From the IMG/VR virus record IMGVR_UViG_3300046171_000328, positions 4,523 through 68,522 of that record: a stretch of 64,000 nt of DNA; one strand, given 5' to 3'. Below are positions 1 through 64,000 of this stretch, in pieces. The DNA is from a virus. The notes beneath the pieces are model-generated. The model did not search any database, was not told the DNA's origin, and saw only the letters and a list, made by a program, of their open reading frames with translations. A program made the position numbers and the translations under genes. Each line of letters opens with the position of its first letter. The stretch's first letter is position 1.

Positions 1-1
1 T

Positions 2-3000
2 CAGTGGACCAATCAAGAAGGCTCCTCACGGGGTTTATTGGATTTTGCAGGGGATCGGCCAGAGATTCCTCTACTGACGGCAGTGACAGGGCCAAACACA
101 ATTCAGGTCAACTGGTCCCATGACAATAAATCCATTCGCTATGAGCTTTATCGGCACTCTCAAGAAGTGAATGTGATTGAAGATGGCGAGAAGATTTATG
201 AAATCAACACAACGGAGGACGCTGATAGTTGGGAGCCGGTCACACAACGTGTCGATGAGATTGGCTACAACACATTTGGGTATTATGTCGTAAAGGCTTT
301 TACTGAATTTGATGAAGCAATCAGCAGTGTCAAACGGGCTGAAACGCTGGTCACTCAGCCGACGCTCGACGGAGGTTTGACGGTTGCCCGTGACCCAAAC
401 AATATCGGCCACAGCGGCGGAATTTTAGTCGGTGCAACATGGGACATGGAAAACGATGGCCCCTCCTACAACGAAGGCTATAACGTTGACTTTTATTGGA
501 AGAGCCAAGACAGCAGTTTTATTGACACCTCCGTGACACGGGAAACAGCAGACAACGCAGGAAGTCCAATTTCTGTTTCACGCTCTGGCAATGGTGTTCA
601 AAGTTTCAATCTGGAAGGCAAGGATTTCGATCAGCTAACCCGCTACACCATCTTGATGGTGTTGACATGGCTGGGCGAAGAAGTGAGTAGCCGAGCTTTT
701 ATCGACAAAGGCAATATTCCTGATGCAGCGCGGGGTTTTAGTGTCTTCCAAAGCGGTAACAAGGGCTTGAGAATCAGTTGGTCTGATGATGAAAAAACAG
801 ACACCTATGAACTGTATGCCTCAAACAGTTCTGGCTCTAATTTAAAAGCAGAAGGAGCATCCAAGGTCAAAACAGCAACCGGCGGTTCTGCAAGCTACGA
901 ACACGTTGAAACACTGGATTATGCGACAACCCGTTATTATCAGGTTGTCAGCTACAACCAGTATTCTCCAGAAGGGGTATTGTCTGGTGTTCGCTCTGGC
1001 ACAACCTCTGAGCCATCACTAGCGATTCAAGGTTCAGCGCAGCGCTCTGGCTCATCGATGACAGATGTTTCCGTTTCTTGGACAGTCTTGCCCTCAGATC
1101 TGACAGGCTACAGCGTGGGTGTGACGATTAACGGCTCTTCAAAGAGTGTTTCACCTACCGCTGGGGGTGCGACATTCAGTGGGGCCGCTCCAAGTCATGA
1201 CTCAACTTATAGTGTTGAATTCACACTCAGTTGGGGTTCGAAGGCTCCTGCACGCACAACAGCGACGGTTCCCATCTTTACGGCCATGCCGTTGCCGATT
1301 CCTCAAAATCTAAGTTATTCTGCTCCGAATGTCAGTTGGTCTGCCGGATCAAATGGAAATTCCAACACGGTCACTTCTTATCGAATTGCCGCTCAACTTT
1401 GGAAGCATGGTGAAGCAGAACTAAACATCACAACAGATCCTTCAACATGGTATGACAATGGAGCTTCGACGAGCTATCGCGCAGGCACGCTGAATAGACA
1501 ATACATGAAGTGGGTGGTAGTGGCATATGCTGGGACGGTCAATGGATTGATGGGCGCACCCTCTCAGATTGCGACCAAAACATTTGTGTCAGGAACTCCA
1601 GACGATATAGGGCTTTCCACGCTGGAAACATTAAAAACCAGTATGAAGGTTCGCATCAATTTTGCGGACGCTAGCACAGTCACAGGTTGGAGAATTGAGA
1701 AGGACGGACAGACGGTACAAAGCGGCAATAATCCAACGGGCAATACAGAAGTATCTATTACTGGGTTATCTGCAGGAACAACTTACAAAATTGAGGCTTT
1801 TGCATACTGGGCTTTCAACAGTCCTGAAAACACAAAATCTGTTGTACAAAACATCTCAACGATAGATGACTACAAAGTCACGATGGGCAAGCCCATACTA
1901 TCATGGGTGGGCGATAATCTGCAGGTGACCGTACCCAGTATTAGTTATTCAATTCAGGGAGGACAAGGTAGCGTCAAGCTGGACTTTGGAGTGTCAGGAG
2001 CGACGAATCAGACGTATTCAAATGGGCAGGCTGGTGAATACACATCGACTACAGCAAATTTTTCAGCCGGTGCAAGTGGGACGTTTACAAAGACTTTCTC
2101 TCCAAGAGTGTGGATGCAAAAGCTCAACTATGCACATAGTTGGTATCCCACCAATGGCAGTTTTTCAGTAACTGTGACCATCACACATCCAACCAGCACA
2201 GCATCAGCCAGTAGCTCCAGCGAGTCCATTTCAACAACTGGAGCAGATGCTCATAAAATCCAATATGTTTCAGTATCTCAAGCACAAACAGGGTATCCCA
2301 CCTATGGGAACGGTCCTGCGACCTACTATGCTGGTTTAACTACTGACCCGTCAGCAAGTAACCATGTAAGCTCTGATGTTGGACGAGTGCCTGTTTCGTA
2401 TAAAGTAGTCAGCCGTGGTGGTACAACGGTTAGCGGGGCAACCATTGGTGTAGGTAGTTGCAAGGGAACATTTAGATTATTTTCTTGGAAGAGTCATGAT
2501 AATCATGATTATGCCCGAAAATACGGAACAAATAACAAAACGCCAGCACCAACAATCAGTTCAGGAAATCTAAACTGGGATTACGATAGCCGAGCAGATC
2601 GTTTTCGTGAAATGGAGTTCACACCCAGTGGCAGTATAACAGTGAATGAAGGAACAGGATTCAAAACACACAGTGTGTCATTTGAGAGCTATGATAAAAT
2701 CCGGCATCCAAGAATGCCCTTGACGCCACGTTACAGACCTACTCTTGCCCAAGGAGAAAACTCAATACAAGGCGGATGGAGTTTTAGACGTGGGGAATTT
2801 TTTTATAGAAGAGCGTTGCGGTATTCCTACTGGCAGGGAACCACATGGGATAACGGATTTAATCACACCGGTCTTGGATCACAACTCACAGTTTATTCAG
2901 ACTGCTCGGTTACTTACACGAATGGTTCAACGGTACGGCAAAATATACAGCACACATCTCATTTAAATAATGGCGAATACCCCTACTTCTTCTTCAGAGT

Positions 3001-3118
3001 TCCCAACATTACGTCGATTACCATTTATCACACTGTCATTCAATATACGATCAATGGAGCTTGGACAAGATGCTACATTTGGGGCAATTATGGTGGTTGG
3101 CAAAACAGTGAATGGTAG
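2..3118 (+). CDS. Large fibronectin type III repeat virion protein (5' truncated; possibly a baseplate wedge with FN3 extension)
   Basis: Frame open from base 2; several FN3-like units (IQVNWS...YELYR, LRISWS...YELY, ITGLSAGTTYKIEAFA); lies directly before the gp16-like gene, where P1 has bplA. Confidence 0.7.
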   Translation, partial: QWTNQEGSSRGLLDFAGDRPEIPLLTAVTGPNTIQVNWSHDNKSIRYELYRHSQEVNVIEDGEKIYEINTTEDADSWEPVTQRVDEIGYNTFGYYVVKAFTEFDEAISSVKRAETLVTQPTLDGGLTVARDPNNIGHSGGILVGATWDMENDGPSYNEGYNVDFYWKSQDSSFIDTSVTRETADNAGSPISVSRSGNGVQSFNLEGKDFDQLTRYTILMVLTWLGEEVSSRAFIDKGNIPDAARGFSVFQSGNKGLRISWSDDEKTDTYELYASNSSGSNLKAEGASKVKTATGGSASYEHVETLDYATTRYYQVVSYNQYSPEGVLSGVRSGTTSEPSLAIQGSAQRSGSSMTDVSVSWTVLPSDLTGYSVGVTINGSSKSVSPTAGGATFSGAAPSHDSTYSVEFTLSWGSKAPARTTATVPIFTAMPLPIPQNLSYSAPNVSWSAGSNGNSNTVTSYRIAAQLWKHGEAELNITTDPSTWYDNGASTSYRAGTLNRQYMKWVVVAYAGTVNGLMGAPSQIATKTFVSGTPDDIGLSTLETLKTSMKVRINFADASTVTGWRIEKDGQTVQSGNNPTGNTEVSITGLSAGTTYKIEAFAYWAFNSPENTKSVVQNISTIDDYKVTMGKPILSWVGDNLQVTVPSISYSIQGGQGSVKLDFGVSGATNQTYSNGQAGEYTSTTANFSAGASGTFTKTFSPRVWMQKLNYAHSWYPTNGSFSVTVTITHPTSTASASSSSESISTTGADAHKIQYVSVSQAQTGYPTYGNGPATYYAGLTTDPSASNHVSSDVGRVPVSYKVVSRGGTTVSGATIGVGSCKGTFRLFSWKSHDNHDYARKYGTNNKTPAPTISSGNLNWDYDSRADRFREMEFTPSGSITVNEGTGFKTHSVSFESYDKIRHPRMPLTPRYRPTLAQGENSIQGGWSFRRGEFFYRRALRYSYWQGTTWDNGFNHTGLGSQLTVYSDCSVTYTNGSTVRQNIQHTSHLNNGEYPYFFFRVPNITSITIYHTVIQYTINGAWTRCYIWGNYGGWQNSEW

Positions 3119-3123
3119 ACTGA

Positions 3124-3747
3124 ATGCCTAGCTCACTTTGGAGAAATCGGCTTCCTGCCAATCGCGCTCAAAATGACCGTTGGAACCAGTTTCTGGAGGT
3201 GCTGGAGGAAACGTGGCAGGCTCACTTGACGCCTGAACTTGAGCGCTTGGAGCAGGTTTTGAGTCTTTCTTCCAATGCTGAAGATAGAGAGCTTCGAATG
3301 CAGGAGTGGGGGGCTAGATTTTTGGCCACAGCTTCGCACCTTGCTCCTGAGATTGGTGTTCAGCAGGTTCAGAGTCTAAACTTGCTCAAAAATACAACGA
3401 CTTTGTGGAAAGCCTACGGACGGCAACTTGGTTTTGAGAATGAAGACATTGAAGTGGAAGCCAAGCAAACCACTTCCAATGGTGCATACAAAAAAGGAGT
3501 CTGGACCGATGATGGAAGAATCCCAACTTCCAGAATCTCGTTAGTTCTTTCATTACGCAACGCACGGTGGTATAGTCAGCCAATTTCCAGCCCTGCGAAT
3601 CTTTTACAGACTTATGCAGAGCAGACAAGGCCTGCGCACTTGGTGATTGAATCGCCGGTGATGGAAGCGCCAGAAGACATCGCTTACGTTTATCAGTTTA
3701 ATTACTCTGGTTACGAGTACGAGAGAACATGTCGAATCTCATTATAA
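3124..3747 (+). CDS. Baseplate wedge protein, P1 gp16 / P2 gpI-like
   Basis: WRNRL...PELERL...TSRISL...RPAHLVI pattern resembles recalled P1 gp16; precedes the tail fibre. Confidence 0.7.
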   Translation: MPSSLWRNRLPANRAQNDRWNQFLEVLEETWQAHLTPELERLEQVLSLSSNAEDRELRMQEWGARFLATASHLAPEIGVQQVQSLNLLKNTTTLWKAYGRQLGFENEDIEVEAKQTTSNGAYKKGVWTDDGRIPTSRISLVLSLRNARWYSQPISSPANLLQTYAEQTRPAHLVIESPVMEAPEDIAYVYQFNYSGYEYERTCRISL

Positions 3748-5570
3748 CCGACGCAGGTAAGGTCCAGATTGCCGCAAAGCAGGCGGCAGGACAGCCGTTG
3801 CTTCTGCGTGACGTGGCCTTCAGTGCAGATCTCAATGCGCCAGATCCCACATGGACGGTTTTACCAGTAGAAGAAGCGACTCAGTACGCAATTTCTCATG
3901 TGGGCAAGATTCCTGATGAGGATGCTGTTTTGTACTCGGTGACGCTGGATCAGACAATCGGCGATTTCACGATCAGCCTGATTGGCTACTATGACGATGA
4001 TGGAATTTTAATTTTAGTTGATCAGATTCCACCGTTTGACAAGCTCTCCACAGGGACTGGCAATGTTTTTCGGCATAATGCGGTAATCGATTATAGCAAT
4101 GCTGCAGCGGCACTACCGCTCAACATTCCTACCGCCCAGTTCCATCCAGAATCCAAGGAGATTCAAATCTTGCGCTCTGAAATGGGCGTAGTGATGGATA
4201 CGGCGATTACCAGTAGTGAAACATTCTTGCATGAGGTCCCTGCAATCAATGGTCGTATTGAACGACTGGAAGGCCGTTCACTGGTCATTGCTGATGCAGT
4301 AGAGACGGCTATTGAAGAAGTCCAAAATAATCAGGCAGTGCTAAATGATTTGCAACAGAAGACAACGGATAACGAAAATGCCTTGCTTCAGCAGATCAAA
4401 ACCATTGAAACCAAGGGCGAGTTTCTGGATGGGCCAATTCTTCACTTTACTGGATCTGGCCTGACGGTTGATCCGGCAACTCAGACCATTGACTTTTCAG
4501 TACCCACCGATTCACAGGGTGTGCTGATCAAGATGCCGGAAGAGGCTGAGTTTACCCGTGAGACACAACTGCATTTTGTGACAGATGAATTTATAGATAT
4601 GCAAAATGCAAATGGCCAAATTACAGTCCAACTCAATCCGACACGTCTCAAGGGCTTTGGGACCTTGCAGATTGCAGATGCTGATGAACTGACTTCCCTG
4701 AATGCCGATGGACTCGACACCACACTGACCATCGTGGCAGGTCGAGGCATCAATCTAAGCGCTGATGACACGAACAATACGCTGACGATGGCATCAGAAG
4801 ACCTTCAAGGGTTTCAGTCCATCGTGGTCAGCGATGAGGCAACCACAACGCTGGTTGCTACGTCTTCGACTACCTTGCGGCTGAGTAGTGGATCGAATTT
4901 GAAGATGCTGACGAATGCGGAAACCAATGAAATTACACTCTCCAGCATTTCGTATGGTTCAATTTATGTCCGTGCTTCAGATCCCACCAATGATGCTACA
5001 TTGACAGCGGCAGATCAGGATGTACTGACCTTTGAAGAGAGCGAAACCGTCAAGATGTCCTTGGTGGGTTACGGACAAGGACAGCAAGCCTTGAAGTTCG
5101 AAACGTCTTTTCCATCTGTGATCAATGAATCCTTTGAAATCAGCGGCGGCAACCTGCGGGTTTCGCAAGATGCCAACAACGTTGGAGGAGCGCTCTACTG
5201 TGAAGCAATTTACTGCTCTGGCGAAATTACTGGATTTAGCTCAGTTTCCGATGAGCGTCTGAAAACCAACGTGATCAGCTTTGAAAATGCGTTGCAAACC
5301 ATTGAAGGGCTGAATGCTTATCGCTTTGAGTGGGCCGAGACGATGGGCACAACTCGCGCTGGTAAGCCAGACATTGGCCTGATGGCTCAAGAAGTGGAGC
5401 AGGTCCTGCCGGAAGCCGTTTATGAAACAAGCTGGATGGGCAGCGATGAAGAGGTGGTCAAGACCATTCGCTACGAGCGAATTGTGCCGGTGTTGGTAGA
5501 GGCGATCAAAGAGCTATCGGAAAGAGTTCGTTCCTTGGAGAGCCAACTCAATGATTCAAGGAAGAAATAA
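3729..5570 (+). CDS. Tail fibre with N-terminal collar-fibre (DUF3751-like) domain and C-terminal peptidase S74 chaperone
   Basis: N-terminal IITDAGK...IGDFTISLIGYY; C-terminal SDERLKTNV...GLMAQEVEQVLPEAV...YERIVPVLVEAIKEL. Confidence 0.9.
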   Translation: MSNLIITDAGKVQIAAKQAAGQPLLLRDVAFSADLNAPDPTWTVLPVEEATQYAISHVGKIPDEDAVLYSVTLDQTIGDFTISLIGYYDDDGILILVDQIPPFDKLSTGTGNVFRHNAVIDYSNAAAALPLNIPTAQFHPESKEIQILRSEMGVVMDTAITSSETFLHEVPAINGRIERLEGRSLVIADAVETAIEEVQNNQAVLNDLQQKTTDNENALLQQIKTIETKGEFLDGPILHFTGSGLTVDPATQTIDFSVPTDSQGVLIKMPEEAEFTRETQLHFVTDEFIDMQNANGQITVQLNPTRLKGFGTLQIADADELTSLNADGLDTTLTIVAGRGINLSADDTNNTLTMASEDLQGFQSIVVSDEATTTLVATSSTTLRLSSGSNLKMLTNAETNEITLSSISYGSIYVRASDPTNDATLTAADQDVLTFEESETVKMSLVGYGQGQQALKFETSFPSVINESFEISGGNLRVSQDANNVGGALYCEAIYCSGEITGFSSVSDERLKTNVISFENALQTIEGLNAYRFEWAETMGTTRAGKPDIGLMAQEVEQVLPEAVYETSWMGSDEEVVKTIRYERIVPVLVEAIKELSERVRSLESQLNDSRKK

Positions 5571-6415
5571 TGTATACCTCCAGTGTCATTGATCAGTTAT
5601 CAGAAGGGCGGTTGAGCTTGATGGAAACAGGCCACGGTTCTTTCATTCCGATGCTCAAGATTCCAAAGTTCAAGCAGACAGCCATCGACATCACTTTTCC
5701 TGATGACCCGTTTCCAGCCTTTATGGTCGATGGAGTTGAAGTTAACGAGATTTACATTTCTCAGTTTAGTTATCCCTGCATCGCCAGATCAGCACCCACA
5801 ACGAGTGTTAATCTTGCAGACGCACGCACGCACGCGACGGCTCTGGGTTCAGGATTCCATTTGATGAGTGCATGGGAGTGGGCCGCATTGGTCTGGCATT
5901 TCAAGGAACATTGGGGCACTGAAAAAGGGCCAGTGATGGAAGACTCTTCCCGCAGTTTGGGTAGCGGGACATTTTTCTGGAGAATGCCTGCTGAGTGGTG
6001 GGGCGCTTGGGGGCTGACAGGTAATCTCTATGAATACTGCGACGGTGTTGAGTTGAGAAGCGGCAAGGTTTACGGACCACTGGAGAACAACATCTCCAAT
6101 TACAACACCACAGACGCTCTAGATGCCACGCTGTGGCCTGAACTTGGCGAGGTGACCTCTCATGCCAATAAACCACTAAACGAATCCCCTGTGATCGGTT
6201 CTCCACTTCAGATGATGCTTCTGAACGCTGCCTTGGTAGTCAATCCGCCGTTGGGTCAAACCTTTGCGTTGGATTCGGCAGGATCGTTGATTCTAGAGCG
6301 TGGTGGAGCGTATCATTCCGGCGAGGAAGCCGGTCTGGGAAATTATCGATTTACCAATCCAGCAACCTCTACGCAGTCCGACTCAGGTTTTCGGGTTGCC
6401 TACATTGCCCCATAG
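5570..6415 (+). CDS. FGE/CLec-fold, major tropism determinant-like receptor-binding protein
   Basis: PAFMVDGVEV, GFHLMSAWEW, GLTGNLYEY, RGGAY and GFRVAY motifs. Confidence 0.8.
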   Translation: MYTSSVIDQLSEGRLSLMETGHGSFIPMLKIPKFKQTAIDITFPDDPFPAFMVDGVEVNEIYISQFSYPCIARSAPTTSVNLADARTHATALGSGFHLMSAWEWAALVWHFKEHWGTEKGPVMEDSSRSLGSGTFFWRMPAEWWGAWGLTGNLYEYCDGVELRSGKVYGPLENNISNYNTTDALDATLWPELGEVTSHANKPLNESPVIGSPLQMMLLNAALVVNPPLGQTFALDSAGSLILERGGAYHSGEEAGLGNYRFTNPATSTQSDSGFRVAYIAP

Positions 6416-6424
6416 GAGTTCCCC

Positions 6425-7321
6425 ATGTTTGATTTTGATTTTTTCGGCACTGATTATTTAAAGGGCCAAACCGACCTTTTGACAGAGGCCTTAGAAATCA
6501 AGGCCAGTAATATGACCAAGGCCCGTTTTGAGAGTTTTCTGAAGAAGACCTTTCTCAAAACGTCAGACAAGGTCTTTTATTTGAAGGGTGAAGAGGGTCA
6601 AGAGGGTAAATATACTTACAAGTACAAATCTTTTCCAGCGCTGGATATTCTAGATGTTTCCATGCCGAGTAAGCCCAAGCGCGAACTCAATGCGTTCACC
6701 AGAACGGAGTTGCAGTCCTTTCGGGTGAAGGTCAAGTGTTCTCACAACATCCGCTTGGACTTTCTGGTCCAGTTTGAATCAACCATCAAGGGAGCAAGGC
6801 TTTCGGCCAGCACCAGAGGCTTTATCTCTGAGGTTAAAATCAACAACCAGCCCATTCGCCTCTCAAGGTCTGAGATGGACACTGAGAAGGCCGCTACCGC
6901 CTCTGGCCTGAAAGCCGTAATCACAAAGGTCAGGGCTGGCTTGAAGGCCGCTTATGATGAATTGGGGCACAAGAGCGCAAAACAAGTAAAAAAACAGGAA
7001 GGCGGAGGTTCTAAAGGTGAAAACGAAAAAGGCGGACTGAGCCGAGAGCAAGAGAAACTACGCAGGAAAGTAACCGATGGTCAATCGGAAGAAGAACGTG
7101 AAGGCCGCCAGAAAAAACGGGCCAAGTCGATTAAAAAACAACATGAGGCTGTGAAAGCTGAAAAGCAGGAACTGCAAAAGAAGCTGGAGCAGAGGAAGCG
7201 TGAGGTAGAAAGCATTGGAAGCTCCGGTGACGGACTTCAAAGTCAAATTGACCAAATGCAGGAATACAAGGCACGACTGCAACAACAGTTGGAGTCTTTA
7301 CGGTCAACGCAGGCCGCTTAA
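6425..7321 (+). CDS. hdf: Head determination factor Hdf-like
   Basis: GFISEVKINNQPI resembles recalled P1 Hdf GDISSVRLNGKAI; C-terminal coiled coil; directly upstream of darA as in P1. Confidence 0.7.
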   Translation: MFDFDFFGTDYLKGQTDLLTEALEIKASNMTKARFESFLKKTFLKTSDKVFYLKGEEGQEGKYTYKYKSFPALDILDVSMPSKPKRELNAFTRTELQSFRVKVKCSHNIRLDFLVQFESTIKGARLSASTRGFISEVKINNQPIRLSRSEMDTEKAATASGLKAVITKVRAGLKAAYDELGHKSAKQVKKQEGGGSKGENEKGGLSREQEKLRRKVTDGQSEEEREGRQKKRAKSIKKQHEAVKAEKQELQKKLEQRKREVESIGSSGDGLQSQIDQMQEYKARLQQQLESLRSTQAA

Positions 7322-7339
7322 TCAAACTGGAGAAGGGAT

Positions 7340-9670
7340 ATGTTCACCGACATCTTTGAAAATATCGATTACGGCGTCACCAGCGTTGATTTGACTCTTG
7401 ATGATGAGTTGAAGCCGAGGGTGTTGCCAATCCTTGATGAAGGCCGTTACGGCAAGGACCTGCCAGAGGAGCAGATTATTGCAGAGTGGCTAGAGATCAT
7501 TGCCGAGGAAGACAACGAATTTCTGGCAGGAGAGCCAGACTTGTTGGTTGAAGACTACGATTGGGGCGATCCGCTGGAAGGCCAAGCACTGGTCTTGGAG
7601 AATCTGTCCATTAAATACAATGAATTCCGCCAGCGCATGAAGCGCTTTCAGAGCAAGATCAATAACAATTCAACCCTCAAAGTGGTCAAGATCGATGGGC
7701 CGCAAGGCACAGCAAAGAACGGCGACCTTATTCGGCCACAGCGCAAATTCGGCGTGGTTTTACAGCGAGTGATCTGGCATTTAAATGACGGTCAAACAAT
7801 CACAGCCGTGTTTGAAGTGGAAGGTGCAGACGGTTTGATGCTCAAAGATGAGCATGTACTTTCCAGTTTCATTTGGAAGATCAACGGCATTGACATCACC
7901 CGATTTCTTTTCAAGAGCCTGACCGTAGACGATGAAAGAGGAGGTGGACGAGGCCTGACAGAGCGGCAACTAGCCCAGCGCTTGGGGCGCTACGTTGAGC
8001 AGAATGCTGAAAACTTTGCCAAGAAAAAAGCAGGTAATGATGCAGCAAGAGCAGAGCTTGATGCCGATACTGCAGAAGTGGATCGATTGACACAAGAACT
8101 CGACACGCTCAACAAAGGCAGTGAGCAAAGCGAAAATAAGAAAGTCTTTCAAGAGCAGCAATTGGAGCGCTTGGGTAAGGACATCGAAGACTTGAAGCGC
8201 CAGATTCGGGAAGCTGGTGGTGTGCCTGATGGAGATGATGAAGAAATTGCTCCACCGCCCCCACCACCAACTGATGAAGAAGAAATCACACCCCCACCAC
8301 CTGAAGAGGAAGAAGAAGAGTTTGACGAGCTTGACCCAGCAAACTATACGGGTCTAGAGAGCGTCGATAAATTGGTAAATCATCCAAGCGTGGTCCAATC
8401 TCTGACAAATCTCAATAATGCTCTAGTAGCCATTGGCATGGAGAATTTGAATCCTACAATATTTGGTAGGTCACCTAGTGCAGGGGGAGATGTTTTCACT
8501 CTGCAGATTTACCTTAAAGAATTAATTGCACGATCTACAGAAAGCGGAGAGAGCCTTGATCTGGATGATGCTCTTGGATTCATAATAGAAATGCTCAACA
8601 ACAGAGGACTAGATTTCTTCAGTGATCCAATTAGTAACTATATGAAAGACAACGGTTTAGGTTTCTTCAACCTCTATGAAATAAGTGGAACGATCAATAA
8701 TGTTGTATTCCACCTAGATAGAGATCTCTTGATGAGAATTCATTCACAGCTAGATACTGGTGAAACTGAAGAAGAGGAAGAAACAGATTCAAGATATGTC
8801 AATTTCCCAGAGTATGCTGCGCTCTTCGATAAGGGTGATGCCGTAGAATGGTATCGCGTAGGTGGCGATACTTGGGAAAAAGGAACGTATCAGGGAGTGG
8901 ATACTGATGGCCGAGCCTTAATTACTTGGGAAGGAGGGGGAGGTAGTGCCCCATTCAGTGTTTACCACAACCGAATGAGCTTGAGGCCAGATGTTGATTT
9001 TGATCGTGGTGGAGATAGGCGAAATGTTCTCGATAACTTCCTCCAGTCAGTCAGTGAAATGAACAATCAGATTCTGCAAAAAAAAGCAGGACCAATCTAT
9101 GATTCATTTTACAGTGCAGCCGCAATGTTACTCCGCTATCACAATCAGTCAGTTGCTGGTTCTGGTATCGGTGAAACTGTAACCATGGAAGAGATGATTG
9201 AGATGCTTCGTGAATCTGTCCATGACCGGATGGAAGCTGCACATGATAAAGCAAACGCAACTTATGAGAAATTGCTCCCTGAAGTCATTACAGCCAGTGT
9301 CTTATTCGCTTTGGGACAGCAGGTAAGAGAAATGGCCAATGAGTACGAAATGGATACAGGACAAATCGATGTGATCAAAAATCAACAAACAGGCGCATAC
9401 GAATATAGCTACACTGCTGATGATCTGGGTGACAACAGTGATGATGATGTAGAGCCAGACGAAGTGGAACCCGATGAAGTAGAACCTGATGAGACAGACA
9501 GCGGTGGTGGTGATTTAGAAGCTCAAGTCAATGAAATTCTAAAATCCGAAGATCCTGTCTACATTGCCGACATGCAAGAAGAATTGGAGGACGCACTTGA
9601 GGCGGCTGGCCGTGAAGACTTGCTTGATGCGATGGATGAGCGAATGAACGAACTTTCCCAAAGAGACTAA
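7340..9670 (+). CDS. darA: Defence-against-restriction protein DarA-like
   Basis: DarA_N-like LNDGQTITAVF...FIWKINGIDIT...LGRYVEQNAENF followed by coiled coil; C-terminal ALEAAGR resembles DarA_C. Confidence 0.8.
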   Translation: MFTDIFENIDYGVTSVDLTLDDELKPRVLPILDEGRYGKDLPEEQIIAEWLEIIAEEDNEFLAGEPDLLVEDYDWGDPLEGQALVLENLSIKYNEFRQRMKRFQSKINNNSTLKVVKIDGPQGTAKNGDLIRPQRKFGVVLQRVIWHLNDGQTITAVFEVEGADGLMLKDEHVLSSFIWKINGIDITRFLFKSLTVDDERGGGRGLTERQLAQRLGRYVEQNAENFAKKKAGNDAARAELDADTAEVDRLTQELDTLNKGSEQSENKKVFQEQQLERLGKDIEDLKRQIREAGGVPDGDDEEIAPPPPPPTDEEEITPPPPEEEEEEFDELDPANYTGLESVDKLVNHPSVVQSLTNLNNALVAIGMENLNPTIFGRSPSAGGDVFTLQIYLKELIARSTESGESLDLDDALGFIIEMLNNRGLDFFSDPISNYMKDNGLGFFNLYEISGTINNVVFHLDRDLLMRIHSQLDTGETEEEEETDSRYVNFPEYAALFDKGDAVEWYRVGGDTWEKGTYQGVDTDGRALITWEGGGGSAPFSVYHNRMSLRPDVDFDRGGDRRNVLDNFLQSVSEMNNQILQKKAGPIYDSFYSAAAMLLRYHNQSVAGSGIGETVTMEEMIEMLRESVHDRMEAAHDKANATYEKLLPEVITASVLFALGQQVREMANEYEMDTGQIDVIKNQQTGAYEYSYTADDLGDNSDDDVEPDEVEPDEVEPDETDSGGGDLEAQVNEILKSEDPVYIADMQEELEDALEAAGREDLLDAMDERMNELSQRD

Positions 9671-9681
9671 GGAGATTAACC

Positions 9682-12120
9682 ATGCAGACCAATCTGATCA
9701 AAGAGCAGTTGGACATGGACAGCATAATGCTCTCCTTGCTCCGTTCCGGAAACATCGAAGAAGGCAAATCAAAGTCTCATCTCCAAGCGGCAATGATGAA
9801 GAAGTTTGGTGATGATCCACTCTACAAAGCCGTGATTATGTCCAAATCCAAAGCTGAAGGCGAGAAAGCTGTGAAGGGCCTGATCAGCGTGCGTGGGCCA
9901 CAGGCTATGCAGCAAATGAAAGACTATGCAAAGAAGCTGATGAACGAGTCTGTCGAGGTGGCTTCCCCACCATCTGACCAAACACCAACTACCGTTGACA
10001 GCACGCTCAAGGGGGGCACGGTTGCACCACAGCAGACCAACAGCGCTCCAGACATGGAAGGCCGAGAAGTCGAAAAGAACGACTTGGGGCCAGAGGCTGA
10101 TGGCAAGGAGATTGATGCTGTGAGCATGAAAACTGGCGGTGATATTACCCAACAAGGACCTGCGCCAGACAATCAAGGGCGTGAAGAAACACAGGAGACG
10201 ATGGGAGAAATGGCTCCAGAAGAGTCTCACTTGGAAGCTCCCAAGGATCATACACCCACGACTGTTGACAGCACCATGAAAGGCGGAGCCGTGGCTCCAC
10301 AGGCCACACAAGCTGCGCCAGACATGCAGGGGCGTGATCAAGGCGGAAATAGCAAACTGGATGAGAACTTTGGGCGCTACAACACCAATCACTCAACCCT
10401 GACTGCCGCCGTGGGACATGCACGCGATGTCGTGGGCAAAAAGGGCTTTACGATAGATGATGATGACTGGTTCCGTGAGATCTCCACAGGGCCTCGTAAG
10501 CCGGTGGAAGGAGCAACGAATAGGTATACACTCCAACTGATGAAAAACGGTGAGTATACCAATGATTATTTGCACATGCAGATCTATGGACAGCGCCGAG
10601 GATACGAATTGAACATGTATGGTTCCAAGGCTCCCAAGTCACGCAAGAAAATCAGGGAAACTACCGAATCGATTTCTGAAGAGTCTACAACGGAAATTAC
10701 TGAGAAATTAGATCGCAAGGAGCGGCGGGAAATTGTCCGCAGAATTGCTGAGAACAAAGCTAGCTTGCCCACCACTTCAGATCGTAAAGAAAAACGTGAA
10801 TTGGTGCGTGCGATTGCTGCAGACAAAGCCTTGCTTAGAGGCGAAATACCGGCAGGAGAAGCGTCTGAAACACCCACCTTCGATGCGTTGGTCCGAGGTG
10901 ACTTTGACCAGATGGACTATCAGGAATACCTCAAGAAGCTGGATGCGGCTTTTGCTGAGATCAATGAAGTCAATCCGTTGAAAGACCCAGCGATTCGTTA
11001 TGTTCGAACTCAATACAATAAAGCCGTTCAGGAGGGCCTTGCTATGGCTGATTCACTAGATCAGGTAGAAGAAAAAATGATGGCAGTTCTGGAATCTATT
11101 GGGGACCAGCGCCAGTCTCAGGAAATGATGATAGACGAAGAAGACGAGATTGAAGAGGCTGCTGGTGCAAAAACTCAATACGACAAAGGCCAAATCTCAA
11201 AGAAAGAAATGCAGGCAATGAAAGCCAAGGCTAAAAAACTTTTTGATGATGGACAAATTACAAAGAAAGAAATGCAGGCAATGTGTGAAGGCATGGAGTC
11301 TATCGCCGAAGCTGCTGATGAAAAACCAAAGAAGAAAACTTCCAAGGACACCGCAAACGTGGATGAGGATGAATTGGAAGAATTTGAAGATGACCAAGGT
11401 GATGTAGACAAAAAAACAGACGTGAAAAAGGATCTTGGCAAGGACAAGAAGAAGAAAGATGTCAAGGAGTCTTCACTGCTGGAGAGAGCCAAGGCGGCCA
11501 AGCAAGAGCTTCTGGAGTCTCAGGAAGAGCCAGAGCCGACTGATGAAGAGATCCAGACTCAGGCAGCTACCACACTGGCAATGGTGAAAGAGCAAGCTGC
11601 TAAAGAAGCCAGAGAGGCTTTGCTGATTGAACTCTACAGCGTAGACATCATCAGTGACGAAGTGCTTGAAAACTATGCAGAGCAAGAAGGCGAAGGAATC
11701 AACTACGCCGAAGGCGAAGAGCCAAACATTGAAAACATGCCGATGGTGGGTGAAGGAATCAATCCTCGGTTCTTGATTCGTGACAAAGAAAGCGGAGAAG
11801 TCTTTGAATCCAATCTGACCATGGAGCAAAGTCAGGCGCTCTTTGAAAAGCTCAACAACGTCAGCCCTGACCGATTTGTTGAAGAAGTGGACCGAAGTGT
11901 TCAGGAGGGGTTCCGCAGGCGTAGAGGCGGCTACAGCAATGATCCACGCATGATCACGGTTAAGTATCCGACAATGTGTCGAGAGACTAAAAAGCCTTTG
12001 AAGAAGGGCGATCAGGCATTGTACTACCCAAATGATAAGACCTTCTACCATCCAGATTCAAAGACCGCACAAGACTACCGAGAAAGGATGGACGATGAAA
12101 TGATGATGGGTGGCTACTGA
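9682..12120 (+). CDS. Acidic modular internal head protein (putative protease-processed polyprotein)
   Basis: 812 aa, many ES/EE junctions between small modules, internal repeats PTTVDSTxKGGxVAPQ and GQIxKKEMQAM; GGAG RBS; between darA and darB. Confidence 0.6.
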   Translation: MQTNLIKEQLDMDSIMLSLLRSGNIEEGKSKSHLQAAMMKKFGDDPLYKAVIMSKSKAEGEKAVKGLISVRGPQAMQQMKDYAKKLMNESVEVASPPSDQTPTTVDSTLKGGTVAPQQTNSAPDMEGREVEKNDLGPEADGKEIDAVSMKTGGDITQQGPAPDNQGREETQETMGEMAPEESHLEAPKDHTPTTVDSTMKGGAVAPQATQAAPDMQGRDQGGNSKLDENFGRYNTNHSTLTAAVGHARDVVGKKGFTIDDDDWFREISTGPRKPVEGATNRYTLQLMKNGEYTNDYLHMQIYGQRRGYELNMYGSKAPKSRKKIRETTESISEESTTEITEKLDRKERREIVRRIAENKASLPTTSDRKEKRELVRAIAADKALLRGEIPAGEASETPTFDALVRGDFDQMDYQEYLKKLDAAFAEINEVNPLKDPAIRYVRTQYNKAVQEGLAMADSLDQVEEKMMAVLESIGDQRQSQEMMIDEEDEIEEAAGAKTQYDKGQISKKEMQAMKAKAKKLFDDGQITKKEMQAMCEGMESIAEAADEKPKKKTSKDTANVDEDELEEFEDDQGDVDKKTDVKKDLGKDKKKKDVKESSLLERAKAAKQELLESQEEPEPTDEEIQTQAATTLAMVKEQAAKEAREALLIELYSVDIISDEVLENYAEQEGEGINYAEGEEPNIENMPMVGEGINPRFLIRDKESGEVFESNLTMEQSQALFEKLNNVSPDRFVEEVDRSVQEGFRRRRGGYSNDPRMITVKYPTMCRETKKPLKKGDQALYYPNDKTFYHPDSKTAQDYRERMDDEMMMGGY

Positions 12121-15100
12121 TCAATTAACTAGCACTGGAAAAGCAATGTCTGAAACAACTTTTACACCTCCAGCCGGTGTCGCTTCTGCCGCTAAGAGAG
12201 GTTTAGAGCTACGCCGAAAATTCAAACGTGGGGGGACCAGCGTTGGTGCAGCAAGGGCAGGCCAGCTTGCCAACAGAAATCCAGTATCTGCTTCCGTGAT
12301 CAAGCGCATGGTTTCTTTCTTTGCCAGACATGCGGTGGATGCGGAGGGTAAGGATTGGAACAACGAATCCAAACCAAGTAACGGGAAAATTGCGCATTTG
12401 CTTTGGGGCGGATCGGCGGGAAAGGCATGGGCTAATGCCATGGCCAAGAAAATCGACTCAGGGAATAAGAGCGTCAAAGAGGAGTACGAGAAAGGACTTG
12501 CTCTAGATCTGTTTGAAGAAAGATTTGCTGATCAGTTAATTTACGAAGAAACCTACCGTGAGCCTGAGTCTCAGGCAACGAGTCGCATTGAACGAGTGAA
12601 GAGTCTTGGACAACTAAAAAATGCCATTCGGATTGCCTTTGCCTCTACCGATGACATCCAAGCACAACTGAACACTCCGATTTCTGAATATCCATTCAAA
12701 CGCTCTGGAAGTTTCTTAGGCTTTGATCAAAAACCACTCACTGGGGGGCAACGTGAGGCTATCAACAGGGAGATCCTGCCGCTATTAGAAAAACCTTCCG
12801 ATGAACTTACAGATGCCGAGCGAGATCTAATTCGCCAGTATAGTGGTTTTGGTGGGACCAGTGGAGAAATTGAAGGTTCCAGTAATGTGGAAAGCGGAGT
12901 TGAATACGATTTTTATACTGCTAGTCCCGTGGCTCTATTTCAAGCCAAGCTGGTCAACAAGCTGGTGCAGATCAAACAAGGTGACCGTATCTTGGAACCT
13001 TCCTGTGGTGCAGGCGTTTTCTTTGATGTGCTACCTGATGGAGTTGAAAAGATCGGTGTTGAACTCGACAGCCGCACAGCGGCGGTAGCTCAGAGGATTC
13101 ATGGTGATTCGGTAGACATTCGCAATCAACCGATGGAGCTTTACCACCTTGAAGGAAATCCAGAGGTGTCAATAATTTTGGGGAATGCTCCCTTTGGACC
13201 CCGTGGCGACATCAAGCTACGAAATGCTGATGATCCGAAGGAAGGCAATCTGGATCGGTACTTTCTCAAGCGCTGTTTGATGCAGATCAAGTCAGGCGGA
13301 ATGATGTGCCTGCAGGTCCATAGCGGTGTCTTCCACAATCCAACCAACCGTGACTTTCGTCTAAAGCTGTTGCTGCTGGGCAAGTTCATGGGGGCTGTGA
13401 GGCTTCCAAACACGTCCTATGCCCATACTGGCAGCAACTTCGCCTCTCCGGACATCCTTATCTTTCAGCGTCATGACGAGCCATTTAAGAAGGCTCTGCA
13501 GCGAGTCTTTCATTCCAACCTGACGGAAGAAGAAATTACAACGCTATTGACCGCTTGTGGGCTGATGAATGACGCTTGGCTCAATGGGGCCAAGAAATAC
13601 TACATTGCCAATCGCCGGCACATGCTGGGAGAGGAAGTTGAGATTCCCGCCAGAGGTCGCACCACACGGGGAGAATTGCGTGCCGAAATTCTGGATGAGA
13701 TCTGGAGCAAGTTTAAGTTTGAAGAGTATCCGGAAGTCAACGCTGAACCACTGAACTCCGAGTTGATCAGGGGCACAGAAGAAAAGAAGCCGGCCACAGA
13801 TCGAATGATGCTCACACCCGATGAGCTTATCCTGCGTATGGATCGCCAGATCCGCACAGGCGCAACGAAAATTGTAGATGGCAACCTCTACATTCTGCGT
13901 GCTTCAACCGGTGTCAATGCGGTAGATGGAGAGTCTGAGGATCGGCCTTACTGGCAGTTGATCAACATTGCTGGCATTGCCGACAAGGTGGCTGCCATCA
14001 ACTTGATTGCAGATTCTGTTTCCAAGCTACGGGCTTTGTTTCATGGCAATGACCCAAGTGTGACAGACAAACAAAAAGCGATCATTGAAGCTCTGAAGGC
14101 TTATCAGAAAAAGTTTGGTGTTGCTCTCTTTGAAGATCCTGCTGTGCAGGGCTTGATCAAGCAGTATCCGGACATCGAAGGCATTATTGAGGCAACGACT
14201 CTGCAGGAGAGCAGGCAAACTGAAGACGGCGGGGAGGACCGCTATTGCTATTTGCTGAGTGCCGAGCCACCAGATGACAGCGGTGAAGAGTTTTCCGGCA
14301 ACCGTCCAGAAGTTGAGTTTCTGCGCAAGAATCGGCAGATGATGGGCAAGATGACCGAGCAGGCGGTGATTGGTCTGCTGGGGGCAGAAGCAGGCCAAGA
14401 CATGCTGAGATTGCTCTTTGAGAGCAAGTTTGTGTTTCCAGAGTTGGTAGATGGAAACTTGGTCTTTGTCCTCAAGGAGAACTATCTGGTGGGCCGTGTG
14501 ACGGTTCTGAGAGCCAAGCTGGAAGAAGAGCGAGAGTCAGCTACTTCAGAGGCATGGCGCGGCAAGTTTGCGCAAGCACTGGCCGAGTTGGAAAAGGCCA
14601 GAACCTTCAGTGAGTATGACAACATTGATGTTCAGATGAATTCAAACTTCATCAAGAATGATCAGATACAGCGCTACCTTGATCAGACGATCAATGCCAA
14701 CCTCTCAGAATTTCTCAAAGATGAAGATGATCGTGGGATTTCTTCAGCACACACCAACGACTACAGCGTTTATCAATTCGACAAGGACAATCTCCGGATT
14801 ACAGCACGGATGCTGCCTGATGACATCGATGGTAACGAACAAAGTTTCAATGATTGGGATGAACTCTTCACCAAATTCCGTGAAGGCCGCAAAAACATTC
14901 AAGCCTCATTGCCTGAACAACTGGAAGACTATACCAACGACCGCATGAAGGCTATTTACAATGACTTTTCGTACTATAATCGGCACGATACAACCCGTCT
15001 CGGCAGTTTGAATGGAGTTCGACTCGTATTGCGGAATTTTGGTGAAGATCAGGATCTCACCACCTTTCGGGCATCCAAAGTCCAAGCTGAGTACAGCCGT

Positions 15101-18100
15101 GAATTTGTCTGGTCTGTGGAGTCTACAGCACAGCAAAAGCCACAAGTTCAGGAATTGCTCAACAAAAAAATTGAAGAAGGCGTAATTGAAGCGGGTGAGT
15201 ACATTTACTATGACGAACTGCAGGATCGAATTTTCTCTGGTCAGATGAACAATGTGAAAGGTTTTATCATTCCGAATGACCGACGATATGGTAATTCTGC
15301 AGAACAGCCATTTGGCTCCAAGAAAAACGGGGCACATGCCACGAAGTATCTCAACAACCTCAACCGCATGTTAGCCGGCGGAAAGCCGGTGATTAAGAAC
15401 CAAGCGGACAAGTTGGCATTTGAAAAAGACTTCCATCAAAACTTCCGTGACTGGTTGGATGAAAATGACAATGAACAACGGGTAGTTGAAAAGTCATATG
15501 ATGAACGCAACAACGATGTTCTGAAGACTTCCAATATGGACTATCCAGTGGAGATCAAGGGCTGGAACTCCAAGGTCCAGTTGCGCTCTGTGCAGTGGCA
15601 GGCCATTCACCACTTGCTCAAAGGCCAAAAGGGAATTGCGGCCTTGGGTGTTGGTTTTGGGAAAACACTGGCCGCTGTGGGCCTCACAGGCGTATTGCTC
15701 CAAGAGAAGAGAGCCAAGCGTGTTTGGTGTCAGGTTCCCAACAACAAGGTCAAGGACTGGTCTGAAGAGTATAAGTTGGGCTTGCCCAATATAGAGTTGC
15801 TTTCTGCAAAGCCAGAGGATGCCAAAAACAAGCAGACTCGGATGAAGATTCTGAATCAACTGGCCAATGGGAATGCCTCGGTTTTGGTTATCCCCGAAAC
15901 GATTGGCACAGAGGTTCAGCTTTCAGCAGCAAAGGACGAAGAAATTGTTGAGATCCTTTTTCAGGATCAAATGCAATTTGTCACTGACGGCTCTCCAAAA
16001 CAGCGCAAGACCTATGCAACGAACTTGCGCAAGACTCTGGACACTTCCCAAGCACGCACAGCCAGTATCAATTTTGAAGAGTTCAAGTGTGATGCAATCA
16101 TTGTTGATGAGTTGCACCGTGAAAAAGCGCTCTTCAGTCCCTACCGAGTCAACACGCAAATCAGCCAACTGAACAAGAACGCTGATTCCACACGAGGCAT
16201 CAGCCTGCTCAAGAAAGAAGAATATCTGCGTCAAACCAATCCGAAGGGCAAGCCGAACACCTACGGATTGACAGCCACACCGATGACCAATTCTCCCTTA
16301 GAATTCTGGAACATGTTAGCGCACATTGACGCCGAGGCTCTGAGGGCCAACGGCATCAACGACTTGGGGAGCTTTGTACGCCAGTTCTGCATTCTTCGGA
16401 TGGAAATGCAACCGAACACCACAGGCGAGGGGTTGGTTGCACGACAGGTCCTCAAGGGCTTCAGAAACCTCGACCTGCTCCGCAAGGTATTTTATGACGT
16501 AGTAGACTACCAAGTCAGCCGAGAGGCGCTGGAAGCCGACTCCGAGTCCACATCAGGCGAAAAGGGGCGCAAGGCGGAAGTCCATGATGAAACACTTGCT
16601 CCAACACAAATGCTGCAGGACGTAACAGCATTCTTGAGAGCGCAGTATGAAAACCCCGAACTGGAAGAAGGGGAAGAGGAGGAGATGGAGGTTGAGGAAG
16701 GTGAAGAAGAGCAGGAAGAAGGGGTTGCAGCACAGACGGTAGACCAGAAACGCCGTGAGATCTGGCAGGACCTGCAGACCGCCGCTCTGGACTTGGAGAT
16801 GCTCGACCCTGTCAAGTACAAGGATGCCCCCAACAGTAAGCTCGACAAGATGATTGAGAACGTGATGAAGCATTGGACGGAATCGGGTAGTGGCCAGTTG
16901 ATTTTCTGTGACCGGATGAATGCTTCCAGAGGCCGTGGGGATGGGACTTACAATCTGCATGAAAAAATCAAAACACACCTGATTGATGCTGGTTTTCCGG
17001 CCAATAAAATTGCTTTGGTCAATGGGGCCGTCAAGGGTGCAGGAGACAAGCTATCCAAGGCTCAAGCACGGAAGATGGGTTCCTACATCGACCAGACCTG
17101 CGAAAAGTACAATGCCGGCGAACTGCGCCTGTTGATTGGCAACACGCCGTGTATGGGCGAAGGGTTGAACCTGCAGGCTGACAGTATTGCTGTGCATCAC
17201 TTTGACATTCCGTATCGCCCTTCAGATTTGGTGCAGCGCAATGGTCGAGTAGACCGGCAGGGCAATAAGCAGATGACTACTCATCTTTACAACTATAGCA
17301 CTGCTGGAACTCTAGACAGCTACTCACTGGTTCAAATCAAGCTCAAGGCAAACTGGCTTCAGGAATTACTCCAGTCCGATGTGACCGTCTGGGAGAATCC
17401 AGAAACAGATGCGTTGGCCAATGATCCACTAACGATTCAGATTTTGTTGGCTGAGTCTGCTGGTGATTTGGAAGCTCTGGAAGACTTGAAGATGCGAAGG
17501 GACCTGATCGTGACTCAGGCAGAGCGCAAGCAACGTGAAATCGATGCTGCAGACAACTTCAAGTCTCTCAACATTGCCATGAATGCAATGCTCAAGATGG
17601 AGCCAGATACACCGGAATATCGCAATGCGATGAAGCGTGTCAATAAGTTCAGGCGGGTTCTCAGGGACAATCCTGAATTCAAGATGCAGGAGCTACTGGA
17701 GGAGGACGCTGAACCGTTTATGATTTGGGGCAAACCCAAGAACGTCAAAGCAGCCGCACTTCGCAACGGAAGAACCGTGATCCGCAAGGGTGATTACTAC
17801 CACAACCTGCGAGGGAATCTACAGTCGTACTGGAAAGTTGTCGGTTTTGCTCCATCCACTCAAAAAGTCTTTTTGGAAGCAGTCAGTGAGTATGAGCCAA
17901 AGAAAGATCCTGATGATGAAAATGAACCGTTGCGACCACGCAAGGGGTATTTCTATGCCCTAGATGATCCGCCGTATGATGGAAGTGCTAAAAATCTTGA
18001 TCAACGAGGAAACTTCAAAAAAGTCCCCAGAGCGATGCTGGACCCAGAAACGATGGCGACTTTGGCAGCCACCACCAAAGGGGCAATGCAGGAAATGAGT

Positions 18101-18844
18101 GTCGATCAGCAGGTCAACGTTGTTCAAGCCATGCTGATGACGAGGTTGACCGATGAAGACGATACGTTTGCTATACGGAACTGGTTCAGAGACACACTGA
18201 ACCAGAACAATATTGATCCAAAATTCTTGTTGAATGGTCAATACTATGCCGTGGTTTACGGCAATGACATCTATTCTGGCAAGCCACTCCCTGCTGGCTC
18301 TGAAGGCTCTGAAGGCCTCAGAGAAGAATATGGCAAAGCCCTCACCATGCAGGGATTTATTCTACAAGGTTACCACATCAAAGACCGATATGCTGACCAT
18401 GAGAAATTCGCCAGACACCTATTCAAACATGGAGAGAGTTCTAAAATCTTGACACCACCACTGGGCGAGACTCCAGAGAAGTTCTCCTCTCACCTGATAA
18501 AATACATTCAGAAATTACGGACGAGCGCAGCCTTTCAACTGACAGCATCCCGTGATGATTCGAAGGATTTCCGCGAAATGCTGACCAATGATAATGACTT
18601 CATTCAGTGCTGGGCCGAGCATCTTGAACTCTTTGCCAGAACGTATGGCAGAAAGGTGATGAGTCAGGGACGTGGCAGTGGAAAGCCGGATACCCAATGG
18701 GACCGCTTCTACTTTGAGTTGTTCATGCCTCTGTCGATGCGCTCCAGAGATTTCCATGATGCCTTGACAGAATACATTCGTGGGAAGTACCCAAATAAAG
18801 ATGAATTCGACTTTAACGGCAAAACGTCATATAAGTTCTTTTGA
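12110..18844 (+). CDS. darB: DarB-like N6-methyltransferase plus SNF2 helicase
   Basis: ILEPSCGAGVF and GNAPF methylase motifs; GVGFGKT, DELH, LTATP, GEGLNLQ, QRNGRVDRQG helicase motifs; 2244 aa, followed by ulx. Confidence 0.9.
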   Translation: MATDQLTSTGKAMSETTFTPPAGVASAAKRGLELRRKFKRGGTSVGAARAGQLANRNPVSASVIKRMVSFFARHAVDAEGKDWNNESKPSNGKIAHLLWGGSAGKAWANAMAKKIDSGNKSVKEEYEKGLALDLFEERFADQLIYEETYREPESQATSRIERVKSLGQLKNAIRIAFASTDDIQAQLNTPISEYPFKRSGSFLGFDQKPLTGGQREAINREILPLLEKPSDELTDAERDLIRQYSGFGGTSGEIEGSSNVESGVEYDFYTASPVALFQAKLVNKLVQIKQGDRILEPSCGAGVFFDVLPDGVEKIGVELDSRTAAVAQRIHGDSVDIRNQPMELYHLEGNPEVSIILGNAPFGPRGDIKLRNADDPKEGNLDRYFLKRCLMQIKSGGMMCLQVHSGVFHNPTNRDFRLKLLLLGKFMGAVRLPNTSYAHTGSNFASPDILIFQRHDEPFKKALQRVFHSNLTEEEITTLLTACGLMNDAWLNGAKKYYIANRRHMLGEEVEIPARGRTTRGELRAEILDEIWSKFKFEEYPEVNAEPLNSELIRGTEEKKPATDRMMLTPDELILRMDRQIRTGATKIVDGNLYILRASTGVNAVDGESEDRPYWQLINIAGIADKVAAINLIADSVSKLRALFHGNDPSVTDKQKAIIEALKAYQKKFGVALFEDPAVQGLIKQYPDIEGIIEATTLQESRQTEDGGEDRYCYLLSAEPPDDSGEEFSGNRPEVEFLRKNRQMMGKMTEQAVIGLLGAEAGQDMLRLLFESKFVFPELVDGNLVFVLKENYLVGRVTVLRAKLEEERESATSEAWRGKFAQALAELEKARTFSEYDNIDVQMNSNFIKNDQIQRYLDQTINANLSEFLKDEDDRGISSAHTNDYSVYQFDKDNLRITARMLPDDIDGNEQSFNDWDELFTKFREGRKNIQASLPEQLEDYTNDRMKAIYNDFSYYNRHDTTRLGSLNGVRLVLRNFGEDQDLTTFRASKVQAEYSREFVWSVESTAQQKPQVQELLNKKIEEGVIEAGEYIYYDELQDRIFSGQMNNVKGFIIPNDRRYGNSAEQPFGSKKNGAHATKYLNNLNRMLAGGKPVIKNQADKLAFEKDFHQNFRDWLDENDNEQRVVEKSYDERNNDVLKTSNMDYPVEIKGWNSKVQLRSVQWQAIHHLLKGQKGIAALGVGFGKTLAAVGLTGVLLQEKRAKRVWCQVPNNKVKDWSEEYKLGLPNIELLSAKPEDAKNKQTRMKILNQLANGNASVLVIPETIGTEVQLSAAKDEEIVEILFQDQMQFVTDGSPKQRKTYATNLRKTLDTSQARTASINFEEFKCDAIIVDELHREKALFSPYRVNTQISQLNKNADSTRGISLLKKEEYLRQTNPKGKPNTYGLTATPMTNSPLEFWNMLAHIDAEALRANGINDLGSFVRQFCILRMEMQPNTTGEGLVARQVLKGFRNLDLLRKVFYDVVDYQVSREALEADSESTSGEKGRKAEVHDETLAPTQMLQDVTAFLRAQYENPELEEGEEEEMEVEEGEEEQEEGVAAQTVDQKRREIWQDLQTAALDLEMLDPVKYKDAPNSKLDKMIENVMKHWTESGSGQLIFCDRMNASRGRGDGTYNLHEKIKTHLIDAGFPANKIALVNGAVKGAGDKLSKAQARKMGSYIDQTCEKYNAGELRLLIGNTPCMGEGLNLQADSIAVHHFDIPYRPSDLVQRNGRVDRQGNKQMTTHLYNYSTAGTLDSYSLVQIKLKANWLQELLQSDVTVWENPETDALANDPLTIQILLAESAGDLEALEDLKMRRDLIVTQAERKQREIDAADNFKSLNIAMNAMLKMEPDTPEYRNAMKRVNKFRRVLRDNPEFKMQELLEEDAEPFMIWGKPKNVKAAALRNGRTVIRKGDYYHNLRGNLQSYWKVVGFAPSTQKVFLEAVSEYEPKKDPDDENEPLRPRKGYFYALDDPPYDGSAKNLDQRGNFKKVPRAMLDPETMATLAATTKGAMQEMSVDQQVNVVQAMLMTRLTDEDDTFAIRNWFRDTLNQNNIDPKFLLNGQYYAVVYGNDIYSGKPLPAGSEGSEGLREEYGKALTMQGFILQGYHIKDRYADHEKFARHLFKHGESSKILTPPLGETPEKFSSHLIKYIQKLRTSAAFQLTASRDDSKDFREMLTNDNDFIQCWAEHLELFARTYGRKVMSQGRGSGKPDTQWDRFYFELFMPLSMRSRDFHDALTEYIRGKYPNKDEFDFNGKTSYKFF

Positions 18845-18867
18845 ATAATCTTTTTTAGGGGTGAAAA

Positions 18868-19302
18868 ATGGAAGTAGACCCAGTCACTGGAATGCAGCAC
18901 CGCTATGATCTCGCAACTTTGCGAGAGGGTGTGGACCGCATCGAAATTCCTCACACACAATTCCTCAACGATAAAGCCCGAAACATTGCCGAAATGTTGC
19001 GCAATGATCCCAAGTGTCATGAGCGCTTTGGTATCTACTGGTTTGTGATCAAGGAACTCTTGGTCAATCGGGCTTATGATTCAGACGCATGGTGGCGTTT
19101 CAACAGCCGCAACGATTACATCTACGAACTGACAGACCGTGGTGACGAATTGCTGAGTATTTTGCAGGGGCTTTACTACTTTGAAGAAAACTGGTCTGCC
19201 ACGGCATCACAATACTACTACCGAGACGGTGTGGCGTGGCACTACTCTGTCACCGATGAAGACTTTTTGAATTCTGGTGCAGGCGTGGAGCTTCCATCAT
19301 GA
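18868..19302 (+). CDS. ulx: Ulx-like DarB packaging chaperone
   Basis: LRNDPKCHERFGIYWFVIKELLVNRAY resembles recalled P1 Ulx LKNPRLYRSYGPYWPEIKKLLLERGY; similar size and position after darB. Confidence 0.8.
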   Translation: MEVDPVTGMQHRYDLATLREGVDRIEIPHTQFLNDKARNIAEMLRNDPKCHERFGIYWFVIKELLVNRAYDSDAWWRFNSRNDYIYELTDRGDELLSILQGLYYFEENWSATASQYYYRDGVAWHYSVTDEDFLNSGAGVELPS

Positions 19303-22300
19303 GCATTGTACTGATTGAACGTGCCCGAACCTACACTCGCCTGCGGGATGCCGTGGAGGGGATGATTCGTCCCACACCACCCACGACACCGCACCTGAAG
19401 GCCGCCAGAGCGGCTTTGGATACCGATGCGACTCGTTACCTGCGTTTGCGTTTGAGTGGCATACGGGACGATGAGGCAATGGCAGGGCCTGATGGGGATT
19501 ATGCGGACGAAAGTGACACGATGCCACTGGAGACACTAGCTTCTCAGAATTTTGAGCTATTGACTGGTGAAATGGCTGGTGGTGTTCGCAAAAACAAAGT
19601 TGGGAACTTGCTTGAACAGGCCTACCACCGTGCAAATGAACTAGGGAAACCTGTCTATATTTTTGCGAAGTCTGCTCCTACAGCCCAGATTCACAAGGGC
19701 TTGGACTATCGATTGACCGATGAGTTCACCGATTGGCAAAAGTACGCCTACCATGGCGAATACATGGGCTACGAAGTGTTTCCACGGGGCATGGTCCGTA
19801 AGCTGACCACCAAGCCAAATGTTGAACAGTTGAGCCGCATGGACAACTCTGACACCCGCATTTCGTTGGATATTTTCCGCAGCTACAACCAACTAGAGGC
19901 TTTCCATCTAGCGGCTCTGCCAGAGTTGATCGAAACGACAGCCGGCGAACTGCACAGCTTGGGTGATGAAGGGCGTGCCTTGGCTTTTGAAGTCCAAAGT
20001 TTTCTGGAAGATTCCGATGGGATGATCATTCATCCATCGATGGCCCGAAGCGGTGGTATCAGTGATCGGGATCTGGCCAGAGCCAAAAAAGAAATGGACA
20101 GAGACAACTTGGACAATCCCGATGCTCACTGTGAGGACCTCTTGCGTGGGACGCTACCTCCAGAGGCTCTAAAAGAGCGCAAGTTGGCTGTTTTGGAAGT
20201 GATGAACAACTATGTCATGAACTTGGGGAGTTTGCCGGCAGCGATCAATGGATTTGGCCAGAACTATTTTAAATTACCTGTCAGTGATGCCACCTTCCGC
20301 AAGATCTGTTTGCACATGCGTTTTGCTGTACCCTTTGGGGCACGTCTAAAGTACGCCCTGTCGTACTTGACCAGAGTCCGTAGCGGTCAGCCGGCTTTTT
20401 GGAAAAGGCCGCTGATGGATGCGCTGGACCGTCTAATCAAGGAAGAAAGAGCCAAGCCGTCAATCTTCAAACCACAGCACAGCGAAGACATTCTCTCCAT
20501 GTACTTGGGAGAGTGGGAAAGCCTGACACATCAAAGAATGCAGGATGTCGAAGTATCCTTGATCTGGGATGCCTACAAGGGCAATGGAGATGCCCAGATT
20601 GGAGCCTTACCTGAGAACATGGAAGTCAATCAATGGACCAGAGAGCTAAACAATCGCATCATTCCGGTGATGGAAAAGAATGAACCGAATTATCGGGAAC
20701 TGCGCAGATACCTAGAGTCCAAAGAACTCAGCTATGCTTATGATCTAGAAATTTTCAAAAAACGCTACGAACGAGGTGACGATGCAGGAAACGAATCAGG
20801 AATTGTTTCTGGAGACGGAGGAGGAGACTTCGACTTTGGAGACGGAGGAACAACAAGCCTCAGTAAGCGAGAGATTCTGGGCAGGGCTGATGTGGAAAAA
20901 CGTTATCGAGACGCAGGAGTCGCACTCACTCGACGCGAAATATCAGGCATCACCAAAACTCAACACCTTTCCGAGCTTTATGCTCGAACTCTGAAAACGC
21001 ACCAGAACGACGGGTGCAACCTGATCTTGGAAGCACATCAAAAGAGCAAGGGGTTTGTACTGGCCGATGGCACAGGTGCAGGCAAGACGATGCAGGAGCT
21101 TGCGGTAGCCCTGCACTATTCCGATATGGGCAAGATGGTGCTGGTGGTAACCAAAGACAAGAAAGTGATTCAGGGAGCATTCCGTGGTGATTTTCAACGT
21201 TTTGAAACCAATCAGGAGCGCTTGGAGCATCTGCCGGATGCAGCACAACCGTTTGACTCCAACAACATCTACATCACCACTTACAACCGACTGCATGAAG
21301 CACGACAACATCAATGGGACATTGTTATTTTTGATGAAGCACATGCTGCTAAAAACCTGATTAATAGTAACCCATCTGCACAAGCTCAATATGTAGTGGA
21401 GTTGATGGACAAGGCAGAAAAAGTAGTTTGTGCTACAGCTACGCCTGCCGACAAGGGCTACCAGATGGCCTACCTGTGTAGAATGTGGGGGATTGACCCA
21501 TATATGATGGTTCAACGCATGGGCTTGGAATTTGATCCAACCTTTGGCTGGCAATCTGGCGAAGGCCTAGACAAAGAATCACAGGCTGGCATTGAAGCCA
21601 ACATCATGCAGGACTTCATGCGAGAGGCCACGAAAAAAGGCTTGATGGTCAAACGTGAAGTATCCATGGCCAACTTGGACTATATCAATCAGCAAATTGA
21701 ATTGTCACCGGATTGGCGTGCCATGTACGAAGCACTCAATCGGCACTACCAACAGTTGTGGCAAATGGCTAAAGGCATTGCCAAGGGAACCATCAAAGGG
21801 CAGTGGATGCTGAATGTGCGACGCTTACTGGACATTGCCAAGGCCGAGGCCGCAGGTTTTGCGGCTCTGGATGAACTCAAGGCAGGTCGCAAGGTGGTGG
21901 TCTTCTCTTGTGCAGTGGAAGACACACAGGACATTGCCGAGCAGATTCAAAGCGAACGTGCTGCAATGTACGAAATGACGGATGAAGAAATTGATGAATC
22001 GATCAATAAATTACGGGGCAAGGCCACAACAGGTCGAGTTAGCGATATGATTCAACAAGCTGGTTATCGGGTCTTTGAGATGACAGGGAAAAGAACTGAC
22101 AAACAGCGCAATGCGGCAGTAGCCCAATTCCAAGCTGGTGAACTGGATGCCATCGTTACGACTTTTGACTCTGGAGGAACCGGCATCAATCTAGACGATA
22201 CTGTTGGAGATTCCCCCCGTAGCGTGGTGATTACACAGCCACCGTTTGGGGCCAATGATGTGATTCAGGGCCTTGGCCGAGTCAATCGCTTGACCACCAA

Positions 22301-23132
22301 GAGCCGTGCAAAGGCTATTCAGCTAATGACCAATCTGGCAATAGACGATTGGAACCAGAGCTTGGTGGCAACCAAGCTGCAACGCTTGGGAGGGGCTGTT
22401 GGGGGTGATTATGGTAAAATTGATCTAAACAAGATTGCAGACCTCGACAACGGTGAAATTCAGAAGTATTTGCGGGAATCTGGTGTTCCTTCACGCCGAC
22501 CAATTCCCGTGGGCAGTGATGAAGATGAGCCAGACGTAGGGGATGCAGGAGATCGTGAACTTCCCCCAGAATGGTTCACTATTCCTGAAGACTTGGCTGA
22601 TGCCGTTGATCAGCTAGAAATGAAAGCGCCCTTTGAACTGATTCGTGATGAGGCTTACCCCTACTTGGTCGATGCGACTTTCTACAGTATTGGGGCCTTG
22701 CCCAATCCGATACTGAAATATGGCCCAGATCGTGGGTCCTTGATGTTTGATAACTTTGAGCGTGGGTGCTACATCGCTTCAAAGACTCTGAACAAAACCA
22801 TGGAAGAGATCTCACACCGTATTCGCAACGGTTCTTTTGTGGTGGTCCCTGCGCCAGCAGAGATTCCGGATCTGGTCGAATATTATCTGGTCAAGTGTGA
22901 GAAAAAAGACCGTGAATTAGTACAATCTCATGGAGGTGTTTACGATGCTGACTCCAAGCTATGGAAAGTCCCTGTTGAACGTTGGCCCAATCTTGATGAT
23001 GAAGCACGATCCAAAAATGTGGTCATACTTCAAGTCAAGCAAATTTCAGAAGGAATTCAGAGACATCAAAAAGCAGTGAGGAATGCTGAGTTCATTCCTG
23101 TGATCGACCTCGGCGGTTATCAGGGCTATTAA
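19299..23132 (+). CDS. Strawberry notch-family SF2 helicase-like protein
   Basis: GFVLADGTGAGKT, FDEAH, ATATP, GGTGINLDDTVGDSPR, QGLGRVNR. Confidence 0.85.
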   Translation: MSIVLIERARTYTRLRDAVEGMIRPTPPTTPHLKAARAALDTDATRYLRLRLSGIRDDEAMAGPDGDYADESDTMPLETLASQNFELLTGEMAGGVRKNKVGNLLEQAYHRANELGKPVYIFAKSAPTAQIHKGLDYRLTDEFTDWQKYAYHGEYMGYEVFPRGMVRKLTTKPNVEQLSRMDNSDTRISLDIFRSYNQLEAFHLAALPELIETTAGELHSLGDEGRALAFEVQSFLEDSDGMIIHPSMARSGGISDRDLARAKKEMDRDNLDNPDAHCEDLLRGTLPPEALKERKLAVLEVMNNYVMNLGSLPAAINGFGQNYFKLPVSDATFRKICLHMRFAVPFGARLKYALSYLTRVRSGQPAFWKRPLMDALDRLIKEERAKPSIFKPQHSEDILSMYLGEWESLTHQRMQDVEVSLIWDAYKGNGDAQIGALPENMEVNQWTRELNNRIIPVMEKNEPNYRELRRYLESKELSYAYDLEIFKKRYERGDDAGNESGIVSGDGGGDFDFGDGGTTSLSKREILGRADVEKRYRDAGVALTRREISGITKTQHLSELYARTLKTHQNDGCNLILEAHQKSKGFVLADGTGAGKTMQELAVALHYSDMGKMVLVVTKDKKVIQGAFRGDFQRFETNQERLEHLPDAAQPFDSNNIYITTYNRLHEARQHQWDIVIFDEAHAAKNLINSNPSAQAQYVVELMDKAEKVVCATATPADKGYQMAYLCRMWGIDPYMMVQRMGLEFDPTFGWQSGEGLDKESQAGIEANIMQDFMREATKKGLMVKREVSMANLDYINQQIELSPDWRAMYEALNRHYQQLWQMAKGIAKGTIKGQWMLNVRRLLDIAKAEAAGFAALDELKAGRKVVVFSCAVEDTQDIAEQIQSERAAMYEMTDEEIDESINKLRGKATTGRVSDMIQQAGYRVFEMTGKRTDKQRNAAVAQFQAGELDAIVTTFDSGGTGINLDDTVGDSPRSVVITQPPFGANDVIQGLGRVNRLTTKSRAKAIQLMTNLAIDDWNQSLVATKLQRLGGAVGGDYGKIDLNKIADLDNGEIQKYLRESGVPSRRPIPVGSDEDEPDVGDAGDRELPPEWFTIPEDLADAVDQLEMKAPFELIRDEAYPYLVDATFYSIGALPNPILKYGPDRGSLMFDNFERGCYIASKTLNKTMEEISHRIRNGSFVVVPAPAEIPDLVEYYLVKCEKKDRELVQSHGGVYDADSKLWKVPVERWPNLDDEARSKNVVILQVKQISEGIQRHQKAVRNAEFIPVIDLGGYQGY

Positions 23133-23899
23133 ATGATTGAAGAGCGCAAACTTACTGACTCTGAAAAAGAGGCCAAGGAGAGCTATTTAAAGCGCTTTAA
23201 GAAGAAGGACCGATTCAAGGACAGCAAGGGGAAACTGAATTCACTCAGTTATGCCATCGCCACCAAGTATGCCAAAGAAGGGAAAAAGTATCCGATGAAA
23301 GAGGATTTCACATCAGAAGAATTGGAAGAAATTCTTGAGGGATCGACAGCAGAGAAATCAAACCCAAAGCTGTGGGCACAATGCAAGGCAGAAGCAAGCT
23401 TCTAATGGGCGGAGTCCATAGCGCACGCGCAATGCAAAGCTGCCGTGGCCTATATAAAAAGCGCGGAGGCAAGTACAAGGGACCGAAAAAGAGTGATAAC
23501 AAACTGGCCAAGTGGACGAAGCAGGACTGGAAAACCAGCAGTGGAAAACCATCTGAGGGCAAGCGTCGCTACCTACCCGCCGCCGCTTGGAATTCGATGA
23601 CCAAGAGCGAAAAGGCCCAGACCAACGCTGCCAAGGCCAAAGCTCACAAGGAAGGCAAACAAGTATCCAAGCAACCCAAAAAGGTTGCTGCCAAAGCCAA
23701 GAGCTTCCGTGAGGAGGTGTCTAGCGAAACCACTTCAAACGACATTCCCATCCGAACAAAGGCAATCATGGCAAAAAAGAAGAAGGACAAGGACCCGAAA
23801 GAGCCAATCAAAGAATTGACGAATGTAGAACGCAAATATCTTTTGGCATTGATTGACGAAGCACACAAGGACCTCAGTGGCTCAAGCACCGCGCAGTAA
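23133..23899 (+). CDS. Basic DUF5872-like phage protein (one frameshift near 23397)
   Basis: ORFs 23133-23405 and 23372-23899 join with one added A; SARAMQ...YKKRGGKY, KWTKQDWKTSSGKPS...RYLP motifs. Confidence 0.65.
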
Positions 23900-25583
23900 A
23901 AAAGAAGACGAGAGCTTTGAGTTTGGCAATGTTGCCACGGCTCTGGCGGGACTATTCGGCAAGCAGAAAAAGGTCACCAGCGAAGAACTGGCACATACCG
24001 ACAGCATGTCGGCATCTGGTGGGGATTTTAACCAGAACAATCCATTTGACGAATGGGATAAATCGTTAGGTGGAACCGACAAAAAGATCCTCCGTGAACT
24101 GCCTCGACACCGTAATCAGAAATACGCCATCTATGACCGCATGTGCATGGACCCGATCATCTATGCCTGTCTGAAGCTCCATGCCAACACCGCACTCTCC
24201 TATGATGAAGAAAACGCTGAAATTGTGACGGTTAAGTACGTTGGTGATGAAAAGGACAAAGCCGCACAGGAAATGGTCGAGGACCTTGGCCAGTTGATGG
24301 AGCGCTTGCAGATCACTGAGCGTTTATTCACTTGGGGGTTAGATGTCCTCAAGTATGGAATGTGGTCTGTGAGAGTTTATGGAGAACGTGGTAAGGGCGT
24401 CACCAACGTGATCAGCAATGCCTTGACTCATCCCTACACACTCAAGATTTATGAACGCTCTGGCAAGCTGGCTGGCTTTACCAGTATGTATCAAGTCTCC
24501 AATGGCGAAGAATATGAGTTGATGGCCCCATGGAGCTTTATTACGTTTCGAATGCAGGGCCATACTGATGATCCAACGACCAGCTTGAGCAGTACCGAAA
24601 ACCGTAATCAGTGGAACATTGGAGCCGATGCGCCCTCTGAGGCGTTGGTCGAATCATGGAACTATGGCCGCTCCATCTTGGAGGGTTGTTTTCTGCCGTG
24701 GCTGGACCTGCAGGAAAGCGTGATTGCGCTCAACATGAGTCGGCGTAACAAGAGCAAGCGGGACCGAATGATTGGCTTTCCTGTTGGCGGACAAGCGCCA
24801 GCAAGAGCCGCAGCGCTTACACAGGCGATTGCGCAACGGCTCAAACAGCGCAAGTTGCTGGATGAAGAAAAGCGGCAGGCCGGCGGTTATGTAGCTTCTC
24901 AGGAGGACTTTTTACTGCCGTATGATTCGCAGACAGGCAACGGGAAACTGGAATTCAGCACCATCGAACCAAATGCGGATGTCAGTGCCATTGAAGATGT
25001 CATGTTTCATGTGAAACGTGTGGCTGGGTCACTGGGGTTGGACCCTGCGCTGATTGGCTTTGGAGACATGCTGGCCGGTGGGCTGGGTGAAGGAGGTTGG
25101 TTCCGCCAATCGATTTTAGCCGCAGCAACAGGAGAGCAGCTCCGACGTTCGATTTCGATAGGCCTCAACCGTATGTTCGAAATTCATCTAGCCTACAAGT
25201 ACAAGACCGCCTATCCGCCGAACAAACGCCCGTGGGAGCTTCAGTTTCATGCAGCCAGTAGTGCCAAGGAAATTGAAGAAAATCAGTCTAAGTTATTGAA
25301 AATGGACCTGACAGACCGGCTGAACCAAACGGTGCAGGCCTTTCGGGAAGCAGGAGTTGGCATTGACGCCACAAAGTTTGCCAAGTATTCGATTCATCAT
25401 GTGTTGGGGATGGATGAAGGCGAATGGGAGGAGCTTTGGGACAAGAAAGCACCACCGGCAGCCGAGGGGAGCGCTGAAGCCTTTGCTACCGGAGGTGGGG
25501 GCGGCAATGAGGGGCAATCACAAAAACCGCCACAAGCTGGCCCAGAGGCCGTCAACAGGGCTGCCAGAGAAGAGGATGACTGA
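23853..25583 (+). CDS. prt: Portal protein, P1 Prt-like
   Basis: ELPRHRNQKYAIYDRM...IEDVMFHVKRVAGSLGLDPALIGFGDMLAGGLGEGGWFRQS resembles the recalled P1 portal; true start may be GTG 23877. Confidence 0.9.
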   Translation: MTKHTRTSVAQAPRSKKEDESFEFGNVATALAGLFGKQKKVTSEELAHTDSMSASGGDFNQNNPFDEWDKSLGGTDKKILRELPRHRNQKYAIYDRMCMDPIIYACLKLHANTALSYDEENAEIVTVKYVGDEKDKAAQEMVEDLGQLMERLQITERLFTWGLDVLKYGMWSVRVYGERGKGVTNVISNALTHPYTLKIYERSGKLAGFTSMYQVSNGEEYELMAPWSFITFRMQGHTDDPTTSLSSTENRNQWNIGADAPSEALVESWNYGRSILEGCFLPWLDLQESVIALNMSRRNKSKRDRMIGFPVGGQAPARAAALTQAIAQRLKQRKLLDEEKRQAGGYVASQEDFLLPYDSQTGNGKLEFSTIEPNADVSAIEDVMFHVKRVAGSLGLDPALIGFGDMLAGGLGEGGWFRQSILAAATGEQLRRSISIGLNRMFEIHLAYKYKTAYPPNKRPWELQFHAASSAKEIEENQSKLLKMDLTDRLNQTVQAFREAGVGIDATKFAKYSIHHVLGMDEGEWEELWDKKAPPAAEGSAEAFATGGGGGNEGQSQKPPQAGPEAVNRAAREEDD

Positions 25584-25894
25584 TGTTTGTATTTGAAATT
25601 GAAAACAAGGACGCAAGGGCACAAATCAGCTTTCCAACAGATGATTACCATGCCCGATCCACCGCAATTACTTCTGGAGATCCAGAGCTATTGAAAATGT
25701 TAGCCGATTGGGTCCCAGCGCAGCTTGGACCCTTTGGACATCCGGTGGCTTGGCCTGATCCCTTTGTGCAGGACTTTGACTATGTCCTTTTGGGAGAGCG
25801 AGGAAAGCGAGAGTGGCCCTATGCGGCCCGTTTTGTTTCAGGGGATCGTGGAGACTGGTATGAACACAAACTTCCAGAAGGTATGGTTCCATGA
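25583..25894 (+). CDS. Small protein, positional DdrA analogue
   Basis: 103 aa, overlaps the ddrB-like start (ATGA); size and position match P1 ddrA, sequence similarity weak. Confidence 0.45.
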   Translation: MFVFEIENKDARAQISFPTDDYHARSTAITSGDPELLKMLADWVPAQLGPFGHPVAWPDPFVQDFDYVLLGERGKREWPYAARFVSGDRGDWYEHKLPEGMVP

Positions 25895-27876
25895 GTCTGG
25901 ACCCCAAGAAACTCATCGCTCAGATTTCAGAAGTTAGTATGTCCAATATTTTCTCACTGGTATTGGACAACGAGGACTATAAAACGGGACATTCAACTGG
26001 CTTGGACGCCACATTGACAAAGATTCCACAACCCTCAAAAAGTCTTGGAATCTACCATCTGAATCTTGGGGGTTATGCGTTTCAACTCAAGGAGGATGAT
26101 GACAATTATTTGACATATGACGGCCTGATGGAAGTCACCGATCACTTTCTGAAGCGACTTTCCAAGCAGATCAAGAATGCAGATATTCTGTGGGCAGATC
26201 TCAAATATCCACAAATCAACAGTCATCGTGGTGAAGGCGAACATGAAATTCGTAGTCTGATGCCGTTTCACAAAACAGAAGGCATTGACCCACTTGATTT
26301 TCTGAAAAAGGAAGCAGGCAATCTACAAGAGCGTGATTTGTCGGCAGCAATGAAACAAAGATACTATCTTTGGAACCCCAAGAGTTTGCCAATTCTCAAA
26401 GAAACGGCACAGCAGGGCGAGTTGTTTGTGCCTCAGTGGCTGATGGAGCTTAAAGGCAAGGGATCATTCAGACCAGACTTTCAAGGCATTGATCGAATTT
26501 ATGGAAGACTCAACAAGGTGACAGCCGTTAAAAACTTTGAAAGCCGTCCAATCAGCATGATGGCCGATGGTCATGAACTTGGGATTGAGGCGCTGGGAGG
26601 ACCAAGTGACACCATGCTGAGTGCCAGAAAGGTTGGAAACTTCATGGCCAGCGCCGCTCGTCAGTTTATGAGTGTTTCTACAGCCAGCTTTGGTGATGAA
26701 GCGAAAATGCAGAGAAATTACGAAAACCTCCGTACCGTTGTGGCTTCACTCTGCATCGATGCCAGAGACTTGGTGGACGAAGCGGGTGCTGCTACGACTC
26801 ATGAAGAATTTACAAGGCTCAAACAAAACAGCCTGTTGATGCACCGCAAGGATTTGGTGGAAGGGCACAAGGAACGGTTGGCAAAAGGGAAAGAATCACT
26901 AAGTCATGTGGACGGGCTAATGGTTTTTTATAACAGTGAAATCATGGCCGAGATGATGTCGAGTCCAGAGTATGCAGAAAGCAAAAGGCTGAATGAATAT
27001 GTAATCTCCTCCATGTTTGAACATGCCATCTACGATGGAGACTTGAGCAGATGGAAAGACGGCACTAGCGAATGGATTGACTTCAATGATACGGAAAGAA
27101 ATCTAATGCTCCAAGTGCTGCCGAAAATCACAAGAAAGATGCAAAAAGCGGTTGCTGAAGCTCAAAAGAAAACCTTTATTGATTCGTCACCACTACCTGA
27201 TGAAGAAGCACAACGCTTGACGGATGCTACCGATGTGCGGTCAGCAAACCTGACAAGAATGGGATTGGTGGCCAGTCCAAAGTACAAAATGAGTGAGAGC
27301 AAGAAAAAAGAAATCACCGACCGGCTTTTCAATTTTCATAAAATGACCAATGGAGCCGCTACCACTTTGAAGATGGTTGGCATGTCCAATAAGAAAAGTT
27401 TACGAGCCTGTGCCTCAAGACGTGGATTTATTGCACTCAACAATAGTGACACTTCATCAACCTTCTACCATGAAATGACTCATCACTTGGAGTTCAGCCA
27501 CAAATGGATTTATGAAGCGGGACAGGCTTTTTTGTTGGATAAGGTCGGCAAAAAGATTGAAACCAAGACTATGTCTGCGTTGGTCAAACAACGCTACATG
27601 AAAAAATGGGGAATCACAGATGCAAGCTCCGTCCGAATTCAGACCGGTTATGGTCGAAATGAAGTGGCATGGAATGCTGAAGTTTCAGAACCCTATCTGG
27701 CCAAGGAATATTCAGACAATTCCAGCGAAGTGATTACGATGACGATGCAGGATCTTTTGTGTGAAGACGAAAAGTCCTTTAAGCGGTTTATGGAACAGCG
27801 CAGGGACTATCCGGATGAGGTCGCGTTTGCAGCAGGGCTACTCAAGCAATTGCAAGAAGGGAAAAAGGCCGCATGA
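25891..27876 (+). CDS. ddrB: DdrB-like internal protein with HExxH metallopeptidase domain
   Basis: RACAS...FYHEMTHHLEFSH...AFL...YLAKEY...SEVITM resembles the recalled P1 DdrB C-terminus (WHELGHHLEYS...YMAKVY...TEVFSM). Confidence 0.75.
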   Translation: MSLDPKKLIAQISEVSMSNIFSLVLDNEDYKTGHSTGLDATLTKIPQPSKSLGIYHLNLGGYAFQLKEDDDNYLTYDGLMEVTDHFLKRLSKQIKNADILWADLKYPQINSHRGEGEHEIRSLMPFHKTEGIDPLDFLKKEAGNLQERDLSAAMKQRYYLWNPKSLPILKETAQQGELFVPQWLMELKGKGSFRPDFQGIDRIYGRLNKVTAVKNFESRPISMMADGHELGIEALGGPSDTMLSARKVGNFMASAARQFMSVSTASFGDEAKMQRNYENLRTVVASLCIDARDLVDEAGAATTHEEFTRLKQNSLLMHRKDLVEGHKERLAKGKESLSHVDGLMVFYNSEIMAEMMSSPEYAESKRLNEYVISSMFEHAIYDGDLSRWKDGTSEWIDFNDTERNLMLQVLPKITRKMQKAVAEAQKKTFIDSSPLPDEEAQRLTDATDVRSANLTRMGLVASPKYKMSESKKKEITDRLFNFHKMTNGAATTLKMVGMSNKKSLRACASRRGFIALNNSDTSSTFYHEMTHHLEFSHKWIYEAGQAFLLDKVGKKIETKTMSALVKQRYMKKWGITDASSVRIQTGYGRNEVAWNAEVSEPYLAKEYSDNSSEVITMTMQDLLCEDEKSFKRFMEQRRDYPDEVAFAAGLLKQLQEGKKAA

Positions 27877-29588
27877 ATCAAATTTCTATTGACCAGATCC
27901 AATCGGCAACCAGCTACCAAGACCTACGCAGGGCGGTCTTTGAGGCGTTGCCCAAGGCAAAGGCAGAACCAGTAGTAGATTCACCTGAAGTTGCTGAATT
28001 AAAGGCAAAGCTCAAAAAGCTGGAAGCTCATCAAGATCTGATGAAGAGAGCTAATCCAATCATCAAAAAATATTACAAGCTAGACGTTAGAGATGCTAGC
28101 TCTCTCAATTATCCGGCCTACGCCAAGGCCATTCATCAGTTGAATCAGGATAGAGGAGAAGAGCCGTTTGCACAGAAAACACTAGAGTTGATGCTCAAGC
28201 CTGATTTTGCAAATCGCATCGGATTTCCCGCTTTTGAGCTAACCAGTGTTAATGACAAAATCAAACGCATTAAAGCCAATTTGGCTAAGTTGGAAGCACA
28301 ACAGCCCAAAGTAGAGCCAGATCCAGAACCAGAGCCAGTCATTGAGCCGAAGCCAGATCCATATGCGATGAAACTTCCGAAAATCAAAAAGGGCCAGAAG
28401 TTTCTTCTCAACGGTGAAGAATACACATTTCTACGGTTCAATCAGGCCAGAATGAACCAAAAAGGGGGCAGGCCGGTTGTGGCAGTGAAGACCGGCTCCA
28501 CAGAATTCAGTAATCTTTCACTGATCGCTTTTCGGGATGCAAAACCTATTGAAGAAGAACCAGAGCCAACCGTTGAGCCAGAAGCTGTAACTGGCAATTC
28601 ATTGAGTGTGGAAGTGGCCTTGGACGATCCACAGTATGGGCGTTGGAATGCTACAGCCAAGGCCTTGTCCTTGATGGCTAATGAACTGAAAGAACAGATT
28701 GCTAAGAAGGGGTCAATTGTTTATCGGCCTGCTCAAATCAGCGAAGCCACCGAAGAGGACCTGTTGAAAATTATTAGTGTGCAATCCATATATTCGGACA
28801 CGGAAAAATATGCTGATAAACCAGAAGGGTTTACGGCAGGGATCTTCATTCGCCATGAACCTGAAAACGGGCAACGCTTCCACCCTGCAGACTTTTGCTG
28901 GTACTCCGAAAAATTCGGAGACAACGTAAGGATTTCTTCGAATATCGGACAATTCAAAAAGGGGATACCGGTTGACCCAGACGAGGGCTACAAATATTTA
29001 TCAGCAATCACCAGTGCCGTTAAGATGGAACCCGAACCAACCGTTGAGCCAGAGGACGAAGGAGAAGAGGAAACCAGCATTGCTCAATATACCGCAGACC
29101 TGTTCAACTCCTTCGAAGTGATTTTGATGACCGATGGCATTGGGACCAGCGAGGATGCTGCTTTGTTCTATTGTCCCATCAAGGTCGATGGAGTGAAGAC
29201 AATCGATGTGCCAGCAGGGATGCAGAAGAAAATCAACAAGGGTGTCCGTGTAGCAACCGTTTACCATGTCAAGACGGGCACAAATGATACACTTGCACAC
29301 CTGACGCTTCTAAAGGAGCGTGGTGCGAAGTTATTACTGACAGGAGTACAGCCAAGGGAAGCAGCTAATTTTGCTGCTGACATGGCTTCTCGCTATCCAA
29401 GATTGCAGTCAGAAATTCATAGGGCTAAAAATGACGGAGATCTGACTGAAATTTTCCGTACCGTTGAGCTTTTGGGAAAAATGCAGAACAGCGAAATGCG
29501 AACCCTAGACTTGGCCGCCGAATTGGGTGTGCCAATCTACATTCGGGAAGACTACTCCCGAAACCTCTCTCTCTTTATTCAGGAGTAG
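27873..29588 (+). CDS. Multidomain protein with DUF3560-like domain; putative capsid cargo
   Basis: LKAKLKKLEAHQDLMKRAN...PDFANRIGFPAFELT...IKRIK; domains joined by EPEPTVEPE linkers. Confidence 0.6.
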   Translation: MNQISIDQIQSATSYQDLRRAVFEALPKAKAEPVVDSPEVAELKAKLKKLEAHQDLMKRANPIIKKYYKLDVRDASSLNYPAYAKAIHQLNQDRGEEPFAQKTLELMLKPDFANRIGFPAFELTSVNDKIKRIKANLAKLEAQQPKVEPDPEPEPVIEPKPDPYAMKLPKIKKGQKFLLNGEEYTFLRFNQARMNQKGGRPVVAVKTGSTEFSNLSLIAFRDAKPIEEEPEPTVEPEAVTGNSLSVEVALDDPQYGRWNATAKALSLMANELKEQIAKKGSIVYRPAQISEATEEDLLKIISVQSIYSDTEKYADKPEGFTAGIFIRHEPENGQRFHPADFCWYSEKFGDNVRISSNIGQFKKGIPVDPDEGYKYLSAITSAVKMEPEPTVEPEDEGEEETSIAQYTADLFNSFEVILMTDGIGTSEDAALFYCPIKVDGVKTIDVPAGMQKKINKGVRVATVYHVKTGTNDTLAHLTLLKERGAKLLLTGVQPREAANFAADMASRYPRLQSEIHRAKNDGDLTEIFRTVELLGKMQNSEMRTLDLAAELGVPIYIREDYSRNLSLFIQE

Positions 29589-29592
29589 AACC

Positions 29593-30504
29593 ATGACGAT
29601 GCTCATTGAAAGCAAATTCAACATTCTGGATAACTCCCGCCCTGACGGCGGTAATGCCAGACGCTACGATGTTGAGAATGTCCAATCTGTGATTGAAAGC
29701 CACAAGTGGCATGTCGAGCAAAGACAACTGTTGGGATATTATGGCCATCCGTCTTCCTTGTTTTTGAAGGAAGGGCTGCAGAACCAACCATCGAATGTTT
29801 GCGTCAAGCTCAATCTCAAGGGCAATATCGTAGAACACGCTCAACAGATACTGGAAACTGATACCGGTAAGGTGGTCACTGCTCTGCACAAGGCAGGAGC
29901 AGGCGGCTGGTCTTGGAGAGCATCAGGCCAAGATGGAGGGCGAACCAATGGAACCGTGCTGGAAACCATCGCTGGCTTCGATTATGTGCATAGCCCTTCA
30001 TACACGGCCATTCGGGAGAGTGTAGGTGATGAAAACGGTGATTATGCCCGTTTACGTTACCACCTGATTGATGAAGGCTTGAATGCGGACTTTGCTGATG
30101 GATTCCTACAAAGCATTGACGATGGTGTGAGTCGAGAAATCAACCGGCTCAAGGGGTTGGTAGCCGAGGCCGAGCAAAAGACCAGAGAAATGTCTAAGGC
30201 CCTGACAAGCTCGACTGTCGCATTGAACGAGGATATGGAAGATAGACTGGCGCTAGTCAAGGAATCGCTCTCCAGAAGCCCATACGCACTCACCGAGGGC
30301 ATTATTGACATTCTGGCCAAGGGAGTGGCTGATACCAGCGAACTACGACAGTTGATGGAAGCTCTGACCGGTTATCAGGGAGTGGACTTTGATGCGCTTC
30401 CACTGAAGGCGCATAAGAAGGAAACGATTCGGGAGCGTTTTGAAGAAGACAAACCCGATTTTGATCTCAGTCGGTTGTTTGACCATGGCTCTCGCAGTTG
30501 GTGA
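29593..30504 (+). CDS. pro: Prohead (head processing) protease, P1 Pro-like
   Basis: LGYYGH, HAQQILETDTGK, AGGWSWRASG, GFDYVHSPSY; AGGAG RBS at 29581. Confidence 0.9.
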   Translation: MTMLIESKFNILDNSRPDGGNARRYDVENVQSVIESHKWHVEQRQLLGYYGHPSSLFLKEGLQNQPSNVCVKLNLKGNIVEHAQQILETDTGKVVTALHKAGAGGWSWRASGQDGGRTNGTVLETIAGFDYVHSPSYTAIRESVGDENGDYARLRYHLIDEGLNADFADGFLQSIDDGVSREINRLKGLVAEAEQKTREMSKALTSSTVALNEDMEDRLALVKESLSRSPYALTEGIIDILAKGVADTSELRQLMEALTGYQGVDFDALPLKAHKKETIRERFEEDKPDFDLSRLFDHGSRSW

Positions 30505-30817
30505 CTTCCTGAATTGAAATCCCGCCTTTGTCATTGGCAATCCGAAAAGAATGCCCTGCCACCTTCAAGATGGTGTAGTTGGCAGAAACCAAATAGAGGT
30601 AATTCCCATGTTCCGGTTTTACCTCTATTGCTGGCTCTTCTTCAAGATCATTAATGCGTTCCAAGATAACCTGAAGCATTGTTCTAGAATTCGAAAAGTG
30701 GAATGGAGCAGACTGTTGGACTTGGAAAAACCAGCCTGCTCCTGAACCATCCATGGGCACTCTGCTCTCATCCAACGGGGGATGGTCATCACAGAGTGCT
30801 TGTAGGCTCTTTGTCAT
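30467..30817 (-). CDS. Hypothetical protein
   Basis: 116-aa ORF co-oriented downstream of the DUF932 gene. Confidence 0.45.
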   Translation of the reverse strand: MTKSLQALCDDHPPLDESRVPMDGSGAGWFFQVQQSAPFHFSNSRTMLQVILERINDLEEEPAIEVKPEHGNYLYLVSANYTILKVAGHSFRIANDKGGISIQEVTNCESHGQTTD

Positions 30818-30874
30818 GATCAGCGTCAGATCGCAGACGCCTAGACCTACCCAGAGCCGAGGGCGGAGGGGAAT

Positions 30875-31990
30875 TTAGGCGTAGGCCTCAACGTATTCCA
30901 TGCCTAGTTTATAGCCTCTCTGGCGAGTTTTCGCACCACCAGCATAGTAGTTACTCTTGAAGCGTGCTGCTCCAGAGGACCCCTGCACATGGCTGGTAAA
31001 GTTGGTGATCGTGTTGTAGCCTGCCCAGACTGTGTCCCGCTTGTTCTCTGGCAAAGAACCACGCTCAATGGCAAAGACGGAGTACAAGCGTTGGGCAAAC
31101 TTACGAGAGCGTTGCAGCTTTTCGTAGAAGAAGCTCAGAGCCTCTTCTCTGGCTTCCGGATCTTCGATGGCTTCCAACCTGCGAATCTCTGCCGGATTGT
31201 TCCACGTCTTGCCTGCGGCACGAAGAAAGTAATTCTCCAAGTCTTCTTCACTGCGGAACTCCACTTCTGACATTCTCCTAAAGTCACTCTCCATCTGCAC
31301 CAGATCTTCCGCAGTCTTGATTGCCTTCTCCTGCACATAGGGCAGCACTTCATCAGTGCGACAGGAATATGGAATGGCAATGTTGTTTTCGTTGAAGCTG
31401 ACCATGCCGTTGGAGCAAGCCAGTCGCAACGTCACCGGCGAAACATCGATGGTTTCATTGGGGTTGCCATGGCGAAACTTGACATGGTAGTACCCGTGAA
31501 CTTCGTCACCAGCAATCGGCTCCAAAGGCCGGTGATCCATTTTCAGCAGTGCAAAAATGTTGCGGCCTCCATCTAAGGAACCTGCACCCGCTAATTTGGC
31601 ATTCAGTTCTTTTTCAAACGGGCTGATCATATCAATCATTTCTGTATTCTGCAGTGGATTGTGAGTGTCCTTGACCAGACCCATACGGAAGCCATTGTCT
31701 TCACGGCAGAGCATCATCTTGCCCTTGTAGCGTCGATCTGGACCACCACCACCGTATTCATCCCGAATTGGATACTTACCCACTTCAAAGCTAAGATCTC
31801 GGTTTCCCTTGAGATCTTCGACTGTCAGAGTCTTCACGTTTTGTGTGAAGTTCGAATACTTGCCTTTGAGCAAGTCGGTTGACTGGCCATGGCTACCATC
31901 CGTTTGCTGGTAATCCAGAGACTCATTTCTGATGACAACCGAATTCTTTTCTTCCATCTGGTTGTCGAGTAAATCGGCGAGTTCGTTCAT
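30875..31990 (-). CDS. DUF932 / phage-plasmid-like protein
   Basis: PLQN..., AGSLDGGRNIFAL, LRLACSNG, TVWAGYNTITNF; start moved to ATG 31990, downstream of the promoter. Confidence 0.8.
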   Translation of the reverse strand: MNELADLLDNQMEEKNSVVIRNESLDYQQTDGSHGQSTDLLKGKYSNFTQNVKTLTVEDLKGNRDLSFEVGKYPIRDEYGGGGPDRRYKGKMMLCREDNGFRMGLVKDTHNPLQNTEMIDMISPFEKELNAKLAGAGSLDGGRNIFALLKMDHRPLEPIAGDEVHGYYHVKFRHGNPNETIDVSPVTLRLACSNGMVSFNENNIAIPYSCRTDEVLPYVQEKAIKTAEDLVQMESDFRRMSEVEFRSEEDLENYFLRAAGKTWNNPAEIRRLEAIEDPEAREEALSFFYEKLQRSRKFAQRLYSVFAIERGSLPENKRDTVWAGYNTITNFTSHVQGSSGAARFKSNYYAGGAKTRQRGYKLGMEYVEAYA

Positions 31991-32051
31991 TTTCGCTCTC
32001 AGTGAGGGTTGAAGGTGTTGAACAGTTTTTTCTCTGTTCAACCTAATATCT

Positions 32052-32087
32052 ATTATACCGTTTCCTGAAAAACGAGAACAACCCCCT
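32052..32087 (-). promoter_or_regulatory. Sigma70-type promoter with GGGTTGTT motif
   Basis: Minus strand GGGGG TTGTTC-N18-TATAAT upstream of the DUF932 gene. Confidence 0.65.
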
Positions 32088-32119
32088 AATTTGCCAAAGA
32101 ACAAAATAAAATGTCTTTT

Positions 32120-33258
32120 TCAAAACGAGTCGGCAAACTCGTCTCCAAAATTATCTGCTCCATTGAGACGCCGCTGCTCTTCCAGCCGTTCTTCGCGCAT
32201 GTTATCAAAGTACTGCGCTCTGTCGAATTGTTCATCATAGGCCCTCTGTCGCTCTTCTATTGGCGGCAGGGCTTTGTGCCACTTATCAAATGATTCATCA
32301 CGGATACGGTGGCTTTCAGCAGTTCTGGCGCGAATCTCTTCTATTGTTTCATCCCCAAAGAAAGACTTTGATGGAATAGGAACTTCAATCCAGAAGTTCT
32401 CCGTGGGTCTTGGGTTCCAAGCCCACATCTTCCCTGCCTCTGGTGGTGTCTTGGGTTCCTCTTTTTGGTGGCACTCTCGACAGCCCATCAGGCTGTTGTA
32501 CACAATCTTCTCCTGCACCACTGTTGGCTGTTCAGTTTTTGGAGCCGCGCCAGTTCCTGTTCTGGCCTTGATCTCGGTGACTACAAAGCCGATGAGCTTC
32601 TGACCCGTCTTGTTCTCACGCTGGGCATCAAAAAGAATACTCTCTAGTAAGTCAGGACGGTGGGCAATCTGTTGATGCAGGTTGCGCAAGTGCCCCATTG
32701 ACTCCTGCACCGCTCCATTCTTGCGACACCAGTAGAGCCAAGACTTCAGCGGAATGTGCTGCTTGGTGGCCAAGTAGTCTTCAAATGGAATTTCTTTTGA
32801 TTTACCTTCGCCAGCGTTGCTGGTTGAGTTTTCTTTCAACTCATCTTTAGATGAGTTTGTTTGTGGCTCGACTTGGGACACAGTAGTAAGAGTTTTGCGC
32901 TTGGCAGGTAGTAGTAGAGCAATCTGGCGCTTCTGGCTGAATTTGGCGCTCTTGCCACTACCAGACTCATACTGGGGCTTTTCGGTCAAGCGCTTGATCA
33001 GTCCAAGCTGCTCCAGTTTCTTCAGAGTCCGTTGAACCGTTTGTCTGGAGCAACGCCAGACACACATCAAGTATTTGTCTACAAGCGCAGGCGCAGGTTG
33101 CGGCGAAGAAAGAATATTTTGGCGAGAGCTTCAGCGCGGAAGTAGAGCCGATCAAATTGCGTTTCCTTGAGGACTGTGCCGATGGCCGCCTCTCGGTTAC
33201 GCCACTTGTGGCTTTTGGGCTTTGCGGGAAAGCCACTGGCTAGGGATAGATCCGTCAT
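32120..33258 (-). CDS. Putative replication initiator with winged HTH (5' end apparently frameshifted twice)
   Basis: CSRQTVQRTLKKLEQLGLIKR HTH; divergent from parA; continuous ORF 33070-32120 can be extended to ATG 33258 with two 1-bp corrections. Confidence 0.55.
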
Positions 33259-33271
33259 ATGTACTATAAAA

Positions 33272-33392
33272 CGAAAAAATGTTTGATTTATTCGGCTTAC
33301 AGCAATACTTTGGAGTTTCGAAAAAATGTTTGATTTATTCGATGTTGCTGTAACTGGTTGCTGCTAAACCGCCAGTTATTGCTGTAAGCCGA
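33272..33392. repeat. Direct and inverted repeat cluster (candidate origin or centromere)
   Basis: CGAAAAAATGTTTGATTTATTCG at 33272-33294 and 33319-33341; perfect 16-bp inverted repeat TCGGCTTACAGCAATA at 33292-33307 and 33377-33392. Confidence 0.8.
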
Positions 33393-33505
33393 TGATGAAG
33401 GCATGAAGCCGCAACCGCAGACACGACGTGCTACCGTCGTTCTGAACAAGTCGCTGGGGGAGACTGCAATCTTCCCCGAATGACTTCCTACCGAATGTCT
33501 CCTCA

Positions 33506-33540
33506 ATTCTAATCGAATTCAGTCTTTCATAACAACCCCA
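33506..33540 (-). promoter_or_regulatory. Promoter with GGGTTGTT motif facing rep
   Basis: Minus strand GGGG TTGTTA-N18-TAGAAT. Confidence 0.55.
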
Positions 33541-33561
33541 AATCTCGCTCTAGGTCCAAAA

Positions 33562-34416
33562 TTGTTCAAAACCATCACGATCTCCAACATCAAGGGTGGT
33601 TCCGGCAAGACCACTCTGACAGCCCTCCTTGCCTCTGAACTTTCCAAGAAGTCTCCTGTTTTACTAATTGACGCTGATCCACAAATGTCTCTGACGAACT
33701 GGGCCTTGCACCAGCTAGAAGGGGATGCTCAACGGCAGGCTATCGCTAAAATCGAAAACCATAATCTGTTGAGTGTCTTTAGAAGCGAGACAACCCTACG
33801 GGCTTGTGCGATTGAAGTCAACCCCAATCTGCATTTCATCGCCTCTCACGTCATGCTTGAAAAAGCCAATGAGGAATTCAAGGATGTGATTGGTCGAGAA
33901 ATGTTTATCAAGTCTGCTATTTCCGACTTAAACTTCAGTTTGAAAAACGATAATAACGGTCACATTGCATCACATGACAACGGCAAAAACGGTAAAAACG
34001 GCAATAACGGTAACATTTTAATTGACACCGCTGGCGATATTGGTTTATTAGCTATTATGTCATTGGCGGCGTGTCAAACGAGTTTGATACCCGTCGCGAC
34101 CAACGTGATGAGCATTCAAGCCTTGGGTTTATCCTTGCAGAGAGTTGAGCAGGTCCAACGATCACTGAACTCTGGACTAAACAAAGTTATGATTGTTCCG
34201 AGCTTGTTTACCCGAACTCGGAAGTCTCATCAGCAATGCTTAGAAGAGCTAAAAAAGGACTATTCGGAGCTTTTGCCATTGGACAAGAGTAACGAAGTTG
34301 TCACGATCTTAAACCGCGCTGAGATTGAGAATTTTATTCATGAGTCCCAGCATAATCTGTCCAAAAACTCTGACGTAATGGAGTCTATCGAAACCATCAT
34401 TGAGTACTTAGATTAA
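33562..34416 (+). CDS. parA: ParA family partition ATPase
   Basis: KGGSGKTT deviant Walker A, LLIDADPQ, ILIDT. Confidence 0.92.
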   Translation: MFKTITISNIKGGSGKTTLTALLASELSKKSPVLLIDADPQMSLTNWALHQLEGDAQRQAIAKIENHNLLSVFRSETTLRACAIEVNPNLHFIASHVMLEKANEEFKDVIGREMFIKSAISDLNFSLKNDNNGHIASHDNGKNGKNGNNGNILIDTAGDIGLLAIMSLAACQTSLIPVATNVMSIQALGLSLQRVEQVQRSLNSGLNKVMIVPSLFTRTRKSHQQCLEELKKDYSELLPLDKSNEVVTILNRAEIENFIHESQHNLSKNSDVMESIETIIEYLD

Positions 34417-34440
34417 AATCAGGTAATTCGGGCCTGATTT
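34417..34440 (+). terminator. Hairpin after parA
   Basis: AAATCAGG...CCTGATTT inverted repeat followed by an AT-rich tract. Confidence 0.4.
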
Positions 34441-34512
34441 ATATTTATAACTATATGATATTATTATATTAATTGGAGACATCCGGAGATTTTCATAGTC
34501 TATTTACATGAG

Positions 34513-35298
34513 ATGACTCAAGACTGTAAAACTATGCAATTCTTTAAAAGGAAAAGAGATATGAAAAAAAAAGGTATTAACACTCTGGCAAGCGGGAATC
34601 TTGCTCTAGCTCACAAGCATGAGTTCGTCAAGGCTAGCGTTGAGGTCACTGATCTCAAGCCCATCGATGAGCTAGTCGGCTCAATCAACGAGAATTTGAG
34701 TGCAGTTCAGAATCGCAAACGAACGATTCTATTAGACCTGCTTTATCTCCATCAGCATTGGGATGAGTACACTCGTCAAAAGGGCATGGAAAAGTATCAG
34801 GGCGACTCTGGCCTATATAAGTTTTTGCACGACAAAGTGCCCCAGAATTCAAGCACGTCTCATGCAGATGTGAAGATTGTTCGACTGCTGGCGGTGATGC
34901 GCAAGGGCCATCTGCTCTCGCAAGAAACCAACCGAATTGGAAGCCTCAAGAGAATTGCCTACATATCCAACCGACGCAATCCGGATGATGCGGATAAACT
35001 TCGCAAGGAGCTACTGGACGAACTACCGAATCTGACGAATCAAGAAGTTCGTGATCGAATCGATCAATACAACCGAGATAAAGGAGAGCCGGTTACCGTC
35101 AGAAGAAGGTCCAACAGGCCCTTTGAATTGGCGATCAATCCACAAAGAGGGAAAGTCCTAATCAAGGAAATGGACCCAGACACTGCCAAAAAAGTTGGTA
35201 AGCTGCTGGAATACATGACACCACAGCGCATCGACGAGCTTCTTGAGTTTCACATCAATCAAGAAGAAACTCCGCTGCTGGTTCAAAGACAGGGATGA
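34513..35298 (+). CDS. Putative ParA partner / centromere-binding protein (non-CTPase type)
   Basis: Directly after parA; helical, no GxxR CTPase motif; start may be ATG 34561. Confidence 0.55.
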   Translation: MTQDCKTMQFFKRKRDMKKKGINTLASGNLALAHKHEFVKASVEVTDLKPIDELVGSINENLSAVQNRKRTILLDLLYLHQHWDEYTRQKGMEKYQGDSGLYKFLHDKVPQNSSTSHADVKIVRLLAVMRKGHLLSQETNRIGSLKRIAYISNRRNPDDADKLRKELLDELPNLTNQEVRDRIDQYNRDKGEPVTVRRRSNRPFELAINPQRGKVLIKEMDPDTAKKVGKLLEYMTPQRIDELLEFHINQEETPLLVQRQG

Positions 35299-35331
35299 CT
35301 TAACCTAAACCACATGTTCTTGTGATCAATC

Positions 35332-35356
35332 ACTTATACCACAATTGGGTATAAGT
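35332..35356. promoter_or_regulatory. Palindromic site ACTTATACC-ACAATTG-GGTATAAGT
   Basis: Perfect 9-bp arms and 7-bp spacer, just downstream of the par operon. Confidence 0.5.
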
Positions 35357-35366
35357 CCTCGCTGAA

Positions 35367-35394
35367 GGAGCGTGGCATTTTCTTGCTGCGCTCC
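35367..35394. terminator. Hairpin between convergent genes
   Basis: GGAGCGTGGCA...TGCTGCGCTCC stem. Confidence 0.5.
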
Positions 35395-35402
35395 CTCCAC
35401 AC

Positions 35403-35960
35403 TCACGCTTTTACTTTCCAAAAGCAATTTTCTTTAGAGTATGGTTTCGACCTGTCAATACACCGCAGAGTCGTGTTTTCGGGCCTCTCTCCCATGTCTC
35501 TGAGAAAGTTATTGAACCCTCCTTGACCCTTCCATTCCTCGCAGACCGTGTTTCTGGCGGTCATAGCGTGCCAACAGGTGTGCATAGGCGTTGGCTTGCC
35601 GGTTGTTTTGTCAATACGGTGACCATGAGTGGTATCACCTCTGACTGTTCTATTGTAGCAATTCTCTCGTCGAGTGGCCCAGCGGATGTTGTTAATGTAG
35701 TAATTACCCTTGTTGTCTGGGTATCGATCCAAATCACAAAGTTTTCCGGTCGCTTCATCGATTGGTGGTTCTCCCAACCTTGCTCCAACTTCGTTGATAA
35801 AGTTGGTACATGCAACTCTGCTATCAACAATTCTGTTGTCCCAGTGATCATGAGTCTTGACGTGCCCATAATATTGATGATCGTATTTCAGTCGAGCCAT
35901 CATACGGTTCCACTTATTCCCAAGTGGAGTCTTGATCAGTTCTGCCAAAGTCTTTTCCAT
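35403..35960 (-). CDS. HNH-type homing endonuclease-like protein with two HNH-like units
   Basis: DLDRYPDNKGNYYINNIRWATRREN; second unit FLRDMGERP...IDRSKPYSKENCFW. Confidence 0.75.
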   Translation of the reverse strand: MEKTLAELIKTPLGNKWNRMMARLKYDHQYYGHVKTHDHWDNRIVDSRVACTNFINEVGARLGEPPIDEATGKLCDLDRYPDNKGNYYINNIRWATRRENCYNRTVRGDTTHGHRIDKTTGKPTPMHTCWHAMTARNTVCEEWKGQGGFNNFLRDMGERPENTTLRCIDRSKPYSKENCFWKVKA

Positions 35961-35997
35961 GTTGTCTCCTGAGTGGTTTTAAACGATTTCAGCTTCC

Positions 35998-36030
35998 ATT
36001 TTATTAAAGCCGAAAAACGGAAACAACCCA
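35998..36030 (-). promoter_or_regulatory. Promoter with GGGTTGTT motif
   Basis: Minus strand GGG TTGTTT-N17-TAAAAT upstream of the HNH gene. Confidence 0.6.
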
Positions 36031-36047
36031 CTTTCTCAAAACATCGA

Positions 36048-36388
36048 TAAGATGTGTACCATCTTGATACGCATCTTGGGACCGACCCAGAGTGCAGGCA
36101 TAAGACTGTGTAACACCTTGAGACACATCTTAGGGGCCGTCAGGAAGTGCTTTGGTAATACTGTGACTCACTTTGAGCAACAATAAAACTCCCTAAAGGG
36201 AGTAGAAATATAACCAACCCAGCATAAAAGCTGGGGTTGGAGATCGGGGGAGGACCGCCGTGGAGGTGGTGATAACTGCGTTGGCCACCATAGCCCCGTG
36301 ACCGCATTGCATTCGTACCCTTGGACGCGATCCGGAAAGGTCCAATTCAAGGTCCGGACGGCAGGCACTGTTATCACCTTAACTTTTT
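36048..36388. ncRNA. Candidate structured RNA or ssDNA element
   Basis: Stems 36048-36057/36123-36132 and 36268-36276/36370-36378; hairpins 36188-36203 and 36214-36240; possible pseudoknot 36321-36358. Confidence 0.4.
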
Positions 36389-36422
36389 GGGGTTGTTTTC
36401 AATTACGCCATTGACATATAAT
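36389..36422 (+). promoter_or_regulatory. Promoter with GGGTTGTT motif
   Basis: GGGG TTGTTT-N18-TATAAT upstream of the glycosylase-thyX operon. Confidence 0.65.
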
Positions 36423-36495
36423 AGCAGTAGTAATTGAATTTCATTTTCTGGCAACAAAGCCAAAATCACAATCCAAACTACCATCAAAGGTCCAA

Positions 36496-37242
36496 ATGAA
36501 TATCTTCTTCACCGATCCGAATCCAGAAAAAGCCGCTATGGCGCTCTCAGACAAACATGTAGTCAAAATGCTGACCGAGAGTGTCCAGATGCTTTGTACG
36601 GCTCACCACATGGCCGGTAGCGCCACAGATGCGATGATGCTACCAGCCTACGCCAATCATCCCTGCAACGTCTGGGTGCGAGAGAGCTTGAGTAACTACG
36701 AATGGCTCTTTGATCATGCCACAGCGATCTACTACGAATACAAAGAGCGCTACAATGGCAAAATCCACAAATCTGGTCAGGTCCTCGCCCACTTGATTGA
36801 CCCACCAAAAAACATTCCGGACAAAGGCCTTACTCCGCCAGCGCAAGCGATGCCAGCTTACTTTCGTGAAGCAGGAGCCTGTGGCGCTTACCGGCGCTAC
36901 TATGCTCTGGGCAAGAACCACATCTGTAGCTGGGAGCGCTCACCGAATGGCACACCCAACTGGATCACCAAGCTGCGTGACGAAGAGTACTATTTCTACC
37001 CACTTGGAGAGCGTTATCATCTGCTCGACAACACTGGTGACACCAAGCGCTTTGAGGCCGTGACGCCAATCTACTTGCCAATTTCCTCAACCTCCATCAG
37101 TTTTGAAGGCGAAATCGCAACACTCAAAAGGCATCCAGAAGTCTGCCCGAACGAGACAAGCCTGATGCTTCACGGTGGATTGCTGCGCAAAATCAACGGG
37201 CATCCAGCGAGTGTCTTTGAAGATGAAGGAGAATTTGCATGA
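36496..37242 (+). CDS. Pyrimidine-dimer DNA glycosylase / endonuclease V family
   Basis: MNIFF...DKHVVKMLTESVQMLCTAHH, NHPCNVWVRES..NYEWL, AQAMP, AYRRYY. Confidence 0.85.
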   Translation: MNIFFTDPNPEKAAMALSDKHVVKMLTESVQMLCTAHHMAGSATDAMMLPAYANHPCNVWVRESLSNYEWLFDHATAIYYEYKERYNGKIHKSGQVLAHLIDPPKNIPDKGLTPPAQAMPAYFREAGACGAYRRYYALGKNHICSWERSPNGTPNWITKLRDEEYYFYPLGERYHLLDNTGDTKRFEAVTPIYLPISSTSISFEGEIATLKRHPEVCPNETSLMLHGGLLRKINGHPASVFEDEGEFA

Positions 37243-37895
37243 ATACTGTTGAATTGTTGAAATGTGTTGGCAGTGATGAAGACATTGCCAGTGCAGCGTG
37301 GACCTCTAGCACACTGACACTGACCGAGGAACGCAGGGAGCGAGTACCGGCGTTAGTGCATCAACTCTATCGGGAAGGCCATCACAGCCCGTTTGAACAT
37401 TCACTGTTGAGCTTTCGTTGTGTTGTTGACAACTCCACACACGTTCAGCTACTCAAACATCGAATTGGTGTGAGCTTCAATGTGGAGAGTGCCCGATACC
37501 GAGCCTATCGGGAAGACAAGACCTACATTCCTGCCGATGCCCCTGAAGAGCTTCAGGAGATGATCAGAAGGGCTTCGCTGGAATCTTGGGAACGCTACCA
37601 CTACATCGTGAATAATCACGATGTGATGGGCCTGACTCGCTCCAGAGCAAAGGAGATTGCCAAGTACATGCTTCAGTTTTCTTCCCAAGTTGAAATGGTG
37701 ATCACTTTCAATTTACGAAGTTTCTTTCACTTTCAAGGGCTGAGAAACAGCACTCACGCTCAGATGGAAATCCGTGAAGTTGCACAGGCCATGCGAAATC
37801 AGGTTGAGGAAACCAACCAGTTTCGCCATGCGCTGGAAGCCTACGATCTGGTTCATAAAGTGGGAGTTGATCAGAACGACAACCTTCAAAAATAG
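37239..37895 (+). CDS. thyX: FAD-dependent thymidylate synthase
   Basis: GHHSPFEH, QLLKHRIGVSFNVESARY, NLRSFFHFQGLR, HAQMEIREVA. Confidence 0.93.
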   Translation: MNTVELLKCVGSDEDIASAAWTSSTLTLTEERRERVPALVHQLYREGHHSPFEHSLLSFRCVVDNSTHVQLLKHRIGVSFNVESARYRAYREDKTYIPADAPEELQEMIRRASLESWERYHYIVNNHDVMGLTRSRAKEIAKYMLQFSSQVEMVITFNLRSFFHFQGLRNSTHAQMEIREVAQAMRNQVEETNQFRHALEAYDLVHKVGVDQNDNLQK

Positions 37896-37903
37896 GACTA
37901 CTT

Positions 37904-38513
37904 ATGAGTAATTCACTGGCACGCATGAATGATCTGTTGGAGAAGAACCCCAAGGCCTGCAGCTTGGTTACTCTCTGAGGGAACAGACAGCTTCAAGGAT
38001 TCACTGATGGATCAGTGGCTACGCAAGGGCTTTCTCTCACCCAAGCAGTGGGCTGCTGCAGAGCGCAACGCTGATCGTGTTGATAAGCCCAAAGCCAAGG
38101 GAGAAAATAAGCAGGAAGAGCGCTTAGAACTAATTAAGATCATGTCCTTGTTTGCAGCGACGGAAGGCAAGCTGAAGAATCCAAAATTTCGATACAAGGG
38201 ATTGCGCTTTAAGAAAGTCACACATGGCAACCATGCCGGCAACGTGTTTATTGACCGAGGAGAATTTGGGACTTCGATTGGTAAAATCAATCAAGAGCGC
38301 TACCTGATTCCGTTTCGGGGAATGAAGGATGAGGATCTGGAAATCATCAAACAACTGGAAAAAGACCCAGTGCATGAGCTTTCCATGGATGGTAAGGAGC
38401 TTGGAACCTGTCGCTATTGCTCCAAAGAGCTTGAGGATGAACGTAGTGTGAGTGCGGGGTACGGGCCAGTGTGTGCTGTACGTTGGAATCTCCCGTGGGG
38501 AGATGAACGTTGA
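37904..38513 (+). CDS. DUF6011-like Zn-ribbon protein (frameshift near 37957)
   Basis: FKDSL...LSPKQW N-terminus and CRYCSKELEDERSVSAGYGPVCA C-terminus; ATG 37904 with AGGA RBS joins after removing one C. Confidence 0.7.
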
Positions 38514-38806
38514 ATCCCTACTTTCGTGTAAGCCTCAATCTGCCGGTCCAGCTTGGCCGGCGAAACTATGTGATTTCCACGCTGGTGGATGTCTTCACTC
38601 AGGAAGAGCGCTGGCGTTACGAGTTTTTATGGTTGGAAGTCATTGATATGGAAGGAGAGCAGACGTGGGTCTGTCGAGTGCTGGAGCGCTTGGGTAGCTG
38701 TGGTCGCAGAAACCTAGATGGTGACTTTTTGGTGGAGTTGATTCGTCCGAAAGTGCGGGAGATGGTGACGGGTAAGTTCATTGAAGAACTGAAGAAGGCT
38801 AGTTGA
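38510..38806 (+). CDS. Hypothetical protein
   Basis: Overlaps the previous stop (TTGA); 98 aa. Confidence 0.5.
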   Translation: MNPYFRVSLNLPVQLGRRNYVISTLVDVFTQEERWRYEFLWLEVIDMEGEQTWVCRVLERLGSCGRRNLDGDFLVELIRPKVREMVTGKFIEELKKAS

Positions 38807-39178
38807 GAACCCCTGCATCCTGACAAGTTTAGGCGCTTAAAGGAAGCAGGGGCCTTTGCCAAAGAAACTACAACGAAATAATCATCTATGCGCCGGTATC
38901 AAGAGCGCAGATGAAATAGAACACCCAACGGGTAGGTGTGAGGCCCACGATCAATGTGGGCCTTGGCTCCATGCCACTAACTGAGATGATATATTGCCCC
39001 CCAATATTTCAGAACAGGCAATGATCCGAATAGTAATGAATTCCAAAAAAAGTTCAATTGTATTTTTCATTGCTGGAAAACGCAGATACAGTTTGGTTGT
39101 TCGTTAAGGCCCATTATCAAACTCATCCATTAGTATTAGCTAACCAGCTTTGAACATCTCAACTGTTCAAAGTTCTGC

Positions 39179-39925
39179 TTAATTTGCCTGCCAAGTCCAA
39201 CCCTCAATCGCAATCAAGTTATCCTCCTCATCTCGGACTGCAAAACAGTCTGAATTCATTTCAACCACTTCTCCTGTGTCTTGGCGAATACATCGATAGT
39301 TTCTCAGTTCAACTCTCTGTTCGCCATGAACCAGTTTCAACCGCTGCTGTTCAATCCACTGGCGATCATCGATATGTACATAGTGATGTAAATAATATTC
39401 GTAAGGCGTGTCTTTGTCCTCAAGAACGCCGTACATCGCTTTGATTTCATCCGAAATATAATCAAATTCCATTTTGATTAGATTCAATCTCCAACGTGAA
39501 AGTGGTCTATATTCTTTTTTTGATTCAGAATCCTTCACTCGCTTCAGAACTCCGCGCAGTCCATGAACCTGACCTGTATCTTCGTCAAAAACCGGAATCA
39601 CGCGATCACTAATTGTGATGATTTGGCCGTTGTCTGGGCGAATCCAGCGATGAATGAGGGTGTCTTCTTTAGCATGATCTGAGTTAATCATTTTTTTCTG
39701 ATGTTCAACTACACGCAATCTATCTTCAGGGTGTGTCTGCTGAAGGAAGAGCGCGTCATTGATGTCTTCTAATTGCCCCCAGTCGTTATATTTACTGTAT
39801 TTTTGAGGTAGTCCAAGAATCGTGACGCAATCAGTATTAATCACGCTAAAGCGACTTAGTTCAATGTCGTAATACCACTTACCTTCAAGGTGCTGGTGGT
39901 CTTCAAAGCTGATGTAGCCTGTCAT
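39179..39925 (-). CDS. Stand-alone tandem PAS-domain protein
   Basis: THPEDRLRV...HRWIRPDNGQ and VHIDDRQWI...YRCIRQDTGE, two PAS_3-like folds. Confidence 0.8.
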   Translation of the reverse strand: MTGYISFEDHQHLEGKWYYDIELSRFSVINTDCVTILGLPQKYSKYNDWGQLEDINDALFLQQTHPEDRLRVVEHQKKMINSDHAKEDTLIHRWIRPDNGQIITISDRVIPVFDEDTGQVHGLRGVLKRVKDSESKKEYRPLSRWRLNLIKMEFDYISDEIKAMYGVLEDKDTPYEYYLHHYVHIDDRQWIEQQRLKLVHGEQRVELRNYRCIRQDTGEVVEMNSDCFAVRDEEDNLIAIEGWTWQAN

Positions 39926-40086
39926 GCGGAGAGTTTGTATAGAAAGCCGATGGAAGATGTCAATCTATGACATTAATGGTGGGGGTGAACGTCATGTTGT
40001 TACCGGTGGGTGTGTCATTGGCTATTTATAAGTCAAATTACTATTGAAGCACAAGACTAGATAACAAATAATTACATTTAGTGTAG

Positions 40087-40518
40087 TCAATTTTGAGCGT
40101 ACATCGTAATGCCTCGAAACCCGATTAATTCTTTATTTGCGTTCTCGACTCGGTAGACGAGAGAACTTAACATTTTGATTTCGCCGGTGTCCTGCTTGAT
40201 GATCCTGTGATTCCAATTAATTGGCGACTCGCCGCTGATCAGCCGCATTCGAATCTGCTCAATCAATGCTTGATCTTCAAGATAGACGTAATCATATAAA
40301 AATTGCTGATAACTGACTTCAGAGCCTCTGGGGATTCCATAGATGTCATAGCTCTTGTTTCCCAAAGCGCTGAATTCCATGTTGGTGAGATCTAAAAACC
40401 ATCCGCCAGCGCCAGCAAACTCTTCAAGCGTGTCGAGGAGAATTTGATTCTCTCGCTCAACTGACATCGAAGTAGTGGTTTTGAACCTGAATTTTTCGTC
40501 GATTTGGTCGAGTGTCAT
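40087..40518 (-). CDS. Stand-alone PAS-domain protein
   Basis: AGAGGWFLDL...YDIYGI...VYLEDQALI...HRIIKQDTGEIK; start taken at ATG 40518. Confidence 0.8.
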   Translation of the reverse strand: MTLDQIDEKFRFKTTTSMSVERENQILLDTLEEFAGAGGWFLDLTNMEFSALGNKSYDIYGIPRGSEVSYQQFLYDYVYLEDQALIEQIRMRLISGESPINWNHRIIKQDTGEIKMLSSLVYRVENANKELIGFRGITMYAQN

Positions 40519-41496
40519 TTTTGATTTCTCATAAAATTCAAAAAAAAGACGTACATTTTCAAAAAAAATTATGCTAATAAGTACATTTTTTAGGTTATCC
40601 AATAAAGATGAATATATTCAACAGTTTAGATATTTATTTTCTGATAGCGAGAAAAAATGTTTCAAGAGTGTCTCAATTTCATCTGGTTAATGAATATTTT
40701 AAGAAACCAGTTTAATTGCAATTCAGTTGTTTAATTACTGCTTTTGTTACAAACAATAAACAAGAATCGATAGTACAGCTTCTAAAACAATGTTTCAAGA
40801 CTCTTTGTGACAGATTGTGACACAAAAAAACGTTGCAATGTAGTTTCAGAGGGTTAATATCGACTTTCATTTTACGGAAAAGACATGATGTTTTTTTTCA
40901 CAGAGCATGGAGCAAATCATTAAAAATAGCGCAGTAGGCCTTCCGCGCTTTATGAAGTGAGTCCTTAAATGATACTCCAAGACATCCAAGCGTTAGCGGC
41001 TTCTGCAATGTCCCGCCAGCACAGCTACCCTCTGGGGAGCTTGATGGTAACACGCAGTGTCTGTCAAGTTTATCCCTACAAGTTGGGAGGTCCATCGTTT
41101 GGGTGGATTACAACAAATTTCAACTGGTTTTCTGGATACTACGACCTATCTACTTGTGCGCAGATCCGGCGTCACGTTGACTTTAAATTTTTCTACCGCC
41201 TTTTCATGCTCTTCCCCTTATTCAAGTAATTTACAAAATCACTCTCAACTCTTGAGTTGGGCCGCAGGGATTTTTAAACATTACTTGAGTAAACTATTGC
41301 AAAAGCAAAACACGTCAAAGTGTGAATTCTGTAATATCAGCCGACGAGCGCAGCGCTCGGCTATTTATCTGGCAACTAGATCATATAATTCTTTCGGACT
41401 ATTCCTGAGTCGCTATTCCAAGCGATTTAGCAGAATTCTTCATCCTGTCAACTACAACTCTCCTCACATTCGCTGGTTTTCGCCATTTTGAAAAAG

Positions 41497-41530
41497 TGGG
41501 TTGTTCCGATACTTCAAACAGTGAGATAAT
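41497..41530 (+). promoter_or_regulatory. Promoter with GGGTTGTT motif
   Basis: GGG TTGTTC-N18-GATAAT; spacer resembles that at 42721 (ATACTTCA...TGAGATAAT). Confidence 0.65.
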
Positions 41531-41598
41531 AGTTCCCATGGCTATGACTATGGGCTATTATTGATCGTTTTATAACACCCCCGTTCAGGATCAATAAA

Positions 41599-41793
41599 AT
41601 GGCAAGTAATTCCAATATTCGTCTAGCCTACTCCAACGGTAGCACAATCTCCCAAAAAGCCGCTGACAAGGCTTCTGAGAATCGCTTTTTGGAAGCATGT
41701 GCATATATTTTAATGATTGATGAAGGATATTCACCGAGGGATAAGATATGCCAGCTAGACAGTTTACTCCCGAAGAGAGAGCGAAAAAGATAG
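41599..41793 (+). CDS. Small hypothetical protein
   Basis: First ORF after the promoter, AGGA RBS. Confidence 0.45.
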   Translation: MASNSNIRLAYSNGSTISQKAADKASENRFLEACAYILMIDEGYSPRDKICQLDSLLPKRERKR

Positions 41794-42722
41794 GAGCCAG
41801 TGACATTCCGATTATGCTCGGAATGTCAAAATTCAGAACTCCGATGGAACTGCTACACGAAAAGAAAGGGGAAGCGGTCCCATCTGAGGTTGGCAATGCT
41901 GCCATCTGGGGAACCTACCTTGAGCCGTTCGTTTGCGAAATAGCGGAGAAAGAAAAAGGCTTCAAACTCCGTCAGGTACATAAGCAGGTAGTTCATCCGA
42001 AAATGAACTACTTCGGTTGTCACCTAGACCGCAAAATTTCAGGCACACCTACCACCAACGTTGAAATCAAAACGCTAACCACTCGCACACGCAGCGAGTG
42101 GGATTCCAACGAAAACCAGCTTCCAGACCATTATTACATGCAAGTGCAAGCTCAGATGGCTTGTGATCTCAAGTTGACACACACACTGGTCATTGGAGCA
42201 ATTCTGGACTCCAGAGAGTTGATCTATCGAATGATTCCCCGTGATGAAGAAACGATTGAGTTCATTGAAGCCGAGGTGAAATTCTTCTGGGAAGAGTGTG
42301 TACAAGGGATTTCCAGACCGAGAAACTTACGCTACGATGACTACAAGGATACATATTTCAGCCGTGAAAGCGCTGATTATGTGGATGGTGACGATATGGG
42401 CCTGTTACTTGACATGGCCAACCTGAAAGCTCAGAAAAGCTCTCTGGAGACAGAGATTTCAAGAATGGAAGAGAAGATAGCTGAGAGAATGGCGGCTGTT
42501 GATGAACTGCAAGCGACAGATGAAACGTGGCTGGCAAGATTTCGCCCGATGGAAACCAAGCGTTTAAATGTTAAGCGCTTGCGTGAAGACCATCCGTCTC
42601 TCTGCAAAGACTACACTGAAGTTACTGAGAAACGATCCCTACGGTTAAACCTCAAAGCCATCCGTGAAAGTTATGTCGTATCGAACGAGCGACAGGCCGA
42701 AACAGCACAAACTCTAAATTAG
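41748..42722 (+). CDS. YqaJ-like viral recombinase exonuclease
   Basis: IGASDIPIMLGMSKFRTP, WGTYLEP, HLDR, VEIKT, PDHYYMQVQAQM. Confidence 0.92.
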   Translation: MPARQFTPEERAKKIGASDIPIMLGMSKFRTPMELLHEKKGEAVPSEVGNAAIWGTYLEPFVCEIAEKEKGFKLRQVHKQVVHPKMNYFGCHLDRKISGTPTTNVEIKTLTTRTRSEWDSNENQLPDHYYMQVQAQMACDLKLTHTLVIGAILDSRELIYRMIPRDEETIEFIEAEVKFFWEECVQGISRPRNLRYDDYKDTYFSRESADYVDGDDMGLLLDMANLKAQKSSLETEISRMEEKIAERMAAVDELQATDETWLARFRPMETKRLNVKRLREDHPSLCKDYTEVTEKRSLRLNLKAIRESYVVSNERQAETAQTLN

Positions 42723-42755
42723 GGGGTTGTTCCCATACTTCAGCTTTGAGATAAT
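42721..42755 (+). promoter_or_regulatory. Promoter with GGGTTGTT motif
   Basis: GGGGG TTGTTC-N17-GATAAT. Confidence 0.65.
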
Positions 42756-42819
42756 TCTAAAATATCATCGGAAATGGATCTCCGATTACTGACTGAAACC
42801 TCCCATCATAAGGCGAGAA

Positions 42820-43527
42820 ATGGCAAATCCATTCAAAAAAGCCAGCAAAGAGTCTGGCACTTGGGCCAGAGTGCTGATGGCTGGACCATCCGGCACAGGA
42901 AAGACGTACTCAGCGTTGCAGGTAGCTTCTGCGTTGGGCAAAGTGGCTTTGATCGACACCGAGTTTGGCTCTGCAAAGAAGTACGGTGACAAATTTCAAT
43001 TTGACTGCGTTGAGTTGTATGGTGGCTACACCACTGAAGCTCTGATTGAAAACATCAATGCTGCAGTAGAGAACAAGTATTCAGCGCTGATAATCGACAG
43101 CTTCTCCCACTTCTGGGAAGGCGACGGTGGCATTCTGGAATTTGTAGACATCGAAAAGGCTGGTGAGGCCAAGAACAACATGAACGCTTGGGGCAAGGCT
43201 AGCCCGAAATGGCGTCAGCAAATTGCAGCAATGCTGAGAGCGCCGATTCATTTGATTGTGACCTGCCGTACTAAGAATGCGGTGGAAGCTACCAATGTCA
43301 ATGGGCGAATGCAGGTCAAGTCGGTTGGGACCAAGGTTGTGCAGCGGGAAGGCTTCGAATACGAATTAGACATGGTCGCAAATTTTCGCATTGAAGACGG
43401 TCTGAACCTCTGTCACATCGAAAAAACCCGTTGCTCTGACTTGCATGGCCAGACGTTCAAAAACCTCAATGCTGAACACCTCATGCCCTACTTTAAATGG
43501 TTGGGTATTATTTCTGAAACTAAATAA
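42820..43527 (+). CDS. AAA_24 ATPase (Sak4-like annealase)
   Basis: GPSGTGKTYSAL, LIDTE, IIDSFSHFW, QREGFEYELD. Confidence 0.88.
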   Translation: MANPFKKASKESGTWARVLMAGPSGTGKTYSALQVASALGKVALIDTEFGSAKKYGDKFQFDCVELYGGYTTEALIENINAAVENKYSALIIDSFSHFWEGDGGILEFVDIEKAGEAKNNMNAWGKASPKWRQQIAAMLRAPIHLIVTCRTKNAVEATNVNGRMQVKSVGTKVVQREGFEYELDMVANFRIEDGLNLCHIEKTRCSDLHGQTFKNLNAEHLMPYFKWLGIISETK

Positions 43528-43539
43528 CAGGGCTGTAAA

Positions 43540-44280
43540 ATGGCTTACATGGACTATGATTTCAACGCTCTGGGGGATGCTCCAGACACTCCGAAAAAAC
43601 CTCAGTTTGAAGATGGTTTTTATCATGTTCAAATCGTGGACGGCATCATCAAGGGACCGAGTGAGAAGGGTTCAACTGGCGTAATGCTGACTTATGCCAA
43701 TCTGGAAAATCCAACGATGCGCATCAATGATTATTTTATGATCAAACACACTCGCGTCAATTCTCCTGATCCTGAAGAAGCCAAGATGTACATGCGCCTG
43801 ATTGATGAGCGGATGAGGGACTTGCAGCGAGTGTCAGCGTTGGTTGACCTGCGCGATCCCAACGGCAATCCGAGGACGGCACAGGACACCAATGAGTTGA
43901 TTGGTCACAACATCGTGATCAAGGTCAAAACCAAGCCGTCCAAGAATCCTGATTTTCCAATTGATCGGGACGTGAAGGGGCGCTACAAGTCTTCAGATTG
44001 GCCAAAATACTCTTCGATGAACAGCTATCCTGCCATCAATCCACAGCCAACGAGCGCTGCTTCCAGCAGCTACGGCTTTGGCCAAGACCGCGCCGGTAAT
44101 ATTCCGACTCAATTGCCAAGCGGCAACCCTCCAGCGGTCTTTCCTAATGACCCTCCAGCCAATGCGCCTCATCCATCCGTCACAGGTACTGGAATTGACG
44201 GGAATTCAGGCCATGCGATGAACAATTCAATGAGCAATGGAAACAATGCTCCATATGTCGAAGACGATGTTCCGTTCTGA
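43540..44280 (+). CDS. DUF669-like single-stranded DNA-binding protein
   Basis: DGFYHVQI OB-like N-terminus, disordered tail ending DDVPF; follows the Sak4-like gene. Confidence 0.75.
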   Translation: MAYMDYDFNALGDAPDTPKKPQFEDGFYHVQIVDGIIKGPSEKGSTGVMLTYANLENPTMRINDYFMIKHTRVNSPDPEEAKMYMRLIDERMRDLQRVSALVDLRDPNGNPRTAQDTNELIGHNIVIKVKTKPSKNPDFPIDRDVKGRYKSSDWPKYSSMNSYPAINPQPTSAASSSYGFGQDRAGNIPTQLPSGNPPAVFPNDPPANAPHPSVTGTGIDGNSGHAMNNSMSNGNNAPYVEDDVPF

Positions 44281-44312
44281 CAAAAAAAGTCAATAAAATC
44301 AGTAATTTAACC

Positions 44313-44342
44313 AGCCTATGAGGTAACACTCATGGGCTTTTT
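44313..44342 (+). terminator. Rho-independent terminator
   Basis: AGCCTATGAG-GTAACA-CTCATGGGCT followed by TTTT. Confidence 0.65.
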
Positions 44343-44357
44343 AATTTCAGGGGTTTC

Positions 44358-46673
44358 ATGGTCCAATTCACTTCTTTTCCGGAAGTTTGGAATAGCTATC
44401 TTCAAGCTGGTCTAGCTTTGATTCCAGTTCAACTGGACACCAAGGCTCCAAATCAGCAAGCGCTCAATGATGCGCTGCCCGAAGACTATCCAATCGACAC
44501 GGAGAAAAACCGGCGACACAAGCCGTTCAACCAGTGGGAATTTTCAGACAAAGAGTGGCGAAAACGAGCATTCGACAAACTCGTTCAGCGCAATGAACAA
44601 TTCAATTACGGTATTGTTGGAGGCAAGGCTTCCGGTAACACTCTCGTCATCGACATCGATCATCTGTACGGTCCCACCTTCGCACGCCCCGAACTTCGGG
44701 TTCTCTTTCAATCGGCAGCAATCGTAAAAACTGGCAAAGAAGGCGGTCAAGGCCGTCATTTGTGGGTGCGCTGCTCTGACAAAATAGACTTCGATAATTA
44801 CAAGTGGTATTACAACGGTCAACTTGGCGGAGAAGTCTGCGGAGTCCGAAACATTCTGGTCCCGCCGTCGATTCATCCGGTGACTGGTGCAACATACCAA
44901 CTGATCAGCGGTGACTTCAACGACCTGCCTGTTTATTCTCTGGAACAGATCAAGACTTGGTTTCCAGAGAAGACTCGACCTTCCAGACCCACCTTCAAAA
45001 TCCCTCCACCTCGGCCATCAGAGACACGCGAATTCCGGCCTATTTACGATTCTATCCGGTGGGCTGATTTGTTCGCAGCAGAGGGAATGCTACGGGGCTG
45101 GCATGGCAGCAAAGCGCATGTTGAGTGTCCAAATGCTAGCCAGCATTCTGAAGACAAGCGTCACGGCATGGACACTTCAACTTCAATTCTAGTCCAGCCA
45201 GATGGAGTTCACGTCTTTAAGTGCCTGCACAGCCACTGTGAGCATATTGATCGTGACTGGCTGATGGAGCGCTTCAAGTATCGACTGCCAGCATTCAGTG
45301 AAGAATTTGTGCCGATGGAGCAATCCAAGCCGACACAGTTCAAGCCGATTGCTCCACCCAAAGCCCCACAAAAGCGTGAAACAGGGCTTCCTGATCCGAA
45401 ACTTTTTCAGCTTTACGGACTGGCCGGCGAGTGGCAAAAGCATATCTGTGACACGGCACGCTATCGTCAAGAAGTCTTAGCTGCTGGCGCAGTGCTGGCG
45501 GCGGCTGGCTCAATCATGGGGCGGCGAGTGGTGACCGAGGATGCAACAGCCATGGGATCAAACGTCTATTGTATTGGTGCAGCATCCACCGCATCCGGCA
45601 AGGATCATATCATTACCTGCGTGGAAACCGCCTTTACTGCGATTGATCTGCACCGCAAAATTACCGGAAGCGATTTCACCAGCGATGCGGCATTGGAGAA
45701 AATTCTTCTGACTTATCCAAGCGCTTTGATGCTGATTGATGAGTGTGCGGAGGTTCTGCAAGGAATGTTGCAGCCGATGCAGTACAACCAACAGCAGGCT
45801 ATTGCAGCAAGAATTGGCCGCATGTTACTCTCGCTCTACACTTCTAGTAGACCGACGAAGAATTGGCTTGGGAAAGAGTATGCGAGAAACAGAGGAGGGG
45901 CGGACGGGCATGACGAGCGAATTGAGATTTGGATGCCCTGTGTTTCACTCTTTGGACTGACGGTTCCCAACTCGCTTTACAAAGTGATCACACCGGATCT
46001 AGTCGAAGGCGGAATGCTGAATCGGCTACTGCTTTTTATGTCTGAGAATCCAAACGTAACCAGCAATCATTCACCATCTAGAGAACCGCTTCCACAAAAA
46101 GTGCTGGACAAGCTGGCAAGCATTGGCAACTGGATTCCCAATAACGGTGCAGCCCGTGAGTACGAGGCCAAAGTAACTCCACACATTGTTCGCTATTCCA
46201 GTGAGGCACAAAAAGTGTGGAAGGAAATGTCAGATGAGTCAGACCAGATTCGAATAAATCCGAATATGCCATACCACGAACTCAATTTGCGGATGGTTGA
46301 GAACGCTAAAAAAGTCTCTCTGATCACCTCTACTTTGAACGGGGAGCAGGAGATCACTGGCGAATGTGCTAATGCTGCAAGAATCTTAGTTGGCGAATCA
46401 GTGCGAGTCTTAAAGTGGAATCTGCTAAATCGCACCGGTGAAAATTCTGAGTTTTCAAAGAATCTGAACAAGACTCTACAGTTCATTCGCGCTCAAGGCG
46501 AGGAAGGTGCTTCCGCAACAGAGTTTGCCCGTGCCCTGCGGGGGATCAAGAAACGGGAACGGTACGAAATACTCGACCAGTTGGTGGAATCTGGACAAGT
46601 GGAGCAAGTCGAATATCAGCGCGAGGGAGAGCAATCAAAGCAAGTCTGGCGAATGTCAAAGGAGGAGGAATGA
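44358..46673 (+). CDS. Bifunctional primase-polymerase fused to DUF3987 helicase-like domain
   Basis: NYGIVGG...VIDID, GRHLW, VPPSIHPVTG; Zn motif CPN..H/CLHSHC; STASGKD, LIDE, GMLNRLL. Confidence 0.85.
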   Translation: MVQFTSFPEVWNSYLQAGLALIPVQLDTKAPNQQALNDALPEDYPIDTEKNRRHKPFNQWEFSDKEWRKRAFDKLVQRNEQFNYGIVGGKASGNTLVIDIDHLYGPTFARPELRVLFQSAAIVKTGKEGGQGRHLWVRCSDKIDFDNYKWYYNGQLGGEVCGVRNILVPPSIHPVTGATYQLISGDFNDLPVYSLEQIKTWFPEKTRPSRPTFKIPPPRPSETREFRPIYDSIRWADLFAAEGMLRGWHGSKAHVECPNASQHSEDKRHGMDTSTSILVQPDGVHVFKCLHSHCEHIDRDWLMERFKYRLPAFSEEFVPMEQSKPTQFKPIAPPKAPQKRETGLPDPKLFQLYGLAGEWQKHICDTARYRQEVLAAGAVLAAAGSIMGRRVVTEDATAMGSNVYCIGAASTASGKDHIITCVETAFTAIDLHRKITGSDFTSDAALEKILLTYPSALMLIDECAEVLQGMLQPMQYNQQQAIAARIGRMLLSLYTSSRPTKNWLGKEYARNRGGADGHDERIEIWMPCVSLFGLTVPNSLYKVITPDLVEGGMLNRLLLFMSENPNVTSNHSPSREPLPQKVLDKLASIGNWIPNNGAAREYEAKVTPHIVRYSSEAQKVWKEMSDESDQIRINPNMPYHELNLRMVENAKKVSLITSTLNGEQEITGECANAARILVGESVRVLKWNLLNRTGENSEFSKNLNKTLQFIRAQGEEGASATEFARALRGIKKRERYEILDQLVESGQVEQVEYQREGEQSKQVWRMSKEEE

Positions 46674-46840
46674 GAGTTCACTTCAAATGCCGAGCCTGTG
46701 GTAAAATTCAACCAATGGAAAAGCAGGTCACTGATGGGAAAAATCTATTTTGTTCTGAGCGATGCAGTGGTGGTTATTTGCCACCATCATTATTAACCAG
46801 CAGTTGGAAGGGGTTACGCAATGCTAAAAAAAGTGTTTGA
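46670..46840 (+). CDS. Small Zn-finger protein (not in the ORF track)
   Basis: MRVHFKCRACGK...FCSERC, 56 aa, GGAGG RBS, ATGA overlap. Confidence 0.6.
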   Translation: MRVHFKCRACGKIQPMEKQVTDGKNLFCSERCSGGYLPPSLLTSSWKGLRNAKKSV

Positions 46841-47245
46841 AATCACACCTGTGGCAAAGCCGCGCATGAGTCAAAAAGATGTCTGGGCCAAGCGACCTTG
46901 CGTTCTAAAATATCGTGCTTACTGTGATGAACTGAGGCTTCAAGCTGGCAAATGGGAACTGCCGTACAGTTTTGCGGTGACGTTTGTCTGCCCGATGCCC
47001 AAGAGTTGGAGCAAGAAAAAACGGGCTGAGATGGAAGGAAAGCCGATGCAGACAACACCAGATAATTCTAATCTGCTCAAGGCACTTGAAGATGCTTTGC
47101 TCAAGATGATTCGAAAGTCTGGCAGGTTGCAGCAAAGAAAATCTGGGGAGTTGAAGGTCGAGTGGAGGTGATGGAAATTGAGAACGTGTTGTTTCAGTTT
47201 GCCGACAGGCGCAAGGCTCCGAGAGAAGAAGAGGCTCTGACATGA
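46821..47245 (+). CDS. rusA: RusA-family Holliday junction resolvase (frameshift near 47104)
   Basis: PVAKPRM, PMPKSWSKKKR, PDNSNLLKALEDAL; one added A restores KDDSKVW...KIW and a stop overlapping the next ATG. Confidence 0.8.
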
Positions 47246-47706
47246 TACCACTTCTAATCGCCAATGCGCTGGGGCTGAAGATCAAGCCCAGACCACAACT
47301 AACTGTTCACTCAGAGTGGCCAGATGACAAGTTTGTTGAGTTTCTGAACACTTGCATTGGTGGAGACGCTTATCAAATGAGCCGAGCAGAAATCAGTGAA
47401 GTCGAGGACCTGCGTGAGTATGCCGAAATTCGTCTCCTTGAGCGCTCTCCACACCACAGTCACAAGAACCCAAAGAAACGGGCGCGGTATATGCTCTGGC
47501 GCGAAGAAGAAGACAAGCTCGTTTGCAAAACAGTTTTTGGCTCAATCCGTAAGCAACGAGGTACAAAGGGCTTTGGCCAGAAGGAAAAACCAAAGAAGAA
47601 TGATCAGAACCGGATTCAGACAATGTGGAGCGAGGAGTTGAGATCATGGTGTCGTTGGGATAGCTGGAAACGGGACTATGTTGTTGACGAAAGTTTAAAT
47701 GGCTGA
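47242..47706 (+). CDS. Hypothetical protein
   Basis: Translationally coupled to the corrected rusA stop. Confidence 0.55.
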   Translation: MIPLLIANALGLKIKPRPQLTVHSEWPDDKFVEFLNTCIGGDAYQMSRAEISEVEDLREYAEIRLLERSPHHSHKNPKKRARYMLWREEEDKLVCKTVFGSIRKQRGTKGFGQKEKPKKNDQNRIQTMWSEELRSWCRWDSWKRDYVVDESLNG

Positions 47707-47801
47707 AATGACCGTTTTAGCCCTTTTGACTTTTTTGGTTGAAAAACAGATAGTTTTCATGAACTATAGCTGGAAATCGAACTCTTACAAAACGAGTCTC
47801 T

Positions 47802-49409
47802 ATGATTTTTCGTGACTTTCATGAAATCTTGACCGCTTGGAATATACCGCTGGAAAATCTGACGATCACCGATACTCTCCTAGAAACGGAGCTAGAGTAT
47901 CACCGATCTTTGGGCAAGGATGGCAAGGTGCAGGCGTTCTCCTGCGTGCTGGAAGACGAATCGCTTGTGCGCCACACTTGGTACATGCGCTTCGACACCG
48001 AGCAGGGAATCTTTCACGATGGACAACTGATTCCAGTTTACACCGAAACTGGTGCTGAGAATCCTCTCTATTCTAATCTTTCCCAAGCGATCACAGATTT
48101 AAATCAAGCGATTGTTCTCAGTGAAGTCAATGAAAGTTTTGGGGGTGATCTGGAATCCCTGAAGCGCTTTCAGGGATTAGTCGCTGAAAGCATCACAGAG
48201 AAAGAAGCTGAACTTGAAGCCTCTCTGTTGGAAGCTGAAGCTGAAGCTGAAGCGCTGGAGCCGATTGCCTATACGAGTCGAGGTCAGTTGGACCCTGCAG
48301 TCGATGGGGATCTTGATCTATTGGTTGAACCTGTTGCGCATGACACATGGGAAATCACGGCAGATGGGACATTGACATGGAATGCGGGAGTTGACTCTCA
48401 AGCCGTGCTGACAGGCGAATATTTGGTGATTGATTCTGATGGCTTGTTTACATTCAACCCTTACGATCCAAGTCTACCTCCACCCCCACCTCCGCCGACA
48501 TATGTTGATCGTGGACTGCTGGACCCAAATGACTCTCCAGATTTAGACTTGATCACGCTCTACGGAAATCCAAAACCGTTTGATGTATGGGAGATTACCG
48601 CCGCTGGGGCGTTTCAGTGGTTGCAAAACTCCAACGTTCAGGTAGTCAGTGCCGGTGAATTTCTGGTGATCGATGAAAACGGTGAATTCACCTTTGTCGG
48701 TACATCCCCACTGCCGTTTGTGCCGACATATGTTGACAGGGGAAGTCTTGATCCAACAACTGATGGGGATTTAGATCTGTTGGCAACCCCAGCGTCTTAC
48801 GATGTTTGGGAATTCTCTGCTGGCGGAACCGTCACTTGGAACGCAGGCGTAGACAGCCAAGTTGTTAATATTGGCGAATTCTTGGTGATTGATGAAAACG
48901 GAGATTACACGTTTACAGCAGTTTCTCCACTTCCTCCACCAGCACCAGCACCAGCACCTGTTACACCAACTTATGCAGATCGGGGTGCAATTGATCCGGC
49001 AACCGATGGGGATCTCGACTTGTTGCCGACACCCGCTCCATTCGATGTATGGGTTTGGGCCAACACTGGAACTGTTACATGGGCTGCAGGCGCAAACAGC
49101 CAAGCCGTCACTGCTAGTGAGTTTCTGGTGATTGATGGTAATGGAGACTTCACGTTTACGGCAGTTTCTCCGTTGCCAGCGCCGGCTGCACCACCGATTG
49201 TTTATAATGATCGGGGAACGCTTGATCCCACTTCTGATGGAGATCTGGACCTATTGATCACACCGGCAGCTAACGACTTCTGGCTGGTTTCAGCAGACGG
49301 CACAGTGACTTGGGGTGCAGGGGTAAACAGCCAAGCTGTTTTCACGAATGAATTTATCGTTATACAGTCTGATATGAGCTACCAGTTTACGAGTATGTCT
49401 CCAATCTAG
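47802..49409 (+). CDS. Acidic five-repeat protein, putative virion decoration or fibre
   Basis: Five ~70-aa units YxxRGxLDP..DLDL...DxW...G...W...Q.V...E.LVI joined by Pro-rich linkers. Confidence 0.7.
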   Translation: MIFRDFHEILTAWNIPLENLTITDTLLETELEYHRSLGKDGKVQAFSCVLEDESLVRHTWYMRFDTEQGIFHDGQLIPVYTETGAENPLYSNLSQAITDLNQAIVLSEVNESFGGDLESLKRFQGLVAESITEKEAELEASLLEAEAEAEALEPIAYTSRGQLDPAVDGDLDLLVEPVAHDTWEITADGTLTWNAGVDSQAVLTGEYLVIDSDGLFTFNPYDPSLPPPPPPPTYVDRGLLDPNDSPDLDLITLYGNPKPFDVWEITAAGAFQWLQNSNVQVVSAGEFLVIDENGEFTFVGTSPLPFVPTYVDRGSLDPTTDGDLDLLATPASYDVWEFSAGGTVTWNAGVDSQVVNIGEFLVIDENGDYTFTAVSPLPPPAPAPAPVTPTYADRGAIDPATDGDLDLLPTPAPFDVWVWANTGTVTWAAGANSQAVTASEFLVIDGNGDFTFTAVSPLPAPAAPPIVYNDRGTLDPTSDGDLDLLITPAANDFWLVSADGTVTWGAGVNSQAVFTNEFIVIQSDMSYQFTSMSPI

Positions 49410-49470
49410 TGGACTAGTTGACACTTTCCATGGACGGTTTTTTTTATCAATACCAGTTGGGGTATTTCCA

Positions 49471-49794
49471 ATGTTCTTCAAAACATCACTTTCTGTGATC
49501 GTTGGGATGTTGATTTCCTCCTGTTACGAACCTCCTGCGAGGGACGAGCGGCAAGAGATCAATATCAATAATAACAACAACATTGACATCGGTCTACCGG
49601 ATGACAATGACACGATCAATAACGGATCGAATTCAAGCTCAAGCTCAAGCTCAGATAATAACAGTAGCAACAGCAGTAGTGACTCAGATTCAAACTCCAG
49701 CAGCGATAACTCTAGTAGTAGTTCAAGCAAGCGAACACTGAGGATTCACAATGTCAATGACCTGCAGGTTTTTGAATTCAACATGATTCAATGA
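49471..49794 (+). CDS. Ser/Asn-rich lipoprotein
   Basis: Signal peptide with lipobox ISSC; low-complexity core. Confidence 0.6.
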   Translation: MFFKTSLSVIVGMLISSCYEPPARDERQEININNNNNIDIGLPDDNDTINNGSNSSSSSSSDNNSSNSSSDSDSNSSSDNSSSSSSKRTLRIHNVNDLQVFEFNMIQ

Positions 49795-49910
49795 GGTTGT
49801 GGCTTTTGTTCGCGCTAGCCGTCGTTAGCTGCACCGAACCGCCGGTGACAGTTGATGAGAGCCATTGGGATAATAACTCCAAGACGGAGAATTTAAGTGA
49901 CGGGTACTGA
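49791..49910 (+). CDS. Small lipoprotein (not in the ORF track)
   Basis: MRLWLLFALAVVSC..., 39 aa, ATGA overlap. Confidence 0.5.
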   Translation: MRLWLLFALAVVSCTEPPVTVDESHWDNNSKTENLSDGY

Positions 49911-50244
49911 GCTATTTTCGGCCAAGCATTACGCCGAGTGGACTCGGCAGCTTAAAGAAAAAGACAAGGATTTTGCTTCAAAAATTAAGCGGGAGCGTCC
50001 AGACCTGACAATTAAACAGATGCTGGATGGCCGGCGCGAAGAAATGCGCTATGCGATCTCTGTTGAGTCTGCGGCACGCTTGCTTGGATTCAACGCAAAG
50101 ACCCTACGCCGGTTGGTTGATGATCCTTACAACCTGCACCTAGAAACGATTTCGCCGAACCGCGCCAAGGGCGGACATCGTTATTTGTGGCTAGAAGACG
50201 TGCTTGAATACAGTAAACGAATCATCAGTGATTGTGATGGCTAG
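49897..50244 (+). CDS. MerR/excisionase-like HTH DNA-binding protein
   Basis: ISVESAARLLGFNAKTLRRL...GGHRY..EDV. Confidence 0.7.
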   Translation: MTGTELFSAKHYAEWTRQLKEKDKDFASKIKRERPDLTIKQMLDGRREEMRYAISVESAARLLGFNAKTLRRLVDDPYNLHLETISPNRAKGGHRYLWLEDVLEYSKRIISDCDG

Positions 50245-51226
50245 TAGAAATACGAGAGTCAAACGACCTGAAGGAACAAAGGACGTGCTGCCGGCGGATG
50301 TTCAGAAAAGCAACACGGGCAAGAAGGCCAAGCGTGATGCTTCACAGGCAACTGCAAATCAGCATGGTGAAAACAGCCCTGACAAGGTTTCGCAACTGCA
50401 GGTAGTTCAACTGAAGAGTCTGTGGGATCTCAACATTACAATGAAAGAGATCAGCGCTAGATTAGGCTGGGGGATGAAAAAGATTTATCGCATCGCCGAG
50501 GCCTATAATTTCCCCAAAAGACAACGCATTCAATCGCCCGAATCAATGGACCCGAATGGGCCTGAACTGACGAAGTTTCGACAGCTTTGGGAGCAAGGTG
50601 TACCCAGAGCAGAGATTGAGCTAATCATGGGCTGGCGTGAAAACTATGTATCCAAAGCTAAAAAAAGGCTTGGGTTGCCAAACCGGCGCGACAATGGGGG
50701 AGTTTCTGGATCAAACCTTCAGGGAGCAAGACATCTAGAGCCGGAAGAAGCGGCGGTCATTATACGAGAAGAGGACGAGACAAGCCGACACATTGAACAC
50801 ATCATGACGGGGCCGCTGGATGAGCGAGGCCGTCAAAGCCTCAGAAGTTTTGAGGTTAGTAACATCCGTGCTTTGGCTGAAGATGAGTTTGGCCGACAGC
50901 TTGAGCAAACCGATGCTTTGGAGCGTCTTGCTTGGGAATGTATTGATGTGATGGGACGGACCAGAGGAGAGATCGCTGCTTTTGACGATGAAGAATCGCT
51001 ACTGAAGAAAACTCAATTGATTAAGGGCGCAACAGAGCTTATTCAAAAGTCGATGGAACATCGACGCAAACTGCTCCGTGTGGATGATGCGACTCAAGGA
51101 GAATCTGAAGGAGATATGTTCAATATCGACTTTGTTGCGGCGGCTAAAGAAGGTGGCCTGAAGTTCCAAGATCCCATTCCAAAATACACTGACGATCTAG
51201 ATTTCGAAGCTGATGACAGTTACTAG
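50237..51226 (+). CDS. Putative terminase small subunit with tandem HTH units
   Basis: Two HTH-like units (LWDLNITMKEISARLGW, LWEQGVPRAEIELIMGW); overlaps the large terminase start. Confidence 0.55.
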   Translation: MASRNTRVKRPEGTKDVLPADVQKSNTGKKAKRDASQATANQHGENSPDKVSQLQVVQLKSLWDLNITMKEISARLGWGMKKIYRIAEAYNFPKRQRIQSPESMDPNGPELTKFRQLWEQGVPRAEIELIMGWRENYVSKAKKRLGLPNRRDNGGVSGSNLQGARHLEPEEAAVIIREEDETSRHIEHIMTGPLDERGRQSLRSFEVSNIRALAEDEFGRQLEQTDALERLAWECIDVMGRTRGEIAAFDDEESLLKKTQLIKGATELIQKSMEHRRKLLRVDDATQGESEGDMFNIDFVAAAKEGGLKFQDPIPKYTDDLDFEADDSY

Positions 51227-52791
51227 AATTCGCAGTCGAGGACAAGAAGCGATTCACCGGTTCTATACGGAATACGTCAGTCGTTATGCTGACGATCCAA
51301 TGCGCTTTTGTCAAGAAGCATTGAGTTTTGAACCAACCTTCCAACAGACTGAATTAATTGAAGGAATTCGAGAAAATAAGCGCTGTGTCTGTAGGGCAGG
51401 TCATGGTGTGGGAAAAACAAAAGCTACGTCTTCTATTATCCTCTGGTGGATCACTACAAGGCCCTTCAGCCGAGTTTTAGCAACCAGTCCGAACATCTCC
51501 ATTCTCCACAAAGTTCTCTGGCCTGAACTAGCAGCAGGCTTTTACGAGCTATGCCAGAAATTCCCTCCGATGCCATCCCTTTTTGGAATTACCCGCACCA
51601 CATTTTATCAAGTGCAACATGCGCAACGCTGGTTTGCAGTGGCCAGAACCAGTGGCAAGGGCCGCTCTCAGGGCATTGCAGGTCAACACGCTGAACACTT
51701 TTTGTGTGTGGTTGAAGAAGCCAGTGCAGTCGAGGAAGAGGTGTTTGAGGTACTGGATGGAGCGCTCACTGGTGGTCCTGAAAACAAGCTGATCATGGTA
51801 GGGAATCCAACGCAGAACCATGGCCGATTCTATGATGCGTTTCACTCCAAGGCTGATGGCTATTTGAAGCTCCATTGGAACGGTGAAGAATCGCCGCTGG
51901 TCAATGAAGACATGATCAAACTGTTTCAGGAAGAGTACGGTGTCGGCAGCCGAGAGTACGACGTAAGAGTCAAAGGAGAATTCCCCGAAGAAAATTTCAG
52001 GAATGCTTTTGGGCCACAGCGAAATTTCAGCAATGGAAACCAATGTTGTGGAGCATCAGACGCCACCAATGAAAATCATCTCTGTGGACGTGGCTGGATC
52101 AGGTCGAGACTCCAGCGTGATCATGGTGCTACGAGTGTCTGGTGACGGTTCAGAGCGTCGAGTTGAGATTGAAGAGATTCGGGAATATCAAATCGGTGTG
52201 GATACCATGCAATTGGCTGCTGAAGTGGCGTTTTTATTTCGGCAGGAGCGTTGCCAACTGATCGTTGATTCGGTGGGCGTAGGTCAAGGGGTGAGTGACT
52301 TTATGACTCAATCAGAGATTGAACACCATGCCTGTAATTGGGGTAGGCCCTCATGGTTTGCAGATCGATTTGCCAATCAACGGGCGGAAGCCTTTCATTG
52401 GATGCGAGAGTGTGTCGTTCGAAAAGAGATCAGTTGTGCAAAAAATCCCAAACTTTTTAACCAGATGGGCAACCTCCCGTATGGCTATAACGAGCGCGGG
52501 AAGCTCCAGATGTGGAGTAAGGACAGACTAATCGCCAAGGGGATCAAGTCTCCAGACTTAGCTGACTCACTGGCTATGAGTTTTCTGGTGGCTTACGAGC
52601 CACCACCGGACATACGCAACATGGTACAGCCCAATCAATCCCAAACACCAGAGCAGGAACAGTCAACAGCAGAGGAGTCTGTCACTTTTGGCGCGGCAGT
52701 TCCTACAACACTTTTGCCTTCACAACCTTCACAACCATCTACTCAAGACGGTGGTGATCCCTTCAACGACTTTTTATCAACGGACTGGTAA
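51213..52791 (+). CDS. Terminase large subunit, PacB-like (frameshift near 51996)
   Basis: RAGHGVGKT, AGQHAE, VEEAS, GNPT, VKGEFP; nuclease half SVDVAGSGRDSSV...KSPDLADSLAM in the other frame. Confidence 0.9.
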
Positions 52792-53121
52792 ATGTCAGCA
52801 TCTGAAGAAAACTGGACGCAGTACAGCGAAGAGCTTTATTTACTTCGTGACATGTTTTTATCGCTTCATCTGGAACAACATGCTTCTGAAGAAAAGTACC
52901 GACAGATTCTAAACGGCTACAAAATCGGCCTGAAGACTCGCAATCGCAAGTGGGAAGGCTTTGATTATGTCAGAACCATGAATGTTGTTGAGTTCATCGA
53001 AAAAAATCTTCCAGAAGTCCATTTCCGAAATTCAGCTTGGCAAGTTTGCTATAACTGTCCGCGCCCACGATTCTTAATGGGTCAACTGGCACATATCAAT
53101 TTCGTTAGCAAGTATGGCTGA
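52792..53121 (+). CDS. Hypothetical protein
   Basis: Abuts the terminase stop and overlaps the next gene. Confidence 0.6.
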   Translation: MSASEENWTQYSEELYLLRDMFLSLHLEQHASEEKYRQILNGYKIGLKTRNRKWEGFDYVRTMNVVEFIEKNLPEVHFRNSAWQVCYNCPRPRFLMGQLAHINFVSKYG

Positions 53122-53776
53122 TTTCTTTGATGTAGCTCAAAATACTACTGAAACAATCAAAGTAGCGGCATTCAGCCCGAACTCCAAGCCACAGCGCTAT
53201 CTATGCTTGGCTATGCGTAGTGGAGGCCGTGTGGGTATACGAGCCATGGAAACCTTTGGTTCCGTTTCGATTCCGTATGAGCCTTTCAAGGTTCAGGAGC
53301 GTCTGCACTGGCTGGAAAGTCGAGGGTTCATTGTGGTGACCGACAGTGAGCATGAGCTTTGGAATCAGTGGCCGAACATCAAGATGAGTCTGAGAGAGCA
53401 TAGTAATGTGATCAACCGAGACTATGCGCTGGACCTGCTTGTGGAATACCACGAAAGCGGCATGTTGGCGCTTCCTGAAGAACATATGGGGATTGTTCCA
53501 TCACCGCTGGAATACCGCCGTGTTGGCTCTTCTGTAAGCTCCCAGTACGAGTTCCGCAGCTACCGGCCAACCCTCAACGTCTTGTTAGTGGCAATACTAG
53601 CATTGACCAAACCTCCCCTGCTCTCCTCGACATTTATCAATGAATTCTACGGGCATCGGCTTGAGGAAGAAGCCACATTTGATTCACTTAAAACCTTCAA
53701 AGCGATCACGACGAATCTAGACAAACAGATTGCAAGGGAATTTGATCGAGATCCGCGCTACAACTCACAAGAGTAA
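53114..53776 (+). CDS. Putative morphogenetic protein (resembles a P1 pmg product)
   Basis: LESRGFIVVTD...ALDLLVEY...LALP...VLLVAILA pattern; late-operon context. Confidence 0.5.
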   Translation: MADFFDVAQNTTETIKVAAFSPNSKPQRYLCLAMRSGGRVGIRAMETFGSVSIPYEPFKVQERLHWLESRGFIVVTDSEHELWNQWPNIKMSLREHSNVINRDYALDLLVEYHESGMLALPEEHMGIVPSPLEYRRVGSSVSSQYEFRSYRPTLNVLLVAILALTKPPLLSSTFINEFYGHRLEEEATFDSLKTFKAITTNLDKQIAREFDRDPRYNSQE

Positions 53777-53777
53777 A

Positions 53778-53933
53778 ATGCAATTTCTAACCGTGCTTTT
53801 TTTCTTGATTTCGATAATATGTCTGGCAACCGGTAGCTTTTATGTCTTTGAGAGAGAATTTGAGATAGCCGCGCTATTGAGTATCCAAAGCTGGATTTAT
53901 CTGAAAGTTGCCAACACTTTTGGGGCCACATGA
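53778..53933 (+). CDS. Small membrane protein
   Basis: 51 aa, two hydrophobic stretches, ATGA overlap with the next gene. Confidence 0.5.
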   Translation: MQFLTVLFFLISIICLATGSFYVFEREFEIAALLSIQSWIYLKVANTFGAT

Positions 53934-54688
53934 GTTTTTCATCGGTTCAAGGATTTCATCCACTGGAGATTTCAAGTATGCTCACAGACATGTCACGGCG
54001 AATCAGCGTTGATCAACAGTACGTCAATGTGATTATTGAGGAGGCTGACAAGGGGCGTGCGGACCTTATCGCACAGAGAATATATGGCGACACCCAACTG
54101 CTCTGGGTTGTGGCCAAGTTTGCTGGCATTAAATCGATGCAGGACACGCTAGTTGCCGGCAAGACTCTACAGCTTCCGTCACTGCAGAATGTGGCACAGG
54201 CGCTGCGCAAGGAGCGCACCGAAGGAATTCCCGTCTTTACCTACACAGCCACGCAAGAAGAACTCGACTCTCTTACAGAGCAGACAAACCAGAGCCAGAC
54301 GAATCAAGATGACATTTTTGAAGAGCTTGCCACTGAAACGATTTTTGTGGGCCAGCCGATCATTTTGACTTCTGATGGCAAGGTTAGCCTTGCTGAAAAC
54401 AATGGGACTGAGTATCGGGTTCATGGAATTGCTCTGACCAATTCCACAGGTAATGCGCCGGTGAGCTATACGACGGTGGGAGAAGTTGAGATCGCTAACT
54501 GGTCCATTCTGACTAGTGAAGGTGCTACAGACCCAACGGTTGGTAAGGTAGTGTACTTGGCAGAGGCTGGTAGAGGCTTGTTAACTCTAGTCCCGCCTCA
54601 AGCTGCCGGTAAGCACGCAGTGAAAATCGGATCGATCAGGACCGGCGGAAAATTATTTGTCGATGTGGGCACACCTATAGGTTTGTGA
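53930..54688 (+). CDS. Baseplate protein, P1 gp26-like (LysM-like) with C-terminal fibre-type extension
   Basis: RADLIAQRIYGDTQLLWVV...LVAGKTLQLPS. Confidence 0.75.
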   Translation: MSFSSVQGFHPLEISSMLTDMSRRISVDQQYVNVIIEEADKGRADLIAQRIYGDTQLLWVVAKFAGIKSMQDTLVAGKTLQLPSLQNVAQALRKERTEGIPVFTYTATQEELDSLTEQTNQSQTNQDDIFEELATETIFVGQPIILTSDGKVSLAENNGTEYRVHGIALTNSTGNAPVSYTTVGEVEIANWSILTSEGATDPTVGKVVYLAEAGRGLLTLVPPQAAGKHAVKIGSIRTGGKLFVDVGTPIGL

Positions 54689-54695
54689 GGAAATC

Positions 54696-55010
54696 ATGGC
54701 AGAATTTCGCGCCCTTTTTTACTCTTGGGCCGATGGAGAAATACGGGTCCTTCCCCAAGGGGAGGTCCTAAGTGCAGACTCATTCAGCTATATTGTTAGA
54801 TATGTAGCACCAAGCATAGAGTGGGTGATTCCTCACCAGCTAGGAGTCTACTTACCACAAATTAGCTATAAAATTATCGGGAAAGGTGGCATTCCACACT
54901 ACGCCGGTGTTGATGAACTCAAGAGCGACCAATTCCAAACGACATTGCATCTAACCATGCCCGTCGAAGGCGTGCTTCAGTATCAGATTCTTGAAAATAT
55001 TGCAGCATGA
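54696..55010 (+). CDS. Hypothetical structural protein
   Basis: GAGG RBS; WVIPHQLG motif common in phage tail proteins. Confidence 0.55.
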   Translation: MAEFRALFYSWADGEIRVLPQGEVLSADSFSYIVRYVAPSIEWVIPHQLGVYLPQISYKIIGKGGIPHYAGVDELKSDQFQTTLHLTMPVEGVLQYQILENIAA

Positions 55011-55213
55011 TCAGACCAAAGCCGGCAGATGTTGAGGCCCACCTGATGGAGGTCTGGCATCAACTGAACCAGATGGACATGGTAGTTGATCCATGGAAAG
55101 ACTTTAAGGTATTCAAGCATGGCATCAGTGAGCCGCCATTTAAGGAGTCCAAGCTGACTAGGATTCACAACGACAGGCCGATTGCACCGGATAATTACCG
55201 GTGGGTTGTTTAG
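55007..55213 (+). CDS. Single degenerate HNH-like module
   Basis: WKDFKVF...EPP...LTRIHNDRPIAPDNYRWV parallels the repeats of the next gene. Confidence 0.5.
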   Translation: MIRPKPADVEAHLMEVWHQLNQMDMVVDPWKDFKVFKHGISEPPFKESKLTRIHNDRPIAPDNYRWVV

Positions 55214-55250
55214 AACGAGTCTTGTTTTTAATGGATAGAATAAGTATAAT
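55203..55250 (+). promoter_or_regulatory. Promoter for the endonuclease gene
   Basis: GGGTTGTTT at 55203, then TTGTTT(55222)-N17-TATAAT(55245). Confidence 0.55.
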
Positions 55251-55284
55251 ATAAATATACTTTTCTTTTCCATTATGAGGAATC

Positions 55285-56238
55285 ATGTTTCACTACATCT
55301 ATCAAATCAACGTTGGCAAGAAATTCTATATCGGTAAGCGTTCATCAAAGTTGCCACCACAAACAGACCCATACATGGGTTCAGGGAATGTTGTAAGGCG
55401 CTACAAGCGGATGTTTGGCACTCAAGGAATGCAGAAGATTATCTTGGAAACCTGTTGGTCTGAAAAAGAAGCATTGAGCCGTGAACATGAAATAGTGACA
55501 TGGAAAATGGTTCGTCACCCAAATTGTTTGAATCGTATTGAAGGAGGGCAAAGCCTAGTTAAGGAAGTTGATGTACCAATAGCAGATCCAGAGACAGGGA
55601 ATAAGACTAGAACATATTTGAGTTGGGAAGGTATGTGGCGGCGCTATAAAAATGAAGTCTGTGAAGCGTGGTCCGTTTGGAGCCAGTTTTTTCACGACAT
55701 GGGAGAAAAGCCTCAAGGAATACCAAAATCAGTAACTTTGGAACGTCATGAAAAATCGCTCCCATTTTCTAAAAACAACTGCTACTGGAAAGTCGCACCT
55801 CCAACAAGAAACAAAGAGACAGGCAAACCGACCGGAACGTACAAAGCATATACAGAAATGAAGGCACGCAACCCTAAAGAAATCATTTGTGAAGATTGGT
55901 TGCATGACTGGAACTGTTTTTATAATGACATGGGTAAAAAACCAGAGGCTCGTTACTCTGAATTAAAACGCCATGACAATTCATTGCCATGGTCTAAAGA
56001 GAATTGTTATTGGAAAATAGCTGGAGTGCCTACCAAAGATCCAAGAACCGGTAAATCTACTAAAATGTATGACGCTTGGCGATGTATGAAGAAGCGGAAT
56101 AGAAATATGGTCTGTGAAGAATGGTTAGATAATTACAGCCAGTTTTATAATGACATGGGTGAGAAAGTCGGAACTTTGAAGCGTTACGATATGTCAAAGC
56201 CCTTTTCAAAATCCAACTGCTATTGGAAAACCAAATGA
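55285..56238 (+). CDS. GIY-YIG homing endonuclease with three HNH-like repeats
   Basis: YIYQI...FYIGKR...YMGSG...E; three CExW..F..DMG.K...L.R...PxSKxNCYWK units. Confidence 0.8.
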   Translation: MFHYIYQINVGKKFYIGKRSSKLPPQTDPYMGSGNVVRRYKRMFGTQGMQKIILETCWSEKEALSREHEIVTWKMVRHPNCLNRIEGGQSLVKEVDVPIADPETGNKTRTYLSWEGMWRRYKNEVCEAWSVWSQFFHDMGEKPQGIPKSVTLERHEKSLPFSKNNCYWKVAPPTRNKETGKPTGTYKAYTEMKARNPKEIICEDWLHDWNCFYNDMGKKPEARYSELKRHDNSLPWSKENCYWKIAGVPTKDPRTGKSTKMYDAWRCMKKRNRNMVCEEWLDNYSQFYNDMGEKVGTLKRYDMSKPFSKSNCYWKTK

Positions 56239-56717
56239 GACTATTCATTGGATTGGCGTTGATCTTATCTACCTGTCAACCCGCTTATGGCAAAGCAGGC
56301 AGTGACAACTACTGGATTGTTGAGGTTGTCCGAGTGATCGACGGAGACACTTTGTCCGTAAATTTGGCCATGGAAAACGCCGAACAGTGGTCGATCTTTG
56401 CCAAAGAAATTCCCATACGCTTGCGTGGAATCGATGCTCCTGCGGTCATGCGGTACGAGAAGTGCCTCAAGGAAGCCCAACTTGGAGATGAAGCCCGAAA
56501 AATGGTGAAGCAGTTGATTCGCGAAGCAACGACGGTTACGGTTAAAAATCCCAGACGTGGAAATTACTTTAGAGTCGTTGGAGACGTATACGTTGATGGT
56601 CCAATGGGTTATGCCAACATAGCAGATCTACTCCAGATTGCCGGTCTGGCTGTTGAATGGGATGGCCGAGGCAAAAAACCCAATTGGTGCGCTGCTCCCT
56701 ACCCATCTAAAAAATAG
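56235..56717 (+). CDS. Thermonuclease (SNase) family protein with signal peptide
   Basis: VVRVIDGDT, IRLRGIDAP, YFRVVGDVYVDG. Confidence 0.88.
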   Translation: MRLFIGLALILSTCQPAYGKAGSDNYWIVEVVRVIDGDTLSVNLAMENAEQWSIFAKEIPIRLRGIDAPAVMRYEKCLKEAQLGDEARKMVKQLIREATTVTVKNPRRGNYFRVVGDVYVDGPMGYANIADLLQIAGLAVEWDGRGKKPNWCAAPYPSKK

Positions 56718-57941
56718 ATGGCAACCACTGCCGAACTGAGGGCGTTTAAACGTCACGCCAAACAGATCGAAAGAGCGCAGAAGTCAGACCGCCTTGCAGC
56801 ATCACGCGACAGGCGGACTCTAGAACTGAGAGCGCTCCAGAGAGCCGTCAGATCTGGCAAGGGCCTGACTTTAAAAGAGTATGGGCAACCAGTCAGGTAT
56901 TCGATAACCGACCTCAAGAGGATGGCCAGCCGCGCCCGTGCGGTTGAAAGACAGTTTGAGTCCACAGGCCGTTCCATCAAAAGTATCCTCGCCAGAGTCA
57001 GACCAGCCCCCACCTTTAGCCGCACAAGTACCAAAGTCAGCGATGATGCGCTGAGAGCCAGAAACATTCCCAAGCCAGCTTTTGTCTCTCAACGTGGAAA
57101 CATCCTAAACTTCCGTGTTCGTGGCGAGAGCGGTAGGACTCACCACATGTGCCAAGTGCAGTTGGTGGGCATGGAAGCCTCACTACGGACACCGATTGAT
57201 AACAGGGGCAGTTACATGCCTGCTGTAGAAAAAGCCTTGGCTGGTGACGTTAAAATTGGCTGTACCTGCAAACGCAACATCTACTGGTTCCGCTACATCC
57301 AGACGGTGGCCGGAATAGCAATTGATAAAGAATCTGCGTTCCCAAAGATCCGCAACTTCAAGACCCACGGAATTTGCTGCAAACACTTGATCCGGACCCT
57401 TTCGCATTTGCAGTCCTCCAGAGTCCTCAGAAAGACACTGGCTGATCGCTTTGAGGCCTTGGCTGGTTCAGTATACCCAAGCAAAAAAGAGAAGTTTGCC
57501 ACCCAAGCAGAACAAGCTGCAGACCGTCGAGCCAGAGGGGATACAAACCTAAGAAGAGTTGAGAGAGCAAAAGACGAATTCAAGAAAGAACGGCGGACAC
57601 GCAAACGAGAAGAGGATCGACTCACCAAGATTGCCAAACGTGTTTCCCGCAAGGAAGAACGCCAAAAGCGGCGGGAGCGCCGACGAGGCGAGGAACATCA
57701 GCGGGAGCTTGAATTCCAAAAAATGCAGAAGGACAAGCAAGCCTTGAAAGATCAATTAGCTAAAGAGAAGAAGAAGGCCGCCGACGCCAAAGCAAAACTG
57801 AAGAAAGCCGAAGACGATCAGGGCAAGGAGATTGCCCGTCAGATCATCAAGGCCTTACGTCAAGCGGGGCTACCTGACTCGCAGATTAAGAACAACCCAG
57901 CAGTGAAAAAATCTGGAATTAAAGTAGAGGAGGTCAAGTGA
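56718..57941 (+). CDS. P1 gp25-like tail protein (SWIM-like Zn finger)
   Basis: CTCKRNIYWFRY...KESAFPKIRN...GICCKHL resembles recalled gp25 CDCGRHQYWYRY...KEYAFPKIRN...GVACKH. Confidence 0.85.
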   Translation: MATTAELRAFKRHAKQIERAQKSDRLAASRDRRTLELRALQRAVRSGKGLTLKEYGQPVRYSITDLKRMASRARAVERQFESTGRSIKSILARVRPAPTFSRTSTKVSDDALRARNIPKPAFVSQRGNILNFRVRGESGRTHHMCQVQLVGMEASLRTPIDNRGSYMPAVEKALAGDVKIGCTCKRNIYWFRYIQTVAGIAIDKESAFPKIRNFKTHGICCKHLIRTLSHLQSSRVLRKTLADRFEALAGSVYPSKKEKFATQAEQAADRRARGDTNLRRVERAKDEFKKERRTRKREEDRLTKIAKRVSRKEERQKRRERRRGEEHQRELEFQKMQKDKQALKDQLAKEKKKAADAKAKLKKAEDDQGKEIARQIIKALRQAGLPDSQIKNNPAVKKSGIKVEEVK

Positions 57942-58525
57942 GCAATTATTATTCGTATCCTCCTGAGAAGGCATCGCTCAACGATGGGCCGTCGCTCGGA
58001 GAGACAGTCCGAAGTGAAATGGCAAAACAGGTGGAAGTAGACCTTCCACAGTTAGTTGGATTTTTAGGAGAATTGGCGGAAATCAGGCTCCCAATATATC
58101 AGACTTCCAGCGCTGTTTTTGCCAATGAAGTACGGGAAGACTCCATTGAATATGGAGAACCGGCTCTGCAGCGCATTCTGCTGATGCCCTTGGCTGATCC
58201 AGCCTTGGTCACTTCTGACGGGTTGGCGCTACCACTGGACCCAATCAGGGCGATTATTATGGGTGAATCCCCGCCCGAAAGATCGATGGTAACCGTGAAA
58301 CGTGAGATTGACCGACACTTTTATGTTTTGAGGCGGGAAAGCCTCACCAAGACACCACCGATCACGCATCAGCTTTATCTTGTTCCAATTGATCTGGAAG
58401 AAGGACTGCTGGAAGGCGAAAACTTTGTTGAGCGTGATGTTGTTCAGAACGAGAGCGGCGATGATAGCCTTGCTTCCATATTGGCCAATGATAACGATGG
58501 TACGACAGGTAGTTCCAGCAGTTAG
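57938..58525 (+). CDS. P1 gp7-like neck/tail protein
   Basis: Position between the gp25 and gp24 homologs; YGEP...PERSM...RHFYV...LYLVP pattern. Confidence 0.55.
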   Translation: MSNYYSYPPEKASLNDGPSLGETVRSEMAKQVEVDLPQLVGFLGELAEIRLPIYQTSSAVFANEVREDSIEYGEPALQRILLMPLADPALVTSDGLALPLDPIRAIIMGESPPERSMVTVKREIDRHFYVLRRESLTKTPPITHQLYLVPIDLEEGLLEGENFVERDVVQNESGDDSLASILANDNDGTTGSSSS

Positions 58526-59000
58526 TGTACAACCAAGCAGGGCAGGGCAGCGCCCAATCTATGAAAATGCCTACACTAAAAAAGATGAAGTACGCTTTGC
58601 TAATTTCTTTCAACAGAAGTACCCTCGTTGGAAATTTCAAAAGGCCCCAATCAGTTATGCAGCGGATTGGGCGATGTTGGATTCTCAAACAGAGCAGGTT
58701 AAGGCCTTTGGCGAATTCAAGCATCGAAACTACAGTTGGTTGGAGCTAGAGCGTTGGGGTGGCTACAACATCAGCCTGCAGAAGTTTGAGCGTATGCGGC
58801 AATGGGTGAAGGGGTATTCATTGCCAGTATATCTTTTTTTAGAGTTGAAAAAGGAACAGGGGTTTTCGTACTACTGGCTGGACCTAGCCTGCGTCCAGTC
58901 ACCAAAAATCATTTGGTGGAAGGTCAATCGGAGGGGCGATTGGCAAGACTGCGAACCGGCTGTTCAAATTCCAATGAGCCTATTTCGGGAACTCAGATGA
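58488..59000 (+). CDS. PD-(D/E)XK nuclease-like protein
   Basis: E...ADW...FGEFKHR motif; start uncertain. Confidence 0.65.
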   Translation: MITMVRQVVPAVSVQPSRAGQRPIYENAYTKKDEVRFANFFQQKYPRWKFQKAPISYAADWAMLDSQTEQVKAFGEFKHRNYSWLELERWGGYNISLQKFERMRQWVKGYSLPVYLFLELKKEQGFSYYWLDLACVQSPKIIWWKVNRRGDWQDCEPAVQIPMSLFRELR

Positions 59001-59302
59001 AAATGAAACCAGAGCCGGAAGTGTTGAGTGACTTTCAATTGCGTAAACATCAAAACGAAACGATGGACGCTATCTTATTGGCCTTTCGGGATTTTATCAC
59101 AACTCAGCAGGAAGCCGTGATTGTCCAGCGCGATATGCTGGACTGTATGAAATCGATGCGGGACATGCTCAAGGACATGGGCGACAGTTTAACCGACATT
59201 GCCGACAGTGCCGGTGAAATGCTGACGGGTCTAGGTGAGGCCACAGCCAGTGATGATGAAGATTCGTTCGATATACCTGACGAGGAAATGAATGTCCGTT
59301 GA
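58997..59302 (+). CDS. Hypothetical coiled-coil protein
   Basis: ATGA overlap; 101 aa. Confidence 0.55.
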   Translation: MKMKPEPEVLSDFQLRKHQNETMDAILLAFRDFITTQQEAVIVQRDMLDCMKSMRDMLKDMGDSLTDIADSAGEMLTGLGEATASDDEDSFDIPDEEMNVR

Positions 59303-60791
59303 CCCACCTATTGAGATCGAAGATGATGATGGAAATGAGAAGAGTCTACCATCGGCTCAATCACCGCTACACAATCCTGAGACTGAAGACCTACCAAGGC
59401 CTCCGAAACCTACACCTGAAGTGGAGGATGTGGAGCCTCTACCGGAGCCGCCACCAGAGCCGGTAGAACCCCCTGCCATTGCCCCAGACACACCTGACAA
59501 TCTATTTGCCACTGTTGGTAAAGTTAGCGGTCAGGTGAGCTTGATTTGGGACTCCAGCGACGAAACAGAAACCTACACGGTCTTCTGGTCAGATGACCTG
59601 CTGACACCGATCAATCCAATCATACCAGCATCCTATCTTGGTTCCTTAACCGTCACCGGCAATGCGGCGGTAATTGGTGGTCTGACCGACGCCACCCCAT
59701 ATCACTTCGTGGTGCTATCAAAAAATGTGGCCGGTGCATCTGTTGTTTCAGCGTCTTTGACCTCGACTCCGGTGACACCACCACCACCGGATGTGGTGAC
59801 CAATCTAAAGACCACTGTCCGAATCGCCAGTGGTCAGGTCGATGTCCAGTTTGATGAAATGCCCAGAGCGACGAGCTACACATTGTTCTGGCAGGATTCC
59901 AGCCACTACCTGATGACGGTGGACCCACTAGACCCATTGACGTTTCTTGGCAGTGCTACCATCACAACCACAGAACATACACTCACAGGCTTAACAGATG
60001 GAGAGCGTTACTGGTTTTCAGTGATTGCCACCGGTCTACATGGAGACAGCGCCATTTCAGCCAGAGTGCAAGCCGTTCCTGCAGGAGGGCCGCCTGCACC
60101 GCCATCACCAGAAAACAGTGACTACTTTACTTGGGGAGCCGAAGCACCACCGGTTAGTTTTCTGCCGTTGCGTTTTGTTGATGAAGAAATCGGGCTGATG
60201 CTCCACACGCAGTTGAGTAAGATTTCTCCAGTCGAGGAACCAAAGTCTTTGGCTGGATTTCTGGCAAGAGAGCGAATGATTCATTGGGGGCAAGGTGATG
60301 ATCCGCAGATGACCATCCGCAATCTTTATCGCACCGCAGGCCGCACCAAGGTGCGGTTGCCATTGGTGGTTCTTTATCGCAGCACAGCGATGGAAAGCTG
60401 GGATGGAGAAACCTCAGTGAGGCCTTTCATGGAGCAAAACCCTGCGCTCTTGGGGTTCCATCCGATGCGTCTGAACTATCAGTTGATGGTGATTGCTTTT
60501 GAGCAAAGTGTGCTGGACACGCTGGTGATGAGCTTGTTTGTTGCGTTAAAGAGCCAGTACCGCTTTGAGTTTCCGCTTAAAGGGCCAAAGTTTGAGATGA
60601 CGGTCAGCGGACGCCTGCTGGACACCGAGAGCTTGACGTTCTCCAACGAGTTGGTCAGTAACGAAGAAACGCGACTCTATGCTGCCAGAGCAGATTTTTC
60701 ATTAGGGACATTTAGCTATCATTTGCCTGCAGGCGAACTGGACACATTGCCAGTGCGTTTTGTCTTTGATTCCCTCAGAGTGGCCGGCTAA
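59292..60791 (+). CDS. P1 gp24-like tail completion protein with two N-terminal FN3 domains
   Basis: GLTDATPYHFVV and GLTDGERYWFSV FN3 units; C-terminal LPLVVLYRS...LNYQL...RLYA resembles gp24. Confidence 0.75.
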   Translation: MSVDPPIEIEDDDGNEKSLPSAQSPLHNPETEDLPRPPKPTPEVEDVEPLPEPPPEPVEPPAIAPDTPDNLFATVGKVSGQVSLIWDSSDETETYTVFWSDDLLTPINPIIPASYLGSLTVTGNAAVIGGLTDATPYHFVVLSKNVAGASVVSASLTSTPVTPPPPDVVTNLKTTVRIASGQVDVQFDEMPRATSYTLFWQDSSHYLMTVDPLDPLTFLGSATITTTEHTLTGLTDGERYWFSVIATGLHGDSAISARVQAVPAGGPPAPPSPENSDYFTWGAEAPPVSFLPLRFVDEEIGLMLHTQLSKISPVEEPKSLAGFLARERMIHWGQGDDPQMTIRNLYRTAGRTKVRLPLVVLYRSTAMESWDGETSVRPFMEQNPALLGFHPMRLNYQLMVIAFEQSVLDTLVMSLFVALKSQYRFEFPLKGPKFEMTVSGRLLDTESLTFSNELVSNEETRLYAARADFSLGTFSYHLPAGELDTLPVRFVFDSLRVAG

Positions 60792-61735
60792 TGGAAGGCC
60801 TGCTGCTTCAGGAGATCAGCATTGAGGGCCAAGCGATCAGTCGAAGCATGGTTGTGCTGTTACGCTACTGGGAAACGCTGGAAGCGACTTCACCATCGGT
60901 GGAATTACATGTGGATGATCCGGCCAGAGATCTAGATTCAATTCCAACACAGGCCACGCTTTCGCTGACACTCGCTTTGGATGCTGACCGAGAAAAGGCT
61001 CAAAAGGAAAGTGAAGTGATTCGGCAGGACTTTACGATTCTCAGAAAGCGTTCTGCTCCAGAGTATTTGAATCGCCATGTCTTCATCGCCATTCGGGAAG
61101 ATGCAATGGAGCTACTGCTCAAAACTCAGATTCTTTTGCCGGCTGCAACACCCAAGGAGATTTTCTCAAAGGCAATGCCAGCAGCTAGAGTTAGCGTTAA
61201 ACCAGCACTTCCGGCTGTACCGTTTCATTGCCTGCATGAACGACCAGTGGTGGCCTTGCAGCGCTACCTGAGTGAAATGGGGTGTGCGATTTATTCTGAT
61301 CGCAGGGGGCTGGTGGTTGAAGAGTTGACAAAGCTAATGAAGCAAAGACCAGACTGTGAATTCTTTGATGAAGAAACAACCGCCACACATGTTCTGATGA
61401 AACTGACTCGGCTGAGTGAGGACTTTTTATCGAAGGAGCTGCACCGCCGCCAACCGTTTGGTTTTGATGTAGCCGAAGGAGCAAATGAAATTGAGACTCC
61501 ACCAGATCACCGACAGCTACCCAATGAGTTAGTTCGACGCAAAGCGACAGTGGCCGTTGTGCCATCATTGGATTTTCAGAGTCCGTTGACACTCAAGTTC
61601 AAAGCCGGCTCAGTAATCCATGTAAATGATGATCCTTATCTGGTTTCCAGAGCCTGCTGGCAGGTTCATCAGGAGCAAGGGATTGTCAGAGTTCTGGCAG
61701 CAAAACTTTATGATCACAAGGGGGAACTGGGTTAG
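60791..61735 (+). CDS. P1 gp6-like baseplate hub protein
   Basis: LQEISIEG...YWETL...P.VELHVDDP; between the gp24 and gp5 homologs. Confidence 0.65.
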   Translation: MEGLLLQEISIEGQAISRSMVVLLRYWETLEATSPSVELHVDDPARDLDSIPTQATLSLTLALDADREKAQKESEVIRQDFTILRKRSAPEYLNRHVFIAIREDAMELLLKTQILLPAATPKEIFSKAMPAARVSVKPALPAVPFHCLHERPVVALQRYLSEMGCAIYSDRRGLVVEELTKLMKQRPDCEFFDEETTATHVLMKLTRLSEDFLSKELHRRQPFGFDVAEGANEIETPPDHRQLPNELVRRKATVAVVPSLDFQSPLTLKFKAGSVIHVNDDPYLVSRACWQVHQEQGIVRVLAAKLYDHKGELG

Positions 61736-61900
61736 GGAACTTATTTAATGAATCATTTCATATGGTTGAAATGTATTCCCAAGATATTCCCGTCTTTTCC
61801 CAAATATTCCCCGTCAGCAGTTTGCCAAGTTAGGCTCTAGACCAGTATTCATGCGGGAGAACAGGGGAGAATCAGAAAATTCCCTTTCCCGCTTATTCCC
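61722..61900. repeat. Helically phased TTCCC/GGGAA cluster
   Basis: TTCCC at 61776, 61787, 61797, 61807, 61880, 61886, 61896; GGGAA at 61722, 61735. Confidence 0.6.
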
Positions 61901-61941
61901 CAAATTTAGGCAGCAAGTACCAAAACGAGCGGAATTTAGCA

Positions 61942-63234
61942 ATGTATCCAAATTCCCCATCCAAAGCGACTTACTCAGACTGCTACTATGGGATCGTGTC
62001 CAATCTGATGGACCCGAAGCGTTTGGGAAGAGTTCAGATCAACATCTTGGGCTTTACCGACGAGGTCCCTGTCGAAGAGTTACCGTGGGCCACTTTGCAG
62101 CTTGGACTCGGTTCTGGAGTGGATCGTGGCCATTCGCCGGCAATGCAGGAGGGCGATAAAGTGATGGTCCGCTTTCAAAATGCCGATACTCGCTTTCCAG
62201 TGATTATTTCTGGAGCCTTGGCTGCCGATGCAGGAGAAGTAGAGCTACCTGCGATTGCCGTCAACGGACCTCGTTCAACATCTGGAGTCCGCACCACACC
62301 GGCTGAGTTGCCAACGAGTGCGGCAGCAACACCCACCTACATGGTTGATGAAACCAGTAAGTTTCACTCTATCTTGATCCAACGACGGGCCAATCAGAGC
62401 TATCGGGTAGCACACCTTGCACAGGGTTCTCAGTTTGAGATGACAGCAGGCGGAGACATTGTTACGTTCTCACCAACAGCGGTTTGGGTAGCCTCAAGCG
62501 CTGAATATCATGAGCGCTACCAGACCCACAGTGGCAAAGGCACAACCAGCACAACAGAGTTGAGTGGACCTTGGACGTTGGATGCTTCGAAGATCGATTT
62601 GAATTCGGTGGCAGGCACAACGCTTGACGCCGGTGGCAAACTAGGCTTGAATGGCCTCAGTGTGGCGCTGGTAGCCATGGATCAGGTCAGCTTGCTTTCT
62701 GGGGGCGCAACCTCAATCATGGCCGGATCAACGCTGGATGTGGCGACAACCGCCTCCATTTCGATGACCAGTGCTACTGGTGGAATTTCCGGTAAGGCGC
62801 TGTTGGGGGAGATTGTCTTTTCCAGCGCTGAAATACTGGAGTTCAAACTCTCCCCGCTGGAGGGCTTTTCGCTCTCCACTGCAGTCAGTAATTTGAGTGG
62901 GGATCTGTTGGGGGGCCTGAAGTACGAAGGGCCGGTGGCATCAATGGAGATGAGCGCTCAAGGGACCATCAGCCTCAAGAATGCGATGGGGGAGCTAGGC
63001 ATAGCTACCGCTGGAGGAATTGAACTCAAGAACCAGATGGCGGCACTGGAGTTATCAACGGCTGGTCAGGTGACACTCAAGAATCAGACAGGGACTCTTG
63101 GGGAGATTCTGAAAGATTTATTGACTCTGTTGCAGCGGGTGACGGTGCAGACAGGAACCGGTCAAAGCTCTCCATTCAATCAACAATCTGAACTGCAGAT
63201 GATCTCAAGGCGTCTGCAACAATTATTGGACTGA
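61942..63234 (+). CDS. Baseplate spike, gp5/gpV OB-fold protein
   Basis: GIVSNLMDPKRLGRVQI...LPWA...GDKVMVRFQNADTRFPVI followed by beta-helix-like repeats. Confidence 0.88.
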   Translation: MYPNSPSKATYSDCYYGIVSNLMDPKRLGRVQINILGFTDEVPVEELPWATLQLGLGSGVDRGHSPAMQEGDKVMVRFQNADTRFPVIISGALAADAGEVELPAIAVNGPRSTSGVRTTPAELPTSAAATPTYMVDETSKFHSILIQRRANQSYRVAHLAQGSQFEMTAGGDIVTFSPTAVWVASSAEYHERYQTHSGKGTTSTTELSGPWTLDASKIDLNSVAGTTLDAGGKLGLNGLSVALVAMDQVSLLSGGATSIMAGSTLDVATTASISMTSATGGISGKALLGEIVFSSAEILEFKLSPLEGFSLSTAVSNLSGDLLGGLKYEGPVASMEMSAQGTISLKNAMGELGIATAGGIELKNQMAALELSTAGQVTLKNQTGTLGEILKDLLTLLQRVTVQTGTGQSSPFNQQSELQMISRRLQQLLD

Positions 63235-63236
63235 CT

Positions 63237-64000
63237 ATGAAAATCTTGTTCACCTCCGTTTGCCTGTTCTTCCTTGGATTCTCTCTAGCAGAGGCGACTC
63301 CCAAGAAGCTCACACTCCATCATTTCTTTGTCAAAAACGATGTGCCTCAAAAGCAAATGTTGGAGCCTTGGGCAAGAGAAGTGGAGCGCTTGGCAAACGG
63401 TAAAGTGGAGATCACGATTATTCCAAGAATGGGGTTAGGAGGAAAACCAAAAGACTTAGTGAAGCAGGCCAGTGTGGGCAAGGTGGCGGACATCATCTGG
63501 ACGGTGAACACATACTCCGGAGGGTTTGAAAGAAGTGAAGTGTTTGAGTTGCCGTTTGTTCATCGAAACGATCCTGCGGCCACGAATCTGGCAATGCGTG
63601 AAATGTTTGAGAGTGACCTAAAAGTCGAATATGACGCCAAAGGATTGGAGGTGATGTTTTTACATGTGCATCAGGGGCACGCGATTCTTTCAAAAAGAGC
63701 CGAGATCCGCACGCCTGCAGACATGCGCGGCAAACGGGTGAGGATCGCAGGCCGAGTGACCGGTTGGGTTGCTGAAGAACTCGGAGCCATGCCCTTGGTA
63801 ACGACGGTACGCCAGATTCCTCAAGTGCTGCAGCGCAATTCAGCCAACACAATTTTAATCACTTCCAACATCATCAAACCGCTGCGACTGGAGCAGCACA
63901 TCAACAGCATGACGGAAGGGCATGAATCGACACGCTTTGCCAATGCGGTGCTGCAAGTGTCGATGAACCGAGACACTTGGCTTTTTTTGTCTCCAGAAAT
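63237..64000 (+). CDS. dctP: TRAP transporter solute-binding protein (3' truncated; not in the ORF track)
   Basis: Signal peptide, LTLHHF...LEPWAREVE...GKV, EVFELPF, TPADMRGKRVR, LGAMP, MNRDTW; frame open to the window end. Confidence 0.88.
   Translation, partial: MKILFTSVCLFFLGFSLAEATPKKLTLHHFFVKNDVPQKQMLEPWAREVERLANGKVEITIIPRMGLGGKPKDLVKQASVGKVADIIWTVNTYSGGFERSEVFELPFVHRNDPAATNLAMREMFESDLKVEYDAKGLEVMFLHVHQGHAILSKRAEIRTPADMRGKRVRIAGRVTGWVAEELGAMPLVTTVRQIPQVLQRNSANTILITSNIIKPLRLEQHINSMTEGHESTRFANAVLQVSMNRDTWLFLSPE

Follow-up and report, generated by a model that had tools for sequence, protein, structure and literature searches.

Three proteins encoded among the head genes of an uncultured virus carry similar 14-residue peptides, and this locus raises the question of whether the peptides are a common label that directs proteins into the phage head. 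The window that we analyzed (the whole stretch of 64,000 nucleotides) comes from a contig record that is about 59% complete and does not include the major capsid protein; its gene set holds 64 proteins and 20,322 residues. The first-pass annotation had read three such peptides, and we confirmed them by translation, all on the plus strand: IERVKSLGQLKNAI (12587 to 12628; residues 160 to 173 of a DarB-like protein), IERARTYTRLRDAV (19314 to 19355; residues 6 to 19 of a Strawberry-notch [Sno]-type SF2 helicase), and IQSATSYQDLRRAV (27897 to 27938; residues 9 to 22 of a 571-amino-acid [aa] modular protein). The peptides have in common a short amphipathic-helix motif whose core reads hydrophobic-x-x-[AV]-x-[ST]-[YL]-x-x-L-x-x-[AV]-[VI]. 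The annotation was right to call it N-terminal in the last two proteins, since it occupies residues 6 to 19 of 1,277 aa and 9 to 22 of 571 aa. The DarB-like copy is internal and lies behind an extra N-terminal domain.

The setting had been described as a P1-type Dar system, and the gene content bears this out. A DarA_N-domain protein, the DarB-like protein, a Ulx-like protein, the helicase, a T4-like portal protein, the 571-aa protein, and a prohead-protease-like protein are encoded in one tight plus-strand block, which supports its assignment, on sequence grounds, as a putative P1-type Dar/head block. The DarA_N-domain protein (7340 to 9670, 776 aa) matches Pfam DarA_N at 1.7e-8 (34.8 bits against a cutoff of 27) and is a candidate head-internal anchor. 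The Ulx-like protein (18868 to 19302, 144 aa) matches phrog_1629, "Ulx-like anti-restriction," at 1.3e-8; its gene directly follows the DarB-like gene, and its stop overlaps the helicase start. The same order and length are found in the P1-like phage D6, where ulx (144 aa) directly follows darB, and BLASTP gave a weak similarity between the two Ulx proteins (E, 3e-6; 32% identity over 38 residues). We also found the portal protein (23853 to 25583; Portal_T4, 4.6e-12; phrog_1497, 1e-104) and the prohead-protease-like protein (29593 to 30504; phrog_207, "head maturation protease," 1.6e-7). The proteins encoded at 6425 to 7321 and 9682 to 12120 are at the places expected for Hdf, DdrA, or DdrB homologs but match no family. 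A 661-aa protein has an HExxH string, and no family names it.

The three carriers had also been called otherwise unrelated. This does not hold for two of them, because the DarB-like protein and the helicase both contain SF2 helicase domains. The DarB-like protein (12110 to 18844, plus strand, 2,244 aa; phrog_10089, "DarB-like antirestriction," 6e-75; Pfam ResIII and Helicase_C) consists of the extra N-terminal domain (about residues 13 to 123), the helix, an N6-adenine methyltransferase, and an SF2 helicase, and a Foldseek search with its model matched the folds of M.TaqI, M.BseCI, and type I HsdM. The Sno-type helicase (19299 to 23132, plus strand) matches Pfam AAA_34 (48.1 bits against a cutoff of 27), ResIII, SNF2-rel_dom, and Helicase_C; Helicase_C_4, at 29.1 bits, falls slightly below its cutoff of 30.5.

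Judged inside the window, the likeness of the three peptides is ordinary. Their pair scores (BLOSUM62, ungapped 14-mers, summed by hand) are 29, 28, and 18, and among the 64 window proteins we counted 2,747 pairs of 14-mers from different proteins scoring at least 28 and 1,889 scoring at least 29. Triples from three different proteins with an equal sum of pairs numbered 1,151, in 334 protein triples. The helicase/571-aa pair is the sole N-terminal pair at 28 or more, but this score is below the median best pair obtained by chance, which is 30 in a null set of random native 25-mers and 29 in one made of shuffled N termini; in 500 trials, 85% and 77% of the respective null trials gave a pair of at least 28. 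We concluded that the three window peptides by themselves are not significant. These statistics, together with the lack of any BLASTP similarity around the motifs, favor the explanation that each family has its own N-terminal amphipathic helix and that the resemblance is a coincidence, N-cap Ser/Thr and a hydrophobic spacing of 3 to 4 being common.

Sequences outside the discovery set told against coincidence. We built a profile from three nonwindow helicases only and searched the window with it. The DarB-like site at residue 160 ranked first (24.33) and the 571-aa site at residue 9 ranked second (22.0) of 18,226 sequence windows, whereas none of 413,112 decoy windows, native or reversed, reached 22. 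Shuffling the window proteome 200 times gave, on average, 0.005 windows per proteome that scored 22 or higher. Only 50 decoy windows shared the hydrophobic skeleton, and these topped out at 20.0. Searching in the reverse direction with the site of a relative of the 571-aa protein, P0002, alone placed helicase residue 6 first of 18,932 (score, 29; expected, 0.09). Thus, the link between the helicase and the 571-aa protein holds both ways. When the helicase profile was run over whole relatives, the best 14-mer was the aligned site in the closest DarB homolog, P0007 (residue 30, 17.67), in D6 DarB (2,278 aa; residue 8, 16.67), and in P0002 (residue 79, 15.0). The annotation had proposed a regular expression with 10 specified positions, which we found to be overfitted at positions 2, 3, and 11; even so, it matched 9/10 at the homologous position of P0005 and 8/10 in both P0128 and P0002, three relatives not seen when it was made, and 6/10 each in P0127, P0007, and D6 DarB. 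The decoy maximum was 7/10, reached by 2 of 206,556 14-mers. Two results still favor coincidence. A profile made from P0007 and the D6 and P1 DarB proteins left the helicase and 571-aa sites outside its top 8 window matches, and a D6 tail-fiber segment scored 20.67, indicating that single chance matches near 20 occur. The claim that the motif does better than random helices therefore fails within the window and stands with the profile from unseen helicases. On these sequence comparisons, the motif is supported as a conserved element, and we consider coincidence quite unlikely.

Two head proteins of the window gave lower-ranking matches in the same search. Portal residues 421 to 434, ILAAATGEQLRRSI (25113 to 25154), ranked third with the helicase profile (19.67; expected, 0.04). 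A C-terminal helix of the protease, VADTSELRQLMEAL (30325 to 30366), was a marginal match at rank 4 (16.0; expected, 0.53) and was the best window match of the DarB-family profile (20.67; expected, 0.04).

The helix is also kept within each family. An exhaustive HMMER search with helicase residues 1 to 560 against 1.84 billion representatives found 4 proteins, and all four family representatives have the helix at the N terminus, starting at residue 4, 6, 7, or 10. In P0005, the first 80 to 126 residues, apart from the helix, were left unaligned by BLASTP. The helicase helix is identical in L002, a 96% relative. The two relatives of the 571-aa protein, P0002 and P0003, have it at residues 79 to 92, which is not N-terminal, and P0007 has it at residues 30 to 43, close to the N terminus yet past residue 30. 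Not every homolog keeps it: the DarB-like proteins of phages PHB04, Lalka27b, and VvAW1 do not have the motif, which makes it lineage specific. The samples are very small, with 4 proteins for the helicase, 3 for the 571-aa family, and 1 close homolog for DarB; in them, the peptides are present, kept within each family, and alike across families beyond decoy expectation.

For DarB, a head-targeting signal is known in P1. A tblastn search with the DarB-like protein matched 161 phage records, including D6 and the P1-like phage SJ46, whose darB products are 26 to 27% identical to it; every match begins at residue 210 or later among the 25 matches listed. In a MAFFT alignment, the DarB-like site was in register with P0007 residues 30 to 43 and with residues 8 to 21 of both D6 and P1 DarB. 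The LTDxERxxIxxYxGxGG block of the DarB proteins, downstream of the helix, was aligned as well, and the distance between the two is about 60 to 70 residues in the window, D6, and P1 alike. An unguided MAFFT run placed the window sites, D6 and P1 DarB 8 to 21, P1 DdrB 7 to 20, and D6 DdrB 9 to 22 in one block. The P1 DdrB segment (VVMATSIETLIELL, followed by KNLP) lines up in register and starts as far from the N terminus as the motif does, but the match is weak. The P1 proteins thus align, as the first-pass annotation had suggested looking for, but their scores are weak: P1 DarB matches 3/10 regular-expression positions with a profile score of 8.0, and the best 14-mers in the first 35 residues of P1 and D6 DdrB score 12.33 and 12.0. 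For D6 DdrB this 14-mer is at residue 19, and the aligned site at 9 to 22 scores just 5.67; 5 of 198 background N termini score as high as P1 DdrB or higher. By these alignments, the DarB-like helix is the positional equivalent of the N-terminal segment of P1 and D6 DarB.

According to the available passages of the P1 DarB targeting study (Gonzales et al. 2022, PMC9024508), the N30 segment of P1 DarB is enough to direct TetR-mCherry to heads and N9 is not, which agrees with the annotation's statement that N-terminal DarB residues direct packaging. The deletion results in the same passages are mixed, which weakens the case: loss of residues 11 to 30 is tolerated, and deletions of 16 to 30 and 21 to 30 are not. 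Since P1 DarB 8 to 21, aligned with the window helix, falls inside the proven N30, the helix is tied to the head-targeting segment. This argues against a different reading, in which the helix is real and common but serves to bind a host or phage partner after injection, to oligomerize, or to cap the next module, with no part in head targeting. The location of the three genes among head genes and the proline-rich linker read from the sequence after the helix in the helicase and the 571-aa protein also argue against it. In its favor, an AlphaFold2 (AF2) model of the first 500 residues of the DarB-like protein has helices at 151 to 161 and 166 to 177 and block-mean pLDDT values of 77 to 89 at residues 161 to 180 and 77 to 95 at 161 to 200. 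Because of this confidently modeled unit, the DarB-like helix may be packed into the methyltransferase module instead of forming a free tag. Moreover, known capsid-targeting sequences of the N-terminal type are not usually internal, as the helix is in P0002 and P0003 (from residue 79) and in the DarB-like protein (from residue 160); the P1 DarB signal itself lies within the N-terminal 30 residues. The DarB-like proteins of other lineages also have different conserved N-terminal strings. We regard a purpose other than head targeting as somewhat unlikely.

Some of the strings found in those other lineages are QLxLF-like and may resemble clamp-binding motifs.

The 571-aa protein (27873 to 29588, plus strand) bears on whether a head-targeting helix could be portable. 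EPEPTVEPE-type linkers connect its modules, and its sole family matches, phrog_19458 and phrog_6744, cover residues 38 to 148. It had been labeled DUF3560-like, a label that we dropped, as Pfam gave no domain in it and no DUF3560 match even at an E value of up to 1. P0002 and P0003 share its residues 160 to 237 and 388 to 571 at 95 to 97% identity, and P0002 has the same linker-separated build. The conserved stretch of the helix extends to FEALPKAK and recurs at residues 79 to 103 of P0002 and P0003. Their middle modules differ from those of the 571-aa protein and include ART-PolyVal (1.7e-15), which in P0002 stands between the common modules, behind the same helix. ART-PolyVal thus appears to have been swapped in behind a constant helix, which fits a modular label with variable cargo. 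The proposal of a modular address label is therefore supported in part, by conservation, by a position equivalent to that in P1 and D6, and by this swap; it is weakened by a helix that is not always N-terminal.

A prohead-protease-like gene directly follows the 571-aa gene, and the motif could instead mark a prohead-protease site or a T4-like propeptide boundary without itself being the element that docks; cleavage beside it would split off an N-terminal piece from the mature protein. T4 targeting peptides are removed by the prohead protease at L/I-x-E. We found [LIV]-x-E just past several copies of the motif; the 571-aa protein, for example, has VFE there, and the DarB-like protein has ISE. 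In P1, passages of PMC12810830 report that the capsid protein and DarA have their N termini cleaved by Pro. However, [LIV]-x-E is frequent by chance, and the 4 helicases have no cleavage consensus at a fixed distance. A cut after about residue 20 would, in two of the three proteins, take off no more than the tag, an outcome that fits alongside capsid targeting and does not displace it. We consider a processing site highly improbable.

Capsid targeting has clear precedents. The P1 DarB capsid-targeting sequence is likewise part of a methyltransferase-helicase with Ulx encoded directly downstream and portal and protease genes nearby, and, as described in the same passages of PMC9024508, the T4 IPIII sequence is a short, portable N-terminal peptide that loads nonstructural proteins for injection. 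Six Dar proteins are packed in the P1 head, with a targeting signal known for DarB alone; the authors expected a common Dar signal, and BLAST gave no consensus. In those accounts P1 has the signal on one protein, whereas the window has the same helix on three, and the P1 Dar proteins include no equivalent of two of these. The polyvalent proteins described in the accessible text of Iyer et al. (2017, PMC5512222) are also arrays of several effector domains that exchange cassettes; their domain repertoire includes ART-PolyVal, DarA_N, and DarB-type modules, and those of phages are predicted to be packaged in heads. Unlike the helix-based case here, head association was argued there from MuF-type domains and gene context, and a term search of that text gave 0 occurrences of "N-terminal signal." The titles and passages surveyed from the DarB, Ulx, and capsid-targeting literature describe no consensus helix. 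Capsid-targeting sequences are known already, and what is new is probably the presence of the same helix on several putative cargo proteins.

We put at about even the chance that the helix acts in a P1-type Dar system as its capsid-targeting sequence, a common label on proteins that are injected together with the DNA. According to this model, the helix would dock while the head is being assembled; its head-internal receptor would probably be a DarA/Hdf-type layer or a partner attached to that layer. Helix-bearing proteins would in this way become caught inside the procapsid and exit together with the DNA upon infection. The putative cargo would be the DarB-like methyltransferase-helicase, the Sno-type helicase, and the cassette-built polyvalent protein; for the last two, docking, packaging, and injection, like the receptor, are what we infer. 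More broadly, and only tentatively, Dar-type phages may use a recognizable, portable helix as a ticket into the head, carried by DarB and DdrB in P1-like phages and spread here to a Sno helicase and a polyvalent protein. In this broader reading, the different conserved N-terminal strings of DarB-like proteins elsewhere would be more tags of this sort, each specific to its lineage.

If the consensus helix is true, it would offer a concrete target for mutation at residues 8 to 21 of P1 and D6 DarB and 7 to 20 of DdrB. Sno-type helicases and modular polyvalent proteins would join the likely injected antidefense cargo. Injected cargo could then be read and predicted by its tag in genomes, including those of uncultured phages.

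The first-pass annotation had proposed a shared 14-residue peptide (I-[EQ]-[RS]-[AV]-x-[ST]-[YL]-x-x-L-[RK]-x-A-[VI]) as a capsid-targeting label, and we found it exactly where it had been placed: from residue 160 of a DarB-like protein (12587-12628), residue 6 of a Strawberry-notch-type SF2 helicase (19314-19355), and residue 9 of a 571-aa modular protein (27897-27938). The three genes belong to a single plus-strand block of tightly packed genes (3124-30504) that also holds tail-fibre genes. The block encodes a 298-aa protein with no family match (6425-7321), a DarA_N-domain protein (7340-9670; Pfam 34.8 bits, cut-off 27), an 812-aa acidic protein between the DarA_N and DarB-like genes, the 2244-aa DarB-like methyltransferase-helicase (12110-18844; phrog_10089, 6e-75), a 144-aa Ulx-like protein (18868-19302; phrog_1629, 1.3e-8), the 1277-aa helicase (19299-23132), a T4-like portal (23853-25583), a 661-aa protein (25891-27876) with phrog_2299 as its sole match and no Pfam family, the 571-aa protein (27873-29588) and, last, a prohead-protease-like protein, all on the plus strand. 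The P1-like phage D6 has the identical local order, darB and then a 144-aa ulx; similarity of the window Ulx-like protein to D6 Ulx is weak (E 3e-6). The record, of an uncultured virus, has 68,522 bases, of which the window spans 4523-68522; it was judged about 59% complete and lacks the major capsid gene.

Other features of the window were noted in passing. Close to its C terminus, the 661-aa protein, encoded between the portal and 571-aa genes, has the HExxH metallopeptidase-like string FYHEMTHHLEF, which recalls the metallopeptidase predicted in P1 DdrB in the pertinent part of PMC5512222. Directly past the head block, a replication-initiator/DnaD-like protein lies beside a ParA-like protein starting MFKTITISNIKGGSGKTT (32120-33070, minus; 33562-34416, plus), a pair that suggests a P1-like plasmid-prophage lifestyle. 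The sole terminase-large-subunit match is a 310-aa open reading frame (ORF) (51213-52145, plus) covering profile positions 253-458 of 807 (phrog_2, 9.6e-22); this gene may be split or interrupted, with adjoining ORFs at 50204-51226 and 52003-52791.

Considered within the window alone, the motif triple is unremarkable as a whole-proteome discovery. In the 64-protein set, a BLOSUM62 score of 28 or more is reached by 2,747 14-mer pairs from different proteins, and 1,151 triples do as well as the motif triple. The sole N-terminal pair scores 28, below the median best score of 30 for random native segments and 29 for shuffled N termini. BLASTP between the proteins reported neither the motif pairs nor extended homology around the motifs. 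These counts fit a rival explanation, that the resemblance of the helices is coincidence, against which the helicase-profile and decoy comparisons below speak. The motif sites are not a DNA repeat element, because three 76-base stretches share scattered identical columns only. Upstream sequence of the record, 4.7 kb ahead of the window, held no extra motif copy (top score, 10.67). The window's top 14-mer pair scores, up to 67, come from a repeated SKP[YF]SKxNC[FY]WK module common to two homing/HNH-endonuclease-like genes, with one copy at 35403-35960 (minus) and three at 55285-56238 (plus); their PHROG matches are HNH and homing endonuclease families.

For the helicase, a word-index search returned one relative (P0005, 48% identity), and an exhaustive HMMER search of 1.84 billion representatives returned four sequences: the window's own, P0005 again, P0127 (41%), and the fragment P0128 (54%). 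We found the helix at the N terminus of 4/4 helicases: IERARTYTRLRDAV from residue 6 in the window protein, IQNASTLEQLKTAI from residue 4 in P0005, VDAAYSLRQLIDAV from residue 7 in P0127, and ILRVRTYERLRTVV from residue 10 in P0128. In all four, a proline-containing stretch lies at most 8 residues past it. The BLASTP alignment of P0005 to the window helicase starts no earlier than residue 127; thus, the helix is kept where its surroundings are not. The families behind the motif conservation are very small. Searches by tblastn with the helicase and the 571-aa protein found no match in 50,697 phage records, and no relative was found in viral contig scans with these two proteins, the portal, alignment A1, P0007, P0005, P0127, and P0002 or in a genome contig scan with alignment A4. 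A metagenome scan found L002 alone, a 96% relative that adds no information. AlphaFold2 (AF2) drew a helix at residues 2 to 23 of helicase residues 1-175 (3-row alignment; mean pLDDT, 45), which is not evidence because pLDDT is below 50 at residues 1-97. A complex predicted for helicase residues 1-60 and the Ulx-like protein, run without controls, had a score of 0.01 and a mark of 0.32 and is uninformative either way.

We then scored the other 63 window proteins (18,226 14-mers) with a helicase profile, the mean BLOSUM62 score over three non-window helicase N termini. Top rank went to the DarB-like site (24.33), followed by the 571-aa site (22.0). As decoys, 99 DarB-like proteins of other origin were read in both directions; their 413,112 windows never reach 22 (one reaches 19.67). 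Across 200 shufflings of the window proteome, an average of 0.005 windows per proteome score at least 22. Just 50 decoy windows have the hydrophobic skeleton, and their top score is 20.0. In the reverse direction, the site of P0002, a relative of the 571-aa protein, alone placed helicase residue 6 at rank 1 of 18,932 (score 29, expected 0.09). Of the motif's own 10 specified positions, decoys matched at most 7 (206,556 windows), against 9 in P0005, 8 in P0128, and 8 in P0002 at the homologous site. Since the motif is replicated in families and in cross-family profile tests, it does better than random amphipathic helices and is conserved in homologs, and on this point the original proposal stands.

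A profile from the DarB family (non-window P0007, D6, and P1) left the helicase and 571-aa sites outside its top eight window hits. Its best hit (20.67, expected 0.04) lies in the protease-like protein, at the C-terminal helix VADTSELRQLMEAL (30325-30366); the helicase profile gives this helix 16.0. Terminal peptides can target prohead proteases, and should this sequence match be real, the docking site might be shared by the protease. A D6 tail-fibre segment scores 20.67 with the helicase profile, and portal residues 421-434 (25113-25154; ILAAATGEQLRRSI) are among the next best matches (19.67, expected 0.04).

The 571-aa protein has two relatives, P0002 and P0003, which have residues 160-237 and 388-571 in common with it at 95-97% identity. 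Both carry LESANNYPDLRRAVFEALPKAK at residues 79-100, behind a 78-residue N-terminal piece absent from the window protein. Their modules between EPEPTVEPE-type linkers are otherwise different and include ART-PolyVal (1.7e-15). In the window protein, near-identical acidic proline linkers separate the modules (28296-28352, 28539-28586, and 29028-29072) and may be recombination points for cassette exchange. Swapping of modules, with the helix and the C-terminal domain retained, fits a label-plus-cargo build.

Among the 120 listed of 145 DarB-like relatives found, similarity extends across the motif in the closest, P0007 (52% identity), alone. P0007 carries ISDAKKLSQLLMAV at residues 30-43 and lacks the window protein's first ~150 residues. 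AF2 modelled the first 500 residues of the DarB-like protein (mean pLDDT, 71.8; block means of 77-95 at residues 161-200) with the motif split between the tail of one helix, a turn (162-165), and a second helix (166-177). From this model, the DarB-like helix may be part of the fold, and a further rival is that the helix serves another shared function. Foldseek confirmed the methyltransferase fold; it does not settle helix packing on it because aligned ranges were not given. The motif is not general to DarB-bearing phages: the DarB-like proteins of PHB04, Lalka27b, and VvAW1 are without it, and any such label would therefore be lineage specific.

Other DarB-like N termini have features of their own. 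The window protein's extra N-terminal domain (residues 13-123; 12146-12478) occurs in one to three copies in large proteins elsewhere, which begin MPF[RQ]SQAQW[RK]WAFA, some with PF19197 or PF18763. A further observation, on P0008-P0077 and on L007 2098-8391, 8999-9735, and 1543-2052, concerns other-lineage DarB-like proteins: they form groups, and the N-terminal string that is conserved differs from group to group. QLxLF-like strings occur in several (for example, AEQLGLF, KAQLALF, and QLLFDF), which we take to resemble beta-clamp-binding motifs. Bordetella phage PHB04 encodes, in this order, a DarB-like protein, an Ulx-like protein, and an SF2 helicase; a similar hydrophobic-L-x-K-A string opens the DarB-like protein, the helicase, and also gp28.

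In D6 DarB, residues 8-21 (ISEASSLGELIEIV) are the helicase profile's best match in the whole 2278-residue protein (16.67). P1 DarB is 47% identical to D6 DarB across residues 1-100. Its residues 8-21 read VFRCSSVSEILKYI and retain the serine and the spacing of hydrophobic residues but little else (3/10 motif positions; profile score, 8.0). MAFFT put the window DarB-like site, P0007, D6, and P1 in one block, plus a downstream LTDxERxxIxxYxGxGG block. A second unguided alignment, of seven 40-residue segments, set P1 DdrB 7-20 (VVMATSIETLIELL) and D6 DdrB 9-22 in register; the DdrB profile scores, for the best 14-mer in the first 35 residues, are weak (12.33 and 12.0), with 5/198 background N termini at least as high. 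In the relevant results of Gonzales et al. (2022), DarB residues 1-30 suffice for entry of TetR-mCherry into P1 heads and residues 1-9 do not, deletions are mixed in effect (1-4 and 11-30 tolerated; 16-30 and 21-30 not), and BLAST shows no consensus among Dar N termini (PMC9024508). A 2026 P1 structure paper describes, in the part that concerns Dar proteins, DarA-Hdf pairs on the inner capsid surface, on which the other Dar proteins depend (PMC12810830).

We give about an even chance to the helix being a head-targeting element. The helix is internal in two families (DarB-like residue 160; P0002/P0003 residue 79), and it could instead be a processing site. If it targets the head, the helix would most likely dock its bearer on a receptor inside the head while the procapsid assembles, in the manner of P1 DarB, and the helicase and the modular 571-aa protein would be additional head cargo, presumably packaged and injected. 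Capsid-targeting peptides are already known from T4 internal proteins and P1 DarB (PMC9024508, in the part cited). Iyer et al. (2017) describe polyvalent proteins, a concept with which the proposed extensible delivery platform overlaps; in the sections concerned, their case is built on domains and gene context rather than on a short tag (PMC5512222). What would be new, if true, is a consensus common to several Dar-type cargo proteins, together with two new cargo types.
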